DNA from: Acidimicrobiales bacterium
Lineage (GTDB): Bacteria > Actinomycetota > Acidimicrobiia > Acidimicrobiales > Aldehydirespiratoraceae
Assembly (NCBI GenBank): GCA_963422745.1
Contig: OY730477.1
Span: 1,272,880 to 1,336,879 of the forward strand
DNA: 64,000 nt
Direction: 5' to 3'
The number at the start of each line of letters is the position of its first letter. Position 1 is the first letter of the stretch. This document shows positions 1 to 64,000 of this stretch, in pieces. Under the pieces are notes generated by a model. It ran no database searches, was not told the origin of the DNA, and saw only the letters and a list, made by a program, of their open reading frames with translations. Made by a program: the position numbers and the translations under genes.

Positions 1-233
1 AGGTGAAGTTCAGTTGCAGATGGGCATGGCGCAACGGCGACGTGGTCCTGTGGGATGAGCGTGTCACCTTGCACTCGGTGGTTGACGACACCGCGCAACG
101 TCGTGTTCTGCACCGCTGCTCGGTGCTCGGGGACCGCCCGGAAGCTCCGGCGTCGGCTCCCACATGGCCACGTCATGAAGCCGACAAGATGGCTTCATCA
201 GGCTATTTTGGCTTCGGCGGCTACGAATTCTGA
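1..233 (+). CDS. TauD/TfdA-family Fe(II)/2-oxoglutarate dioxygenase, C-terminal fragment (5' end lies outside the window)
   Basis: The frame is open from the window edge to TGA at 231-233. RWAWRNGDVVLWDERVTLH...RRVLHRCSVLGDRP matches the conserved C-terminal block of taurine-dioxygenase-type enzymes (WDNR-x-T-x-H ... RR-x-HR ... GD-x-P). Confidence 0.7.
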   Translation, partial: VKFSCRWAWRNGDVVLWDERVTLHSVVDDTAQRRVLHRCSVLGDRPEAPASAPTWPRHEADKMASSGYFGFGGYEF

Positions 234-415
234 TCCTCGGCGACATTGCACATGGCCCGACCATTGCACATGATCGTGGGTGGGAGCCTCCGGTGTTGGG
301 GTAGCGGAATCCGGTTATGGCATGCGACGGTCGGTTGTGATTGATGGATCGGGTCCGATTGAGCTGCCCGACATTGATCACAACCGAAGGGGATCAACCC
401 GACGGGGAAACCATT

Positions 416-1099
416 GTGGATTACAAGGCTGAATTTATTGAGTTCATGGTTCGAAGCGAGGTGTTGAAGTTCGGCGACTTCGTCACCAAGAGCGGTCGGA
501 GGACTCCGTACTTCCTTGATACCGGTCGCTACTGCACCGGCGAACAACTCGCACGCCTCGGCGACTACTACTCATGGGCGATCCGAAACAACTGGCTCGA
601 CGGTTTCGATCTGCTGTTCGGCCCGGCCTACAAAGGGATACCGTTGGTAACCACAACAGCAATAGCGTTGGCACGCCACGACCATGGCCGATCGGTCCGG
701 TGGTGCTTCAACCGCAAAGAGGTCAAGGATCACGGCGAAGGCGGGTTGCTCGTTGGTGCTCAGCCCCACGACGGTGATCGTGTCTTGATCGTGGAGGACG
801 TCACCACCGCGGGTACCTCAATTCGTGAGACCGTGCCGACACTGCGAGCCATTGCGGAAGTGGAGATTGTGGGGTTGGTCGTGTCGGTCGACCGCAAAGA
901 ACGCGGTCTCGCCGAAGGCTCAGCATTATCAGAGGTAGCCGACGAGTTTGACATGCCCGTGCATGCCATCGTCGACGTTGATGAGATCGTCGGGTATCTA
1001 CATGGCCGTGAGATTGATGGCCGGGTGCCACTCAACGATGACGTCGCCGCCCAGATGATCGCCTATCGGCAAACCTACGGTGCTCACCGAGTGGGCTGA
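416..1099 (+). CDS. pyrE: orotate phosphoribosyltransferase
   Basis: ORF 341..1099 contains FGDFVTKSGRRTPYFLDTG and the PRPP loop VLIVEDVTTAGTS. GTG 416, preceded by GGGGAAA, is the likelier start; ATG 341 is the alternative. Confidence 0.85.
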   Translation: MDYKAEFIEFMVRSEVLKFGDFVTKSGRRTPYFLDTGRYCTGEQLARLGDYYSWAIRNNWLDGFDLLFGPAYKGIPLVTTTAIALARHDHGRSVRWCFNRKEVKDHGEGGLLVGAQPHDGDRVLIVEDVTTAGTSIRETVPTLRAIAEVEIVGLVVSVDRKERGLAEGSALSEVADEFDMPVHAIVDVDEIVGYLHGREIDGRVPLNDDVAAQMIAYRQTYGAHRVG

Positions 1100-1134
1100 G
1101 ATCCAAGCGGATAATCGGCGAGGTGGATCGTCGT

Positions 1135-1932
1135 CTAATCGGCGAGGTAGATCGTCTCGGCGGGCCTTGCCCGGCTGTGTAGGCCACGGCGGGTGAGCAG
1201 ACCAGTGACGAAACCGAAAAGGAAACCTGCCACATGCGCGACCCAAGCCACGTCGCTGTCGTTTCCGATGAAGAACTGCGACCCAAACCAGATCACCAGC
1301 AGAACTGCCGCTGGAAGCCGAGAGAGGATCGGGATGACCCCGACCATGATCAGCACCCGCAGCCTTGTGAGCGGGAACCAGGCCAAGACGATTCCCATCA
1401 CCCCGGCCACAGCTCCAGATGCACCAATGACGGGCACGGTGGAGTCGTGTAACGCCACTATGTGAGCGATCGTTGCCACCACGCCCGAAGCCGCGTAGAG
1501 CAAAACGAAACGGGCGGCTCCCGTGTGGTCCTCAACGATCCTGCCGAAGACCCACAAGAACACGAGGTTGCCAATCAAATGGAGCCATCCGCCGTGCAGA
1601 AACATTGAGATCGGTATGGCGAGCCAAAGGTTCTTGTCCCCAAACACCGCCGCCTCAACAGGTCCGTCAATGCAGGCATCAGTCAGCCCCAAGGTCGCCG
1701 TCGCGGCGATCTCCAACGCGGACAGCGGGCGGAACTGGGTGAGTTCACACGGCACAACCGCGTGCTGGTAATTGAACCACATCTCCTCAACGATCTCGGC
1801 CTGTGTCGAGCTGCCGATGTTGCGCACCGCACTCGGCTGCCAGAACACGAACACCGCAATGCATGCCGCAACGATCAGCAATGTCATCACTGCTCGCCGC
1901 CGTGTGGATGTTTCGTCGCGAAGCGGAATCAC
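1135..1932 (-). CDS. rhomboid-family intramembrane serine protease
   Basis: Contains HGGWLHLIGNLVFLWVFG and the catalytic GASGAVAGVMG (GxSG) motif, with multiple hydrophobic helices. GTG start. Confidence 0.85.
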   Translation of the reverse strand: MIPLRDETSTRRRAVMTLLIVAACIAVFVFWQPSAVRNIGSSTQAEIVEEMWFNYQHAVVPCELTQFRPLSALEIAATATLGLTDACIDGPVEAAVFGDKNLWLAIPISMFLHGGWLHLIGNLVFLWVFGRIVEDHTGAARFVLLYAASGVVATIAHIVALHDSTVPVIGASGAVAGVMGIVLAWFPLTRLRVLIMVGVIPILSRLPAAVLLVIWFGSQFFIGNDSDVAWVAHVAGFLFGFVTGLLTRRGLHSRARPAETIYLAD

Positions 1933-2009
1933 GCCGGGCTTCGGGTCATTTGCTCATCCGGATCATTTGCTCATTGGCCATGTCGCTGGGAGCACTTCGT
2001 TGGGTCGTC

Positions 2010-2437
2010 TGGACCTGCTGTGGTGCGCTGTCGAACCCTATCTTGAAGCTGTCTGGAGATACATGGGCCGCCTGTTGGTGGTGTGCTGTCGGGCCCGCCA
2101 CCGCCGCCTTACATTTGTCGCATGGCAGCCGTTTGGACCTGTTGGTGGTGTGCTGTGGGGCCCTATCTTGAGGCTGTCTGGAGATACATGGGCGGCCGTT
2201 TGGACCTGTTGGTGGTGTGCTGTGGGGCCCTATCTTGAGGCTGTCTGGAGATACATGGGCGGCCGTTTGGACCTGTTGGTGGTGTGCTGTGGGGCCCTAT
2301 CTTGAGGCTGTCTGGAGATACATGGGCGGCCGTTTGGACCTGTTGGTGGTGTGCTGTGGGGCCCTATCTTGAGGCTGTCTGGAGATACATGGGCGGCCGT
2401 TTGGACCTGTTGGTGGTGTGCTGTCGAACCCTGTCAG
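2010..2437. repeat. 67-bp tandem minisatellite: 4 identical units (2134-2401), one truncated unit and degenerate units upstream
   Basis: Direct reading shows the unit TGGACCTGTTGGTGGTGTGCTGTGGGGCCCTATCTTGAGGCTGTCTGGAGATACATGGGCGGCCGTT starting at 2134, 2201, 2268, 2335 and 2402. Both array ends carry CTGTCGAACCCT. Confidence 0.95.
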
Positions 2438-2560
2438 ATTAGTTGAAGTCGGATGCCAGTAGTGATGTTGGGTGATTGTGTTGAGATGGTGTCCGAAGCG
2501 GCTCAAGCGCCGAACAGCGGATGCACAGGTTTCATTTCGCCAAGGGTCACCGGGCATGAT

Positions 2561-3361
2561 ATGAGAATGAACGCTGAACGTCTGATGGCGTTGTTCGGTC
2601 TCAACGATAAACGTGCCTTGGTGACAGGCGGCAGCCGAGGCATCGGCGCCATGATCGCCGAGGGTCTGCTTGACGCGGGCTGCGAAGTGCTCATCTCGGC
2701 GCGCAAGGCCGACCAGATCGCCGCAACCGTCGAAAGGCTCGGCGCCAAAGGCAAGATCTCCGGTGTCGCCGCCGATCTGTCCACCGACGAAGGCGTCAAG
2801 CGCCTCGTAGCTTTCGTGGCTGAGCGTTGGGATTCGCTGCACATTCTCTGCAACAATGCGGGCGCGGCCTGGGGTGAACCGATAGATACGTTTCCGCCCC
2901 ATGGTTGGGACAAGGTGATGAACGTCAACGTACGCAGCGTGTTTTTTGTCACCCAATCGCTGCTGGGGTTGCTGAGGGCCGGGGCTTGCGCAACGGCACC
3001 CGCCCGGATCATCAACACAGGCTCTGTGAATGGTCTTACCCCGCCGGACTCGGATGCCTTCTCGTATTCGTCATCAAAGGCCGCCGTACATATGTTGACC
3101 CGTCACCTGGCAAAGCAACTCGCCCCGGAGCACATAACTGTCAACGCCATCGCGCCTGGGCCGTTCGATTCACAGATGATGGCGTATGTGCTCGATGATC
3201 CGGTAGCTCGGTCCTTGATCGCGGCGGAAGTTCCGTTGGGCCGGATCGGCGTACCCGACGACATGGCCGGTGTGGCTGTCTACCTCGCCTCAACCGCTGG
3301 CGCATATGTCACCGGTGCGGTGATCCCGGTGGGGGGCGGATTGTCAGTCGTTGCCGGGTAG
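2561..3361 (+). CDS. short-chain dehydrogenase/reductase (classical SDR)
   Basis: Contains the TGGSRGIG cofactor motif and the YSSSK catalytic YxxxK. ATG 2561 lies inside ORF 2453..3361, whose upstream part runs into the repeat array. Confidence 0.85.
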   Translation: MRMNAERLMALFGLNDKRALVTGGSRGIGAMIAEGLLDAGCEVLISARKADQIAATVERLGAKGKISGVAADLSTDEGVKRLVAFVAERWDSLHILCNNAGAAWGEPIDTFPPHGWDKVMNVNVRSVFFVTQSLLGLLRAGACATAPARIINTGSVNGLTPPDSDAFSYSSSKAAVHMLTRHLAKQLAPEHITVNAIAPGPFDSQMMAYVLDDPVARSLIAAEVPLGRIGVPDDMAGVAVYLASTAGAYVTGAVIPVGGGLSVVAG

Positions 3362-4558
3362 TCGGCGCAGGCGAACCGGCAGAGACTTGAGTGAGTTGTT
3401 GAGGTTGGACCGCTGACGGCTCGGATCGCCTGACAAATGAAGCTCGGGCCAGCGTTGGAGTACCTCCTCAAAGAAGATCCGACCTTCAAGTCGGGCGAGG
3501 TGCACACCCAAACAGAAGTGCGCGCCGATACCGAATGAGAGGTGAGGGTTCGGGTTGCGTCGCACATCAAACGTGTGTGGATCGTCAAACACCGCATCGT
3601 CACGATTTGCCGACGTGTACACCATCGCCACTTTGTCACCCGCCGCGATATCAACCCCGGCCAGGGTTGTGTTGGTCATCGCTGTGCGCCGGAAGTAGTG
3701 CAAGGGGTTAGCCCAACGCAGGATCTCATCTACCGCGCCCGGCAATAGCCCATGATCGGCTCGTACCGCGGCGAGCTGATCGGGATGCGACAATAATGCC
3801 AGCATCCCAGAGGACAGCATTGTTCGGGTGGTGTCGTTACCGGCAGTGACCAGCTGGACGAAGAACCGGCCGAATCCAATGTCGGTCATCGCAGCGCCTT
3901 CAAACTCACTGCTGAGAAGTAGGTCAGTCAGGTCTCCGAGGGGCTCATGGCAGCGCCTTTCGGCTGCGAACTGCATGGCGTAAGCCGCCATCTCCATGCT
4001 CGAACTTCCCCGATTATTGCTTTCGGCGATATCGGGATCCTGACCGCCGCTGTTGCGCTCAGCCAATGCGTGGATGTAGCCCCAGTCCTGTTTGGGTAGC
4101 CCGAGAAGCTCACCAATCACCTGGCTCGGCAGATGAGCACAAACATCATGGACGAACTCAATCTCGTCGCCGAGCGTCTCTGCCCGATCCAGGATCTGTC
4201 GAGTGATCTCTCGAATCCGTACCTTGAGACCGTCAATGACTCTGGCCTTGAACTCCGGTGCGAGCGGACGTCGGTAGGCGGTGTGGCGGGGTGGGTCCAT
4301 TGCTAGCAACATGTCGCGCATGTTTTGCAGTGACACGGGATCGAGATCCTCAACCACGACGCCTCCCTGCGCGGCACTAAAGATCTCGGTGTGTCGGGAT
4401 ACGTGGACGACGTCGTGGTACTTAAGCACGGCCCAGTAGCCGGGCTCGTCGTCCATGTCGACCCAGACGACGGGCTGCGTTCGTCGCAGTTCCTCGAACA
4501 GTTCGTGGGGAGGTCCGTTGACGTACGTTTCTGAGCGAGCAATGACCGCAGGTGACAT
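3344..4558 (-). CDS. cytochrome P450
   Basis: Contains the heme-thiolate loop FGIGAHFCLGVHLARLE, the I-helix AGNDTT and an EILRW (ExxR) motif. ATG at 4558, with an adjacent GTG at 4561. Confidence 0.9.
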   Translation of the reverse strand: MSPAVIARSETYVNGPPHELFEELRRTQPVVWVDMDDEPGYWAVLKYHDVVHVSRHTEIFSAAQGGVVVEDLDPVSLQNMRDMLLAMDPPRHTAYRRPLAPEFKARVIDGLKVRIREITRQILDRAETLGDEIEFVHDVCAHLPSQVIGELLGLPKQDWGYIHALAERNSGGQDPDIAESNNRGSSSMEMAAYAMQFAAERRCHEPLGDLTDLLLSSEFEGAAMTDIGFGRFFVQLVTAGNDTTRTMLSSGMLALLSHPDQLAAVRADHGLLPGAVDEILRWANPLHYFRRTAMTNTTLAGVDIAAGDKVAMVYTSANRDDAVFDDPHTFDVRRNPNPHLSFGIGAHFCLGVHLARLEGRIFFEEVLQRWPELHLSGDPSRQRSNLNNSLKSLPVRLRRLPGND

Positions 4559-4724
4559 CACGGCATCAACAATATCGTTTGCTGAGTAGGGGAATCCTTG
4601 ATTGTTGCAATAAGGATCGTTGGGTCGACGGCCTTGCGGAATCCGCGGTTCGGACTGCTACGGTCACTGATTGGCTACGAACCAGGCGACGATTCGTGGG
4701 GAAGACTCCTAGGAGGCGCAACGC

Positions 4725-4997
4725 ATGGCAACAGGTCGATCCAGTTTCGCGAAGCGTCAGCGGGACATGGCCAAGAAGGCGAGGGCGGCGGCGAAACGCG
4801 AAAAGCGATTGGACCGTGACAGCGCGGTTGGTATTGACGAGCCGGGCGACAGCGATGCGAGGGGACCGACACTCTCCAACGACGAGATAATGGCGAGGGT
4901 TGCCGAACTTCACCGTCGTTATGACGACGGACAGATGGATCTCAACACTTTCGACGAAGAAAAGACTGCCCTCATGGCGCAGTTTTCCATTGACTGA
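4725..4997 (+). CDS. small conserved-looking protein with a basic N-terminus and a SHOCT-like C-terminal helix pair
   Basis: A canonical AGGAGG (4711-4716) lies 8 nt before ATG 4725. The C-terminus VAELHRRYDDGQMDLNTFDEEKTALMAQ resembles the SHOCT motif. Confidence 0.6.
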   Translation: MATGRSSFAKRQRDMAKKARAAAKREKRLDRDSAVGIDEPGDSDARGPTLSNDEIMARVAELHRRYDDGQMDLNTFDEEKTALMAQFSID

Positions 4998-5047
4998 ACA
5001 TCACAACACTTCAACACGAATCCAGCTGACCTGATCGTGCGGGCTTC

Positions 5048-5632
5048 TCATCTCAGCAGCTCAACGATATGGCGTCGCAACTCCCTGATGCCCGTACCGT
5101 GAGCTGCGCTCACCCAGTGCATGTCGGCGCTACCGAGTCGCTGGCAGAGTCGGCTTCTGGATCCATTTCGTTTTGACGGCCTTATCTTGTCGACCTTGGT
5201 GGCGACGAAGTGAATTCGTTGATCCAGCGATCGAAGCCACTCAACGGCCTCGAGATCAAGTTTGGTAGGGCCTACAAGACCGTCGATCAGATGCAAAACC
5301 CCCACCAACGATTCCCGTTGGCTGAGGTAACGCGTGACCATGTCGGCCCATCGTTGTTTCTCCTTCTTGGACACCTTTGCATAGCCGTAACCCGGTAGAT
5401 CCATCAGCACCCGCCCGCTTTGGTCAGGTCCCAACTCGAAGGCATTGAGCAAGCGGGTAGCGCCTGGGGTCTTCGACGTTCTCGCGAGGTTGGCATTTCG
5501 TGCTAAGGCGTTGAGCAGCGAGGACTTGCCGACATTGGAACGTCCCACGATCGCAATTTCTGAGCGTGTGTATTTCAATTCGTCAACATCGGCATATGAC
5601 CTGAGAAATCGCAGCGCAAGGGGAGCGGTCAC
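5048..5632 (-). CDS. engB: ribosome-biogenesis GTPase YsxC/EngB
   Basis: Contains G1 GRSNVGKSSLLNAL, G3 DLPGYGYA and TKVDK (NKxD-like). Confidence 0.9.
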   Translation of the reverse strand: MTAPLALRFLRSYADVDELKYTRSEIAIVGRSNVGKSSLLNALARNANLARTSKTPGATRLLNAFELGPDQSGRVLMDLPGYGYAKVSKKEKQRWADMVTRYLSQRESLVGVLHLIDGLVGPTKLDLEAVEWLRSLDQRIHFVATKVDKIRPSKRNGSRSRLCQRLGSADMHWVSAAHGTGIRELRRHIVELLR

Positions 5633-5760
5633 GACGTAAAGGCTACGACCCGTCCATGGCCGCCAGCGGCTCCGTTACTGGTCGGCGGCGGCTGCGCCAG
5701 GTGGGGGTTCTGGCGTCGGGTTTGCTGCGGTGGTTTGGGGGTGCCTGTTTGAGGCCGGGG

Positions 5761-6786
5761 TTAGGTTGCCTTTAGTGCCTCCATTACCGGGCGCCAGCGA
5801 CGGATGTCACCCTGGCCCGGTGCATAGAAGCTGATCCGATCAACCAGATCGTCGTAGCGCTGGTGCAGTTCCGCAGCGATCGTGTCGGGCTCACCCACAA
5901 CCGCGAATGTATTCAGAATCTCGTCGTCGATCAGGCGTCCCATCTCAACCCAGTCACCCTTTTTGGACAGGGTGTTCAGCTTGGGTTGCAGACCTCCCCA
6001 GCCGTGCAGTTCCAGAACCTTGCGGTAGGCGGGGGTTGATCCGTAAAACGCAATCTGTTGGCGGGTAGCATCAGCCGCGGCCTGCATCTCTGGTTCGTTT
6101 TGCCCGCTCACAACGAAAAAAGGCCCCGAAATCTGAAAACCGTCCATGGTCTTGCCAGCCTTCTCGCGGCCCTTGGCGACGTTGGGAATCGTTACCTCTC
6201 GCAGATATTTCTCGGTGGTAAAGCCATGGCAGATGAGTCCATCGCAAACCTCACCTGCGGTCTGGGTCATCAACTCGCCCACCGCCGCCAACCAGATTTT
6301 CGGTGGGCCGTGGTCAATGATGTCGCTACGGTCCGGGGCGAAGAACGGGGTCATGAGCGTGTGTTGATAGAACTCTCCCCGAAAATCCAGCCGGGTGCCG
6401 TTCTGCCATGAATCCCAGATCGCACGAATCGCTTGGATCATCTCACGCATGCGCGCCGCCGGCGCGGACCAATCCATTGAGAAACGTTTGGTTATGTGGG
6501 GTTTGATCTGACTGCCCAGACCCAGGTTGAACCGTCCGTTGGTTAGGGCTTGCAGGTCCCATCCCAGGTTTGCCAACAGCATCGGGTTGCGTGCGAAGGC
6601 AACGGCGATGGCAGTTCCGAATTCGAGTCGATCGGCGTGTCCTGCCGCTACTGCAATTGGCAGGAACGGGTCGTGGCCGGTCTCAGCAGTCCAGACGCCG
6701 TCATAGCCAGCGGCTTGTTGGGACCGAGCATTGTTCGCGATCTGGGTGATGTCGGGGGTTAACCCCAATCCTCCGTCAACTTTCAT
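5761..6786 (-). CDS. luciferase-like (LLM class) F420-dependent oxidoreductase
   Basis: The LLM fold signature runs from MKVDGGLG to ...FNLGLGSQIKPHITKRF... ATG at 6786. The longer ORF form to 7077 reads through the 121-bp repeat and is rejected. Confidence 0.85.
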   Translation of the reverse strand: MKVDGGLGLTPDITQIANNARSQQAAGYDGVWTAETGHDPFLPIAVAAGHADRLEFGTAIAVAFARNPMLLANLGWDLQALTNGRFNLGLGSQIKPHITKRFSMDWSAPAARMREMIQAIRAIWDSWQNGTRLDFRGEFYQHTLMTPFFAPDRSDIIDHGPPKIWLAAVGELMTQTAGEVCDGLICHGFTTEKYLREVTIPNVAKGREKAGKTMDGFQISGPFFVVSGQNEPEMQAAADATRQQIAFYGSTPAYRKVLELHGWGGLQPKLNTLSKKGDWVEMGRLIDDEILNTFAVVGEPDTIAAELHQRYDDLVDRISFYAPGQGDIRRWRPVMEALKAT

Positions 6787-6811
6787 GGCGCAACAATGCC
6801 CTGCGAACTCC

Positions 6812-7073
6812 CGCGACACCAAACACTGCCCGGCCGTACCCGCCGTCCTCGTCCTCTCGATCTCTCGCGACACCAAACACTGCCCGCCCGCACCAAGTCT
6901 GGGAATGATGCCATTAGCGGCTGCGATCTCCCCGCGACACCAAACACTGCCGGCCCGTACCCGCCGTCCTCGTCCTCTCGATCTCTCGCGACACCAAACA
7001 CTGCCCGCCCGCACCAAGTCTGGGAATGATGCCATTAGCGGCTGCGATCTCCCCGCGACACCAAACACGGATT
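6812..7073. repeat. 121-bp tandem repeat (2 units plus a partial third) containing the 20-nt motif CGCGACACCAAACACTGCC five times
   Basis: The motif starts at 6812, 6866, 6933, 6987 and 7054 (spacing 54/67/54/67). The two full units differ at 2 positions. Confidence 0.9.
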
Positions 7074-7112
7074 GCACTGGTCGGCGATACGGCCCCGGTA
7101 CGGTTTCAGGCT

Positions 7113-8213
7113 ATGAAGGTGCTTGTTATGGGCGGAACCCGGTTCAATGGTCTGGCATTGGTGCGCGAACTCGTCATCCAAGGTCACGAGGTCACGATCT
7201 GCAATCGCGGCCGTACGCAAGCCGAGTTGCCCGAAGGCGTTCAACGCCTGATCGCCGATCGTAGCGACCACGACCGTCTCTGTGAGGTGCTGGGCAGCGG
7301 GGACTTTGATGTCGTTCACGACATGACCGCTTATCACCCCGAAGACGTCGACATCATGATCAAAGTGCTTCATGATCGTGTCGGTCACTACATCTTCGCT
7401 AGTTCAACGGTGACCTACCAGAGCAAGGACACGATCATCACCGAGGATGATCCCGACGAACGCGGCCCGACTCAGATCGAGTACGGCCTACACAAGCTGC
7501 TGTGCGAGGACCGCCTGTTTGAGGCACACGCCGAGCTGGGATTCCCCGCCACCAGCGTGCCGTTCTCCATGGTTGTCGGTCCCCACAACGCTATGACCGA
7601 CCGTGAGCAACGCATGTTCAAGCGTTTGATCGATGGCCGTCGGGTCTTGATACCCGGCGACGGCTCGACGCTTCTGCAGCTTGGCGATGTCGGAGACCAG
7701 AGCCGAGCCCTGGTGGCGATGATGGGCCAGCTACAGACCTTCGGGCGGCGCTACAACCTAACCGGAGCGCACCCATTGACCCGCAACGAATACGTGGCGA
7801 CCATTTCGGGGATCGTCGGGCGCGAAGCCGAGGTGCGGTTCGTTCCCGATAACCTGATGGAAGACCTTTGGACGGGTCGTCGACCCGTCGACATTGGCCC
7901 GCCCAGCGGCACGCTTGATGTCCGACCGAGTTCACCTGACAAACCCGAGGATCCTCGAGCGATGCTGCGAACCCGGTTCTTGTTGTGCCTCAACCTGATT
8001 CAGCAGCTGGCGCCGAACATCCACTGGTGGGATCAAGACACGGTCTTTGGGATCAACCGGCTGCGGTCCGACATTGGCTGGGTACCGACCGAAACCACCG
8101 AATCAATGTTGGACCGCGCCTATCGCTGGTGGCATGACAGCGGTGGCGTTGACTTTGCCTACGATTGGGATGCTGAGGATCGGATTCTGGCGATGATTCC
8201 CGCAGCTAGCTGA
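7113..8213 (+). CDS. NAD-dependent epimerase/dehydratase family protein (extended SDR)
   Basis: MKVLVMGGTRFNGLALVREL is a Rossmann GxxGxxG N-terminus. ATG 7113 lies inside ORF 7026..8213. Confidence 0.8.
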   Translation: MKVLVMGGTRFNGLALVRELVIQGHEVTICNRGRTQAELPEGVQRLIADRSDHDRLCEVLGSGDFDVVHDMTAYHPEDVDIMIKVLHDRVGHYIFASSTVTYQSKDTIITEDDPDERGPTQIEYGLHKLLCEDRLFEAHAELGFPATSVPFSMVVGPHNAMTDREQRMFKRLIDGRRVLIPGDGSTLLQLGDVGDQSRALVAMMGQLQTFGRRYNLTGAHPLTRNEYVATISGIVGREAEVRFVPDNLMEDLWTGRRPVDIGPPSGTLDVRPSSPDKPEDPRAMLRTRFLLCLNLIQQLAPNIHWWDQDTVFGINRLRSDIGWVPTETTESMLDRAYRWWHDSGGVDFAYDWDAEDRILAMIPAAS

Positions 8214-8251
8214 GCGCCGACATCGGCGTCGCAGTGGTTGATTCCTTTAGC

Positions 8252-8429
8252 CGGGGCGCTCGTACGTTTGACGCGGTGGCTGGTTCTTTCTGATCGGGGC
8301 GGCTTATTCGTTTGACGCGGTGGCTGGTTCTTTCTGGCCGGGGTGGCTGGGTTCTTCTTGGCCGGGGCGGCTTGTTCGTTTGACGCGGTGGCTGGTTCTT
8401 TTGACCGGGTAGCTGGGTATTGCTTGACG
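8252..8429. repeat. 43-44-nt tandem repeat (3 full units, one internally deleted 24-nt unit, one partial unit)
   Basis: Units CGGGGCGGCTTGTTCGTTTGACGCGGTGGCTGGTTCTTTCTGGC start at 8252, 8295, 8339 (short), 8363 and 8406. The array lies between two convergent genes. Confidence 0.85.
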
Positions 8430-8437
8430 TAGTCGAA

Positions 8438-9970
8438 TCAATTGATCTGTTTCTCCATGCCTTCCCAGTAGGGAGCGCGCAATCTGTACTTTTGGAGCTT
8501 GCCGGTTGCGGTCCGGGCCAGGTCGTCGCGGAACTCGACAGATGTGGGGCACTTGTAGTGCGCGATGCGCGCTCGGCAGTGGTCAATCAGGTCACGTTCT
8601 GAGATCTCCGAGCCCGGAACCCGCACGACGAGCGCCTTGACGGTTTCGCCCCACCTGTGGTCGGGAACCCCTATCACCGCGCACTCGGCCACGGCCTCAT
8701 GAGCGAACAAGGCGTCCTCCACCTCAATCGACGACACGTTCTCGCCGCCGGAGATGATTACGTCCTTCTTGCGGTCTGAAAGCGTGACGTATGAATCCTC
8801 GTCGATGCAACCACCATCTCCGGTGTGGAACCAGCCGCCCACCAAAGCCTCATCGGATGCCGCCGGGTTGTTCCAATAGCCCTTGAGAATGTGATTGCCC
8901 CTCGCCAGGATCTCTCCATTCGCAGACACCGCCATGTCTATGCCGAAGGCTGGGACCCCGGCCCGCGATAGTTTGGCTGCGCGCTCGGCGGGATCAAGGT
9001 GGTCCCACTCCTGGCGTGTGCGGTTCACGGTCAACAGCGGCGCGGTTTCGGTCAGACCGTAAATCTGGATGAACTCCCAGCCAAGTTCCGTCTCCACCCT
9101 TTCAATGGTTCGGGTGGGTGGGGGAGCGCCAGCCACAACTATGCGTACCCGGCCCCGGCCTGGGATCTCCCCTGGCCAGTCGACCGCGGCGTCCAGGATC
9201 GCCGTCACAACCGATGGTGCGCCGCACATGATCGTAATGCCGTGCTCGGAGACCCGCCGCAAGATCTCGTTGCCGTCAACCTTGCGAAGCACCACCTGCG
9301 GAACACCCATAGCGGTCATCGTGAAGGGCATGCCCCAGCCGTTGCAGTGAAACATCGGCAGCGTGTGAAGATACACGTCGCGGTCTCCGACACCGGCGTG
9401 CCAGCCGAACACGGCGGAGTTGGTCCACAAGTTGCGATGGGTCATCTCCACGCCCTTGGGTCTCGCGGTCGTACCGCTTGTGTAGTTGACAGCGGCGGTG
9501 GCGTTCTCGTCGGGAGTCCATGGACGAGGCTCCCGGTCAAAGAGGAACAACGAGTCGGATTCGGGGCCCGCGATGAACTTGTGTGCCACATCAATGTCGC
9601 CGAGGGTGGACCGTAGTTCGGGGTCGATGATGAGGACCTCCGCTCCGCAGTGGGCGACGATGTAGTTAATCTCGTCGCGACTCAGCCGAAAGTTGATCGG
9701 CACCGCGACCCGCCCGTAGACGCTCGCAGCGAACAACGTGAGCAGCAGCCGGGCCGAGTTGTGCGACACGATCGCGACCCTTGACCCCTGACCCAATCCC
9801 AGGTCGTCGAGCCCGGCGCTCATGGCGGCTGCAAGCTCGTTGAGCCGACGATATGTGATGTTGCCCATATCCGGTGCGGGTTGGTCCGCCTCATCAATGA
9901 TCCCTACGCGGTTGGCGTATACAAGCGACGCACGTTTCAGGTGATCGGCGACGGTCATGGGTATCAACAT
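8438..9970 (-). CDS. AMP-dependent acyl-CoA synthetase/ligase
   Basis: Contains the adenylate-forming core YTSGTTARPKGVEMTHRN and a C-terminal TATGKLQK motif. Confidence 0.9.
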   Translation of the reverse strand: MLIPMTVADHLKRASLVYANRVGIIDEADQPAPDMGNITYRRLNELAAAMSAGLDDLGLGQGSRVAIVSHNSARLLLTLFAASVYGRVAVPINFRLSRDEINYIVAHCGAEVLIIDPELRSTLGDIDVAHKFIAGPESDSLFLFDREPRPWTPDENATAAVNYTSGTTARPKGVEMTHRNLWTNSAVFGWHAGVGDRDVYLHTLPMFHCNGWGMPFTMTAMGVPQVVLRKVDGNEILRRVSEHGITIMCGAPSVVTAILDAAVDWPGEIPGRGRVRIVVAGAPPPTRTIERVETELGWEFIQIYGLTETAPLLTVNRTRQEWDHLDPAERAAKLSRAGVPAFGIDMAVSANGEILARGNHILKGYWNNPAASDEALVGGWFHTGDGGCIDEDSYVTLSDRKKDVIISGGENVSSIEVEDALFAHEAVAECAVIGVPDHRWGETVKALVVRVPGSEISERDLIDHCRARIAHYKCPTSVEFRDDLARTATGKLQKYRLRAPYWEGMEKQIN

Positions 9971-10057
9971 GTTGATGTTCCTCCCTGCGTGGGATTATGG
10001 AACATCGTCCGGCAAGCCACAATGTGACCAGCAGAGTCCCAGATCAAGCAGCCGTGC

Positions 10058-10636
10058 TCAGCAATAGGGCGGCGACATGTTGTCGGGCTCGATTCGAGTC
10101 AGCGTATTGCGGTCGGTGTGTTCGAAGGGTTCGTCGTATTCCTTCATCAGCAGGGTTGATGTTTCGTCGTAGGTGAGAGTGTCGCTATCGACCGAAAGGT
10201 TCAACACGTAAGAGACGCAGCGGGAATTGCTCATCAGGTACGGATTCTGGGTGATGCCGTATTCGTCGGAGTCGGCACCAGCCCTCAGCGTGAACGAATG
10301 ACCGTCGGGATCGGCCGGGCCACCGGCTAGGATCGTTGAGCCACGGGGGATGACGAAGGCGCGCATAACGTGGCGCAGTGCGCCACACCAAAGCCAATAG
10401 CCGACTTCGGTGTGGAATGCAACGTCCTCGCCGGGTCGCCATGCGGCCATTCGGTAGTCAAGTCCGTATAGGCACTGCTGGCCGTTGTCCACCGGACCAA
10501 ACGGCGCAAAGGAGGCCCGTTCACGGTAGTGAGTTTCGCCTTCCTCATGGTCGGCGTGGTGATAGGAAAAGTCAACACCCCCGTGTCCTTCCCACATGCC
10601 GATGAGATGGGCGAGAGGTCCGAAGTGGTTGACCAT
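10058..10636 (-). CDS. heme-binding beta-barrel (nitrobindin/DUF1794-like) protein, tentative
   Basis: The N-terminal LAHLIGMWEGHGGVDF and the size and composition resemble the FABP-like nitrobindin family. This is recalled pattern similarity only. Confidence 0.5.
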   Translation of the reverse strand: MVNHFGPLAHLIGMWEGHGGVDFSYHHADHEEGETHYRERASFAPFGPVDNGQQCLYGLDYRMAAWRPGEDVAFHTEVGYWLWCGALRHVMRAFVIPRGSTILAGGPADPDGHSFTLRAGADSDEYGITQNPYLMSNSRCVSYVLNLSVDSDTLTYDETSTLLMKEYDEPFEHTDRNTLTRIEPDNMSPPYC

Positions 10637-10684
10637 GATCTGAGGCTAATGGTTCCTTGCGCATGGTTGGGAGCGTTGAATTGG

Positions 10685-10700
10685 TGAACCGCCCGGTTCA
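10685..10700. promoter_or_regulatory. 16-nt palindrome TGAACCG-CC-CGGTTCA about 50 nt upstream of the 10636 start codon; possible operator
   Basis: Perfect 7-2-7 inverted repeat read directly from the sequence. No functional evidence. Confidence 0.25.
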
Positions 10701-10858
10701 GCCGCCTCCAAATTCAGCCCGTAGTCATTGCTGGTGGACTCGTGATTGTCACAGGGTCCGGCGCCTCAACACCGGTCCGGTTTCGTGCTGCGGGGAGGAG
10801 CCTGTTGTGATCAAACGAGGATGCTGTCGTTCAGCCGGATCAAATTGATCGCTTTCTG

Positions 10859-10949
10859 CAGCATTGACCTAGGACCGAGTCCGCATTTGACCACATCAAT
10901 CGGGTCACCGAAATTGGTGGTCTACAGCATTGAACTAGGACCGAGTCCG
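10859..10949. repeat. 25-nt direct repeat, 66-nt offset; one copy is the last 6 codons plus stop of the MFS gene
   Basis: CAGCATTGACCTAGGACCGAGTCCG (10859-10883) and CAGCATTGAACTAGGACCGAGTCCG (10925-10949) differ by 1 nt. The MFS stop codon (CTA at 10935-10937 on +) lies in the second copy. Confidence 0.85.
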
Positions 10950-12332
10950 TGTCGCATCTGTGTGCGCAATGTGTGATGTTCGGGGCAGTCGAAGCGTTAA
11001 TGGGACTGCGGCTGCGCAGAGAATGAGCAAGTACAGCATGGTGTTTCGGAATCCCGCCACGGGGTCAGAAGCCCGCTCAATGAGCGCAACGACGGCGGCA
11101 ACGTTTAGCGCCATCCCCACTTCCAGGGCTATGCGCGCCATTCCGGCACCGATTCCGAGTTCGGAGACGGAGATGTCACGTACGGTTGTACTTTGGCAGG
11201 CTGCGTGGGCGAGTCCAACACCGGTCGCATAAACGACATTGATGGCGACGAAGGCCACCAGGTTGGTGTTTTCATCAATGATGATGACGAACGCGGCACC
11301 GGCAATGGCCATAAGGATGGTGCCTGGCACGATGACCACCCGATGACCAAAACGATCTGCTATCCGGCCCGCGACTACCGTGAGTGGCCCAGCGATGGTC
11401 GGGATCAGAGCCACGAGCAGTCCCGCCTGGAAAAGCGAGAACCCCCAGCCGGAATCAAGAAACCGAATCTGCCCCAAGAAAACACCCGCGAAACTCCCAG
11501 CAACGAGAACCTGAAGAATGCTGCCGAGCCGAAACGTCGGGATCCGATAAAGGTCCAGCTTCAGTATCGGATCGGCTTGGCGTCGGCTGCGCAATACCAG
11601 CAGCACACCGAACGTGCCCGCAGTGAACAACGTCATGATCGTTCGGGCATCAAAGTAATCCCATTCCGGGCTCTGCACGATGCCCAAAATCAAAGCTGTG
11701 GTTGACCCGATTATCAGGACCGCACCCAGCAAGTCGGGCGGGCCGCGGTGGCCATCAGGTCGGGCCCGTTCGAGTCGCGGCCAGATGACGGCAAGGATCA
11801 ACAAACCGATCGGGATATTGCCCGAAAACGTCCAGCGCCATCCGATTGAGTCGACCAGTGCTCCACCCACCACTGGTCCCAATGCCGCGGAGATGCCTCC
11901 CAGACCGCCTATGGCACCCACGGCTGTTGCACGCCGCTCGACAGGAAACGCGTGCATGACGATCGCCAACGCCGCGGGAGACTCGAAAGCCAGGGCGGCC
12001 GCTTGCATCACCCTGGCGACGATGAGGAATTCGATGGATGGTGCCAATGCAACCAAACCCGACGCGACAACGAACACAGCGAACCCGTAGAGAAAGACGG
12101 TGGCTCGTCCGTAACGGTCTGCCGCCCATCCTCCCGGGATGATCAAGGCACCCAGGGTTATGGAGAACGCTGTCAGTGCCCACGACACCGAAGCTTGATC
12201 TATATTGAAACTTTCTGAAATATCGCCAAACGCAACAAAAATAAGTGAAAAGTTAAGAGATGCCAAAACCATCGTCAGCCCGACCAGAAAGAAAAGCCGC
12301 CACGCTGCGCGGGATGGTCGGATGGTCGCCAT
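10935..12332 (-). CDS. MFS transporter (DHA2/EmrB-like, about 14 TM)
   Basis: A 465-aa polytopic protein. GWAADRYGR is the MFS loop 2-3 motif. Confidence 0.85.
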   Translation of the reverse strand: MATIRPSRAAWRLFFLVGLTMVLASLNFSLIFVAFGDISESFNIDQASVSWALTAFSITLGALIIPGGWAADRYGRATVFLYGFAVFVVASGLVALAPSIEFLIVARVMQAAALAFESPAALAIVMHAFPVERRATAVGAIGGLGGISAALGPVVGGALVDSIGWRWTFSGNIPIGLLILAVIWPRLERARPDGHRGPPDLLGAVLIIGSTTALILGIVQSPEWDYFDARTIMTLFTAGTFGVLLVLRSRRQADPILKLDLYRIPTFRLGSILQVLVAGSFAGVFLGQIRFLDSGWGFSLFQAGLLVALIPTIAGPLTVVAGRIADRFGHRVVIVPGTILMAIAGAAFVIIIDENTNLVAFVAINVVYATGVGLAHAACQSTTVRDISVSELGIGAGMARIALEVGMALNVAAVVALIERASDPVAGFRNTMLYLLILCAAAVPLTLRLPRTSHIAHTDATRTRS

Positions 12333-12446
12333 GAGCCACTCTCGCTAGATTGATTGGGTTGGGAGGATGCAATTCGGATCGCAGCCTGCGGGCCGGTTCC
12401 AAACGTGTGAAGGTCGAAGTTCTGATCCTCACTCAATCCAGCCCTT

Positions 12447-13181
12447 ATGGACCCAAAGAGCACGATGGACCCCAAGAGCACGGACAACGGTATGGACCCT
12501 GAAACCGTCATGAGCATGCTTGAAGAATCTGGCAGTGCCCAAACTCGCCGAATTTATCTGCGCCACGGTGCTGGTGAGCCAGTATTCGGGGTGAGCTACG
12601 GCGAGTTGAACCGCCTGGCCAAAAAGATCAAGACCGACCATGCACTCGCCGTTGACTTGTGGGCAACGGGCAATCACGATGCCAGGGAGCTTGCCGCAAA
12701 GATTGTTGACAAGGACCGTGTGACCAAGGCCTTGGCCCGAAGGTGGCTGGCTGACACCGATAACTATGTGTCAATGGGGTCGGTTGCGGGTGTGGTGGCG
12801 AACTCTCCGCATGCCCGTGAATTGAGCGACGAATGGCGGGATCAAAGTCGGGAATGGACTGCGGCAGCAGGGTGGTTGTTGGTGGCGTATTGCGCCGAAC
12901 GATCTGATGTCTTCTCCGGTGATGATCTGGGGTTGATGTTGCAGCAAATCGAGACCGAGATCCATGATCGGGCGAATCGGGTACGCCACGAGATGAATCA
13001 GGCACTGATCGCGATTGCTCTGCGTGATGAGGATCTGCGCAAACAGGCCATTGACGCGGCCGGTCGTATAGGCACGGTGATGGTTGATCACGGCCGAACC
13101 GGGTGCAAGACTCCCGATGCTGTGAGCTACATCAACAAAACCGTGGCTTACCGCGCCCGGCGTGCCGCACGAAACAGGTAA
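12447..13181 (+). CDS. DNA alkylation repair protein (AlkD-like HEAT-repeat family)
   Basis: QTRRIYLRHGAGEPVFGVSYGELNRLAKKIKTDHALAVDLW matches the N-terminal pattern of the family. The start is uncertain (ATG 12447, 12465 or 12492); the first two ATGs lie in an 18-nt tandem duplication. Confidence 0.7.
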   Translation: MDPKSTMDPKSTDNGMDPETVMSMLEESGSAQTRRIYLRHGAGEPVFGVSYGELNRLAKKIKTDHALAVDLWATGNHDARELAAKIVDKDRVTKALARRWLADTDNYVSMGSVAGVVANSPHARELSDEWRDQSREWTAAAGWLLVAYCAERSDVFSGDDLGLMLQQIETEIHDRANRVRHEMNQALIAIALRDEDLRKQAIDAAGRIGTVMVDHGRTGCKTPDAVSYINKTVAYRARRAARNR

Positions 13182-13191
13182 CGGACGGCCA

Positions 13192-14103
13192 TCAAAGCGG
13201 CGCTATGTCGAAGCGGAATGGAGCTGGCCGGTGATTTGGCGGCCCGGCTCGATGGAACTTGATCATCCGAACTACCCGCTGACGATGACCCGCGAAGGGT
13301 TCGAGCAACTCAAGCATGCGGTTGTCGTCTCCTACTGTGCCGTTGAGGGTGTAGGTAACCATGGCGGGAATGTGCAGATCGCCTACTGGCACCGCGTCGG
13401 GATCACCCACTGCGACCGAGGTCGTCAGCGCAGCGGTCCAAGTGCCGACGCCTGGTAGTTGTCGCAGCCAATCACCGGCTTCGTTCGGGGATAGGTCGCC
13501 CAGGCGCTCAAGTCTGTCGGCGTATTTTGCAGCTATGCGCAGGACACGGGCGCGGCTGCGCTCTATGCCAGCACTGTGGAACTGGTGATCCGTGACGCGA
13601 AGCAATGCCTCGGGCGTCGGAAATGCAGGTAAAGGTCCGCCTAATGTGTTGTCTCCGAACCGGTGTAGCAACCGGAAGCGTGATGTTGTTGCGTCCGCCT
13701 TCACGACCCGTTGCCCTATAGCTGCGGTAGCGAGCGCCTCGTACCAGCGGTGTGTGGAGCCAAGGCGGGGCACACCCACGGACTGCTGTAGACGTCGAAT
13801 AATGGGATGGTCGGTAATGAAGTCCTTCGCGGTTTCGTCCCGGTCGCCGATGAGAGCCGGAAATCGTGCGATCATCCATTCGGTGCCCAAACCCCATGCG
13901 TCGACTCGCAGTGTCTCGCCCGCAACCCTGAACGCCATCAGTCCGACTCCGTCGGGGGTCGTGGTTGACCACCAGTAGACGCCGCGGCGGCGACGGACTG
14001 TCTTGGCACCCATCACTGCAAACCCGACGTTGAGTTTCTGACGGGGTCGGTAGGTGAAAGAGGCGGCAGGCGGCCCTGGCGGTTTCGGATCGGGTTGGCT
14101 CAC
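13192..14103 (-). CDS. DNA-3-methyladenine glycosylase II-like (HhH-GPD superfamily)
   Basis: Contains the helix-hairpin-helix LRQLPGVGTWTAAL followed by an Asp-containing VPVGDLH. The GTG start overlaps the upstream stop (GTGA at 14100-14103). Confidence 0.7.
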   Translation of the reverse strand: MSQPDPKPPGPPAASFTYRPRQKLNVGFAVMGAKTVRRRRGVYWWSTTTPDGVGLMAFRVAGETLRVDAWGLGTEWMIARFPALIGDRDETAKDFITDHPIIRRLQQSVGVPRLGSTHRWYEALATAAIGQRVVKADATTSRFRLLHRFGDNTLGGPLPAFPTPEALLRVTDHQFHSAGIERSRARVLRIAAKYADRLERLGDLSPNEAGDWLRQLPGVGTWTAALTTSVAVGDPDAVPVGDLHIPAMVTYTLNGTVGDDNRMLELLEPFAGHRQRVVRMIKFHRAGPPNHRPAPFRFDIAPL

Positions 14104-14939
14104 CCAGCGGTTAGGTGTTTTGAGACGTTGTGCACGGATCCTGATTTGTAACTGGCCGCTGGTGTCGAAGCCGAATTGCGGCGAGAGATCCAGGATTGGA
14201 TCGGCGTGTCAATGACGATCACACCTGCGACCAAGGCCATGGCGGCGATGATGTCAAGCCACCAGTGGTTGGCGGTTATCACGACGGCGGCGATCATCAA
14301 AGCGGGATGAGCAAGGGCGAGATAGCGATGAAGGGTTGAGCCAGCCCGGATGATTGCCCATGCACCGATGAGCGCCCAACCGACGTGCAGCGACGGCATG
14401 GCCGCGATTTGGTTCGCCGTGGAGGCGATCGTTTCGCTGTCGTAGATCTTCGGTCCGTGGGTCTGAAGAGTGTCAACGAAACCCATGTCGGGAAACCACC
14501 GCGGCGGAGCCAGCGGGAAAATAAGGTGAACCCCCAATGCGATGAACGTGACGCCGAACATCACGCGTCGAATCCGGCCGTAATGGTCGTAGTGGCGGAT
14601 ATAGAGCCACACCAAGAACACCACGGTTCCGGTGAAGTGGGCGAAGAAGTAGTAGCGGTTGAGCAGCCAAACGAGAGCATCATTGTCCAACACGGCCGCC
14701 TGGATACGTACCTCGTTGAAGATCCCGAGCGCCTGTTCCCAATCGACGATGGTGTGGGAGTTGGTGATCGCCTCGCCGATCTCGTCTTTGACGATGAGTC
14801 GCACGAGCCGGTACAGCAGGAAACCACCGATGATCAGCGTCAGTTCACGGCCGAGACGCCAACCGAAACGCGAATCGCGGTTCGGATCGGTACTTGAGGA
14901 ACCGCCATGCAGGTCAATGGTGACACCAGTCATCTGCAC
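14100..14939 (-). CDS. PAP2-superfamily membrane protein (Aur1/Ipt1-like PAP2_C type)
   Basis: Polytopic, with the AAMPSLHVGWA motif typical of that PAP2 branch. The start is GTG 14939 or ATG 14933. Confidence 0.65.
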   Translation of the reverse strand: MQMTGVTIDLHGGSSSTDPNRDSRFGWRLGRELTLIIGGFLLYRLVRLIVKDEIGEAITNSHTIVDWEQALGIFNEVRIQAAVLDNDALVWLLNRYYFFAHFTGTVVFLVWLYIRHYDHYGRIRRVMFGVTFIALGVHLIFPLAPPRWFPDMGFVDTLQTHGPKIYDSETIASTANQIAAMPSLHVGWALIGAWAIIRAGSTLHRYLALAHPALMIAAVVITANHWWLDIIAAMALVAGVIVIDTPIQSWISRRNSASTPAASYKSGSVHNVSKHLTAG

Positions 14940-14950
14940 CTCCGTCGTCT

Positions 14951-15056
14951 AGCAATGAACGCTAACAGATGTGGTTCATTCTGTGCCCGGCCCCATCAGA
15001 CGTTCTTGTTCCCGGTAGCAATGAACGCTAACGGATGTGGTTCATTCTGTGCCCGG
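14951..15056. repeat. 40-nt direct repeat, 66-nt offset, each copy holding a 7-13-7 inverted repeat AATGAAC-N13-GTTCATT
   Basis: AGCAATGAACGCTAAC(A/G)GATGTGGTTCATTCTGTGCCCGG occurs at 14951-14990 and 15017-15056. The second copy contains the stop and last 4 codons of the 15042..15461 gene. Confidence 0.9.
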
Positions 15057-15461
15057 CTGGTTGTCTGGCAGTTGGTCGGCCGTCTCCGATGCGTCAAGGG
15101 CGTCAACCAAGGCCTGAAGATACTCCAGCACGTCACGATCGTCGGCATCGGCCTGCATGCGGTACTGCGCGATCGCCTCGTCAATAGCTGTGGCTGTGTT
15201 TGGTCCATTCAGACCGTCAATCACTCCGGGATCAAATCCTAGCCGGTGGAGGTGTCCTTGAATCACCAGCACCTCGTCACCGGTTAGCGGATCGTCCGAT
15301 TCCTTCTGCTCCACAGAGGTGTCTTCATCAACTGGCACGGCAACCAAGGCCCCATCGGGGCCAAACGCCTCCTCCACGACCGGCGCAGCGAAACGCGTCG
15401 CGGTTATCAGCGCTATGGCTACGATCAGCAGCAGGAACAGACCTTGGATGTGGCTGTGCAT
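15042..15461 (-). CDS. membrane-anchored protein with a peptidoglycan-binding (PG_binding_1) domain
   Basis: VLVIQGHLHRLGFDPGVIDGLNGPNTATAIDEAIAQY matches the PG-binding repeat. The hydrophobic anchor GLFLLLIVAIALI follows ATG 15461. Confidence 0.65.
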   Translation of the reverse strand: MHSHIQGLFLLLIVAIALITATRFAAPVVEEAFGPDGALVAVPVDEDTSVEQKESDDPLTGDEVLVIQGHLHRLGFDPGVIDGLNGPNTATAIDEAIAQYRMQADADDRDVLEYLQALVDALDASETADQLPDNQPGTE

Positions 15462-15478
15462 CACAAGATTCTCATGGG

Positions 15479-15811
15479 CTATTCGGGTCGATTGCGGCGG
15501 CGGCCGATGAGACGTGATCGGATGTCTGAACAGGTGGGACAAATCGGGTACCTGTCAGGGTCACGGTGCGGAACCCAAACCTTCCCGCACAGCGCCTGCA
15601 CGGGTGTGCCCTCAACGGCGGAGCGGGTAGCGTCAGCCTTTCGGACATAGTGAGCGAATCGGTCGTGGTCGCCGTTGTCGGTGACGGGTTTCGTAATCGT
15701 CTCGGTGACCGGCAGCGTTGGTAGCTGAATCGGATCGGGCATGGCCTCAAGTATGGCGTCAGTTGACCGGCGTGCTGGCTCATTCGGGGTCTGAGTCCAG
15801 TGTCCACCCAA
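15479..15811 (-). CDS. DUF3039-family protein (actinobacterial conserved)
   Basis: Contains GDHDRFAHYV ... ALCGKVWVPHRDPDRYPICPTC, the characteristic DUF3039 block. ATG 15742 is an alternative start. Confidence 0.7.
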   Translation of the reverse strand: MGGHWTQTPNEPARRSTDAILEAMPDPIQLPTLPVTETITKPVTDNGDHDRFAHYVRKADATRSAVEGTPVQALCGKVWVPHRDPDRYPICPTCSDIRSRLIGRRRNRPE

Positions 15812-15838
15812 TTCAGAAGTTCCTTCTTCGGCGGACCG

Positions 15839-17335
15839 TTAGCGACTCAATGCCCGCAGGGCCTCAAGGGTGTCGGCTTCGGAGGCTGGCTTGCTGTGCC
15901 GGTACCGCACGACCCGTGCGAATCGCAGTGCTATCGCACCGGGATAGCGAGTGGAGTGCTGCACGCCGTCGATCGCAACCTCGACTACCTGGATGGGCCG
16001 CAACCGCACAACCCAACCGTTGTCGTTGATCGCGAGTTCACCGAAGCGCTTGGTTTGCCACCGCAAGATCTGATCGGTCATCCCTTTGAAAGTTTTGCCC
16101 ACCATCACGAAGCCGCCGTCGGGACCTCGAGCGCCAAGATGGATGTTGGACAGCATTCCTTGTCGCCGACCGCTGCCGTGCTCCACCGCTAGCACGACGA
16201 GGTCGAACCGATGCACCGGTTTCACCTTTCTCCACGCGTTGCCTCGACGTCCCGCGTTGTAGACGGATCCGGCGGCCTTCACCATCACCCCTTCATGGCC
16301 GAGAGTGAGAGCCTCGTCGAGTACGCCTTGGCCAGCCTCGGGATCGTCGGTAACGATCCCTGGAATTCTGTGTCTGCCTACCACCGACTCCAGTCGCTCG
16401 AGACGGGTCGTTAGGGGCTCGTCAATCAGCGTGACTCCGTCATGATGCAACAGATCAAAGAAGAACGAATCCACGGCGGTTCTGTTGGACATCGTGTCCT
16501 GAAACGCAAGTGGAGCGCCTTCGGGGCTGGTACCGAGAGCCTCGCCGTCGAGCACAAGTTGTTGCGCGGGCAAGGCTGCGACGGTCTCGACGATTTCGCT
16601 GACACGTTCGGTGATGTCGTTGAGGTTGCGAGTCCAGACCCGCACACGATCATGTTGTTTGTGGACCTGGATCCGGATGCCGTCAAGTTTCCACTCCACT
16701 GACGCTGACCCGAGATCAGCAATCGCATCGGCCACGCTTGCCGCGGTTGACGCAAGCATCGGCCGGATCGGTGTATGCAGCCTCAGATCGACCGCCTTGA
16801 GTCCGGGGCGGCCCTGTCGCATGGCGATTTCCGCTGCAGTCGCGAGGTCACCGGACAGCATCACCGCGCGCTTGAGAAGCCCCGACGGTACACCGGCGGC
16901 CTTGGCCACAGCCTCGGTGACGATCCCCTCGTTGGCACCTTGGCGCAATTCACCGACAAGAAGGCGGCGCACAAAGTCGGCCTCCGCCTCAGTGCAACGC
17001 GTCAAGAAACTCTCGAGCAATTCTCGACGGGTTCCCTGCGCGCCCTTGCCGCGGGTGCGGGCAAGCTGTGTCAGCAGATCGTCGAGATCGGTGAGGTTGA
17101 GGGTCGCATTGGCGCTGACGGTGGAACTCGTCTTGTCGACTGCAGCCCATCCGACTCCGATTCGACCCTGACGAGGGTTGCCAGCGATCACCCCGACCAC
17201 CACCGCCATCTCGGTGCCCGACGCCGACTTCAACAACTCGGCCAGCCGTTGGATCTTCACCCCGCGCGCTGCGGTAGCGGCGACCGCCTCAGTTGTGTCA
17301 ACCAAATCTATCAGTCTCACCGGTCCCAGTCCCAT
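15839..17335 (-). CDS. ATP-dependent DNA ligase
   Basis: Contains the adenylation motif EWKLDGIRIQVH (KxDG) and downstream EGVMVK and RRGNAWRKVKP motifs. Confidence 0.9.
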   Translation of the reverse strand: MGLGPVRLIDLVDTTEAVAATAARGVKIQRLAELLKSASGTEMAVVVGVIAGNPRQGRIGVGWAAVDKTSSTVSANATLNLTDLDDLLTQLARTRGKGAQGTRRELLESFLTRCTEAEADFVRRLLVGELRQGANEGIVTEAVAKAAGVPSGLLKRAVMLSGDLATAAEIAMRQGRPGLKAVDLRLHTPIRPMLASTAASVADAIADLGSASVEWKLDGIRIQVHKQHDRVRVWTRNLNDITERVSEIVETVAALPAQQLVLDGEALGTSPEGAPLAFQDTMSNRTAVDSFFFDLLHHDGVTLIDEPLTTRLERLESVVGRHRIPGIVTDDPEAGQGVLDEALTLGHEGVMVKAAGSVYNAGRRGNAWRKVKPVHRFDLVVLAVEHGSGRRQGMLSNIHLGARGPDGGFVMVGKTFKGMTDQILRWQTKRFGELAINDNGWVVRLRPIQVVEVAIDGVQHSTRYPGAIALRFARVVRYRHSKPASEADTLEALRALSR

Positions 17336-17484
17336 ATGAGGTCAGGCGTTCGTGGTGTTGGGTCCACGGAGGCGCTTCTGTCACTAAGGCTCGCCTCAAG
17401 CACCAGGTCGTGCTTGCTTCAGGGTCGGGCTTGCTGAGCTCGGATTGGTGTCCGGATAGGCTTGATGAGTCACGGTTGGTGATG

Positions 17485-18549
17485 TCAGTGGATTAGTTCG
17501 AGGGCACCGAGATCAATGATCTGGGCTGCGCTTCGTTCAGCCATCGCCATGAACATCTCGTCGCCGCGTTTGGTGCGGCCGACCATAATACTGCCGAGCG
17601 CGGTGATGAACGGTCCCTGGAAAGCTCCGTGGGCATACATCAACCCAAGTTGGTCGTCGTCAAGGATCACACCAGCGTCGGCCATGGCGTTGCCATAAGC
17701 ATCGAGCGTTGCTTGCTCGTGGCGTCTGCGATCGGTTGGTTCAGACGAGTTCCCCAGCAGATAAGCGAGGTCACGGCCGCCCGATCCGAGACCGAGCGTC
17801 TGCCAGTCGACCGCGGTCACAGCGGCTGCGCCACAACTGGGGGCGAACATGAGGTTGTCCAGTCGATAGTCGCCATGAACGAGAGTGATGTCGGTGGGTT
17901 GGCGCGCGATCCAGTTTCCGCACTTGGCTCCGAATTCACCGAGCACCATCTGTGCGCGCTTGGACATACGGTCTGAGTAGCGTTCCAGGAAGATCGGCAT
18001 GACGACCTCAATGTAGGCAACCGCCTGCTCCCCGCTTGATGCGAGCCAGCCGATCTGTGTGAGTTCGGGGTCGTTCCATCGTGGTCCGTGCAGACCCGCC
18101 AGGTTGGTAGCTGCAGTTATTACCTGTTCGTCGGTCGCGCCAGCGATCTGATCACCCTGCATAGCCGGGGCTAAGTCCTCGAGCACCAACGTGAAGGTGC
18201 TGGAGTCCTCGGACACATCGCCGTGAAAGCAGCGCGGCACCGACACGGTAAGTGTGGAGGCCAGTTCCTGGTAGAAGCGGACTTCGGTGAGGTAGCCACC
18301 GGATGCGCCAGCGGCTCGGCTCGTCTCGTCCGGTGACGGGAACTTGATGACAATCGAGTTAGGTGCTGGCATAGAACCTGCGGCGTAGCACAGCAAGTAG
18401 CGCTCAAGGTGGGCCATCTGGCCGGTGCCGACAGCGCTACGTCGGAATGACCCGACCACAACATCGTGGCCCGAGCTTTGCATGATGGCAGTGAGCCATT
18501 CGGCGCTGACCTCGGCGGGATCTTCAAGTATCGGCAATTCGCTGTTCAC
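17485..18549 (-). CDS. phosphotransferase-family kinase (APH/choline-kinase-like fold)
   Basis: Contains the catalytic loop LVHGDYRLDNLMF and AVDWQ. The start is uncertain: GTG 18549 (10 nt after the ABC-F stop), GTG 18576 or ATG 18483. The ORF extension to 18759 overlaps ABC-F and is rejected. Confidence 0.7.
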   Translation of the reverse strand: MNSELPILEDPAEVSAEWLTAIMQSSGHDVVVGSFRRSAVGTGQMAHLERYLLCYAAGSMPAPNSIVIKFPSPDETSRAAGASGGYLTEVRFYQELASTLTVSVPRCFHGDVSEDSSTFTLVLEDLAPAMQGDQIAGATDEQVITAATNLAGLHGPRWNDPELTQIGWLASSGEQAVAYIEVVMPIFLERYSDRMSKRAQMVLGEFGAKCGNWIARQPTDITLVHGDYRLDNLMFAPSCGAAAVTAVDWQTLGLGSGGRDLAYLLGNSSEPTDRRRHEQATLDAYGNAMADAGVILDDDQLGLMYAHGAFQGPFITALGSIMVGRTKRGDEMFMAMAERSAAQIIDLGALELIH

Positions 18550-18559
18550 ATTGGCCCCA

Positions 18560-20293
18560 TCAACGATTTCGTACACGAACCCTGTTTGGGGTGATCTTGC
18601 GGGCCTTGGCGGGAACTGCTTTTTGGGATGAAGACCGGGCCTTAGCGGTTGTGGTGGACTGTTTCGTGTTCGATCGTGTTTCGGTGGTTGGCTCTGCGCT
18701 GTTCCCAGCAGGGGTGAGTACCTTTTCGGGTACCCCGTCGTAGTAAGTGGCATGGCCATTGCGGACGTCGATGACTGCGTCGGCGACGTTGCGGATGAGG
18801 TGCCGGTCGTGGGTGATAAGCAACACGGTGCCGGGATAAGCCATCAGCGCGTCCTCCAAGACGTCGCAAGATGGTAGGTCGAGATGATTGGTGGGCTCGT
18901 CGAGAACCAGCAGGTTGACAGGCTCGATCATGGCTCGAGCCAACCCGAGACGCGTTCGTTCCCCGCCCGACAGGTCACCTACGAGCCGGTCAGCAGCGTC
19001 GCCTGGGAACCCGAACGATCCGAGCACACTGCGCATATTTCGCCTGTGGGGATCGATACCGGCCCACATTGTCGCGATGACTGTTGTGTGGGGGTCGAAC
19101 TCATCGGCTTGGTGCTGATGAAACGCCGCCACCTTCACGTTGTCGGCCAGTGCCGCCCGTCCCCGCCAGGCTGGGATCTCGCCTGTGATGAGCCGCACAA
19201 GGGTTGTCTTGCCGACACCATTCGGGCCCACAAGCGCTACCTTTTGGCCGCGTTCCACGGTGAGGTTCACCTCTGAGAGGACCAGTTTGCCGTCGTAGCC
19301 ACCAGAGGCTTCGGTGAGTTCCGCAACCACCCTCGACGAGCGCGGAGGATCTGCGAACGCGAATCGGGCTACCAGCTCTGAGCGGTCGGGCACCCGGATC
19401 ATCTCGAGCTTGCGCAGAGTCTTGAGCCGGCTCTGGACCTGGCGGGCTTTCGTTGCCTTGTAACGGAATCGGTTGATGAAGCGTTCGATGTGTGCGACTT
19501 CGCGGGTCTGACGAGCGGCTGAAGCCTCAAAACGGGCAATGCGCTCCTCGCGGGCGACGACGAACTCCGCGAACCCTCCCACATACTCCAAAGACGTGCC
19601 TTCAGCCAACTCAACAACGCGATCCGCAACGGCATCGATGAAGTCGCGGTCGTGGCTCACAAACAGCAAGGCGCCGGGCCATGCCGCCAATTGCTTCTCG
19701 AGCCAGGCCACTGAATCCACATCGAGATGGTTGGTGGGTTCATCAAGCAGCAAAATGTCTGGTTCAGCCACCAAGAGTCGAGCCAAGGCGACCCGCATGC
19801 GCCATCCGCCTGACAGTTCCCTAAGCGGTCGATGAGCTGCGTGCACCTCGAATCCCAGGCCCGCCAGCACCCTGTGGGCCTTGGCCTCTAGGGCGTAGCC
19901 GCCCATCATCTCGAATCGTGCCTGCACGTCGCCATAGTCAGCCAACACCTGAACAGTGTCGAGTTGAGGATCCTCCATGCAACGCTGGAGTTCGTCGCGG
20001 CGCCGGGCTAGATCGGCCAGTTCACCGGCTCCGCTAAGCACCTCGGTGAGAACCGTGCCTGTGTCCGCTGCGATCAGGTCCTGGGGCAGGTATCCAATCG
20101 TCATTGTGCTTGGTCGAGTGATCGACCCTTCGTCGGGTTCCGCACGACCCGCGAGGATTTCCATTAGGGAGGTCTTGCCCGTGCCGTTGCTGCCTACGAG
20201 CGCGATTCGACGACCCGCCGACAGTCGAAGGGTGACCTCGGTGAACAGTTTGCGCGACCCAAACGAACGGCCGAGCCCAGAGGCGGTAAGCAT
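18560..20293 (-). CDS. ABC-F family ATPase (two ABC cassettes, no TM domain) with a basic C-terminal tail
   Basis: Contains Walker [10 protein letters not shown] and GPNGVGKTT, and signatures LSGGWRMR and [11 protein letters not shown] 20293 follows the surE stop. Confidence 0.9.
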
Positions 20294-20300
20294 GACTCGA

Positions 20301-21128
20301 CTATTCGACGAAGAACGTGTCGAGAGCCGATTCCGCCGCCCGGACACAATCAAGATCGTGTTCGACAGCCTCAAGACGACCGAGCCAGCTCAGCGATACG
20401 TAGCCAGCCATCACCGCGCCTCCGTCGGCGTCGGAGGGGATCTTGATCGCGTCGCCCCAGGTCATCTCCACATGAAAGGTTTCTGTGTGGCCGGGTTTAG
20501 GTTCCAGCACCGCTTGCGCCATCGATCTCGGCGGTTCGTCCCCGACTCGGCATCGCCGCCAGCCGAGAATCTTTTCAGTTGCCCGGTTGGGGATGTTGAG
20601 GTTCAACACGACCGGCTCCGATGGTGGATCAGCTACCAACTCCTTGACCACGAGCGTGGCGATCTCGGCTGCGCTGTGCCATTTTTGGTTTTGTAGCACG
20701 CCCTCCCAGCCCTGTCCTTCAACGCCGAAGAAGTCGACCGACTGGCTGACCGCTACACCACTGATTCCGCCGTTGCGTGCGGTCAGGCAGGCGCCGACGG
20801 TGCCAGAGTGGTAAACACTGCGGCCCACATTGGCACCCGGATTGATCCCCGCCACGACTAGGTCAATCTGCTCGAACACGCCGAGACGTCCGAACATTGC
20901 ACAAAGGCCCGGAGGTGCGCTCACAGCCCAGGCTTCGTCAATGCCTTGGATCGTCGTCTTGCGCACGTCGGGTTTCATTAGATGCAGAGGACCGAGAGCC
21001 GCGCCGTAACCGGAGTACTCGGTGTCGGGGGCTACTACCACCACTTCACCTAACTGCTGCATCGCCTGCGCGAGAACATGGAGCCCGATCGAGTCGATTC
21101 CATCGTCGTTGGTGACAAGGATGCGCAC
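20301..21128 (-). CDS. surE: 5'/3'-nucleotidase SurE
   Basis: The N-terminus (M)[15 protein letters not shown] is the SurE signature. GTG start. Confidence 0.9.
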
Positions 21129-21260
21129 CGATTGACCCTACCCGCACCCACTGATGACGGCTCCCGATTCGATGAGCCAGCGAACCTGGACACGTCGATC
21201 AGCGCAAGCCGAACTTGGGTCTGTTGCCGACCTTTGTGTCACGGGGAAGACCTCAGATGG

Positions 21261-21823
21261 GTGTTGCAGTCAGTTAACGGTTGGCGATTTGGCAAATCTC
21301 TGGTGTTGTAGTCAGTTGATCGTTAGCGGTTTGGCAAGTCCTTCGGTGTTGTAGTCAGTTAGTCGTTAGCGGTTTGGCAAGCTCCAGTAGTTGGGGTTCA
21401 CCCTGGCAAAGCGCATGGGAGACGGCCTTAGCGGCTATCTGGATTGTCCGACGATCTGGCGAGCCTTTAGCGTTGTAGTCAGTTAGTCGTTAGCGGTTTG
21501 GCAAGCCGCGAGCGTTTGGGGTTCACCCTGGCGAGGCGCATGGGAGACGGCCTTAGCGGCTATCTGGATAGTTCGACGATCTGGCAAGCCCCTGGTGTTG
21601 CAATCAGTTAACGGTTAGCGCAGTCAGTTAACGGTTAGCGATCTGGCCAACCCAGCGTTTGGGGTTCACCCTGGCAAAATCGGTCCGTGACGCCACCGGG
21701 CGAATAATCTGGCCAACCCAGTGTTTGGGGTTCACCCTGGCAATGCGTGTAGGAGACGGCCTTAGTAACTGTCTGGCAAGAGCGACGATTTGGCAAGCCC
21801 CAGCACTTGGGGTTAACCCTAGG
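21261..21823. repeat. composite repeat field built from two modules: X (about 43 nt, GTGTTGTAGTCAGTTAGTCGTTAGCGGTTTGGCAAGC) and Y (about 80 nt, TTGGGGTTCACCCTGGCAA...GGGAGACGGCCTTAGCGGCTATCTGGAT...CGACGATCTGGCAAGCC)
   Basis: X starts at 21261, 21303, 21346, 21472 and 21595 (plus an extra half unit at 21621). Y starts at 21391, 21516, 21659, 21725 and 21807 (partial). The last Y copy contains the perfect palindrome GGGTTAACCC (21810-21819), 12 nt before GTG 21832. Confidence 0.9.
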
Positions 21824-21831
21824 ATCGGCTG

Positions 21832-23001
21832 GTGACTGATACCTTTCTCACCGAACGCCTCAGAGGCTTTGGCGCCACGATCTTCGCTGAGATGTCGGCG
21901 CTTGCGGTTCGCACAGGCAGCATTAATCTCGGTCAGGGTTTTCCGGACACAGACGGTCCGGCTGAGGTTTCCGAGGCGGCGGTGCGGGCCATCCGCGACG
22001 GGCACAATCAATATCCGCCTCTACCGGGAATCGAAGCGCTGCGTGTTGCAATTGCCCAACACCGAGCGCGATTTCGCAATCAGCACTTCGATCCGAGCTC
22101 GGAGGTACTCGTAACTGCCGGTGCTACTGAGGCGTTGGCAGCGTCAATGCTTGCGCTCACGGGTCCCGGAGACGAGGTCATCACCTTTGAGCCCTACTAC
22201 GACTCATACGCGGCCGGTATCGCAATGTCGGGGGCGCGGCGGCGCGTTGTCGAGCTTCGCGCGCCGGACTTCTCCTTTGACCCCGAACAGCTGGAGTCGG
22301 CGTTCACTTCAGCCACCAAGGCGATATTGGTCAACAGCCCCCACAATCCCACGGGCAAGGTGTTCACCCGCGCCGAGTTGCAGGTCATCGCCGATTTGTG
22401 CATTAGACACGAAGTGGTGGCGGTGACAGATGAGGTCTATGAGCATCTCGTGTTCGACGGTGAACACATCGCTTTGGGGACCCTTGAGGGAATGGCCGAG
22501 CGGACGATCACCATTTCGTCAGCCGGAAAGATCTTCTCTTTCACCGGTTGGAAGATTGGCTGGGCATGCGGGTCTGAGCCTCTGATTCGAGCGGTACGTA
22601 CGGCCAAGCAGTTCCTGACTTTTGTCAGTGGAGGGCCGTTTCAGCACGCAGTTGCGGTGGGTTTGGGACTCGGCGATGATTTCTTTGACGGGTACAGGAT
22701 CGAGATGGCCGCCAAACGTGATCGGCTCTGCGCTGGTTTGGCGGAAGCTGGCTTTGGCGTTATCCGACCCGACGGCACGTATTTCACTACCTGCGATATC
22801 ACCCCGCTCGGTCACCGCGACGGTATGCGGTTCTGTTTGGAACTACCCGAACGCTGTGGCGTGGTGGCTGTGCCAAGTCAGGTGTTTTACGACACCACCG
22901 ACGCAGGGCGTCACCTCATCCGTTTCGCGTTCTGCAAACGCGATGAAGTTCTTGACGATGCCGTCGATCGGCTTGTGAAGGGACTCGGTTCAAGCAAGTA
23001 G
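21832..23001 (+). CDS. class I/II PLP-dependent aminotransferase (DapC/YbdL-like)
   Basis: Contains INLGQGFPD and the PLP-lysine region SSAGKIFSFTGWKIGW. GTG start preceded by AGGA. Confidence 0.85.
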   Translation: MTDTFLTERLRGFGATIFAEMSALAVRTGSINLGQGFPDTDGPAEVSEAAVRAIRDGHNQYPPLPGIEALRVAIAQHRARFRNQHFDPSSEVLVTAGATEALAASMLALTGPGDEVITFEPYYDSYAAGIAMSGARRRVVELRAPDFSFDPEQLESAFTSATKAILVNSPHNPTGKVFTRAELQVIADLCIRHEVVAVTDEVYEHLVFDGEHIALGTLEGMAERTITISSAGKIFSFTGWKIGWACGSEPLIRAVRTAKQFLTFVSGGPFQHAVAVGLGLGDDFFDGYRIEMAAKRDRLCAGLAEAGFGVIRPDGTYFTTCDITPLGHRDGMRFCLELPERCGVVAVPSQVFYDTTDAGRHLIRFAFCKRDEVLDDAVDRLVKGLGSSK

Positions 23002-23058
23002 CTGCTCTGTTATCACCGATCGGTTGAGGAAATATTATCGTTCGTCGGCCAGCGGATG

Positions 23059-24813
23059 TCATGTCCCTTCAAGGAGTCTCTCGCGTAGTTCGCGTTTGAG
23101 GATCTTGCCGTTGGCGTTCTTCGGCAGTGGCTCGGAAACGAACCAGATCGTTTCGGGAATCTTGAATCTCGCCAGGCTGGTCTTCAGATGTGCATGAAGT
23201 CCAGCCTCGTCCAGATCGGATCCCGGCACCCGCAACACGGCTGCTGCGACCTTCTCGCCGAGTCGTTCGTCGGGTATGCCAAACACTGCAACCTCGGCGA
23301 CTCCGGGATGGGTGTAGATGGCAGATTCCACCTCTGTGCAGTAAATGTTCTCCCCACCACGAAGCACCATGTCCTTGGCCCGGTCAACGATATGTACGAA
23401 ACCGTCTTCGTCAACACGGCAGATGTCGCCAGTGTTGAAGAAACCGTCCTGGATTGCTTCGGCCGTCTCGTCGGGTCGGTTGAGATATCCCTTGATTACC
23501 GCCGGTCCTCGCACCCACAACACCCCCAACTCTCCGGGTGCAACCACGCGACCGTTCTCGTTAACCACCTTGTGCTCGAATGTTGGCATGATCGGCCCGG
23601 CGGAGGTGGGCTTGGCGGTGAAGAACACAGACGCCACACCGGTGACGATTCCGTGGGTTTCGGTCAGGCCATAGCCGGTTGATGGCTGCACCGCACCCTT
23701 GGCTTGATCGATTTTGGCGACGAGATCGGGTTGCAGCGGTGCTCCACCGCCGCCAAGGGTGGCGAGAGTTGACGTGTCGCGGGTCTCCCAGTCCGGGTGT
23801 GACAACAGTTCTCGGCTCATGGTGGGAACACCGGTAACGGTTCCAACCTGCTCACGTTCGATCAGTTCCAAGGCGCGTCCGGGGTCCCACCGATACATCA
23901 ACACGATCTTGGCTCCCGCTGCGGTGGCCGGATGCAGTACGCAATTGTTGGCTGTTACGTGAAACAGCGGAGTCGGTACCAAGACCGCGGGAGATGCATC
24001 TTTGGCGGCTTCAACGTGAATTCCGGAGGCTGCAGACGCCTTTTGGCCCGCTTGGGTGGCCAATGTGTTGGCGAATGCCAGATGCATCAGGTTGTGCACG
24101 CTGCCGCGGTGGCTGAGCTGCGCACCTTTCGGCGCGCCAGTTGTGCCGGAGGTGTAGAAGATGCAGATGTCATCGTCGGGAGCGATCTCGGCTGTTGGCA
24201 ACCCGCCAGATCCGCCTTCGGTGCTGTCAGATGGCTTGGCGGTGTCGGCCCAGCGGGACGCGTCCGACGGAAGTTCACGATCCGAACGGACCGATATGAC
24301 GTGCAGTGAGCCGCCGGAACGCACGCTGTTGAGGTGCGGCAGCAACCGCTGCAGTCGTTCGTCGTCAACAACAAGCACCTTCGGACGGCTGTCGGATAGT
24401 CCGAAGGCCATTTCCGGTCCGGTCCACCATGCGTTCATGCCGACGGCGGCGGCACCAAGCGTAACGGTTGCCCAGTAGGCGATCACCCACTCTGGGTAGT
24501 TGCGCATGGCGATCGCGACCCGGTCGCCCGCCCGGACGCCGTGACGGTGATACAGGCTTGCGGCAAGAGAACTGACCTGGGCGTGCGCTTCGCTGTAGGA
24601 CAGTTGCTCGTCCTCGTACACGATGTATGTAGCGTCGCCGTGAGCCGCGGAGGACTGCCACACCATTCGAAGGTCGGGTGGCGCGGCGGCGAACACACGC
24701 ATCGCAGTGCCGTGAACCTCAGCGGTTTGGACCTCAAAGAGGCCTCCGACGCTGGTGAGTTCGTCCCAGGTTTCGGTCAGGTATTTCATCAGTTGGTCGC
24801 TCATCGTCACCAT
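23059..24813 (-). CDS. AMP-dependent acyl-CoA synthetase/ligase
   Basis: Contains YTSGTTGAPKGAQLSHRG and a C-terminal NANGKILK motif. The start is ATG 24813 or 24804. Confidence 0.85.
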   Translation of the reverse strand: MVTMSDQLMKYLTETWDELTSVGGLFEVQTAEVHGTAMRVFAAAPPDLRMVWQSSAAHGDATYIVYEDEQLSYSEAHAQVSSLAASLYHRHGVRAGDRVAIAMRNYPEWVIAYWATVTLGAAAVGMNAWWTGPEMAFGLSDSRPKVLVVDDERLQRLLPHLNSVRSGGSLHVISVRSDRELPSDASRWADTAKPSDSTEGGSGGLPTAEIAPDDDICIFYTSGTTGAPKGAQLSHRGSVHNLMHLAFANTLATQAGQKASAASGIHVEAAKDASPAVLVPTPLFHVTANNCVLHPATAAGAKIVLMYRWDPGRALELIEREQVGTVTGVPTMSRELLSHPDWETRDTSTLATLGGGGAPLQPDLVAKIDQAKGAVQPSTGYGLTETHGIVTGVASVFFTAKPTSAGPIMPTFEHKVVNENGRVVAPGELGVLWVRGPAVIKGYLNRPDETAEAIQDGFFNTGDICRVDEDGFVHIVDRAKDMVLRGGENIYCTEVESAIYTHPGVAEVAVFGIPDERLGEKVAAAVLRVPGSDLDEAGLHAHLKTSLARFKIPETIWFVSEPLPKNANGKILKRELRERLLEGT

Positions 24814-25010
24814 TGCTAGCGCGCGTAGGCTCAGCGCATGCAGACAGGGCAATACCGTGCAAGCACCACAAGGGTTCCCGCCGCACCGATTCGGCGTCCA
24901 TCGCCGGTGACCAAGCAGTGCTGTGAGGCGACGAAGCGGTGGGGGGAGGCGACGTGACTGGACACGTACCGATCGAGGCTGGCGATGGATTCGATGCCGA
25001 TGCGTTGATC

Positions 25011-26192
25011 ATGAAGTTGTTGATCGACAAGTCGGTGATACCGGATCCGTATCCCTACTACCGGGCATTGCGCGAGAACGCGCCGGTGCACAAAGCTGAG
25101 TGGTCGAACCTTTGGATCCTGTCGAGTTACCACGACGCGCGCGCGGTGCTGCGTGATCCCCGCTGCGGGAACCCCACCCCGGAGGCCTTTGAGCAGGGCC
25201 GCAGCGTCATTGATGGATCGCGTAGGCCACGCAGCCGGGACTCGCTTTCGATGCTCAACCTCAACCCGCCGGACCACACCCGGATTCGAGGGTTGGTGAG
25301 TCGAGCATTCACACCCCGCCGGGTGGAACGAATGCGGCCTGAGGTTGCGGCGATGGCCGATGGTCTGCTTGAGGAGTTGGGATCATCTGGGGACCTGGTC
25401 GGTTCGTTGGCGTTTCCGCTTCCCGCCAATGTGATCTCGGCGATGGTCGGTGTGCCCACACGGGATAGAGACTGGTTGCGGCCCCAAGTGGCTGACCTGA
25501 CTGTAGGCCTTGAACCGACGGCCAGTGACGACGAGTTGAACGATGCTGAAACGGCGTCCGAGCATTTGAGCGATTATCTGACCGATCTGATAGCGCAGCG
25601 CCGCGCAGAGCCGCAGGACGATTTGCTTTCAGTGCTTATTTCTGCCGGGGACGACGGCGACATGCTGACCGACGCGGAGATCATCACCAACACGTTGCTG
25701 ATATATGCCGCAGGTTTCGAGACGACGACACATCTAATCGGCAACATCATGCGCAGTCTCGTCGCCCATCCCGATCAGCACGAGCGTCTCCGACGAGACC
25801 GTGGGTTGGTTCGCACTGCGGTGGAGGAGGTGGTGCGCTTTGATCCTCCAGTGCAGATTGACGGACGTTTTGTGCACGCCGACATTGAGATTGGAGGGCA
25901 TCGAATATCAGCCGGTGAATCTGTCCTGACCCTTTTGGGGGCGGCCAACCGCGACCCGGCCATCTGCGATGATCCCGAAAGTTTCGATGTTGGTCGCAGT
26001 AACACACAGTTGTTGTCGTTCGGTTCGGGTATTCATTTCTGTCTCGGCGCAGCCCTGGCACGGTTGGAGGCGCAGGTGGTCTTGGAAAGGCTTCTTGATC
26101 GCTACAACGAATGGGAGATCACCGCGGAGCCGACCTGGCGGTCACGAATCACGTTGCGTGGCGTGGAACGCCTTGACGTGGCATTCGCCTAA
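25011..26192 (+). CDS. cytochrome P450
   Basis: Contains FGSGIHFCLGAALARLE, the I-helix AGFETT and EVVRF (ExxR). The start is ATG 25011; 24939 is also possible. Confidence 0.85.
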   Translation: MKLLIDKSVIPDPYPYYRALRENAPVHKAEWSNLWILSSYHDARAVLRDPRCGNPTPEAFEQGRSVIDGSRRPRSRDSLSMLNLNPPDHTRIRGLVSRAFTPRRVERMRPEVAAMADGLLEELGSSGDLVGSLAFPLPANVISAMVGVPTRDRDWLRPQVADLTVGLEPTASDDELNDAETASEHLSDYLTDLIAQRRAEPQDDLLSVLISAGDDGDMLTDAEIITNTLLIYAAGFETTTHLIGNIMRSLVAHPDQHERLRRDRGLVRTAVEEVVRFDPPVQIDGRFVHADIEIGGHRISAGESVLTLLGAANRDPAICDDPESFDVGRSNTQLLSFGSGIHFCLGAALARLEAQVVLERLLDRYNEWEITAEPTWRSRITLRGVERLDVAFA

Positions 26193-26246
26193 CTTTGTCT
26201 ACAGTTGGCTTCTACAGCTGGCGCAATTCTTACGCCTGCAGGCGGC

Positions 26247-27094
26247 TCAATAGCCTTTCCAGATAGGTTTGCGGGCCTCGCGGAAGCTGGCTACACCTTC
26301 GGTGGAGTCCTCGCTGTAGGTATTGATTTCCACGGCCAGCGCCTCATTGTGGACCATCTGGGCACGATCAGCGTCAAGGCTTGAGTTGACGAGCCACTTC
26401 GTCAGCCCGTAGGAGAGAGTTGGGCCGTTCGCGATCCGCTGCGACCATTGCGTGGCTGCCGACTCAAGTTCCTCAGCTGGCACGACCCGGTTGATCAGTC
26501 CCCACGATTCGGCCGTGGCCGCCGGTAGGTCCTCGGCGAACAGGAATAGTTCCATGGTGCGGCGCATCCCGATAATGCGGGGCAGCAGCCACGGACCAAG
26601 CGCATCGGGAACCAAGCCCCTGCGGGCGAACACCTCAACAAACTTGGCGTTGTCGGCTGCGATGACGAGATCGCACGCCAAGGCAAGATGAGAACCCATC
26701 CCGGCGGCGGTACCGTTGACGGCGGCGATGATCGGAATATCTGAATCCAAAATGGCGGGGAACAGCTTGTATTGGCCGTCCAGCATCATGCGGCGCGGGT
26801 CGCCCACGATCTGGTCCGGGGTATGGTTGCTCGTCCGACGTTGGTAGGTGTGAGACAGATCAGCTCCGGCGCAAAACAGTTTCGACCAGTTCCGGTGAGA
26901 ACGACACAACGAGCTTGCCTGGTGACGTTGAGATCGTTGATCAGATCACGGATACGGTCACGGCATGGCGGGTTCAAAGCGTTTCCAACCTCAGGTCGGT
27001 CAATGGTGATCCAAGCCACCGAGTCGCGAAACTGCAGACGGATCTGTTCTTCTAGTGGACGCTCCAAGGACACAGAACCCGACCCTACCGTCAT
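26247..27094 (-). pseudogene. enoyl-CoA hydratase/isomerase (crotonase) interrupted by a 1-nt frameshift
   Basis: The N-terminal half (IRLQFRDSVAWITIDRPEVGNALN...CVVLTGTGR) lies in the frame of ORF 26786..27157. The remainder (KLFCAGADL...AAVNGTAAGMG...) lies in the frame of ORF 26247..26909. The frames join at about 26882-26885, where GGT CG- AAA CTG TTT TGC lacks one base. Confidence 0.7.
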
Positions 27095-27164
27095 CCGGCG
27101 AGCTGAAACGGCTCCGCGGGGTCCCCGGCAGGTGCATCGTAAATTGGCGTTCAGCACAACAAGG

Positions 27165-28742
27165 ATGGATCATCAAGACATGACCGACACCGATCCGTTG
27201 GGAGTTTGGAGGATCGCCGAGGCAGATCCCGACCACCTCGCCGTCGTCGACCCCGAACATCAACAGATGAGCTACGGTGAGCTTGCGGCGCTCACCAACC
27301 GCATCGCCAACGGATTGCGCGACGCTGGACTTGGTGTCGGTGATCAGGTCACGACCCTTCTGCCGAACGGTTTCGAGCAGTTGGCTGTCTGTCTGGCCGC
27401 TTTCGGGTCCGGGTTCTATGTCACACCAATCAACTGGCATCTCATCGGGCCTGAGATCCTCTACATCGTCAACGACTCCGATACGAAAGCCCTAATCGTT
27501 GATGGACGATTCGCCGATGAGTCGGTGCGTGTTATCGACGACTGCGCAACCCCCGAATCGAACCGGTTTGCCATCGGAGATGTGGGAGGGTTCCGTCCGT
27601 TCGCAGACCTGATAGACGGCCAGTCTGCGCAGCGGCCCGAAGAACTGGCCACCGGTTCGTTCATGTTCTACACGTCGGGAACCACAGGGCGTCCAAAAGG
27701 GGTACGTCGACCACTCGACCCGCGCCACCCCGATGAAGCGGCGGCGGCCTCCGGCGGGCTGTTCGCGTTGTTCGGAACGCGGCCGCACGACGGCAATGTG
27801 CAGCTCACGCAGGCTCCGCTGTACCACACGGCCGTCAACAATTGGACGACGATGTCGCTGCACATGGGTCACCCCGTCGTGCTTATGGATCGCTGGACAC
27901 CACAGGGCGCGCTCGAACGAATCGAGAGGTATCGGGTTACCACCTCACACATGGTTCCCACGATGTTCAGTCGCCTGCTTCAGCTCCCCACCGAAGTCCG
28001 TCTCGGATACGACGTGAGTTCTCTGCGGCGAATGGTTCACGCTGCCGCCCCGTGTCCCGTGGAGACCAAACGCCAGATGATCGAGTGGTGGGGTGATGCC
28101 ATCTGGGAGTACTACGCAGCCACCGAAGGGGGAGGTACCTACGTAGGCCCAACCGATTGGCTGCGAAAGCCCGGCACGGTGGGTAAACCCTGGCCCTTCT
28201 CGGAGGTCATCGTTGTGGACAACGACGGCAACAAGGTTGGCCCGCTGCAAAGCGGTACTGTCTACATGAAAATGGGCACAGGGCCGCAGTTTGAGTACAA
28301 AGACGATGAAGCGAAAACCCGAAAGTCTCGGCTGCGCGATTTCTTCACGGTGGGCGACATCGGCTACCTCGACCAAGACGGATTTCTGTTTCTCCAAGAC
28401 CGTGCCGGCGAGATGATCATCGTGGGCGGGGTCAATATCTATCCCGCGGAGATCGAGGGAGCGATGACCCAGCACCCGGCGGTGGGTGACGTGGCCGTGT
28501 TCGGCGTGCCCGATCCCGACTTGGGTGAGCAAATCAAAGCCGTCGTTGAGCTTCGCGAGGCTTGGGAGCCAACCGAGTCCACCACCGTGACGATTCTCGA
28601 ATGGCTAAAGGAGCGGATCGCACGCCAAAAATTGCCCCGTTCGATCGACTACACCACCGAGATGCCTCGGGATCCGAACGGCAAGCTCTACCGCAGACGG
28701 CTTCGCGACCGTTACTGGGAGGGACACGACACATCCATCTGA
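27165..28742 (+). CDS. AMP-dependent synthetase/ligase (acyl-CoA or acyl-AMP forming)
   Basis: Contains YTSGTTGRPKGVRR and a C-terminal DPNGKLYRR motif. ATG 27165 is preceded by AAGG. The ORF extension back to 26772 is antisense to the crotonase gene. Confidence 0.85.
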   Translation: MDHQDMTDTDPLGVWRIAEADPDHLAVVDPEHQQMSYGELAALTNRIANGLRDAGLGVGDQVTTLLPNGFEQLAVCLAAFGSGFYVTPINWHLIGPEILYIVNDSDTKALIVDGRFADESVRVIDDCATPESNRFAIGDVGGFRPFADLIDGQSAQRPEELATGSFMFYTSGTTGRPKGVRRPLDPRHPDEAAAASGGLFALFGTRPHDGNVQLTQAPLYHTAVNNWTTMSLHMGHPVVLMDRWTPQGALERIERYRVTTSHMVPTMFSRLLQLPTEVRLGYDVSSLRRMVHAAAPCPVETKRQMIEWWGDAIWEYYAATEGGGTYVGPTDWLRKPGTVGKPWPFSEVIVVDNDGNKVGPLQSGTVYMKMGTGPQFEYKDDEAKTRKSRLRDFFTVGDIGYLDQDGFLFLQDRAGEMIIVGGVNIYPAEIEGAMTQHPAVGDVAVFGVPDPDLGEQIKAVVELREAWEPTESTTVTILEWLKERIARQKLPRSIDYTTEMPRDPNGKLYRRRLRDRYWEGHDTSI

Positions 28743-28752
28743 GCTAGTTCGC

Positions 28753-30408
28753 ATGACCCGCTCTGGGTTCTCAAACCTGTTCGATCCATCAGCACGTACA
28801 GCACCACTTGAGCAGTACCTGTATGCAAACACTGCCAGCAAGCGCGGCGGTATCTTGATGGCAATGAACAAACGAGAGATTGCAGCAGCTGAGGTGAACA
28901 GGGCCCACGGATCGCTTGGCCTCGCAACCAACATCGCCGATGCTGAGGTTCTTGATCGAACCGTGGCCCGGTTCCGCGAGCGAGGAATCGCCCTACCAAC
29001 ATTCGCTGAGTTGGCCGATCCGTCAACGATTCCGCTCAACCGCCTGGCACCGCTGGTTGGGCTTGACCGTGACGAACCCGATCCGCGCAACCTGTTTCGG
29101 GTGCACTGGTTCGGAGGGTTGGATGGTTCTGGCCCCAACGACGTACCCGACCACGTTGAACTGCCGACGAAGCTGACCGGTGTTGAGGCGCGCATCGTGA
29201 TGTTGTTCGGCAATCGCTTCCCCATGATCCGGGCTCACAAGGTCCTAGCTGCCTATTCGTGTCTGGTACCACGACTCGTCACCGGCCGGTTCGATCCGAC
29301 CATCCACCGCGCAGTGTGGCCGTCAACGGGGAACTACGCCCGTGGAGGAATCGCGATCTCAAGGATCATGGGTTGCCGTGGAGTCGCGGTACTACCCGAG
29401 GGCATGAGCAGGGGCCGCTTCGAATGGCTGGAACGGTGGACGCTTGACCCGACAACCGACATCATCCGCACACCCGGCACCGAGTCCAACGTCAAGGAGA
29501 TCTACGACGCCTGCAATGAACTGAACCGTGATCCCGAGATTGAGATCATCAACCAGTTCTCGGAGTTCTCCAACCACCTCGGTCACTACTCGGTCACAGG
29601 ACCCGCCCTTGAGCGAGTATTCGAACACCACGCTGCGCGGCGAGCAAACACACGTCTGGCTGCCTTCGTCTCAGCTTCAGGCTCGGCCGGGACATTGGGA
29701 GCGGGTGATTACCTGAAGGACCGGCACGGGTCACGCATCGTGGCGGTTGAGGCGCTGGAATGTCCGACCCTGCTGGAGAACGGCTTCGGCGATCACAACA
29801 TCCAAGGCATCGGCGACAAGCACGTGCCGCTAATCCACAATGTTGGCAACACAGACGACGTCGTAGCGGTGAGCGACCGCTCCACCGATGCTCTTGATGC
29901 ACTGTTCAACACCCCGGCGGGAAAGACCCACCTCATCAACAGGGTTGGTTGCGATCCCGACTTGGTCAGTTCGCTACGGCATCTGGGTTACTCCTCAATC
30001 TGCAACGCTCTGGCCGCGATCAAGGTTGCCAAAGCCCATGGATTCGGCCGCAACGACCTATTGATCACGGTGGCCACCGACGGCAGCGAGCTCTACGACG
30101 CCGAGCGGGCCAGCTACCTGCGATCCCGGCATCCCGACGGATACGACGACGTGGCCGCGGCCACCGACTTCGGTAGGGAACTTGAGGCTGGCGATACCGC
30201 AGAGCACCTTGAACTCACCCAACGGGAGCGACGCCGGATATTCAACCTTGCGTACTTTACCTGGGTCGAACAACAGGGAACGCTCTTTGATGACTTCTGC
30301 GCCCGCGCGCATCAGGAGTTCTGGACCGGGATGCGCCACTTCGTGAAGGACTGGGACGAGCTGATCATTGAGTTCAACGCTCGCACCGCAACCAGACGTG
30401 ACGACTGA
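28753..30408 (+). CDS. fold-type-II (Trp-synthase-beta/CysK-like) PLP-dependent enzyme, atypically long at 551 aa
   Basis: The candidate PLP-lysine is in FPMIRAHKVLAAY, with STGNYARGGIA and a CysK-like IQGIGDKHVP block. Family level only; the specific reaction is not recognisable. ATG 28858 or 28864 are alternative starts. Confidence 0.65.
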   Translation: MTRSGFSNLFDPSARTAPLEQYLYANTASKRGGILMAMNKREIAAAEVNRAHGSLGLATNIADAEVLDRTVARFRERGIALPTFAELADPSTIPLNRLAPLVGLDRDEPDPRNLFRVHWFGGLDGSGPNDVPDHVELPTKLTGVEARIVMLFGNRFPMIRAHKVLAAYSCLVPRLVTGRFDPTIHRAVWPSTGNYARGGIAISRIMGCRGVAVLPEGMSRGRFEWLERWTLDPTTDIIRTPGTESNVKEIYDACNELNRDPEIEIINQFSEFSNHLGHYSVTGPALERVFEHHAARRANTRLAAFVSASGSAGTLGAGDYLKDRHGSRIVAVEALECPTLLENGFGDHNIQGIGDKHVPLIHNVGNTDDVVAVSDRSTDALDALFNTPAGKTHLINRVGCDPDLVSSLRHLGYSSICNALAAIKVAKAHGFGRNDLLITVATDGSELYDAERASYLRSRHPDGYDDVAAATDFGRELEAGDTAEHLELTQRERRRIFNLAYFTWVEQQGTLFDDFCARAHQEFWTGMRHFVKDWDELIIEFNARTATRRDD

Positions 30409-30433
30409 GGCTGTGGCGGCAAACCGACGATCG

Positions 30434-30478
30434 GCGATCAGGGTCGCCGCGATCAGGCTCGCCGCGATCAGGCTCCGT
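30434..30478. repeat. 15-nt tandem repeat x3 (GCGATCAGGSTCGCC)
   Basis: Units start at 30434, 30449 and 30464, in the spacer between the two PLP-enzyme genes. Confidence 0.8.
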
Positions 30479-30513
30479 GAGATCTTCATGACCCGAGACC
30501 GACCCGAGCCATA

Positions 30514-31776
30514 ATGACCGAATCGACCTTTGAGCGATATGTCGACCGACTTGCTGCAGCCCGTTTCGTGGCATTCGGCAACCTCACCCGTGATGACCTG
30601 ATCAACCACATACGCCGGATCGACTCCGCCGTGGCGGAAATCCAAGGGCATGGCTTTGAGCCGACCCCGTTTGAATCGCATCCGGAGCTCGCAACCGCTG
30701 TGGGTTTGGCCGAAGGAATGCAGCTGTGGGTCAAGGACGAAACGGAGAACGTGTCGGGAAGCCACAAGGCGCGCCATCTGTTCACCGCTGCGCTTGAGGA
30801 GTCGATCAATCCGTCCGGAGATGGTCCCTTGGCTATCGCTAGCTGCGGTAACGCGGCTCTGGGAGCGGCGATCATCGCTGCGGCGGTTAGCCGTGAGCTT
30901 GAGGTGTACGTCCCGCAATGGGCGAACGATGCCGTCGTTGCCGAGATCGAGTCGCTCGGTGCGAGGGTGCTTCGTATTGACCGCCACCCCGACGTGCCGG
31001 GTGATCCAGCTCATCATGCCATGGTTTGCGCGATTGACGCAGGTGCGACGCCGTTTTCGTGTCAGGGCACTGAAACCCCAGCCGCTATCGATGGTGGGCG
31101 CACTATCGCCTATGAGATGATCGATCGTCTGCTCGCCGATGACGACCTCGCTCGCATTGATCGGCTGTTTGTGCAGGTAGGTGGCGGCGCGCTGGGAACT
31201 GCTTTGGTAACCGGCCTGGCCGGACTGGAAAACCTTGCGACCACCCCGGTCGTGCATGTTGTGCAACCGGTCGGGAACCATCCACTGGCCGTGGCCTGGG
31301 ACACCCTTGCCCGTGAACTTCTCCAGCTGTGTCCGGATCCGCAGGGTTGGGGCATTGATAACTTGTCCCGGTCGGATTCGGCGAGCGAAATAGGTGCCCG
31401 CGGCAGCGATTTCGGTCGCGAGATAACACGACGACTTAGGAATTCACCACAGCACTACATGCGGCCCTGGCCCACAGAGCCCCAATCAGTGGCTACAGGC
31501 ATCCTCGACGACGTCACCTACGACTGGGTAGATCTCATGGAGGCGATGCTCTGCACCGGCGGGCATCCGATTGTGTGTCCCGAAGATGACCTGCGACGTG
31601 CTCATGGCTTGGCGCGTCGCCATTCCGAGATTGCGGTTTGCCCAACCGGGTCTGCTGGCTTGGCGGGTTTGCTAACGCTTCTGCGAGAGGCACCCGATGC
31701 GATCGCTCAAGGCGAGCGGGTGGCGGTGCTGTTCACCGGTCATCAACGCGCTGGCGATCCCGATTCTCTGGCCTGA
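30514..31776 (+). CDS. fold-type-II PLP-dependent enzyme (threonine-synthase/TrpB-like)
   Basis: LWVKDETENVSGSHKARHL is the PLP-lysine motif, with ASCGNAALGAA and QVGGGALGTA glycine-rich loops. Family level only. Confidence 0.65.
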   Translation: MTESTFERYVDRLAAARFVAFGNLTRDDLINHIRRIDSAVAEIQGHGFEPTPFESHPELATAVGLAEGMQLWVKDETENVSGSHKARHLFTAALEESINPSGDGPLAIASCGNAALGAAIIAAAVSRELEVYVPQWANDAVVAEIESLGARVLRIDRHPDVPGDPAHHAMVCAIDAGATPFSCQGTETPAAIDGGRTIAYEMIDRLLADDDLARIDRLFVQVGGGALGTALVTGLAGLENLATTPVVHVVQPVGNHPLAVAWDTLARELLQLCPDPQGWGIDNLSRSDSASEIGARGSDFGREITRRLRNSPQHYMRPWPTEPQSVATGILDDVTYDWVDLMEAMLCTGGHPIVCPEDDLRRAHGLARRHSEIAVCPTGSAGLAGLLTLLREAPDAIAQGERVAVLFTGHQRAGDPDSLA

Positions 31777-31921
31777 TCTGCATAATCGGGTTCCGAAGTG
31801 GTTCCAGGCCTCCGCAACAGACCAGGAGACGTTGAGTAGCCATGAGACGTTGCGTGCATCATCTGTGACTTCGCGTCACCAACTCGGTCACTCGTGACCT
31901 CGGAGATAGGATCGCCCGTCA

Positions 31922-33085
31922 ATGTGGTTGCCCATTGCCGTTGCCATCGCAGTCGTTGCATTGATCGTGGTCGTTGCACTGATCGTGGTGTTGCGACCCA
32001 GCCAAGGGACCGAACCAACCATCGACCCTTTGGCGCGAACCGCTACATCGGATACGCCAGCGACCCAGACCCTCTCGGGAGCCGAGACCGAGGCACCAGT
32101 TGATCGCGCCGCGGAACCCGAAACTACGAAACCCGACATCGCGCAACACCCGGAGGCTGCGGAGACCCCTACCGCCCCAAATGTTCGTGATCGCCTGGCC
32201 ATCGCCCGCTCCTCGCTTGCTGGCTTGTTGGGCGGCATCTTCGCGGGCCGCATCGACAGCGCCACTTGGGACGAACTTGAGGCTGCGCTGATCCGTGCAG
32301 ACATCGGCGTTGCCACCTCAACTGAGATGATTGAAGCGGTCAAGGCAGCAGCTGCAACCGAAGACATCACGGACTCGGCTCGGCTCCTGGAATTTCTCAA
32401 GGTTGAGCTCCTCGCCCGACTCACAGGCCACGACCGTTCGCTTTGTGTTGACACTGCCGCTGTTGGCGGCGATCCCGGACCCGCGGTATGGCTATTTGTT
32501 GGTGTCAACGGGGTCGGCAAGACCACCACGATCGGTAAGCTCGCTGCGCGCGAATCCTCAAATGGCAGATCCCTCGTGCTCGCCGCTGCGGACACGTTTC
32601 GTGCCGCTGCAGTCGAACAGTTGGCGATGTGGGCGAGCCGAAGCAACGCAGACATGGTCCGCGGATCCGAAGGCGCTGATCCCTCCTCGGTAGTATTCGG
32701 TGCGGTCGAAAGGGCGCACGCCCGCGGAGCGGATCTGGTACTGGCCGACACCGCCGGGCGCCTCCAGACCAAGACCAACCTCATGGAAGAGCTGCGCAAG
32801 ATACGCAGGGTGGCCGACAAAGGAGCTGGCACCGTCACCGAGACGCTACTGGTGCTGGATGCCACAACCGGCCAGAACGGCCTGAGCCAGGCTCGCCTAT
32901 TCGCCGAAGCGGTGGACGTAACAGGCGTGGTGTTGACCAAGCTCGACGGCTCCGCCAAGGGAGGCATCGTCGTGGCTATCCATTCTGAACTTGGTGTTCC
33001 GGTCAAGTTGGTGGGCTTAGGCGAGGGGGTCGGTGACCTCGTGGAGTTCGACGAGCACGAGTTCGTGAAAGCCCTGTTCGAATAG
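31922..33085 (+). CDS. ftsY: signal recognition particle receptor FtsY
   Basis: An N-terminal membrane anchor, then an NG domain with GVNGVGKTTTIGKLA, DTAGRLQ and TKLDGSAKGG. Confidence 0.92.
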   Translation: MWLPIAVAIAVVALIVVVALIVVLRPSQGTEPTIDPLARTATSDTPATQTLSGAETEAPVDRAAEPETTKPDIAQHPEAAETPTAPNVRDRLAIARSSLAGLLGGIFAGRIDSATWDELEAALIRADIGVATSTEMIEAVKAAAATEDITDSARLLEFLKVELLARLTGHDRSLCVDTAAVGGDPGPAVWLFVGVNGVGKTTTIGKLAARESSNGRSLVLAAADTFRAAAVEQLAMWASRSNADMVRGSEGADPSSVVFGAVERAHARGADLVLADTAGRLQTKTNLMEELRKIRRVADKGAGTVTETLLVLDATTGQNGLSQARLFAEAVDVTGVVLTKLDGSAKGGIVVAIHSELGVPVKLVGLGEGVGDLVEFDEHEFVKALFE

Positions 33086-33219
33086 GGTTCCGCGGATGGC
33101 ATGGGTTGATCCATGAAACCGATCGATTGCTAAGGGCCAACACAGTCGTCGGTACCATGGATCCGCAGAGATTCAGAAGATCCACAGAGACTCGGGTGAC
33201 AGGAATTCGAGCTTTGGAA

Positions 33220-33726
33220 TCAACCGCCAACGCGATCGTGTCCACATGCCTGTAGCGCAGCGTCAAGGGCCTCCACAGCGGCACTGACCCGGGGTTGATC
33301 GGTTTGCGCCTGAGCGCGGGACAAGGCAGCGTCCAGCGAAGTGTTGTCAACTAGAGCCAGCCTCGTGAGCAGAGCCAAATCAAGTAGGCGCGCCATCTTG
33401 ATTCCGAGTTCGGTGGGCGCGACCGTGCGTGCCTCCTCAAGAGCGATCTGCAGATTCTCCACATCGCCGCGGTTATCACCCTCAGCGGACCCGTCGAGGA
33501 TTCCACCCCACGTTGACACCGGTGCGAGCAACGAACACCAGGCGATTTCGTCGACCGTGGGTTCGGCCGAAGCCCCGGGAGCGGGTTCGTTGTCCAAAGA
33601 TCCGGTGTTGTTTGAGACCGCGACGGCAGCGGCTCCGAACCCAACAATCAGGACCGCGATCACAATCCATTGACGCGGTGAGAAGTCCATCGCCGTGAAG
33701 GTAGTCGGTGCTCGGCTCCACGCCAT
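33220..33726 (-). CDS. hypothetical membrane-anchored protein
   Basis: One TM helix (WIVIAVLIVGFGAAAVAV) followed by an acidic and helical domain. No family recognised. ATG 33726 has AGGAG 13 nt upstream; ATG 33690 is an alternative. Confidence 0.45.
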   Translation of the reverse strand: MAWSRAPTTFTAMDFSPRQWIVIAVLIVGFGAAAVAVSNNTGSLDNEPAPGASAEPTVDEIAWCSLLAPVSTWGGILDGSAEGDNRGDVENLQIALEEARTVAPTELGIKMARLLDLALLTRLALVDNTSLDAALSRAQAQTDQPRVSAAVEALDAALQACGHDRVGG

Positions 33727-34100
33727 CGTGAGGCGTTCGCTCCTGTAGGCGCTTCGCGTGTGGTTCGGTGCGTGCTCGCTTGCGGAATTCGGTTGACTCC
33801 CGAGTCCATCGCCATCGTGAGGCGTTCGTTTGGTGCCTGCTCGCCTGCGGAATTCCTTGATCGGTTTGGTGCCTGCTCAGGTGGGTGGTTCGTGGTTGTT
33901 GATTGTCCACATTGGTTGGAATCTTGGTTTGGTGCCTGCTCAGCTGGGTGGATTGTGGTTGCTGACCGTTCAGATCGGTCGGGTGCAACTCGGTTCGGTG
34001 TTTGCTCAGCCGCGAGGCCGCCACGAGTTGCTCCAGGATCTCGGTCGTGTGCAAACCGGTTTGGTGCCTGCACAGCTGGGTGGATCGTGGTTGCAGCGAT
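33722..34100. repeat. degenerate minisatellite of about 65 bp, core GGTTTGGTGCCTGCTCAGCTGGGTGGATTGTGGTTG (6 copies), plus an 18-nt duplication GCCATCGTGAGGCGTTCG
   Basis: The core starts at 33762, 33828, 33863, 33926, 33992 and 34058. GCCATCGTGAGGCGTTCG occurs at 33722 and 33810. Confidence 0.85.
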
Positions 34101-34124
34101 GCAAACGCCGTTAGCCTGTTGGTG

Positions 34125-35627
<1,503 letters not shown>

Positions 35628-35763
35628 AGATACAGACCCTTTGTCGTCGTTGAGAGTGGCCGCGGGGTTGGATACCGGCTCTGCGTCGGGTTGAATAAGC
35701 CCCCGCCGCAGCCCCGATTAGGGTTCGTTGGGCGAACTGCATCTGGAACAAGGACATCAACAA

Positions 35764-36087
35764 ATGGCCGTCAAGCTTCGCCTTGTGCGAATGGGAAAAA
35801 AGAAGCAGCCCACGTATCGGGTTGTTGCAGCGGATGCACGTTCTCCCCGTGACGGCCGCTTCATTGAAATAATCGGCACCTACGAACCTCGCCAAGATCC
35901 GTCGCTGATACGTATCGACAATGAACGGGCCCTTCACTGGCTCCGTCACGGAGCGCAACCCACCGAACGGGTAGAGAAGCTGCTGAAGCTTTCCGGTGCT
36001 TGGGCTCAGCGCAAGGCCCCCTCTGGTGCTGACGGCGCGAGCGGAAGCGTGCAACCCGAAGCGGTTGGCAAGGAGGTTGAAGCGTGA
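35764..36087 (+). CDS. rpsP: 30S ribosomal protein S16
   Basis: Begins [35 protein letters not shown]. Confidence 0.95.
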
Positions 36088-36332
36088 GTGCCGATGCCGC
36101 CGTTGCGGTGTGCGAATACGTCGTGAAGCAGATCGTCGACAAACCCGACGCTGTGTCTGTGTCAACAAGCGACAACAACGGGGCATTGAGAATCGATGTC
36201 ACCGTGGCCGATGGCGATATGGGTCGGGTGATCGGCCGACGGGGACGAATCGCTGGGGCGATACGCACCGTCGTGCGTGCCGCTGGGATCGATGACAATG
36301 TATCCGCTATTGAGGTTGAGTTCATCGACTGA
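36084..36332 (+). CDS. KH-domain RNA-binding protein (YlqC/KhpA-like)
   Basis: Contains the KH GxxG loop [17 protein letters not shown]. The GTG start overlaps the rpsP stop (GTGA), and AAGGAGG lies upstream. Confidence 0.85.
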
Positions 36333-36371
36333 GCTGTGGTGTAGTCGATTCCTTGCGATACCGGCAATCCG

Positions 36372-36989
36372 GTGCTTGAGATTGGCCGCATCGCCCGCGC
36401 GCATGGTGTCGATGGGGAAGTGGGCGTCAAGCTCATAACCAATCGCACCGAACGGCTCGCCCCTGGCTCGGTGCTGTCCACTCAGTTCGGTGAACTCACG
36501 GTTGTTTCGGCGCGTCCCCAAAACGATTCCTGGCTAGTTCAGTTCGCGGAGATCCCAAACCGCCTCCGAGCTGAGGAGATGAGGGGAGTCGTGTTGTCGG
36601 CGGAGCCGATCCATGATCCCGATGAGCTATGGGTTCATCACCTCGTTGGGTCGGCGGTTGTGGACCAAGACAACGTCCAGCAGGGACGGGTTACCAAGGT
36701 GATCGATAACCCTGCGTCGGATCTTCTGGAACTGGATTCGGGCGCTTTGGTACCTGTGCGATTCGTGGTGTCAAATGTGCCGGGTGTGAGCATTGAGGTG
36801 AACGTGCCGTCCGGCCTCTTCGACCTCAACACTTCGGTTGCCAGAGGGTCAGTCGATGTCAAGGTCGACAGACAAGATATTGATGCAGCCAGGTCCTTTT
36901 CTGGTGAGACCTCCGCAGAATCAACCACCGCCCGCGGCGATGATGACCAGGAGTTCGACAAGCAGAGGCTTAGCGGCCACGACCCATGA
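36372..36989 (+). CDS. rimM: 16S rRNA processing protein RimM
   Basis: The N-terminus LEIGRIARAHGVDGEV, a PRC-barrel C-terminal half and synteny support the call. Confidence 0.85.
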   Translation: MLEIGRIARAHGVDGEVGVKLITNRTERLAPGSVLSTQFGELTVVSARPQNDSWLVQFAEIPNRLRAEEMRGVVLSAEPIHDPDELWVHHLVGSAVVDQDNVQQGRVTKVIDNPASDLLELDSGALVPVRFVVSNVPGVSIEVNVPSGLFDLNTSVARGSVDVKVDRQDIDAARSFSGETSAESTTARGDDDQEFDKQRLSGHDP

Positions 36990-37705
36990 GAATCGACGTC
37001 TTCACGATCTTCCCATCAAGTGTCGACACCATGACCCGCGAATCGGTTATCGGACGAGGTCGCGAGGCAGGCTTGCTTGATTTGCGCGTGCACAACCTGC
37101 GTCTCGGTGCTGTCGACACTCACCGCAGCGTCGACGACTCCCCCTATGGGGGAGGGGCCGGGATGTTGATGCAGCCCGAACCGTTGTTCGCGGCGGTCGA
37201 GGCCGTGAACCCGCCTCGGCCACTGTACTACCTGTCTCCGTCGGGTCTCCGTTTCGACCAGTCGATGGCACGGGAACTGGCTGGAGGTGATGGTTTCTCG
37301 CTGTTGTGCGGACGATACGAAGGTGTTGACCAGCGGGTACGAGACCATCTCGTCGACGATGAGATCTCCGTTGGCGATTATGTGCTCACAGGAGGCGAGA
37401 TAGCCGCGCTCGTCGTGATTGAGGTGGTCGGTCGGCTTGTACCGGGCGTGTTGGGCAACGCTGTGTCCGTCGACGAGGAATCGTTCTCCGACGGGCTGCT
37501 TGAGTATCCGCAGTACACCCGTCCCGCCAAATTCCGGGGATGGGAGGTGCCCGAGATCCTACGTAGTGGTGACCACGGGGCGGTTGCTCGCTGGAGGCGA
37601 GCCCAGGCCTTGGCGCGAACCCTGCGTCTACGTCCCGACCTGATCAAGGCGCGGGGAGGATTGAACGACGCCGACCGGGCGGTGCTTGATGAATTCGGGC
37701 TGTGA
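36986..37705 (+). CDS. trmD: tRNA (guanine37-N1)-methyltransferase
   Basis: Contains MRIDVFTIFP, SPYGGGAGMLM and CGRYEGVDQR. ATGA overlap with rimM. Confidence 0.95.
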   Translation: MRIDVFTIFPSSVDTMTRESVIGRGREAGLLDLRVHNLRLGAVDTHRSVDDSPYGGGAGMLMQPEPLFAAVEAVNPPRPLYYLSPSGLRFDQSMARELAGGDGFSLLCGRYEGVDQRVRDHLVDDEISVGDYVLTGGEIAALVVIEVVGRLVPGVLGNAVSVDEESFSDGLLEYPQYTRPAKFRGWEVPEILRSGDHGAVARWRRAQALARTLRLRPDLIKARGGLNDADRAVLDEFGL

Positions 37706-37835
37706 ATAACCGGACATGACCCCTTTGCAAGACGGTCGAGGGTTGAGTAGCCACCGCGGTGCCGTAGACTTGGTTGTTCGGGCCGGCACCCGGACACGCC
37801 GGACTCATAGTTCATGCCTGTCTGGAGCGCCAGCG

Positions 37836-38183
37836 ATGCAACCTACTGACTTCGTCGACAAACTCAGCCTTCGTGACGACATCCCGGATTTTGCGCCCGG
37901 CGATACCCTGAGAGTCCACGTTAAGGTCGTTGAAGGCAATCGGCGCCGCACCCAGGTATTTGAAGGTGTGGTCATACGCCGTCAGGGCTCCGGAGTACGT
38001 GAGACCTTCACCGTTCGCAAGCTCAGCTTTGGTGTGGGGGTGGAGCGTACGTTTCCGGTGCATACGCCAGTTGTTGACCGGATTGAGGTGGGTGCGCGTG
38101 GTGATGTGCGTCGGGCCAAGTTGTATTACCTAAGGGATCGGATCGGTAAGGCTGCCAAGGTGCGCACTAAGCGTTTTGGTTGA
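37836..38183 (+). CDS. rplS: 50S ribosomal protein L19
   Basis: Contains [31 protein letters not shown]...RRAKLYYLR. Confidence 0.95.
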
Positions 38184-38187
38184 TTCT

Positions 38188-38275
38188 GTTGAGTGTTTGC
38201 GGGTGGGTTGAGTGTTTGTGGGTGGGTGCGCGTTGACCGGATTGAGGTGGGTGCGCGTGGTGATGTGCGTCGGGC
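38188..38275. repeat. 19-nt tandem pair followed by a perfect 44-nt copy of rplS codons
   Basis: GTTGAGTGTTTG(C/T)GGGTGG occurs at 38188 and 38207. GTTGACCGGATTGAGGTGGGTGCGCGTGGTGATGTGCGTCGGGC at 38232-38275 is identical to 38073-38116 inside rplS. Confidence 0.9.
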
Positions 38276-38335
38276 GCGAGGCTGTGTAGAGCTACGGGAT
38301 CATCGCTATTCTTGTATTGAACATAATGAAACATC

Positions 38336-38701
38336 ATGAATCACACATACAGTTCACCTATGGATCGATCACGAGTGGCACTCGGGCGTTGGGGTGAAGA
38401 GCTAGTCGCTCGTCACTACACCTCTAACGGCTATCAATTGCTTGATCAGAACTGGCAGGTGCGTGGCGGCGAACTCGACTTGGTGTTCGAAGGCGATGGT
38501 GTCATCGTCTTCTGTGAGGTCAAGACCAGGTCGTCGGCCGGGTTCGGTGCCGCTGTGGAGGCTATCGGTTACCGCAAACAGGGTTTTCTACGACGAACGG
38601 CGATTGCTTGGCTCCGAGAGCACGACCGCTCGGGAGAACTGCGGTTCGACGTTGCAACCGTCACAGCCGGACGAATCCAAGTGGTTGAGGCCGCATTTTG
38701 A
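38336..38701 (+). CDS. YraN-family (UPF0102) endonuclease-like protein
   Basis: Contains GRWGEELVARHY...GGELDLVF...VFCEVKTRSS, the family's PD-(D/E)xK-like block. Confidence 0.85.
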   Translation: MNHTYSSPMDRSRVALGRWGEELVARHYTSNGYQLLDQNWQVRGGELDLVFEGDGVIVFCEVKTRSSAGFGAAVEAIGYRKQGFLRRTAIAWLREHDRSGELRFDVATVTAGRIQVVEAAF

Positions 38702-38713
38702 GCAGCCCTGACT

Positions 38714-38824
38714 TCACCCCAAAAAGGCCCACAACAACAATCCGATCGTCACAACGAAAGCCACAACGAGGTAGATAAGGTCGCTGCGGCGACGGCGCCA
38801 CGGTCTCGTGGGATCCATTCCCAT
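38714..38824 (-). CDS. possible 36-aa single-TM miniprotein (weak call)
   Basis: MGMDPTRPWRRRRSDLIYLVVAFVVTIGLLLWAFLG is a basic stretch followed by one hydrophobic helix. No RBS or homology evidence. The longer form to 38935 would overlap the cytochrome c start. Confidence 0.25.
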   Translation of the reverse strand: MGMDPTRPWRRRRSDLIYLVVAFVVTIGLLLWAFLG

Positions 38825-38864
38825 GGTCTCATTATCAGCCCGAGGCTTCGTTATCGTCACAACC

Positions 38865-39335
38865 ATGGCCTGCTTCCGTGCCCATCGGCTGTTCCCGACA
38901 ACGTGTCGCGGCATCGGTTCGGGTGGGACAGCCAATGCGGATCGAGCGTCGGACGGATCGGTTCAACCGCAGAGGCGCAGCCACGGCGGCGTAGTTGCCC
39001 TGCTCGTCTTGTTAACACTGACGCTGACCGTGGTGAGCGCATGTGCTGGTGAAGTACCAGAAGTGCCGGTCGGTCCTGACGGTGTGCCCGATGCGCAACT
39101 CGTTGTCGGTCGCAGCATCTACTCCGGTCAATGCGCGCGTTGTCACGGGTCAAGTGGTGGAGGCGGCACCGGACCCAAGTTGAGTGACGGGCGAGTCACC
39201 GAGAAGTACACCGACATAGTCGAAGAAATTGCCGTGGTGGCCGGAGGGCTCAACGCAATGCCATCGTTTGCGGGCGGACTCTCCCGATATGAGATTGAGG
39301 CCGTTGTGCGTTACACCCGTGAGGTGCTGGATTGA
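38865..39335 (+). CDS. class I c-type cytochrome, probable lipoprotein
   Basis: Contains the heme motif CARCHG, the distal NAMPSF Met region and a lipobox-like LTVVSAC. The start is uncertain (ATG 38865 or 38808). Confidence 0.65.
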   Translation: MACFRAHRLFPTTCRGIGSGGTANADRASDGSVQPQRRSHGGVVALLVLLTLTLTVVSACAGEVPEVPVGPDGVPDAQLVVGRSIYSGQCARCHGSSGGGGTGPKLSDGRVTEKYTDIVEEIAVVAGGLNAMPSFAGGLSRYEIEAVVRYTREVLD

Positions 39336-39525
39336 TCACCGGCGGGGAACTGCGGGTTCAAGGGCCTGTGCTTCCCGGAGGCTGGTCAAGCTCCGGATCG
39401 CGCCGCATTGTGGTTGTGTTGTCACAATCGGCCGTTATGGTTGCCGACTCATAGCCCGTGAGGCACGGCTCATCGACCTGCCGCCGCAAGGACGATCCAA
39501 CTGTGTTTTCTTGTGGAGGTCGCCG

Positions 39526-41028
39526 GTGCTTGCCACTGTGTTGTCGTCAACCATCTCCGGTGTCGACGGAATCGCTGTATGCGTTGAGGTTCATGTCGCG
39601 CCGGGTCTTCCCTCCTTTTCGATCGTGGGACTTCCGGACACGTCGTGTCGGGAGGCACGGGACCGGGTCAGGGCAGCCATCATCTCCTCGGACCTTGAAT
39701 GGCCCATGAAGCGCATCACTGTCAACCTTGCGCCAGGCGATGTACCCAAAGTCGGAACCGGTATCGACCTGCCTATGGCCCTTGGGATCTTATGTGCGTC
39801 GGGTCAGCTTCAAGCACAGGCATTTGAGGACATAGGCGCGTTCGGTGAACTCGGGCTTGACGGCGCAGTCCGCTCAGTTCCCGGTGCTCTGTCGATGGTC
39901 GATGCCATCACCACGCCTATGGTGGTGGTTCCAGCCGGGGATGCAAACGTATGCGGGCTTGTCGCGGGTGATCGGATTCGTCCGGTCCGCGCGTTGCGTC
40001 AGGTCATTGACGCACTTGACAATGGATCGGCGTGGCCAAATGTCGATTGCGGTGCAGTTGCAGAGGACCCGGAACCCGAACCGGATCTAGCCGATGTAAG
40101 GGGTCAACGCGAAGCTCGCCACGCGCTGATGCTCGCCGCCGCCGGTGGTCATCATCTCTTGTTGTGTGGTCCGCCGGGTGCAGGCAAGACGATGTTGGCC
40201 CGCCGACTTCCGGGCCTGTTGCCGGATCTTGATCTCGCCGAGTCGCTAGCGGTAACACGCATCCACAGCGCAGCCGGTTTGCGCCTTCCGCCAACTGGGC
40301 TGATCATGAGGCCACCGTTTCGGGCACCACATCACAACGCCTCAATGGCGTCGATGATCGGCGGGGGAACTGGTTTGGCACGGCCCGGAGAGGTCAGTGC
40401 CGCGTCCGGCGGGGTGCTGTTTTTGGACGAACTCGGAGAGTTCGCTCCTTCCGTGCTCGATGCGCTTCGTCAGCCGCTGGAGGAAGGGGTAGTTCGGGTG
40501 GCCCGCAGCGGTGGGCTTTGTCACCATCCGGCGTCGGTCCTGCTTGTGGCGGCTATGAATCCCTGCCCGTGCGGGGAGGGCGGAACGGTGGACTGCCGCT
40601 GTTCTCCGCCGACGCGTAGACGCTACGGGCAGCGCATCTCCGGCCCACTGCTGGACCGGATCGACCTCATGGTGCACGTAGATCGCCCGCGCCCGGAGTC
40701 CCTGTTGAGCCGCGAGCCCTGCGAATCGTCGGCTGTGGTCGCGGCGAAGGTGGCGGCGGTTCGCCGTTTGGCGGTGAACCGCCATGTCCGCTGCAACGCG
40801 GTGCTCAGTGACGCTCAACTCGACCAGTACGCCTCACTTGACGATGAGTCCACAGAGGTCGTCAGGGTTGCGCTCAACCAAGGGAGGCTCAGCGCCCGGG
40901 GGTTGCGACGTGTACGGTGTGTGGCACGCACGATTCGTGATCTAGACGATGGCGCACCTGGGTTACGAGCGGGCGATGTGGCCGGGGCGTTACAGCTTCG
41001 CGCTAGGCCACCGCTCGGGCTTAGATGA
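39526..41028 (+). CDS. comM: YifB/ComM Mg-chelatase-like AAA+ ATPase
   Basis: Contains LATVLSSTISGVDG...VEVHV, GLPD..CREARDRV and Walker A GPPGAGKTMLARRL. GTG 39526 lies inside ORF 39229..41028. Confidence 0.9.
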   Translation: MLATVLSSTISGVDGIAVCVEVHVAPGLPSFSIVGLPDTSCREARDRVRAAIISSDLEWPMKRITVNLAPGDVPKVGTGIDLPMALGILCASGQLQAQAFEDIGAFGELGLDGAVRSVPGALSMVDAITTPMVVVPAGDANVCGLVAGDRIRPVRALRQVIDALDNGSAWPNVDCGAVAEDPEPEPDLADVRGQREARHALMLAAAGGHHLLLCGPPGAGKTMLARRLPGLLPDLDLAESLAVTRIHSAAGLRLPPTGLIMRPPFRAPHHNASMASMIGGGTGLARPGEVSAASGGVLFLDELGEFAPSVLDALRQPLEEGVVRVARSGGLCHHPASVLLVAAMNPCPCGEGGTVDCRCSPPTRRRYGQRISGPLLDRIDLMVHVDRPRPESLLSREPCESSAVVAAKVAAVRRLAVNRHVRCNAVLSDAQLDQYASLDDESTEVVRVALNQGRLSARGLRRVRCVARTIRDLDDGAPGLRAGDVAGALQLRARPPLGLR

Positions 41029-41132
41029 TGACCGCCGAGTCATCGGAGGTGCTTCAACTTGGTGCCGTGCGGGACCTATGGGTCGATCAGCAGGGCACAG
41101 CGTTGGGTTCCGCGGAGTAAATCGGGTCGGCT

Positions 41133-42230
41133 GTGAGCACTGTTCTGACCGACCAAGAGGTCCGCTTAGCAGCGATTTGCGCTCTGGACGGTATGACCAC
41201 GACTCGGTTGGCTCGGCTGCTCACAGGTCGGTCGGTGGACGCCGTGTGGGCTGCACTCGCCGACGGGCTTGTCGGTATGGAGATGGTTCTCAGCAAAGAG
41301 GCTGGGGTTCACAGATGTGGGATTGGCGACGGCATCTTTGAGAGCACGCGAGAGTCCCTGCTGGAATTTGGGGTGCGGGTAACGGGATGGCACGACCCCG
41401 ATCACCCTGCTGCTTTGGTGCATGACATCGACCCTGCGCCTGTGTTGTTCCGTCGTGGCCGCCCTCTCGCCAATGGAGCCGCCCGAGTCGGGATCGTCGG
41501 TACCCGAAGGTGCTCAGGAGCAGGTCGCGAGGTGGCCTACGAACTTGGCCACGATCTTGCGGCAAGCGGTGTGTCGGTGGTGTCGGGTCTAGCCATAGGG
41601 GTCGATGGAGCAGCTCATCGCGGGTCGCTTGCCGCAGGCGGCGCCCCACCTATCGCGGTCGTTGGAAGCGGCCTTGACGTCGTTTATCCCCGCAGCAACA
41701 CTGAAATCTGGCATGGTGTCGCTGAAGTCGGCATGTTGTGCTCGGAGGCTCCGATGGGTGCAGAGCCAGCTGCCTGGCGATTCCCGGCTCGCAACCGGCT
41801 GATCGCTGCGCTTAGTGACGTTCTGGTAGTGGTGGAGTCGCGATCGGCCGGGGGTTCATTGCTTACCGTCGAACAGGCAATACGCAGAGGTGTCGATGTG
41901 ATGGCCGTGCCCGGCTCGTTGAGAAACGGCGCCGCCGATGGCACCAATCAGCTCCTCGTTGATGGTTGTGCGCCGGTTCGTAGCGCCGATGACGTGCTCA
42001 TGGTCCTCGGTATGAGCAGCGGCGAAATCACCGCTCGCCGATGCGGTGAGCCGAGGCTACCTACGGGGGAGTCGGCTTCGGTTCTGTTCGCTGTTGACGA
42101 CGGCCCAACCTCCGTGGAGCAGTTGGTGATCGACACCGGTCTCGGTCTCGGAGCGGTTTATGCCGCTCTCGAAGAGCTGGTAGCCGCGGGATTCGTCGTA
42201 CGCGATGGTGCTCGCGTCAGACGGTCATGA
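41133..42230 (+). CDS. dprA: DNA-processing protein DprA (Smf)
   Basis: Contains the Rossmann-like core VGIVGTRRCS..G......LA..GVSVVSGLAIGVDGAAHRG. Confidence 0.9.
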   Translation: MSTVLTDQEVRLAAICALDGMTTTRLARLLTGRSVDAVWAALADGLVGMEMVLSKEAGVHRCGIGDGIFESTRESLLEFGVRVTGWHDPDHPAALVHDIDPAPVLFRRGRPLANGAARVGIVGTRRCSGAGREVAYELGHDLAASGVSVVSGLAIGVDGAAHRGSLAAGGAPPIAVVGSGLDVVYPRSNTEIWHGVAEVGMLCSEAPMGAEPAAWRFPARNRLIAALSDVLVVVESRSAGGSLLTVEQAIRRGVDVMAVPGSLRNGAADGTNQLLVDGCAPVRSADDVLMVLGMSSGEITARRCGEPRLPTGESASVLFAVDDGPTSVEQLVIDTGLGLGAVYAALEELVAAGFVVRDGARVRRS

Positions 42231-42306
42231 TCGCCATGTTTGTACCGGTAGAGGCATGTTCAACCCAAGATCCTGGTCTCGGGTTGAGGATTAGGATCGT
42301 GGGCTG

Positions 42307-43182
42307 ATGTCCTGGGATCTGGCTAGTTGGCTCGACTCGCTCATTCGGGTGGCGTCTTCCACGCGGGCGGTTTACCGGCGCGATATGCGAGACGCCGTGG
42401 CCTGGCTTGAAGAGTCTGGGGTTGCGGATCCCGCGGATGTCCACAGGAGCGACTTGCGAGGCTATCTCGCACATCTCGAACGGTCGGGATATGCCCGCCG
42501 CACGACTGCCCGTAAGGCATCCGTGCTGCGACGCTACTTCGAATGGGCTCAGCTCACCGGTCGCGTTTCAGTCGATCCGAGCCTCGGCCTAAGCGCACCC
42601 CGCGGTGCGTCAACGCTGCCTCGGGTGCTCAACCAGGCAGACCTCGACGGGTTGATTGAAGGTCAGGCCCGAGCAAAGGTAGATCCGATCATTGACATCC
42701 GCGATCGTGCCGTTGTTGAACTCCTTTACGGAAGTGGCATGCGGGTATCAGAACTTTGCTCGTTGCAAATCGGCGACATTGACGAGATCGGATCGTGCGC
42801 CACGGTCTGGGGTAAAGGAGCGAAGCAGCGGCGAGTTCCCATCTCGGAGCCAGCTCTTATCGCTATTCATGCATGGCTTGACGATGGTCGCCCCAAGCTC
42901 ATGTCGGACCGGACACCGGGTGACGTGTTGCTCTTGAACCGGCGAGGGGGTGCGATGTCACCTCGTGACATAAGACGTGTTATCGACCGGCGCGCTGTGG
43001 TACCAACACATCCCCACGCTCTTCGCCACACCTTCGCCACTCATCTCTTGGACGGCGGTGCAGACCTGCGCGCAGTTCAAGAGATGCTCGGCCATGCAGA
43101 TCTCGCTACCACGCAGATTTACACGAGGGTAAGCCGGGAACGGTTGCGCGATATACACCGATCAACCCATCCACGGGCTTGA
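42307..43182 (+). CDS. xerC: tyrosine recombinase XerC
   Basis: Contains R...HxxR...Y: LRHTFATHLLDGGADLRAVQEMLGHADLATTQIYT. Housekeeping synteny next to dprA. Confidence 0.9.
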   Translation: MSWDLASWLDSLIRVASSTRAVYRRDMRDAVAWLEESGVADPADVHRSDLRGYLAHLERSGYARRTTARKASVLRRYFEWAQLTGRVSVDPSLGLSAPRGASTLPRVLNQADLDGLIEGQARAKVDPIIDIRDRAVVELLYGSGMRVSELCSLQIGDIDEIGSCATVWGKGAKQRRVPISEPALIAIHAWLDDGRPKLMSDRTPGDVLLLNRRGGAMSPRDIRRVIDRRAVVPTHPHALRHTFATHLLDGGADLRAVQEMLGHADLATTQIYTRVSRERLRDIHRSTHPRA

Positions 43183-43239
43183 GTTTTTTCCATCTGAGCC
43201 TTACTTCCCCGCCGATTCATCTAGTGAAGCGAGGAAGTC

Positions 43240-45081
43240 ATGCGCCGCATCCTCAGTTCCTTCGTCGTGGTCGCCGCCGCAGCGACCTTCGTAACGCCCG
43301 CATACGCCACCGACGAGTTCCTTCAACCTCCTAGCTCCTCGGAGGTTCTCGACCCCTTCCGGGCCCCTACCGAGCCATATGGTTCTGGCAACCGAGGAAT
43401 CGAATACGACACCGCTGCGGATGATCCCATCGTTGCCGCCGGATCGGGTCTGGTCGTGTTCGCGGGGCCGGTAGGGGGACAGCTCCACATAACCATTGAT
43501 CACGGGGACGGCCTGTTGTCGAGCTATTCGTTTGTGGACACGTTGACGGTCCGATCCGGCACACAGGTACAGGCGGGCCAACCCATCGCCGTAGCTGGTG
43601 GACCATTTCATTTCGGCACACGTATGGACGACGATTACGTTGATCCGGCTTCGCTGTTCGGCGTGATCGAGGTGTCGGTCGCACTCGTTGAACACTCCGA
43701 CCCGGGCGCAATGGACCGGTACCTCGACCTGATGGACCGAAGCGAGCGTCTGCAGTACGCAAAATGGCTCCAGGTCGACAAGCCATCATTTTGGAAGAGG
43801 TTCATCGCCGGGGCGAGCGACGTGATCGGGGCCACGGTTGATCTCTTCGTGGAAATGGTGACCAAACCATTCACGGTTATCGATCTCAACACCCTCCTGG
43901 CTCGACTGGCAGCCGCCATCAAGTGGGTTGCCGAGGCTGTCCACGACCTGACCATCGATGGCTTCTCTGCCGTTGATCTCACCGTAATCCAGGCGAAATT
44001 GACCGACCTTGCGGGAGCGGTAGCCGGGACCGTACACGAACAAGCACACCAACTCGCCTATGTCGTCGGCTTGGACATCATGGTGGCAGCGGCTCTTGCC
44101 ATCAGGCCTCGCGAGTGCACGAAACCCGAAGTCAGACACACGCCGGTTCCGGGTCGTCGTATTGCCGTGCGGGTTCCCGGGCTCGGGTCTTCCAGCGACA
44201 CCCACGCCGCCATAGACGATCTGGATCTGGCCGCTCTCGGATACGCAGCTGACGACATCATCCGAGCCGGTTACCGAATTGGACCTGACGGAGCCGTCGA
44301 ATACGGCCCGGAGGATACCCATCAATCGGTCGAGCAGTCTGCCAAGGTGCTGCTCGCGCAGCTTCAACGTGTTGCGGCTGAGTCGCCTGGGGTTCCCATT
44401 GATGTCTACGCACACAGCTTGGGCGGAGTCGTATCCGCGCAGGCCATTGCGAGCGGCACTGATGGCTTGGTCGACTCTCTCGTCACATTCTCCTCGCCGT
44501 TCGGTGGAACACCCGCAGCGGAATTGGTTAACGTGGTCGCTGATTTGGCTCCGCTTGCTGGCGTAGTTGACCTGCTCTGGAAGGACGACCCGCTCGGTGC
44601 GGCTGTTGTCAACGAACTTGAGCATCCGTCGATCGTGGCGAGTGAGGGATTTCCTTCATCCACCCGACTGTTGACATTCGGCCATAGCAACGACTTCATC
44701 GTACCGGCTCACTTGGCCAGGGTTCGGGGCCACGACCACATCACCGTGGGTAGTGACAGTACATTCAACCTTCATCGCGGCATCGCCGATCACAGCGCCG
44801 TTACTTCCCACCCGGATGCACTTCGTGAAATCATGCTCTTCCGAGCCGGACAGCCACCCACTTGCACCTCTGCGTTTGAACGCATGGCGAACGCGATCGA
44901 ACCACGACTGAAAGGGCGAGCAGTCGCGGTTGTGGGCGAAGTGCTGAGCACCCCAACCGACCGCGGTCTACGCAATCCACTGGCACTGCTACCAAGCGGC
45001 CTAGCACCCTTCGCAACATCAATTTCCCCCCACGGAGCACCTGGCGGGTGGCGCCGCTACTCTTTGTCCTGGCCTGAATAG
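43240..45081 (+). CDS. secreted M23 (LytM-type) peptidase domain fused to an alpha/beta-hydrolase (lipase-like GxSxG) domain
   Basis: Contains the signal peptide MRRILSSFVVVAAAATFVTPAYA and the M23 block GIEYDTAADDPIVAAGSGLVVFAG...HITIDHGDG...VQAGQPIA. About 250 aa later come VPGLGSS and VYAHSLGGV (Ser codon 44416-44418). GAGGAAG RBS. Confidence 0.8.
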   Translation: MRRILSSFVVVAAAATFVTPAYATDEFLQPPSSSEVLDPFRAPTEPYGSGNRGIEYDTAADDPIVAAGSGLVVFAGPVGGQLHITIDHGDGLLSSYSFVDTLTVRSGTQVQAGQPIAVAGGPFHFGTRMDDDYVDPASLFGVIEVSVALVEHSDPGAMDRYLDLMDRSERLQYAKWLQVDKPSFWKRFIAGASDVIGATVDLFVEMVTKPFTVIDLNTLLARLAAAIKWVAEAVHDLTIDGFSAVDLTVIQAKLTDLAGAVAGTVHEQAHQLAYVVGLDIMVAAALAIRPRECTKPEVRHTPVPGRRIAVRVPGLGSSSDTHAAIDDLDLAALGYAADDIIRAGYRIGPDGAVEYGPEDTHQSVEQSAKVLLAQLQRVAAESPGVPIDVYAHSLGGVVSAQAIASGTDGLVDSLVTFSSPFGGTPAAELVNVVADLAPLAGVVDLLWKDDPLGAAVVNELEHPSIVASEGFPSSTRLLTFGHSNDFIVPAHLARVRGHDHITVGSDSTFNLHRGIADHSAVTSHPDALREIMLFRAGQPPTCTSAFERMANAIEPRLKGRAVAVVGEVLSTPTDRGLRNPLALLPSGLAPFATSISPHGAPGGWRRYSLSWPE

Positions 45082-45181
45082 GCCTCACACGTCCTCATCC
45101 CCGAGGCGGTGAAGAGTGATGCGCTCATGCCAAACCCGGTCGCCGAGGCGTCCGGCGTGAGCGTTGTAACCGGGAGCAATA

Positions 45182-46176
45182 GTGGCAGTCATCTCAATGC
45201 AGCAGCTGCTGGACGCGGGAATCCACTTCGGGCACCAGACCCGACGCTGGAACCCCAAGATGAGGCGATTCATACACGGCGAACTAGCTGGCATTCATAT
45301 CGTTGATCTTCACCAGACGCTGAAACACCTCGAAAAGTCTTACGTGTTCGTGCGCAACCTCATCGCCGAAGGCGGAACGGTTCTGTTCATCGGCACCAAA
45401 AAGCAAGCGCAAGATTCGATCCGGTCATACGCAGAGCGTTGCAACATGCCCTATGTCAACGAACGCTGGCTTGGTGGCATGCTGACCAACTTCCAGACGA
45501 TCTCCAAGCGTGTCGGCAAGATGCAGCAGTACCGCCGCATGCGGGACTCCGGTGAGTTGGATGCGATGCCCAAAAAGGAGGCACTGCTGATCCAACGCGA
45601 ACTTTCCAAACTTGAACGAAACCTCGGCGGGATTCGTGATATGGAGGAACTGCCCGAGGCCATCTTCGTGCTTGATACAAAAAAGGAGTACATCGCCGTC
45701 ACCGAAGCCCGCAAGATCGGGGTTCCGATTGTGGCGGTTGTTGATACAAACTGCGATCCCGATCTCGTTGACTACGCCATACCCGGTAACGACGACGCAA
45801 TCCGGGCAGGTGAATTGATGTGTCGGGTCATTAGCGACGCCGTGCTTGAGGGCCGATTCATCCACTCAAGGCTTTCCGGTAACGACATCGTGCAGCGCGA
45901 CGCCGCAGAAGAGGCAGAAGTGGCCAAGCAGCAGGCGGAGGCACGTGCCGTCGCAGCTCAAGAAGCTGCCCTGCGTGACGCAAGGATCGCGGCGGCTGGC
46001 TCCGGTGAGTCATCCGAGGGTGCGAAGTCGCAGTCCGGCTCCGGCGATGCAGGTGCTACATCGGTTGGTTCACAGGGGCCGGATGTTCAGCGTGGGATGA
46101 CCGATAGTGCCGCCGTCATTTCAACCGCGGATGAACCGGGCAGGTCACAAAGCCACGAGTTGACGGAGCGACAATA

Positions 46177-46177
<1 letters not shown>
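45182..46177 (+). CDS. rpsB: 30S ribosomal protein S2 with an Ala/Glu-rich C-terminal extension
   Basis: Begins (M)AVISMQQLLDAGIHFGHQTRRWNPKM. GTG start. Confidence 0.95.
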
Positions 46178-48348
<2,171 letters not shown>

Positions 48349-48376
48349 TCTTTCACAGCAACGGAAGGGTAAACAA

Positions 48377-49648
48377 GTGAACAATGATCCGAACAAAGAC
48401 GATGATCCGAACAAATCAGAGAGCCGACATTTGACCGAGGACCAGGAGTACTCCGCGGACTTGCCAGCACCCGGACGATCAGTGTTCGGCGAAGACGATT
48501 CCTCATTCACCGAAGACGACGATGCCGTTCCTCACTGGCGAGATCCAGCCACCGGGTCTGTTCCGATGGTGGGGGCGCAAGCAACGGGGTCTTTTGATCC
48601 CGCGCCGGAGCCGACACTCATCGAAGACGATCCCGACGACTTGGTTGCCTGGAGCACCCTGGCCGACGGTCCGGCTTGGTCGGCGGCATCTTTGGAGGGC
48701 CCGGCCCCACCTGGGGTCGACACAGCCGACGAGTTCTTCGGGTTTGACGACGCAAGCCCACCTGGCGGCCACCCCCGCACTGACCCAATCGGCGCTCCGC
48801 CGGGTGTGGCGCGGACGTCCCGACCCGAGCGCAACATGGGGGTAGCTGCTGTGGTCGGGTTGGGGTTGGCGGTCTTGATTCTCGCAGCCATGTATATCGA
48901 TCCACTTGCTGCTTTGGGTGTGGTAGTGATCGGCTTGGGACTGGCATCTGCGGAATTCTTCAACGCGGTACGTATAGCCGGATATCAACCGGCGGTGCTC
49001 GTGGGTATTGCTGGCACCGTGGTCATGCCGGTGGCGGTTTACTGGCGAGGCCCCGAGGCGATGCTCCTTGGCCTGCTCCTGGTGCTTGTATGCGGGTCTT
49101 TGTGGTACCTGATCGGGGTGTCCAACGGTGCGCTGCGCGGTCTGGGGGCGACGATGGTTGGTTTCGTGCAGATTGGCCTGCTGGGGTCGTTTGCCGCTTT
49201 GATGCTTGATGTGCCGACCCATGGCACAGGGCTATTCACAGTCGCCATCTTCTTGACCGTTGCCTACGACGCTGGCGCCATGATCATTGGTGGGGTGATG
49301 GGTCGTACACAGATCTCAACGGCGAGTCCCAACAAGACCGTGGAAGGACTTATTGGTGGAATGGCCGTCGTGATCGGCACCGCAATCATCATGGGCGGGC
49401 TCGGCAACCCCGCTCCGCTTGCCGACAGCACGACCGGCGGCGGCATGGGCGTGATGATCATGTTGGGAGTAGCCGTTGCCGTTGTTGCACCGATTGGAGA
49501 TCTTGCCGAGTCACTGATCAAACGTGACCTCGGCATCAAGGATATGGGCTCTATCCTGCCTGGCCATGGCGGCATCTTTGATCGTATTGATGCCATGTTG
49601 TTCGTAATGCCGACAACTTGGTACGTGGCGCAGGCGGTCCTGACCTAG
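48377..49648 (+). CDS. cdsA: phosphatidate cytidylyltransferase with an acidic low-complexity N-terminal extension of about 150 aa
   Basis: Contains the C-terminal signature SLIKRDLGIKDMGSILPGHGGIFDRIDAMLF. GTG 48377 is preceded by GAAGGG. The ORF extension back to 48209 overlaps frr. Confidence 0.85.
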   Translation: MNNDPNKDDDPNKSESRHLTEDQEYSADLPAPGRSVFGEDDSSFTEDDDAVPHWRDPATGSVPMVGAQATGSFDPAPEPTLIEDDPDDLVAWSTLADGPAWSAASLEGPAPPGVDTADEFFGFDDASPPGGHPRTDPIGAPPGVARTSRPERNMGVAAVVGLGLAVLILAAMYIDPLAALGVVVIGLGLASAEFFNAVRIAGYQPAVLVGIAGTVVMPVAVYWRGPEAMLLGLLLVLVCGSLWYLIGVSNGALRGLGATMVGFVQIGLLGSFAALMLDVPTHGTGLFTVAIFLTVAYDAGAMIIGGVMGRTQISTASPNKTVEGLIGGMAVVIGTAIIMGGLGNPAPLADSTTGGGMGVMIMLGVAVAVVAPIGDLAESLIKRDLGIKDMGSILPGHGGIFDRIDAMLFVMPTTWYVAQAVLT

Positions 49649-49710
49649 GTGTTCACGAACCTGTCGACCGCTGCGCGGTATCTTGAGGTTAAGACCGTAG
49701 CGTCGGCGCC

Positions 49711-50874
49711 ATGACCACGCCGGTCGCTGTTCTCGGCTCTTCGGGTTCGATCGGAACCCAGACACTTGAAGTCGTTGCAGCCTCCGCAGACCAATATCGG
49801 GTCAGTGCTTTGGGTGTGGACTCGTCGGTGGACGTTGTTGTTGACCAGGCACAAGTGTTCCGCCCCGACATCGTAGCGGTTGGCGATGAGAGAGCCGCGG
49901 TAGGGCTCAAAGATCGTCTCCCGGCCGGAACCACGCTGCTGGTGGGTGCAGACGCGAACGCCGACGCCATCGCCGGGGCCGACATCGTCGTCAACGGTGT
50001 AGTCGGGTTCGCCGGTCTCGGTGTCACGATGGCAACTCTGGGAACCAATAAGCGACTGTGCCTTGCCAACAAGGAGTCGCTGATCGCCGCTGGTCCCATT
50101 GTGCGGCGGGCTCGAAAGACCTCACAGGCCGAACTCATCCCGGTGGATAGCGAACACTGCGCCGTTCACCAATGTCTCAACGGCACTATCGACAAAGCGG
50201 GTGCGCACTTCCGGATCGTCCTCACGGCCAGCGGTGGGCCCTTCAGGGGCAGGAGTATCGCTGAACTTGAATCCGTTGGCGTTGAGGAGGCACTGGTCCA
50301 TCCCAACTGGTCGATGGGTCCCAAGATCACCGTTGATTCCAGCACCCTGATGAACAAGGGACTGGAGATCATTGAAGCTCATGAGCTGTTCGGCATTGGA
50401 TACGACTCCATCGACGTTGTCATTCACCCACAATCGATTGTCCATTCCATGGTTACCTTCTCAGACGGTGCCACGCTCGCGCAGTTGTCGTTGCCCGACA
50501 TGAGGATGTGCATCGGCTACGCCTTGTCATACCCCGACCGTGCACTTCGTGCCTGGGGAGCCATCGACTGGTCAGAAGTTTCGCGATTGGATTTCGGTCC
50601 GCCCGACACCAAGGCGTTCCGTTGCCTAGCTTTGGCCTATGCGGCGGGTCGGGCCGCAAAAACAGCTCCGGCGTGGCTTAATGCTGCCAACGAGGTCGCC
50701 GTGGAGGCCTTCCTGTCGCGAAGAATCCATTGGGTCGACATCGCAACTGTGGTGGACGATGCTCTGCAGCGCTGGCCCGGTACACCCGCCTGTGACATAC
50801 AAACGGTGCTGGAAGCGGATCGGCGGGCACGTTCGGTAACCAAGGAACTGATAGACAGTCGGTATCAGCGGTGA
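49711..50874 (+). CDS. dxr: 1-deoxy-D-xylulose 5-phosphate reductoisomerase
   Basis: Contains VAVLGSSGSIGTQTL, LANKESL, PVDSEH and HPNWSMG. Confidence 0.95.
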   Translation: MTTPVAVLGSSGSIGTQTLEVVAASADQYRVSALGVDSSVDVVVDQAQVFRPDIVAVGDERAAVGLKDRLPAGTTLLVGADANADAIAGADIVVNGVVGFAGLGVTMATLGTNKRLCLANKESLIAAGPIVRRARKTSQAELIPVDSEHCAVHQCLNGTIDKAGAHFRIVLTASGGPFRGRSIAELESVGVEEALVHPNWSMGPKITVDSSTLMNKGLEIIEAHELFGIGYDSIDVVIHPQSIVHSMVTFSDGATLAQLSLPDMRMCIGYALSYPDRALRAWGAIDWSEVSRLDFGPPDTKAFRCLALAYAAGRAAKTAPAWLNAANEVAVEAFLSRRIHWVDIATVVDDALQRWPGTPACDIQTVLEADRRARSVTKELIDSRYQR

Positions 50875-52433
50875 CCGCGACACCTTCGGAACCACTCGCG
50901 ACGCCCTTGGAGTCATCGTCGGGTTCGGAACCGCTCCCGACACCCTCCGACAATGCGTCGTCGGGTTCGAAGTCCGACGAGTCTGCCATCAGCCCGTTGT
51001 GGCTGGTCGGCGCGCTTGTCGCACTGGGGATCCTGGCGTCGTGGAGTTGGGTGATTGTCATCGTCGGTATCGTCGCCATGCTTTTCCTTCACGAGTTGGG
51101 GCACTTCCTCACCGCCCGATGGACAGGTATGCAACCGACAGAGTTCTTCCTCGGCTTCGGACCGAAGCTGTGGTCGTTCAATAAGGGTGAGACCGAGTTC
51201 GGCCTAAAGGCGATTCCCGCTGGTGCCTACGTCCGGATCGTCGGTATGAACAACCTCTCCGACACCGAACCGGAGCACGAGGACCGGGCATACCGTCTAA
51301 AGAGCTACCCGCGAAAACTCCTGGTCGTCTCGGCCGGGTCGATAATGCACTTCCTGGTGGCGCTCGTGCTGCTGTATGTCCTGATTGTTCAATACGGGAT
51401 CCCGTCGCAGGATGGTTGGGAGGTCGACCGGGTCGTCGCCCAAAGCGCCGCCTTCGAGATCGGAATTCGCCCGGGCGACAGGATCATCTCCGTGGATGAC
51501 GAATCGGTGGACAGCTTTGGGCACTTCGCGAACCTGATCGAGCAGCGGGGAGGCAAGCCCGTTGAGATCGCCTATGAGCGAGACGCCGAGACGATCATGC
51601 AGTCGGTGATGTTGGGTGCACGGCTCTCCGGTGCCGGAGCCGATGCCTTCGAGGGGTTGCTTCCACGTGACCGCATCCTTTCAATTAACGGCTCTTTGAT
51701 CTCCGGCTGGGACGATGTTGTTACGGTGATTGACGGCCGCATTGGCTCGGAATTTGATTTCGTCGTGGATCCCGCTGGCCCGGACGATCGCATGGTGATT
51801 GAGAACGTAACAATCAACTCAGTGCCGCCTGCCGAGGAGGCCTTGGTCGGGTTTCTTGGCGTCGGTGCGCGCAATCTTCGAACACCGGTCGGGGCGATCG
51901 AGGGTGTTCACAGATCGATAATCGAACTCGGATCGTTCACCAAGCTCTCAGCGGTTGGTATGTGGGACTTCTTCGTGGGCGGCGGCCTCGGTAATTTCTT
52001 GTCCGACACGTTCCTCGGCTCAGACGCGGTTGACAACTCACGTACAGATACTCTGCAGGACCCGGCCCCAGTTCGCCGCGATTCGGGGCAGGCACCCGTT
52101 CAAGCTGAGCCCGAAGAGGATCGCATCTTGTCGATCTACGGCGCAGCCCGAGCGGGAGCCATCCTCACCGACGATAGCTATCAGGGTTTGATCGTCTTCT
52201 TTGTGGGACTCAATATCTTCGTTGGCTTGTTCAACATGATCCCGTTGCCCCCACTGGATGGAGGCTACGTCGCCGTTGCCACCTACGAACGGATCCGATC
52301 CCTACGCGGGCGTCGCCATGAGGTCGACTACGCAAAGGTAATGCCGCTCACCTATACGGTTGTTTTCTTGTTGATCGCGATCGGCTTGGTAGCCCTTTTT
52401 CGTGACATCATCGATCCGATCAATCTGGGCTGA
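50871..52433 (+). CDS. rseP: M50-family site-2 protease (RseP/Rip1-like) with a PDZ domain
   Basis: Contains HELGHFLTARW (HExxH) and NMIPLPPLDGG. GTGA overlap with dxr. Confidence 0.85.
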   Translation: MTATPSEPLATPLESSSGSEPLPTPSDNASSGSKSDESAISPLWLVGALVALGILASWSWVIVIVGIVAMLFLHELGHFLTARWTGMQPTEFFLGFGPKLWSFNKGETEFGLKAIPAGAYVRIVGMNNLSDTEPEHEDRAYRLKSYPRKLLVVSAGSIMHFLVALVLLYVLIVQYGIPSQDGWEVDRVVAQSAAFEIGIRPGDRIISVDDESVDSFGHFANLIEQRGGKPVEIAYERDAETIMQSVMLGARLSGAGADAFEGLLPRDRILSINGSLISGWDDVVTVIDGRIGSEFDFVVDPAGPDDRMVIENVTINSVPPAEEALVGFLGVGARNLRTPVGAIEGVHRSIIELGSFTKLSAVGMWDFFVGGGLGNFLSDTFLGSDAVDNSRTDTLQDPAPVRRDSGQAPVQAEPEEDRILSIYGAARAGAILTDDSYQGLIVFFVGLNIFVGLFNMIPLPPLDGGYVAVATYERIRSLRGRRHEVDYAKVMPLTYTVVFLLIAIGLVALFRDIIDPINLG

Positions 52434-52528
52434 ACCGGTGCACCGGGTCGGTCACCGCCGAGATGTCACGCTGTCGCCTGAGAGGCGGCCCAAATCGATT
52501 TCACGTCGGGTTGGGTTAGTGTCGCCCT

Positions 52529-53764
52529 GTGGAGTTTGCTCACTCGTTCCGGCGACACAAGACACGTCGCATCATGGTGGGCGACGTGGCCGTGGGCGAC
52601 GGTGCCCCCATAACCGTGCAATCAATGACAGTGACGAAGACGGCCGACCACGAAGCAACGCTCCAGCAGATATACGCGCTGGCAGCAGCCGGAGCGGACA
52701 TCGTTCGCTGCACTTGCAATGAGCCCGAAGCTGCTGAGGGCCTAGCGCGCATAGTGCCCCGTTCGCCCGTGCCGATCGTGGCTGATATCCACCATCAGTA
52801 CCGCCGGGCGCTGGATGCATTGGAGGCTGGCGTTCATTGCCTTCGACTGAACCCGGGCAACATACGCAACCCCGAACAGATCAGAATCGTCGCGCGAGAG
52901 GCCAAGGATCGCAACGTCCCGATTCGTATAGGCGTCAACGGAGGATCGCTGCATCCCGACCTCTACCGCAAGCACGGTCACAGGGTTACGCCCGAAGCTA
53001 TGGTCGAATCGGCGCTGCAGGAGATTGCCTACTTTGACGACGTTGATTTCGATCTCATCAAGATCTCTGTCAAGGCGTCGAGCGTTCCCTTGATGATCGA
53101 GGCGTACCGTCAACTCGCCGAGGTCACCGACCATCCCTTGCATCTCGGTGTTACAGAGGCGGGACCGCCGCCGATCGGCACGCTCAAGTCCACCGCGGGT
53201 ATCGCCACCTTGTTGGCCGAGGGCATCGGCGACACGATCCGTTACTCGCTCACCGCCGACCCTGTCGAAGAAGCCAAGGCCGGGCGACAACTCCTTGAGA
53301 CGATGGGCCTACGCATGCGGCGAAACGTGGACATGGTTGCCTGCCCGAGCTGCGGAAGGGCCGAAGTCGACGTGTTCAAGATCGCACAGGATGCGATGAA
53401 CGCGTTCGCCGACAAGCAGATCCCGCTACAGGTTGCGGTGATGGGCTGTGTTGTCAACGGACCGGGCGAAGCCCGCGATGCTGATTTGGGAATTGCCGCT
53501 GGCAACAAACGGGGCCATCTGTTCGTCAAGGGTCACAACGTCATGGTCGTGCCCGAAGACGAAATGGTCTCAACGCTGGTTGAATGGGCGGAGTTCATCC
53601 ACCAAAACGGAACCGATGCAGCTCTCAAGAAGGCCTCGGCTACGCGTGCCGGTGCCCGTCGAGCGGCTCGCGAGGACCGGCTGCGCAACCTCTCCGATAT
53701 CGGCGATGATGCAAATCAAGCCGCCGCGGTGATCGCCGAGATCCGTAACCGACATCGCCGATGA
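52529..53764 (+). CDS. ispG: 4-hydroxy-3-methylbut-2-enyl diphosphate synthase
   Basis: Contains RRHKTRRIMVGDVAVGDGAPITVQSMT, CPSCGR and VMGCVVNGPGE. Confidence 0.95.
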   Translation: MEFAHSFRRHKTRRIMVGDVAVGDGAPITVQSMTVTKTADHEATLQQIYALAAAGADIVRCTCNEPEAAEGLARIVPRSPVPIVADIHHQYRRALDALEAGVHCLRLNPGNIRNPEQIRIVAREAKDRNVPIRIGVNGGSLHPDLYRKHGHRVTPEAMVESALQEIAYFDDVDFDLIKISVKASSVPLMIEAYRQLAEVTDHPLHLGVTEAGPPPIGTLKSTAGIATLLAEGIGDTIRYSLTADPVEEAKAGRQLLETMGLRMRRNVDMVACPSCGRAEVDVFKIAQDAMNAFADKQIPLQVAVMGCVVNGPGEARDADLGIAAGNKRGHLFVKGHNVMVVPEDEMVSTLVEWAEFIHQNGTDAALKKASATRAGARRAAREDRLRNLSDIGDDANQAAAVIAEIRNRHRR

Positions 53765-53770
53765 CTCAAC

Positions 53771-53952
53771 TCGGCATCCGGGTACTCTTGGGTTTCGGGC
53801 ATGTTTTGACACACCGCACGTTTCGGCATGGGTTTTCTTGGGTTTCGGGCATGTTTTGACGCAGGGCACGTTTCGGCATGGGTTTTCTTGGGTTTCGGGC
53901 ATGTTTTGACGCAGGGCACGTTTCGGCATGGGTTTTCTTGGGTTTCGGGCAC
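53771..53952. repeat. 50-bp tandem repeat, about 3.5 units
   Basis: The unit CTTGGGTTTCGGGCATGTTTTGACGCAGGGCACGTTTCGGCATGGGTTTT starts at 53787, 53837, 53887 and 53937 (partial). The first unit diverges (ACACCGCACG for GCAGGGCACG). Confidence 0.9.
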
Positions 53953-54120
53953 CATTCGGCGCTTGTGGGTTCGGGCGCCACCACACCACAAGCGGCTTCG
54001 GACAGTGGTACCATCCGATGTGACGTTCGCACCCGAATTCGGATGAGGCGTGGCCCCTGGCCACGCTTTTTTTGATATTGGCTCGCTCAAGCGGATGCGT
54101 CGCCAAGCCCTTTCAAATCC

Positions 54121-54669
54121 TTGTCTGTTTCGATTGCCATGATCAAACACGAAGTTCAACAATTGGGACCACGACACCCGGGTCAGGTCCAAACCGTGGT
54201 CGAACAAGTTCGCGAATGTCTCGATCCTGTTGTGCAGGACGCGGGAGCGGTCCTATACGACGTGGAGTTCACCGGCAGCGTGCTGCGACTATTGGTAGAC
54301 CGAGATGGCGGCATCAACGTCTCAGCGATTCAGTCGATCAGCCGATCCGCAAGTCGTGTCCTTGACGATGTCGACCCAATCCCGGGCCGCTATACCCTGG
54401 AGGTCTCAAGTCCTGGTTTGGAGCGCTCGCTGCGTACCCCTGATCATTTCCGACAGGCCTTGGGAAAGAAACTGAAAGTCAAGACTCAGATCCCCTCCGA
54501 CGGTGTCAGATGGTTTGTCGGCGAATTGGCTTCAGCAGACGAAACCGGCATCGAACTCACGACCCCTGATGGCAGCCACCGGTTCGGCTATGAGGAGATC
54601 ACCAAATCACGAACTGTCTTCGACTGGGGCGCAGCCGCCAGGACCCGATCACAGGAGACCAGATCATGA
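54121..54669 (+). CDS. rimP: ribosome maturation factor RimP
   Basis: Contains LYDVEF.......LRLLVDRDGG and LEVSSPGLERSLRTPDHF. The start is TTG 54121 or ATG 54139. Confidence 0.85.
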   Translation: MSVSIAMIKHEVQQLGPRHPGQVQTVVEQVRECLDPVVQDAGAVLYDVEFTGSVLRLLVDRDGGINVSAIQSISRSASRVLDDVDPIPGRYTLEVSSPGLERSLRTPDHFRQALGKKLKVKTQIPSDGVRWFVGELASADETGIELTTPDGSHRFGYEEITKSRTVFDWGAAARTRSQETRS

Positions 54670-55805
54670 AACAGGACATGTCGGATGCACTGCAGCAGCT
54701 TGCCGTTGAGCGGGGTATCTCGGTTGAGGCTTTGCTTGCGGCGCTGGCCGACGCGCTTGAGTCGGCGTACAAACGCATGCCCGAGGCTCACGAGTATGCA
54801 TGGGTCACCGTTGATCCCAACACCATGGAATTTCGCGTACTAGCTCAGGATCTCGATTCGGAGGGCGCGCCCATAGGCGAAGAGTACGACGTCACGCCCG
54901 ATGACCTCGGCCGGGTTGCCGCTCAAGCGTTCCGTCAGGTGATGGGTCAACGCATCCGCGAGGCAGAACAAGAGTTGAAGTACGAGGAGTACGCTGGCCG
55001 TGAAGGCGACATCGTCACCGGCATGATCCAACAAACCGATGCCCGTTACACCCTTTTGGATCTGGGCAGGGTGGAGGCACTACTGCCAAGGGCTGAACAG
55101 GTGCCCTACGAGCGGCCCGACGGCAGCACCAGGATCAAGGCCTACATCGTGGAGGTTCGTAAGACGATAAAGGGGCCCCAGATCGTGGTGAGTCGGACGC
55201 ATCCGGGCTTGGTCAAGCGACTATTCGAACTTGAGGTGCCCGAGATTGCCGACGGTGTTGTTGAGATCAGGGCCTGCGCCCGGGAACCGGGTCATCGCAC
55301 CAAAATCGCGGTTTGGTCCAATGACTCCAACGTCGATCCCGTCGGTGCATGCGTGGGCGCACGTGGAGCGCGTGTGCGTCAGGTGGTGAACGAACTGCGG
55401 GGAGAGAAGATCGACATAGTTCCGTTCAGCAATGACCTCGAGGAGTTTGTCACCAGGGCTTTGTCACCCGCTCGGGTGACTCAGGTCCGCCCCGATGAGG
55501 TGACCGGAGACTGCGACGTGATCGTTCCCGATTACCAGTTGTCGCTTGCCATAGGCAAGGAGGGCCAGAATGCCCGGTTGGCTTCGCGTCTCACGGGTTG
55601 GGGAATCAACATCAAGTCCGAGGCGCAGTTCACCGAGGAGCAGGCGTATGGGGATGTTGAATGGGCCGCGGGCGAGTGGATATTCGACGAAGAGACCTCT
55701 CAGCAGATGTGGCATCCAGCCGATGGCAGTCCCGCGATCACTCTTCAGGAGTGGGAAGCCGCACAGGCTGCTGCGGGTGACGCGCGCAAGGTCACGCAAC
55801 AGTAG
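54666..55805 (+). CDS. nusA: transcription termination/antitermination factor NusA
   Basis: Contains the N-terminal LAVERGISVE, the S1 region GDIVTGMIQQ and the KH regions IVVSRTHPGLVKRLFELEVPE and IGKEGQNARLASRLTGW. ATGA overlap with rimP. Confidence 0.95.
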   Translation: MKQDMSDALQQLAVERGISVEALLAALADALESAYKRMPEAHEYAWVTVDPNTMEFRVLAQDLDSEGAPIGEEYDVTPDDLGRVAAQAFRQVMGQRIREAEQELKYEEYAGREGDIVTGMIQQTDARYTLLDLGRVEALLPRAEQVPYERPDGSTRIKAYIVEVRKTIKGPQIVVSRTHPGLVKRLFELEVPEIADGVVEIRACAREPGHRTKIAVWSNDSNVDPVGACVGARGARVRQVVNELRGEKIDIVPFSNDLEEFVTRALSPARVTQVRPDEVTGDCDVIVPDYQLSLAIGKEGQNARLASRLTGWGINIKSEAQFTEEQAYGDVEWAAGEWIFDEETSQQMWHPADGSPAITLQEWEAAQAAAGDARKVTQQ

Positions 55806-56088
55806 GGATGGGTTGATCGCCGGTGGTGGTCGGCCTGCCAGCGGTGTTAGCCAGAACGGTTAGCAATCGCCGTGCGTGAGGTGGCAACGTAAGGTTGCCG
55901 ATACAGGCTCAGCCACCTATGCGAATGCAGGAACGGTCGCTAGGCTCTGATAGTCGTGGTCAATGCGGTTGTTCGCGTGTCCACACGAGTTTTATCAAAG
56001 TGACGGACCCGGTGTGATTCGGCCCTGCCGAGCCACACTGGGTCGTGAGCGTCTGCTGCGGGCGCTTTGCCAAAGGACATCAGCCTAA

Positions 56089-59001
56089 GTGCCAGCCAAG
56101 AAACGGGTCTACGAACTCTCCAAGGAGTTTGGTCTCACCAACGAGCAGGTTCTTCGACTTGCCGAGTCTCTCGGGATCGGTGTCAGAGGGTCCTCATCAA
56201 GCATGGTTGAGGCCCAGGTCGATCTCCTACGCCGCAAGGCCGAACGGGAGGGCTTGATACAACGCCAAGCCGCTCCCGATCCCATCGCAGCGAGAAGGCT
56301 GGCCATGAGGAGGGCGTCAACCGCACGGAGACTGTCGTCTCAACCGGCGCCCCGGGTTGCAGGAGCCAAAGCAAGGGTTACCGATACAAAAGCGCCCGAT
56401 GAGGTACCTGCGACCGCACAAGCGGCAACGAGTGTGGCGGTCGAAGCTGTCCGGACCGAACCGGTCCCGTCGGAGTCCGAGTCTGAGGCTGCGCCAAAGG
56501 ATGCCGAGGCCAAACAGGACCCTGAAATCCGACAGGTCTCTGAAGCGGCTGCGTTGGATGTCTCTGAATCCGAGCCCGACAGCAAGCTTGACGAGGCGAT
56601 CTCGACGAAGCCGGGTGTGATAGAAGCCGATGTCCCGGCGGACACTAAAGACACTGAACTGTCGGACGGCGAAATTTCTCAGCCAGCCGAGGCGAGCCTC
56701 AAACGCGTCATCTCCTCAAGCGGCAGCACTACGGTTCCGAGACGCGTGGTTGAGACATCGCCCATGGCGGCCTCTGCGACACCCACGAAGAAGGTCATAA
56801 AGCGGGTCGTCAAGAAAGTCGTGAAGAAGGCGATCGTCGATCCGAGCCGTGTACCCACATCGGGAACCGGCAAGCCTATTCCTCCGCCTCCCCGGGCTAA
56901 GACCGGCCGTTTTGCTCCTTCGCCGTCGAGCACCGGCGGTCGTCCAGGGTCTTCACGCCCCGATAGATCACCCGGTAGGACACCTGCGCCAGCCGGGCGT
57001 CGTCCCGCCGGTGGTCTGCGCGGTGCCGTACCCGGGGCGGGTCCGCCTCCAGGAGGAGGCCGAGGTGCCCCGGGTGGGCGCGGCGGTCCCGGCCAGAATC
57101 GTGGTGGGCCGGGTCAGCGCCCGCCTCGACGCAAGGGCCGCAGGAGACGCATCCGCGAGGAACTCCAGCCGATGGATGCACCGTCCTACACGCCTCGCGA
57201 CGCCCCTGTACCCGAGGGTGAGGTTGTTGTCGAGCGGGCCTCGACCTCCTTTGATCTGGGTCCGAAGCTCAACCGTACTGCTGCCGACGTCGTCCGCTTC
57301 CTGATGCAGGCCGGGGAGATGGTCACGGCCAACCAGTCGTTGTCCGACGACCTAATCGAGTTGTTTGCGGCTGAAATCGGCGCAACGGTGCGTTTGGTGA
57401 ATCCTGGAGAGGAGCAGGAGGTAGAACTTCAGAAGCTTCTGGAGATCGGCACAAAATCCGACTCAACGGTTTCGCGTCGCCCTCCCGTGGTCACGGTGAT
57501 GGGCCATGTCGATCATGGCAAGACATTGCTGTTGGACCGGATACGAAACACTGACGTGATAAAGGGCGAGGCTGGCGGCATAACCCAGCACATCGGTGCA
57601 TACCAGGTTTCGCGTGACAGCCAGCGCATCACGTTCCTGGACACCCCCGGACACGAGGCCTTCACAGCCATGCGGGCACGGGGTGCGAATGCAACCGACA
57701 TCGTGGTGCTCGTCGTGGCCGCCGATGACGGGGTGATGCCCCAAACGATCGAGGCAATCAATCACGCCAAGGCGGCCGATGTGCCGATCTTGGTGGCGAT
57801 CAACAAGATTGATCGTCCCAATGCAGACCCGGACAAGGCCATAGCTGGGGTGGCCGAGCATGGTCTTGTGCCCGAACAATGGGGTGGAGAGACCATCTTT
57901 CAGCGGGTCTCTGCCTTGAACAGTGTCGGTATCGACGAGCTGCTGGACCAGATTCTGCTGCTTGCTGAGATCGAAGACCTCCGAACATCCGGGGAGGGTC
58001 GTGCCCAAGGTGTTGTGCTTGAGGCTGTCCTTGACATCGGCCGTGGCCCGGTGGCAACCGTGCTCGTGCAACGCGGCACCCTCATGGTCGGTGATCCGAT
58101 CGTGGCCGGAGCGGCATGGGGCCGGGTTCGGGCGTTAATCGCTGACACGGGCAACAACATCACCGAAGCGGGTCCATCCACCCCGGTTCAGGTGCTCGGG
58201 TTGTCCGACGTGGCATCCGCGGGCGACGAGTTCGTGGTCGCTCCGAACGAAAGGGTTGCTGGTCGCGTCGCTGGCACTCGCGAGCATTGGCAGCGTCAGT
58301 CGAGTCTCGGTCGGGAAGCCCATGCCCTGTCCGGCGGAGCAAGGCTTGAAGACATTTTCGAGCAGATCCGCCGAGGCGAGGCAGCCACCTTGAATATGGT
58401 CGTCAAGACCGATGTCAATGGTTCACTTGAGGCGGTTACCGAAAGCCTTCGTAAGCTCGAGCGCAACGACGTAAGGATCGGGTTCGTGCACCGCGGTGTC
58501 GGTGGCATCACCGAGAACGACATTTCCCTGGCGGCTGCATCCAGCGCTACCATCATCGGATTCAACGTAAGGCCCGATCGCAAGGCAAGAGAACTCGCCG
58601 AGGTTGAGCAGGTTGAGGTCCGAACCTACGAGATCATCTACAAACTGCTTGAGGACATCGAATCGGCGATGGTCGGCTTGCTGGCCCCGGAATTCGAAGA
58701 GGTGGTCACTGGCGACGCCGAGGTACGTCGGGTGTTTCGCATTCCCCGCGTCGGTGCGGTCGCCGGTTGTCTAGTGCAAAACGGTGTCATCACAAGGGGC
58801 TCCGGGGTTCGCTTCTTGCGTGACGGAGCGATCATCTGGAAGGGTCAGATCTCCTCACTCAAACGGTTTTCCGAGGACGCCAGACAGGTATCGGCCGGTT
58901 TCGAGTGCGGTATCGGGCTTTCGGACTTCCAGGATCTCAAGGAGGGCGACATCATTGAGACCTATGAGGAGCGCGAGATCCAGCGCAGCCTCAACGGCTG
59001 A
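56089..59001 (+). CDS. infB: translation initiation factor IF-2
   Basis: Contains the N-terminal [11 protein letters not shown], a Pro/Gly/Arg-rich linker, and the G domain [16 protein letters not shown] and NKID. GTG start. Confidence 0.95.
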
Positions 59002-59033
59002 TCCGACTCCAAGAAGAGACCGGCGACCATACG

Positions 59034-59405
59034 ATGAGCCGTCGCCGTCTGCCACGAGGTCCGTCAAACCGTACCGCTAGAGTCGCTGGCCTTGTGCGTC
59101 GGGTCGTTGCTGAAGGCCTAGAACAGATTGATGACGAGCGGCTGGAGAGCCTGGCGGTAACCGGTGTGGATGTTGACGCCGACCTGCACCGGGCGATCGT
59201 GTGGTACACGACCTTCGATAACGATCACGATCCCGAGTTACAGATGGCCCTGGCTGAATACAGCCCACGCCTCCGTCACAAGGTGGCGAAACGCACCCGC
59301 CTTCGCCGGGCCCCGATGCTCGACTTTCGCGCCGATGAAACGCTACGCACCGCGGAACGAATCGAGAACATTCTCCATGACAGCGGATCCACTGGCGAGA
59401 CGTGA
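59034..59405 (+). CDS. rbfA: ribosome-binding factor A
   Basis: RTARVAGLVRRVVAEGLE...LAVTGVDVDADLHRAIVWY matches the RbfA KH-like pattern. Confidence 0.9.
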   Translation: MSRRRLPRGPSNRTARVAGLVRRVVAEGLEQIDDERLESLAVTGVDVDADLHRAIVWYTTFDNDHDPELQMALAEYSPRLRHKVAKRTRLRRAPMLDFRADETLRTAERIENILHDSGSTGET

Positions 59406-60304
59406 CCTCGATCCCCAACGATTCGGGCCCGCACGGGATTGTTGTCATTGATAAGCCCCATGGATGGACCAGCCACGACGTCGTGGCCCGATCACGCAAG
59501 GTGCTTGGCACACGCAAGGTAGGTCACGCCGGGACGCTCGATCCCGACGCAACCGGAGTGCTTGTATTGGGTGTTGGTCGTGCCACACGATTGCTGCGTT
59601 TCGTGGTGGCGTCAACGAAGTCCTATGTGGGCGAGATCGTGCTCGGCTCTGAGACGTCCACGCTTGATGCGTCAGGTGAGGTCACCGCTCGTTACGACAT
59701 GTCCACAGTCTCAGACCGTGAGGTAACAGCGGCAGCGGCAACGCTGGTTGGTGAGATCATGCAGGTGCCACCGATGGTGTCTGCGGTGAAGATCGCCGGG
59801 AGGCGTCTGCATGAGATAGCGCGACAAAACAAGGTGGTCGAACGTTCACCAAGGCGGGTAACCGTGCATCGATTCCTGGTCAACCCGATCGAATCTGGTG
59901 TATGGCGAACCGTGGTGGACTGCTCCTCGGGTACCTATGTTCGTGTGCTGGCAGCGGATCTCGGCACAGCTCTCGGTGGCGGTGCGCACCTGCGCTCCTT
60001 GCGCCGCACGGCGGTCGGACGATTCGGTATCGCCGATGCTTGCCCGGTCGAACGGCCCAGGCTCCTACCTGTACAGGCCGCGGTGCAGCATCTCGAAATG
60101 GTCACGCTTGATACAGTCGCCGCTACCGCCGCCGGTCACGGCAGAACACTGCGAATGGACAGCCTCAAGGTGGTTGGTGACGGCCCATGGGCTGTCCACG
60201 GGATTGACGGCGAATTGATCGGTGTCTACCGACGGGACCCGACAGGTGCCCGCCCGATTGTCATCGTCTCACCAACCCGCGGCGGTTCGCTCGCTCAGTG
60301 TTAG
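59402..60304 (+). CDS. truB: tRNA pseudouridine(55) synthase
   Basis: Contains GIVVIDKPHGWTSHDVV and GHAGTLDPDATGVL (catalytic Asp). GTGA overlap with rbfA. Confidence 0.95.
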   Translation: MTSIPNDSGPHGIVVIDKPHGWTSHDVVARSRKVLGTRKVGHAGTLDPDATGVLVLGVGRATRLLRFVVASTKSYVGEIVLGSETSTLDASGEVTARYDMSTVSDREVTAAAATLVGEIMQVPPMVSAVKIAGRRLHEIARQNKVVERSPRRVTVHRFLVNPIESGVWRTVVDCSSGTYVRVLAADLGTALGGGAHLRSLRRTAVGRFGIADACPVERPRLLPVQAAVQHLEMVTLDTVAATAAGHGRTLRMDSLKVVGDGPWAVHGIDGELIGVYRRDPTGARPIVIVSPTRGGSLAQC

Positions 60305-60476
60305 GCCCGGTGCTGGCCCGGTAGCGTTTCGTGGGCTGTTTGCGGGATTGACGGCGAATTGATGGGTGTCTACTGACGGGACCCGACAGGTGCTCGACTG
60401 GTTGTCATCGTCTCACCAACCCGCGGCGGTTCGCTCGCTCAGTGTTAGGCCCGGTGCTGGCCCGGTAGCGTTTCAC
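60200..60476. repeat. 144-bp-offset tandem duplication: the last 105 nt of truB plus 28 nt downstream are repeated once (133 nt, 7 mismatches)
   Basis: Copy 1 is 60200-60332 and copy 2 is 60344-60476. They differ at 7 positions, including CCGACG to CTGACG. Confidence 0.9.
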
Positions 60477-60481
60477 CGCTT

Positions 60482-61435
60482 ATGAAGATTCTCCGGGACC
60501 GAACCGACCGACTGCCCCGAACCATTGAGGTGGCGTCCACGATCGGTGTGTTTGATGGTGTTCACGTCGGGCACCAGGAAATTCTTCGGACCGTTCGCGC
60601 AGTGGGCGATCGAATCGGGGTCGAATCGGCTGTCGTGACTTTCGACGGGCACCCCGCACATGTGGTACGACCGGAGAGCGCGCCTTTGCTGTTAACGAGC
60701 CTTGAGCAGAAACTTGAGCTGATTGAGGCGCAGGGCATTGACTATGCCTACGTAATCAACTTTGACGAGGAGCGGGCGGCCACAGGGCCCGAAGCCTTCG
60801 TTGGGCAGGTATTCATCGAAGCTCTTCACGCCAAAGCGATCGTGGTAGGCGTCGATTTTCATTTCGGGGCTCGCCGCTCCGGCAACGTAGTTGCGCTTGC
60901 TCATCTCGGTGAGATCTGGGATTTTGAAGTTCACGCTCTTGAATTGATCCACCACAGCGACAAGGCACGCGAGCCGGTGTCGTCGACGAAAATACGCCGA
61001 GCACTCGCTGGTGGCGATGTTGAGAGAGCCGCGGCGATGCTCGGGCGTCACCATGAGGTGCGTGGCGTCGTTTGTCACGGCGATCGAAGAGGTCACCAGA
61101 TCGGGTTTCCGACCGCCAACATTCCGGTTCCCAAGAACATGGCTTGGCCTGCCGATGCGGTTTACGCTGGCTGGTGCAGGCTTGATGACGGCTCACTGCA
61201 TCCCTGCGCAATTAACATCGGCCGGCGCCCGACGTTTCATGAACATTCTGAGCAGTCGCTACTTGAGGTTCACCTGATCAACTTCAGCGGTGACCTCTAC
61301 GGTCAGCAACTCGCTGTGTCCTTTGTGGCGTTCCTTCGTAGCGAACGCAAGTTCCAAGGCGTAGACGAACTGGTAGAACAACTCAATACCGACGTCGCCG
61401 ACGCCCAATCGCTGTTGACCGAAGCGAACCGCTGA
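60482..61435 (+). CDS. ribF: bifunctional riboflavin kinase / FMN adenylyltransferase
   Basis: Contains GVFDGVHVGHQ, GFPTAN and the C-terminal riboflavin-kinase domain. Confidence 0.95.
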   Translation: MKILRDRTDRLPRTIEVASTIGVFDGVHVGHQEILRTVRAVGDRIGVESAVVTFDGHPAHVVRPESAPLLLTSLEQKLELIEAQGIDYAYVINFDEERAATGPEAFVGQVFIEALHAKAIVVGVDFHFGARRSGNVVALAHLGEIWDFEVHALELIHHSDKAREPVSSTKIRRALAGGDVERAAAMLGRHHEVRGVVCHGDRRGHQIGFPTANIPVPKNMAWPADAVYAGWCRLDDGSLHPCAINIGRRPTFHEHSEQSLLEVHLINFSGDLYGQQLAVSFVAFLRSERKFQGVDELVEQLNTDVADAQSLLTEANR

Positions 61436-61436
61436 A

Positions 61437-62069
61437 ATGTTCACGGATCCCAACAAACACGCGACTATCCCCGGCGACGTCGTCGTCCGCTTCGCGTCGG
61501 CACGTGTACCAACCCGCCATGGCGACTTCACGGCCCATGCCTACCGCTCATCGGTTGACGGAACCGAGCATGTGGCATATGTGATGGGTGATGTTGACAG
61601 TGGTGCCCCGCCTCTTGTTCGGATGCACAGCGAATGTCTCACCGGTGACATTTTGGGGTCGATGCGTTGTGATTGTGGTGCGCAGCTCCGAGTTGCCTTA
61701 TCCATGATTGAGACTGAAAACCGCGGCGTGCTTGTCTATCTTCGCGGTCATGAGGGGCGCGGTATCGGGATCGGACACAAGCTCCGGGCCTACGCTTTGC
61801 AAGACGACGGTCTCGACACGGTGGAAGCCAACGAAGCGCAGGGACTGCCAGCAGATTCCCGATCCTACGGTGCGGGTGCGGGCATCCTGGCGGACTTGGG
61901 CGTGTCGCGGATTCGAATCATGACCAACAATCCCAAAAAGATTGACGAACTCAACTGGTGCGGCATTGACATAGTGCAGCGGGTGCCATTGTGGGTTGAG
62001 GCCAATCCCGAGAACGTCAGCTACCTCGAAACCAAGCGGACACGCATGGGTCACTACTTTGACAAGTAG
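61437..62069 (+). CDS. ribA: GTP cyclohydrolase II (stand-alone, no DHBP-synthase domain)
   Basis: Contains RMHSECLTGDILGSMRCDCGAQL (Zn cysteines) and EGRGIGIGHKLRAY. The start lies 1 nt after the ribF stop. Confidence 0.9.
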   Translation: MFTDPNKHATIPGDVVVRFASARVPTRHGDFTAHAYRSSVDGTEHVAYVMGDVDSGAPPLVRMHSECLTGDILGSMRCDCGAQLRVALSMIETENRGVLVYLRGHEGRGIGIGHKLRAYALQDDGLDTVEANEAQGLPADSRSYGAGAGILADLGVSRIRIMTNNPKKIDELNWCGIDIVQRVPLWVEANPENVSYLETKRTRMGHYFDK

Positions 62070-62129
62070 CAACCGATCAACAACAGCTAGCAACCGATCA
62101 ACAACAGCTAGCAACCGATCAACAACAGC
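62067..62129. repeat. 21-nt tandem repeat x3, each unit beginning with the ribA stop codon TAG
   Basis: TAGCAACCGATCAACAACAGC occurs at 62067, 62088 and 62109. All three TAGs are in the ribA frame. Confidence 0.95.
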
Positions 62130-62148
62130 GCTGGACATGGCTATGTCG

Positions 62149-62385
62149 CAGGACTGCCAATGGTTCGTGTCCGGGCTTGACGCCGAGCACCGTAACGTCA
62201 GCGCGTGAAGCCGTAGGACTGCCAATGGTTCGTGTCCGGGCTTGACGCCGAGCACCGTAACGTCAGCGCGTGAAGCCGTAGGACTGCCAATGGTTCGTGT
62301 CCGGGATTGACCGTAAGTGAGATTATCAACCCACTTGCCCCGTAGGACTGCCAATGGTTCGTGTCCGGGCTTGACGGTGTCGGCA
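62149..62385. repeat. 64-65-bp tandem repeat, 3 full units plus 1 partial; the first 29 nt are invariant (36-nt consensus core) and the remainder is less conserved
   Basis: GGACTGCCAATGGTTCGTGTCCGGG starts at 62151, 62216, 62281 and 62345. Units 1 and 2 are identical. Unit 3 has a different second half. Confidence 0.9.
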
Positions 62386-62535
62386 ACACTTGGCTGTGAA
62401 CCGGGTGTCTCTAAGCCGGTCTCGGATCAGAAAGCGCTTAAGGTGAGATTAGTTCGAACGCTGATCCGGTGATGTGCTGTTGTGTTGATTCCAGGGGTCA
62501 TAGTAGCCGGGCGCGCTGGCGGTGTCGGCCTTGGG

Positions 62536-63726
62536 TCAGATATTGGTTTCGGCCCAGTAGTGGACGTGGCAGCGGTGCCTTAGCGAGCCGGGTGACCAAC
62601 GACCCCAGATTCCCCCGACCGCGGAACTGCTGCGGTCAGTCCATGCGATACATGCAGGGTCGGCAACCCGCCGCACGACCTGTCGAACACCTTCAGCGTG
62701 CACTTCGTAGCCTGCCCAGACACCGGGGTAGTCCTTTGTGGACGACACCTCAGTTATCAGAGCGGTTCCGAATGTACGGATGCGGTTGCGGTGAGTATGA
62801 CCCGAGGAGATGATGAGGTTCGGGTTGACCTCCAGCAACCGATTCAACAGCGGTGTTCCTTCTCGATGTTTCACACCGAAAGGCAGGAACCGAGGGATCG
62901 TGGAATCCTGGAAGTGATGATGGGTGAAAACCAGCACTGGACTGCCGGTGTCGATTGCCTCACAGAGATCTTTGAGTCTGGGCGCGATCCGACCCGAGTT
63001 GTGACCCGGCACTGTGGAGTCCACGGCCACGACGCGTGTCGAGCCTTGATCTTGCCAGTGAACCGGATGAGGGAACAGGTTCCGGCGTCGTAGCTCCGCA
63101 GCGCCATCAAGTGGCCCGAATACGTCGTGGTTGCCGGGAATGGCCAGGATCGGCATATTGATGTCGGCGAGCAACTCGTCAAAAAGTTCCCACTCCACCC
63201 CATTGTGGGTGATGTCGCCTTTGATCACGAGCAGTTCGGCACCCCATTCCCTGGCCTCGTGAGCAGCCGCCTTCGCGCAACGAAACGGAGTCGATTCGTC
63301 TGGGTGACGGATCTGTTTCAGTAGGCCGAACCCGGTCTCACCGAGATGAAGGTCACCGATCGTGGCGAACCGGACTAACGGATCGCCCGACAGGGCCGGT
63401 TGGGTTGTCACTGTGAGCGCCCCTACCGGATGCTCTCCAGCAGTCACGGCGATTCGATAGCGCGTGTCGGGCCGCAGACCCGTGATCTCGCCCGCACCGA
63501 CCCATCCGTTCTCGCCGAGCTGTTTGGCGTCAACTCCGTTGGCATTGAACAGGTTGGCGTCAACGCGTTTGTGCGATGCCTGTGTGGGTGGCGTTGCGTC
63601 AAGCGCTTCGGCGTATGCACGAACGGGGCCAGCCGGTAGGCCTCGCCAGGTGAGTTGCGCGCCAACATCCGATACTGCAAACACCTCTAAAGGTGCCAAA
63701 CCGGTAAAAGGCAGTGTCGTGACCAC
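62536..63726 (-). CDS. calcineurin-like metallophosphoesterase with an N-terminal beta-sandwich (purple-acid-phosphatase-like) domain
   Basis: Contains the motifs GDLHLGE, GDITHNG, GNHD, FTHHH and GHTHRN. GTG start. Confidence 0.85.
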   Translation of the reverse strand: MVTTLPFTGLAPLEVFAVSDVGAQLTWRGLPAGPVRAYAEALDATPPTQASHKRVDANLFNANGVDAKQLGENGWVGAGEITGLRPDTRYRIAVTAGEHPVGALTVTTQPALSGDPLVRFATIGDLHLGETGFGLLKQIRHPDESTPFRCAKAAAHEAREWGAELLVIKGDITHNGVEWELFDELLADINMPILAIPGNHDVFGPLDGAAELRRRNLFPHPVHWQDQGSTRVVAVDSTVPGHNSGRIAPRLKDLCEAIDTGSPVLVFTHHHFQDSTIPRFLPFGVKHREGTPLLNRLLEVNPNLIISSGHTHRNRIRTFGTALITEVSSTKDYPGVWAGYEVHAEGVRQVVRRVADPACIAWTDRSSSAVGGIWGRWSPGSLRHRCHVHYWAETNI

Positions 63727-63735
63727 TCTGCTACG

Positions 63736-64000
63736 TCAAGGCCCCATACAGTCGGTCAACCATGCCGCGAATCTCAGCGATTCGCGGTCGCCGAAAGCGC
63801 TATTGATGCGTTGTCGCTCAAGGAGTTGCGCAATCTGGCGGGCAGCTTGAGGAACTGGATTGTCGGCCAGGAAACCAGCAATTCGTTCCACGTCGCTGGG
63901 TGTATTCAAGGTGACAATCCCAGCCAGCATTCGTGAGATGGAGTTACCAGGAAAGCGTCTGTTCAGGTCGTTCCAATGCTCTTCGATGAAGGCCCACACA
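63736..64000 (-). CDS. pepN: C-terminal fragment of an M1-family aminopeptidase N-like protein (start lies outside the window)
   Basis: HWNDLNRRFPGNSISRMLAGIVTLNTPSDVERIAGFLADNPVPQAARQIAQLLERQRINSAF resembles the ERAP1-like C-terminal domain of actinobacterial PepN. Recalled similarity only. Confidence 0.55.
   Translation of the reverse strand, partial: VWAFIEEHWNDLNRRFPGNSISRMLAGIVTLNTPSDVERIAGFLADNPVPQAARQIAQLLERQRINSAFGDRESLRFAAWLTDCMGP

Follow-up and report, generated by a model that had tools for sequence, protein, structure and literature searches.

Direct repeats unrelated in sequence but spaced near 66 bp in an Acidimicrobiales genome point to a length-limited duplication process

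Introduction

MIRUs are a single sequence family. Among CRISPR systems, off-target integration that gives rise to new arrays has been reported in E. coli (Nivala et al. 2018, via bioRxiv 10.1101/148544), and integration sites are reported to be governed by the repeat sequence and the spacing (PMC6698737). In this work, we analyzed a 64-kb stretch of the 3.33-Mb genome of an uncultured Acidimicrobiales bacterium, called the window below; the spacing mode comes from the window alone. An earlier sequence-only reading of this DNA had described intergenic tandem repeats whose units are unrelated but share a 63-68 bp spacing, and had named the MIRU/VNTR class as their closest analogue. Our results support the claim that the arrays are real and intergenic.

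Results

Several arrays, A1 and A6 among them, have a simple tandem structure in which the "spacers" retain residual homology. Array A1 (2004..2431, plus strand) lies between a rhomboid gene on the minus strand and an SDR gene on the plus strand and comprises seven units, each about 67 bp long. Its core at 2124-2424 has a period of 67, 4.5 copies and 99% identity according to TRF, and two older flanking copies begin at 2004. The four copies in the middle are identical. Those on the outside are older, with indels, and in one of them a 28-nt tail has been replaced. Every unit contains GGAG, 4 nt, ATG and a 16-codon mini-ORF. Array A6 (33721..34114, plus strand) is located upstream of ffh, which starts at 34125, and consists of six units of 66, 35, 63, 66, 66 and 67 nt. 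The spacings are 65-66 nt (33763->33828) and 63, 66 and 66 nt (33863/33926/33992/34058). The 16-nt 5' core GGTTTGGTGCCTGCTC is common to all six units and a 37-nt block to three, while the tails are mosaic. This array also has an exact 19-nt copy of the start region of the minus-strand gene at 33220-33726, 89 nt away.

The repeated blocks are sharp-edged, with a length of 29-44 nt and an identity of 93-100%, and the fillers of 24-37 nt between them match nothing. Across the arrays the block lengths are 29, 37, 37, 37-38, 40, 42 and 44 nt; the sum of block and filler is constant at 65-67 nt while the block ranges from 29 to 42 nt. The proposal that in several arrays about 36-40 nt of the unit is conserved and 26-30 nt drifts was right in substance, with blocks of 37-38 nt in four arrays and of 40, 42 and 29 nt elsewhere. 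In array A2 (6797..7068, plus strand), a block of about 38 nt occurs five times at distances of 54, 67, 54 and 67 nt, that is, 2.2 copies of a 121-bp super-unit (54+67); the 67-nt steps run from 6866 to 6933 and from 6987 to 7054. The array is flanked by a luciferase-like monooxygenase gene (minus strand, start 6786) and an epimerase gene (plus strand, start 7098). In A3 (10855..10949, minus strand), a 29-nt block occurs twice, 66 nt apart (10855->10921), with 27/29 identical positions. The 37 nt separating the copies are related to neither flank, and the copy at 10921-10949 covers the stop codon (10935-10937) of an MFS transporter gene. In A4 (14950..15057, minus strand), the block is 42 nt long and again present twice at 66 nt (14950->15016, 41/42 identical), the copies being separated by 24 unrelated nt. 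One copy (15016-15057) includes the stop codon of a gene with a peptidoglycan (PG)-binding domain, the other stops 16 nt short of the PAP2 gene, which starts at 14933, and the block contains an ATGA stop/start overlap with the upstream gene.

The A5 region (21243..21830, plus strand) consists of nested repeats with periods of 43, 125, 143 and 20, which fill nearly the whole 700-nt spacer that separates surE from a divergently oriented aminotransferase gene. Here a 37-nt block is repeated 66 nt apart (21641->21707, 36/37 identical), and a novel 29-nt filler stands in place of the usual continuation of the repeat family. In array A7 (62147..62405, plus strand), which lies between ribA and a convergent metallophosphoesterase gene, a 36-37-nt block occurs four times, with spacings of 65, 65 and 64 nt (62147/62212/62277/62341). 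Its first two fillers are identical, and the third and fourth are unrelated to those and to each other. The block contains AGGA, 6 nt, and then ATG GTT CGT GTC CGG GCT TGA. One further locus in the band, additional to those listed earlier, is a G+T-rich array (8238..8418, plus strand; G+T fraction 0.73) with nested periods of about 22, 44 and 68 nt, located in the convergent spacer between the epimerase gene and an acyl-CoA synthetase gene. Its step from 8282 to 8350 is 68 nt, or 44+24.

The window also contains plus-strand repeats with other spacings. In the rplS-yraN spacer, positions 38232-38275 are an exact copy of a 44-nt stretch of the rplS coding sequence that lies 159 nt upstream (38073-38116); the downstream copy is preceded by 2.1 copies of a 19-nt unit resembling the 5' part of the stretch. 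A 50-bp unit is present in 3.3 copies in the 3' region of ispG (53780..53962), upstream of a strong intrinsic terminator at 54045-54069. At 60188..60475 there is a 144-bp tandem duplication, the first copy of which holds the last 117 nt of truB. Identity between its copies is 87% in the first 70 nt and complete in the following 73 nt, and 9/10 mismatches fall within the first 70 nt; an even spread would give (70/144)^9, or about 0.0015. At 62062..62129 there are three copies of a 21-bp unit without a mismatch, the first of which opens with the ribA stop codon TAG. Spacings of 43-44, 50, 54, 89, 143 and 159 nt are all represented, and one filler is just 17 nt.

All eight of the previously quoted 63-68 bp spacings were located, and the other periods named with them (15, 19, 21, 43-44, 50, 125, 144 and 159) are real as well. 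At offsets of 10-400, the window has 55 high-scoring direct-repeat pairs, and each of five shuffles within 50-nt blocks has 0. When all offsets from 12 to 300 were scanned without bias, 63-68 turned out to be the richest 6-wide band, with 12 locus-offset hits (16% of all hits) at 8 separate loci; the mean density is 0.25 loci per offset. With eight loci, all from 64 kb of the 3.33-Mb genome, the sample behind this mode is small. We also used a conservative test with one spacing per locus, in which A2, the G+T-rich array and the 21.2-21.8 kb patch were entered under non-66 periods. Inside the band were 5/16 loci (binomial P = 6e-5), and a scan statistic across all bands gave P of about 0.009; the narrow band thus exceeds chance. 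No non-coding peak at 63-68 was found in 80 loci of unrelated bacteria, and among 80 Acidimicrobiales loci there was just a minor cluster at 61-62 bp, formed by repeats of a different, hairpin type. Arrays occur in 11/56 spacers, about one in five, roughly the one in four estimated before; they occupy 10/16 spacers of at least 150 nt and 5/6 of at least 300 nt, and all three spacer types (divergent, convergent and co-directional) are represented.

When units of 214 cross-array pairs were aligned locally, as circles and on both strands, similarity was at background (mean z 0.2; the best alignment has 13-14 matches), which upholds the claim that the units are unrelated. No 6-mer is common to as many as six arrays; GTTTGG is found one time per unit in 4/12 arrays, with 20 hits vs an expectation of 3.1 given the array length. 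The units have no more stable fold than shuffled sequences (z about 0 to +2), contain no terminal inverted repeats or hairpins, and gave no hits in Rfam family and tRNA searches. Promoter-like and terminator-like sites in the arrays are at or below shuffle expectation, no consistent 10-11 bp dinucleotide phasing was found in them, and the block edges have no common motif. A 66-bp step corresponds to 6.3 turns, about 100 degrees of helix rotation, and successive units face different sides. Many arrays are strongly G+T-rich on one strand. Modules of a Shine-Dalgarno motif and a mini-ORF are found in two arrays only (A1 and A7) and leave room for function in some arrays.

When every block and filler was compared with the window using BLAST, matches were found solely within the same array. 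Copied neighboring gene ends (truB, rplS, the MFS gene and the PG-binding gene) are among the repeats. Short-range inverted repeats above chance-level identity are absent from the window. Signs of ongoing unit gain are the four identical 67-bp units between older variants in A1 and two identical 65-bp units in A7.

The comparison with related genomes covered five orthologous spacers, and the arrays are missing from the relatives, whose spacers are 0-73 nt and repeat-free vs 108-466 nt in the window. The truB-ribF spacer is 177 nt in the window and at most 35 nt in relatives, the difference being the 144-bp unit. The ribA-phosphoesterase spacer is 466 nt vs 66-67 nt in two relatives (L004 and L005), and the rplS-yraN spacer is 152 nt vs 36-40 nt. 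Upstream of ffh, the 398 nt of the window correspond to 43-73 repeat-free nt, and the ffh-proximal TAGCCTG motif is conserved in the short spacer of the relatives and in the window. The PG-binding/PAP2 spacer is 108 nt vs 57 nt in one relative (L165), and the alignment of A4 with it shows about 64-66 extra nt in the window, which is one unit. Repeat clusters with a non-multiple-of-3 period number about 125 per Mb in the window vs about 17 per Mb in relatives. In the collections searched, JGI included, there was no second strain or close relative, and the best RibA, Ffh and PAP2 identities were 73-77%.

Discussion

The arrays are local in origin, direct only in orientation and specific to the lineage; they share neither sequence nor structure, and their identity is patchy. 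Their spacing points to a length-limited duplication process over a shared element or a known system. We give about an even chance to minisatellite-like growth of non-coding DNA, by direct-orientation duplication or copy-paste with an optimum near 66 bp; slippage, decay and patchy re-homogenisation would come afterwards. Each array may have started in situ from sequence in or beside its spacer, neighboring gene ends included, and such local seeding would explain why units are unrelated between spacers. The process would work in direct orientation only and at short range, adding DNA mostly in steps of about 66 bp (range 63-68). Once established, arrays could grow or shrink by whole units through slipped-strand mispairing or unequal exchange, and this would lead to the perfect 65-67 bp copies in A1 and A7. 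Arrays would decay via substitutions and small indels, and patches of about 30-75 nt may be re-homogenised or re-copied; together this would leave sharp identical blocks beside unrelated filler, a layout resembling CRISPR. The shared spacing would then be the signature of a mutational process (a length optimum or a ruler) and not of a shared element, reader or function. Slippage, patch conversion and neutrality are inferred, as is the ruler's existence. An SSB tetramer has documented site sizes of 35, 56 and 65 nt, and as pure speculation the ruler could be one such tetramer together with the single-stranded loop or flap, about 65 nt long, that it wraps.

Some features are at odds with such growth. 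One tandem duplication yields two full copies and not a 29-44 nt block across 24-37 nt of unrelated filler; thus, A3, A4, A5 and half of A7 need an extra, hypothetical step. If the filler is very old and re-homogenisation affected the block alone, two-copy arrays would mostly be expected to have been lost by deletion between direct repeats. The constant 65-67 nt sum with a block of 29-42 nt is not accounted for.

The sequence-only reading had offered a common generating mechanism or a common structural reader as the cause. The evidence leans toward the generating process and against the reader, for which no shared motif, fold, signal or phasing was found. Such a reader belongs to a broader alternative, in which selection keeps binding sites or regulatory or translational modules at fixed distances and lets the linkers drift. 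A conserved core with a drifting linker at a kept period is the usual look of iterons and operators, and the A6 core with its diverged tails and 63-67 nt units, the Shine-Dalgarno motif, ATG and short ORF with a stop in each A1 unit and A7 block, the ATGA overlap in A4 and the one-strand G+T richness all fit it. However, eight unrelated blocks would need eight readers or one sequence-blind reader, and there is no shape signal for the latter, the 66-bp step being out of helical phase. The arrays are also present in convergent 3' spacers as well as 5' regions and absent from the same housekeeping-operon spacers in all relatives examined, some blocks are merely copies of coding sequence (rplS, truB), and mini-ORFs are confined to two arrays; we consider this alternative unlikely. 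It is quite unlikely that the spacing is a coincidence of ascertainment, in which repeats of many periods exist and those near 66 were selected. The mode is supported by only 8 loci, three of which are sub-spacings of composite arrays, other periods are present, and the conservative scan-corrected P is only about 0.009; nevertheless, the unbiased scan put its richest band exactly at 63-68, and neither comparison set has such a peak. A dispersed family (a MIRU-like one or a very small mobile element) whose 66-bp unit has diverged beyond recognition would pass on a common unit length and could account for GTTTGG. Background-level cross-array similarity, blocks that copy the adjacent gene and not a family consensus, and the lack of terminal inverted repeats or hairpins make it highly improbable. 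In favor of an assembly or polishing artefact of a long-read metagenome-assembled genome is the fact that the source, one 3.33-Mb contig, has just a single record. The copies, however, differ by point substitutions, indels and fillers. For the 144-bp duplication only, a public short-read unitig (L001, run ERR11641160) is 100% identical to the window, and its break lies at the point where a graph with k=31 has to branch, a single 31-mer ahead of the first copy-specific base past the identical block. An artefact is therefore scarcely credible.

It was also considered whether the arrays are new CRISPR-like mini-arrays. A promiscuous integrase of the Cas1-Cas2 type would insert spacer-sized DNA off-target, duplicating a target of about 36-37 bp and adding about 29 bp; a 66-bp step with a different "repeat" at each site would result. 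The sharp edges and class 2-like geometry, the fillers of A2, A5, A6 and A7, unrelated to each other and to the flanks, the 21.6 kb patch, where a block and novel 29-nt filler (66 nt) look inserted into an older repeat family, and about one extra 66-nt unit in A4 relative to its ortholog speak for it. So do the reports of off-target integration in E. coli (Nivala et al. 2018, via bioRxiv 10.1101/148544) and of integration sites set by repeat sequence and spacing (PMC6698737). Yet block length varies inversely with filler and only the sum is constant, the opposite of what an integrase ruler predicts. The many other spacings, the 17-nt filler, the plain tandem structure of A1 and A6 and block edges without a common motif also stand against it, and eight loci per 64 kb would imply hundreds genome-wide. 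Five fillers were without an exact match in IMG/VR, although such a negative result carries little weight. Pfam scans of 50/57 window ORFs (all except nusA, infB, rbfA, truB, ribF, rpsP and a partial ORF at 3-233) found no cas gene. Altogether this origin is very unlikely.

Membership of a known system was rejected for CRISPR: block length is variable, no cas gene occurs in the scanned ORFs, and none of the Rfam CRISPR-DR families matches. Membership also fails for MIRUs, because these are one sequence family and the units in the window are not; the suggested MIRU/VNTR analogy holds for array behavior, which is alike. The likeness to CRISPR is one of layout, since the repeats in the window are sharp identical blocks with unrelated fillers, and the geometry of A2, A5, A6 and A7, with blocks of 36-38 nt and fillers of 27-30 nt, fits that of class 2 arrays.

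Results

The sequence-only reading had claimed that intergenic tandem repeats of unrelated sequence share a spacing of 63-68 bp. Using Tandem Repeats Finder, a repeat tool and a diagonal scan, we recovered every spacing that it had listed, in the arrays A1 (2004-2431), A2 (6797-7068), A3 (10855-10949), A4 (14950-15057), A5 (21243-21830), A6 (33721-34114) and A7 (62147-62405), and found one more, of 68 nt, from 8282 to 8350. The window contains 55 strong direct-repeat pairs at offsets of 10-400, compared to 0 in shuffles within 50-nt blocks. An unbiased count over offsets 12-300 gave a mean of 0.25 loci per offset, and the richest six-wide band in this range was 63-68, where 8 separate loci contributed 12 locus-offset hits (16% of all hits). 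In a conservative test, each locus was represented by one spacing, and three composite arrays were deliberately put under their other periods; 5 of 16 loci fell within the band (binomial P = 6e-5; about 0.009 after correction for all bands). The shared spacing is real and statistically supported within the window, where it rests on 8 loci in 2% of a genome of one 3,328,718-bp contig for which no close relative was found in the collections searched. Arrays occupy 11 of the 56 spacers overall and 10 of the 16 spacers of at least 150 nt. A base period of 22 bp, with 66 as its triple, was rejected since periods of 50, 54, 121-125, 144 and 159 do not fit it. Coding repeats were also rejected: three of the periods (64, 65 and 67) would not preserve a reading frame, and the open reading frame (ORF) in A6 starts with TTG and has no ribosome-binding site.

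The units of different arrays were compared on both strands and in all circular permutations. Over 214 pairs the mean z was 0.2 and the best pairs had 13-14 matches, in agreement with the claim that the units are unrelated. No 6-mer was common to at least six arrays; GTTTGG is present in four, mildly above expectation. Searched within the window, each block (the conserved part of a repeat) and each filler (the unmatched nucleotides between blocks) matches its own array only. The arrays gave no Rfam match at the gathering score and no tRNA, and a known RNA was rejected as an explanation. The folding of the units was no better than that of shuffled sequence (fold z about 0 to +2), and structured RNA or DNA units were set aside; no short-range inverted repeats above chance were found near the arrays. 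Sites resembling promoters or terminators do not exceed the number expected from shuffles, and none has a systematic position in the arrays. TTGAC is seen in many units, but duplicated promoters were rejected, since the scans revealed no enrichment and convergent spacers have arrays as well. Terminators were rejected for the same lack of enrichment, and a nucleosome-like wrapping code was rejected as no 10-11 bp dinucleotide periodicity was consistent across arrays. Since a step of 66 bp corresponds to 6.29 helical turns, successive units face different sides of the helix. The arrays are found in divergent (A1, A2, A5, A6), convergent (A7 and the array starting at 8251, R8251) and co-directional spacers (A3, A4 and the arrays starting at 38073, 53786 and 60188, called R38073, R53786 and R60188). 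The absence of fold, signals and phasing, together with the occurrence in all spacer orientations, speaks against both a shared reader and a role as promoter or terminator. Thus, the suggestion of a common structural reader, made along with the spacing claim, is disfavoured. We also observed that seven arrays are G+T-rich and A-poor on one strand (G+T of 0.63-0.82, against 0.52 in the window); this is the plus strand for A1, R8251, A6, R38073 and R53786, and the minus strand for A2 and the array starting at 62067 (R62067).

Only two arrays contain mini-ORFs preceded by a Shine-Dalgarno motif, one complete module per unit, which could be chance. In A1, GGAG is followed after 4 nt by ATG and 16 codons, MGGRLDLLVVCCGALS*, at 2181-2238 and then every 67 nt to 2442. 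In A7, AGGA is followed after 6 nt by ATG and 6 codons, MVRVRA*, at 62152-62180 and again at 62217, 62282 and 62346; one copy reads MVRVRD*. The conserved block of A7 spans almost exactly the stretch from ribosome-binding site to stop codon.

The sequence source of the arrays is local. A 44-nt coding stretch of rplS is copied exactly 159 nt downstream, the 144-bp duplication R60188 (60188-60475) begins within truB, in both A3 and A4 the second copy takes in the stop codon of the gene upstream, and A6 includes a 19-nt copy of the start region of a neighbouring gene. The 21-bp array at 62067-62129 begins with the ribA stop codon; its unit is seven in-frame codons starting with TAG, a layout that looks as if it had grown from the last ribA codons.

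The arrays are patchy and take two forms. Plain tandem arrays are A1 (67 bp), the first two units of A7 (65 bp), A2 (121 bp), R53786 (50 bp), R62067 (21 bp) and R60188 (144 bp). The four inner units of A1 are identical and its edge units are older, with indels; the parts of A1 and A6 that look variable retain residual homology. In A3, A4, A5, the last two units of A7 and R38073, abrupt-ended blocks of 29-44 nt, 93-100% identical, alternate with fillers that resemble neither any other filler nor either flank in gapped or ungapped comparisons on both strands. Block length is 37-38 nt in four arrays, and block and filler sum to 65-67 nt, also in the arrays with blocks of 29 or 42 nt. One single tandem duplication cannot give such a layout. 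The 144-bp duplication is a milder case of this patchiness: 9 of the 10 mismatches fall in the first 70 nt and the following 73 nt are identical; this uneven distribution suggests short-patch conversion or a second, later copying.

We searched for the origin of the fillers. No donor was found within the window on either strand, and five fillers had no exact match in IMG/VR, which is weak evidence, coming from an exact-match search of one collection. Template switching with strand inversion was rejected, as inverted copies are absent and the copies are in direct orientation. We also rejected the idea that fillers are reversed, complemented or reverse-complemented flanks: 88 tests gave one match (A4, 14/24), which was taken as chance. 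In this match, the A4 filler at 14992-15015 is complementary in parallel register to 15058-15081, the 24 nt after the second block (14/24, shuffle p < 0.0005). Such complementarity is without physical meaning and is probably a chance result among 88 comparisons. For the 44-nt rplS copy, survival as the core of an old 159-bp duplication was rejected, since residual homology of the flanks was not significant (z = 1.4).

The arrays are specific to the source lineage. Gene order is kept in relatives, where the corresponding spacers are short and lack repeats. The truB-ribF spacer is 177 nt in the window and at most 35 nt in relatives, a difference made up by the 144-bp unit. The spacer between ribA and the phosphoesterase gene measures 466 nt against 66-67 nt, the one upstream of ffh 398 nt against 43-73 nt, and the rplS-yraN spacer 152 nt against 36-40 nt. 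The spacer between the peptidoglycan (PG)-binding and PAP2 genes is 108 nt long and 57 nt in relatives; alignment leaves about 64-66 extra nt, that is, one unit. TAGCCTG lies about 10 nt before the ffh start both in the window (34108-34124) and in two relatives (L164, 9985-10000; L162, 9988-10000) with Ffh identity of 74%; the A6 array was added upstream of this motif. Repeat clusters with a period that is not a multiple of three occur at about 125 per Mb in the window versus about 17 per Mb in 1.23 Mb from 80 Acidimicrobiales genomes; one GTDB locus (L075, 15393-15492) was left out of the counts because an N run inside truB had produced a spurious 155-nt "repeat".

Neither a close relative nor a second strain was found in any collection searched. 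A GTDB scan with the MFS protein found no relative, and the exact A7 block had no match in JGI metagenomes, where the best match of RibF was 53%. The best identities of RibA, Ffh and PAP2 among 5.8 billion proteins were 73-77%, and NusA shares 81-85% identity with its counterparts in the nearest uncultured Acidimicrobiales and Acidimicrobiia genomes. Beyond the source contig, public data contain a single trace of the organism, a Logan unitig of 1,445 bp from run ERR11641160 (L001), which is 100% identical to 60445-61889.

Some relatives have repeats of their own. Units of 61-62 bp (one of 66 bp) stand in 2-4 tandem copies just after stop codons at four loci in three of the 80 Acidimicrobiales genomes: Aquihabitans daechungensis DSM 27986 (L041, 7229-7350 and 15336-15600), L015 (4093-4214) and L063 (7954-8139). 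They form long, imperfect hairpins that contain an inner stem (fold z -1.2 to -5.4, below -2.2 in three of four). We rejected them as the same phenomenon as the window arrays, as hairpin elements are of a different kind; they may be a REP-like or terminator-like class of element not described before, with a period preference of its own. In the relative that is closest for the PAP2 region (L166, 3755-3800), the PAP2 ribosome-binding-site region is tandemly duplicated with a unit of about 19 nt, beginning ACGGAGGCGC, and small gene-start duplications thus occur in related lineages too. In a Candidatus Microthrix genome (L009, about 18525-18565), three copies of a 13-nt unit, AAGCGTTGACCGA, lie just downstream of ribA, in the position of the window's 21-bp array but unrelated to it in sequence.

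The G+C content of the window is 60%, and its genes are those of ordinary bacterial housekeeping and of lipid and xenobiotic metabolism. The former include ftsY, ffh, rpsP, rimM, trmD, rplS, rpsB, tsf, pyrH, frr, cdsA, dxr, rseP, ispG, rimP, nusA, infB, rbfA, truB, ribF and ribA, and the latter P450s, acyl-CoA synthetases and a luciferase-like monooxygenase. Names come from Pfam for 50 of 57 ORFs and otherwise from ORFs and matches to relatives. The Ffh protein on record for the source genome has 526 aa, compared to 476-491 aa in relatives, and its start falls inside A6 (stretch 34047-34124 of the window). The array has probably caused this start to be called too far upstream; a start at 34125, with MFDTLS, agrees with the relatives. 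A strong intrinsic terminator (54045-54078; an 11-bp G+C-rich stem, then a T run) separates the 50-bp array R53786 from rimP, which places that array in the 3' untranslated region of ispG. A4 adjoins repair genes at 12447-17335, which encode a DNA alkylation repair protein, an HhH-GPD glycosylase and an ATP-dependent DNA ligase. An enoyl-CoA hydratase ORF (26247-27160) is without the first 50 or so positions of the Pfam profile, and the adjoining acyl-CoA synthetase ORF is extended at its N terminus by about 145 codons; both may reflect start-site ambiguity or gene decay.

Discussion

Since one spacing recurs across unrelated units, its length has to be set by whatever process generates or maintains these units. 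The most likely mechanism is duplication or copy-paste in steps of about 66 bp. Local sequence would seed the repeats by short-range events in direct orientation, mostly with this step; slippage of whole units would later amplify some arrays, and mutation would erode them. Short patches re-copied or converted between neighbours would give the sharp identical blocks. Because selection would purge events in coding sequence, repeats would gather in spacers and gene ends, where we take them to be neutral.

What would act as a ruler is a matter of conjecture. One option is a replication or repair intermediate sized by one fully wrapped single-strand-binding protein (SSB) tetramer (35, 65 nt): the stabilised intermediate would be a loop or flap some 65 nt long and wrapped in full, or a length threshold could arise when the protein coats a flap. 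For SSB, sites of 35, 56 and 65 nt have been described (PMC11558118, PMC4872115), and we came across no paper relating its wrap size to the length of duplications. This idea does not by itself explain the novel fillers. Another option is an unusually promiscuous CRISPR-type integrase that would seed proto-arrays genome-wide. It seems improbable to us that an undescribed ruler-bearing insertion or duplication process, active now or once, adds at arbitrary places in non-coding DNA about 66 bp at a time, of which about 37 bp copy the target and about 29 bp are new.

Other explanations of the arrays were weighed against duplication in steps of about 66 bp. An assembly artefact is unlikely: the copies differ by substitutions and indels, and the unitig from ERR11641160 agrees perfectly with the window. 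Past the identical block of the 144-bp duplication comes the first base that tells the copies apart, and the unitig starts exactly 31 nt ahead of that base, the point at which a k=31 graph must branch. A function, such as translation of the mini-ORFs, may hold for individual arrays; it cannot account for the whole set. A dispersed family of the MIRU (mycobacterial repeat) type is excluded, as there is no consensus common to the units.

A minor rival is that the arrays are neo-CRISPRs. Such arrays are reported to arise by off-target Cas1-Cas2 integration (see also PMC6698737). The 37+29 layout resembles class 2 CRISPR arrays, in which a 36-nt repeat and a 30-nt spacer make 66 bp; the window has repeats of about 37 nt and unique, sharp-edged fillers of about 29 nt. 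A different "repeat" is predicted for each ectopic site, and the window arrays likewise differ per locus. However, each locus having its own block, with cross-array similarity at background, means that no one repeat sequence runs across arrays (blocks within an array are 88-100% identical). Neither is block length fixed or filler length nearly so: blocks are 29-44 nt and fillers 17-37 nt, one filler being only 17 nt, and only the sum is constant. Spacings of 43-44, 50, 54, 89, 143 and 159 nt are also present. Block edges have no common motif, the repeats have no characteristic fold and no Rfam match to the CRISPR-DR family at the gathering score, and the five fillers searched in IMG/VR had no exact match. 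A Pfam scan covering 50 of 57 window ORFs gave no cas genes. Unlike CRISPR, the window loci hold only 2-7 repeats each, have no leader-like or edge motif and no spacer matches, and several are ordinary tandem repeats. Since our view of the genome is confined to the window, we retain neo-CRISPR as a minor rival.

Bacterial intergenic tandem repeats are usually handled as typing markers or isolated curiosities. The interest here lies in a shared length without shared sequence, together with a CRISPR-like block-and-filler layout, and in the scale: in one genome, most spacers of at least 150 nt (10 of 16) owe their length to repeats. If the mode is genome-wide, it would provide a clean natural data set, probably of hundreds of independent events, on the size of small duplications; we know of no accepted answer to what sets that size in bacteria. 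If it is not, this is merely a repeat-rich genome of local interest. Under either ruler mechanism, if true, a length ruler of a bacterial mutational process would become directly testable, and a promiscuous integrase would offer a natural view of the birth of CRISPR arrays. The 66-bp block-plus-filler layouts can also pass for short CRISPR arrays in automated annotation.

Several known systems resemble the window arrays in part. In the yeast rad27 and E. coli Pol I 5'-nuclease mutants, direct duplications of tens of bp arise from lagging-strand flaps. The window duplications are likewise direct and of this size, but those mutants have a flap-processing defect, of which the window gives no sign. 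Generic slipped-strand minisatellites are also head-to-tail, non-coding and of local origin, and the identical inner and older outer units of A1 are of this kind. Slippage alone, however, fixes no preferred unit length and makes no unrelated fillers between blocks. The REP/BIME elements and the 61-62 bp hairpin units of Acidimicrobiales are intergenic as well, with 2-4 tandem copies and a period near the band. They are strong imperfect palindromes, whereas the window units have neither such structure nor terminal or nearby inverted repeats, as would mark REP, BIME or MITE elements. Phased sites with a common motif, as in iterons or operators, were not found either.

The mycobacterial MIRU-VNTR, ETR and QUB loci are likewise actinobacterial tandem repeats with units of tens of bp. 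The typing loci of M. tuberculosis include units unrelated in sequence whose sizes bunch at about 51-59 bp, a loose precedent for a preferred period across unrelated units. MIRU units contain small ORFs overlapping the genes on either side at stop and start codons; A4 shows an ATGA overlap, which could be chance. MIRU-VNTR-type repeats lie mostly in intergenic spacers, also inside operons (PMC3635867). Tandem units of 40-100 bp are also found in operon spacers of the window (rplS-yraN, ispG-rimP, truB-ribF and upstream of ffh), and both Tandem Repeats Finder and the diagonal scans gave head-to-tail direct repeats with units of at least about 10 bp, as in VNTRs and minisatellites. MIRUs proper are one sequence family over many loci, whereas the window arrays are mutually unrelated, with no consensus shared across loci (214 comparisons, mean z 0.2). 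The host here is of an Acidimicrobiia lineage and not a Mycobacterium, the spacing mode is about 66 bp, and many window arrays consist of blocks with unrelated fillers, unlike the whole-unit repeats of mycobacterial minisatellites. By this comparison, the arrays belong to none of the named repeat families tested and appear to behave most like minisatellites of the mycobacterial type.
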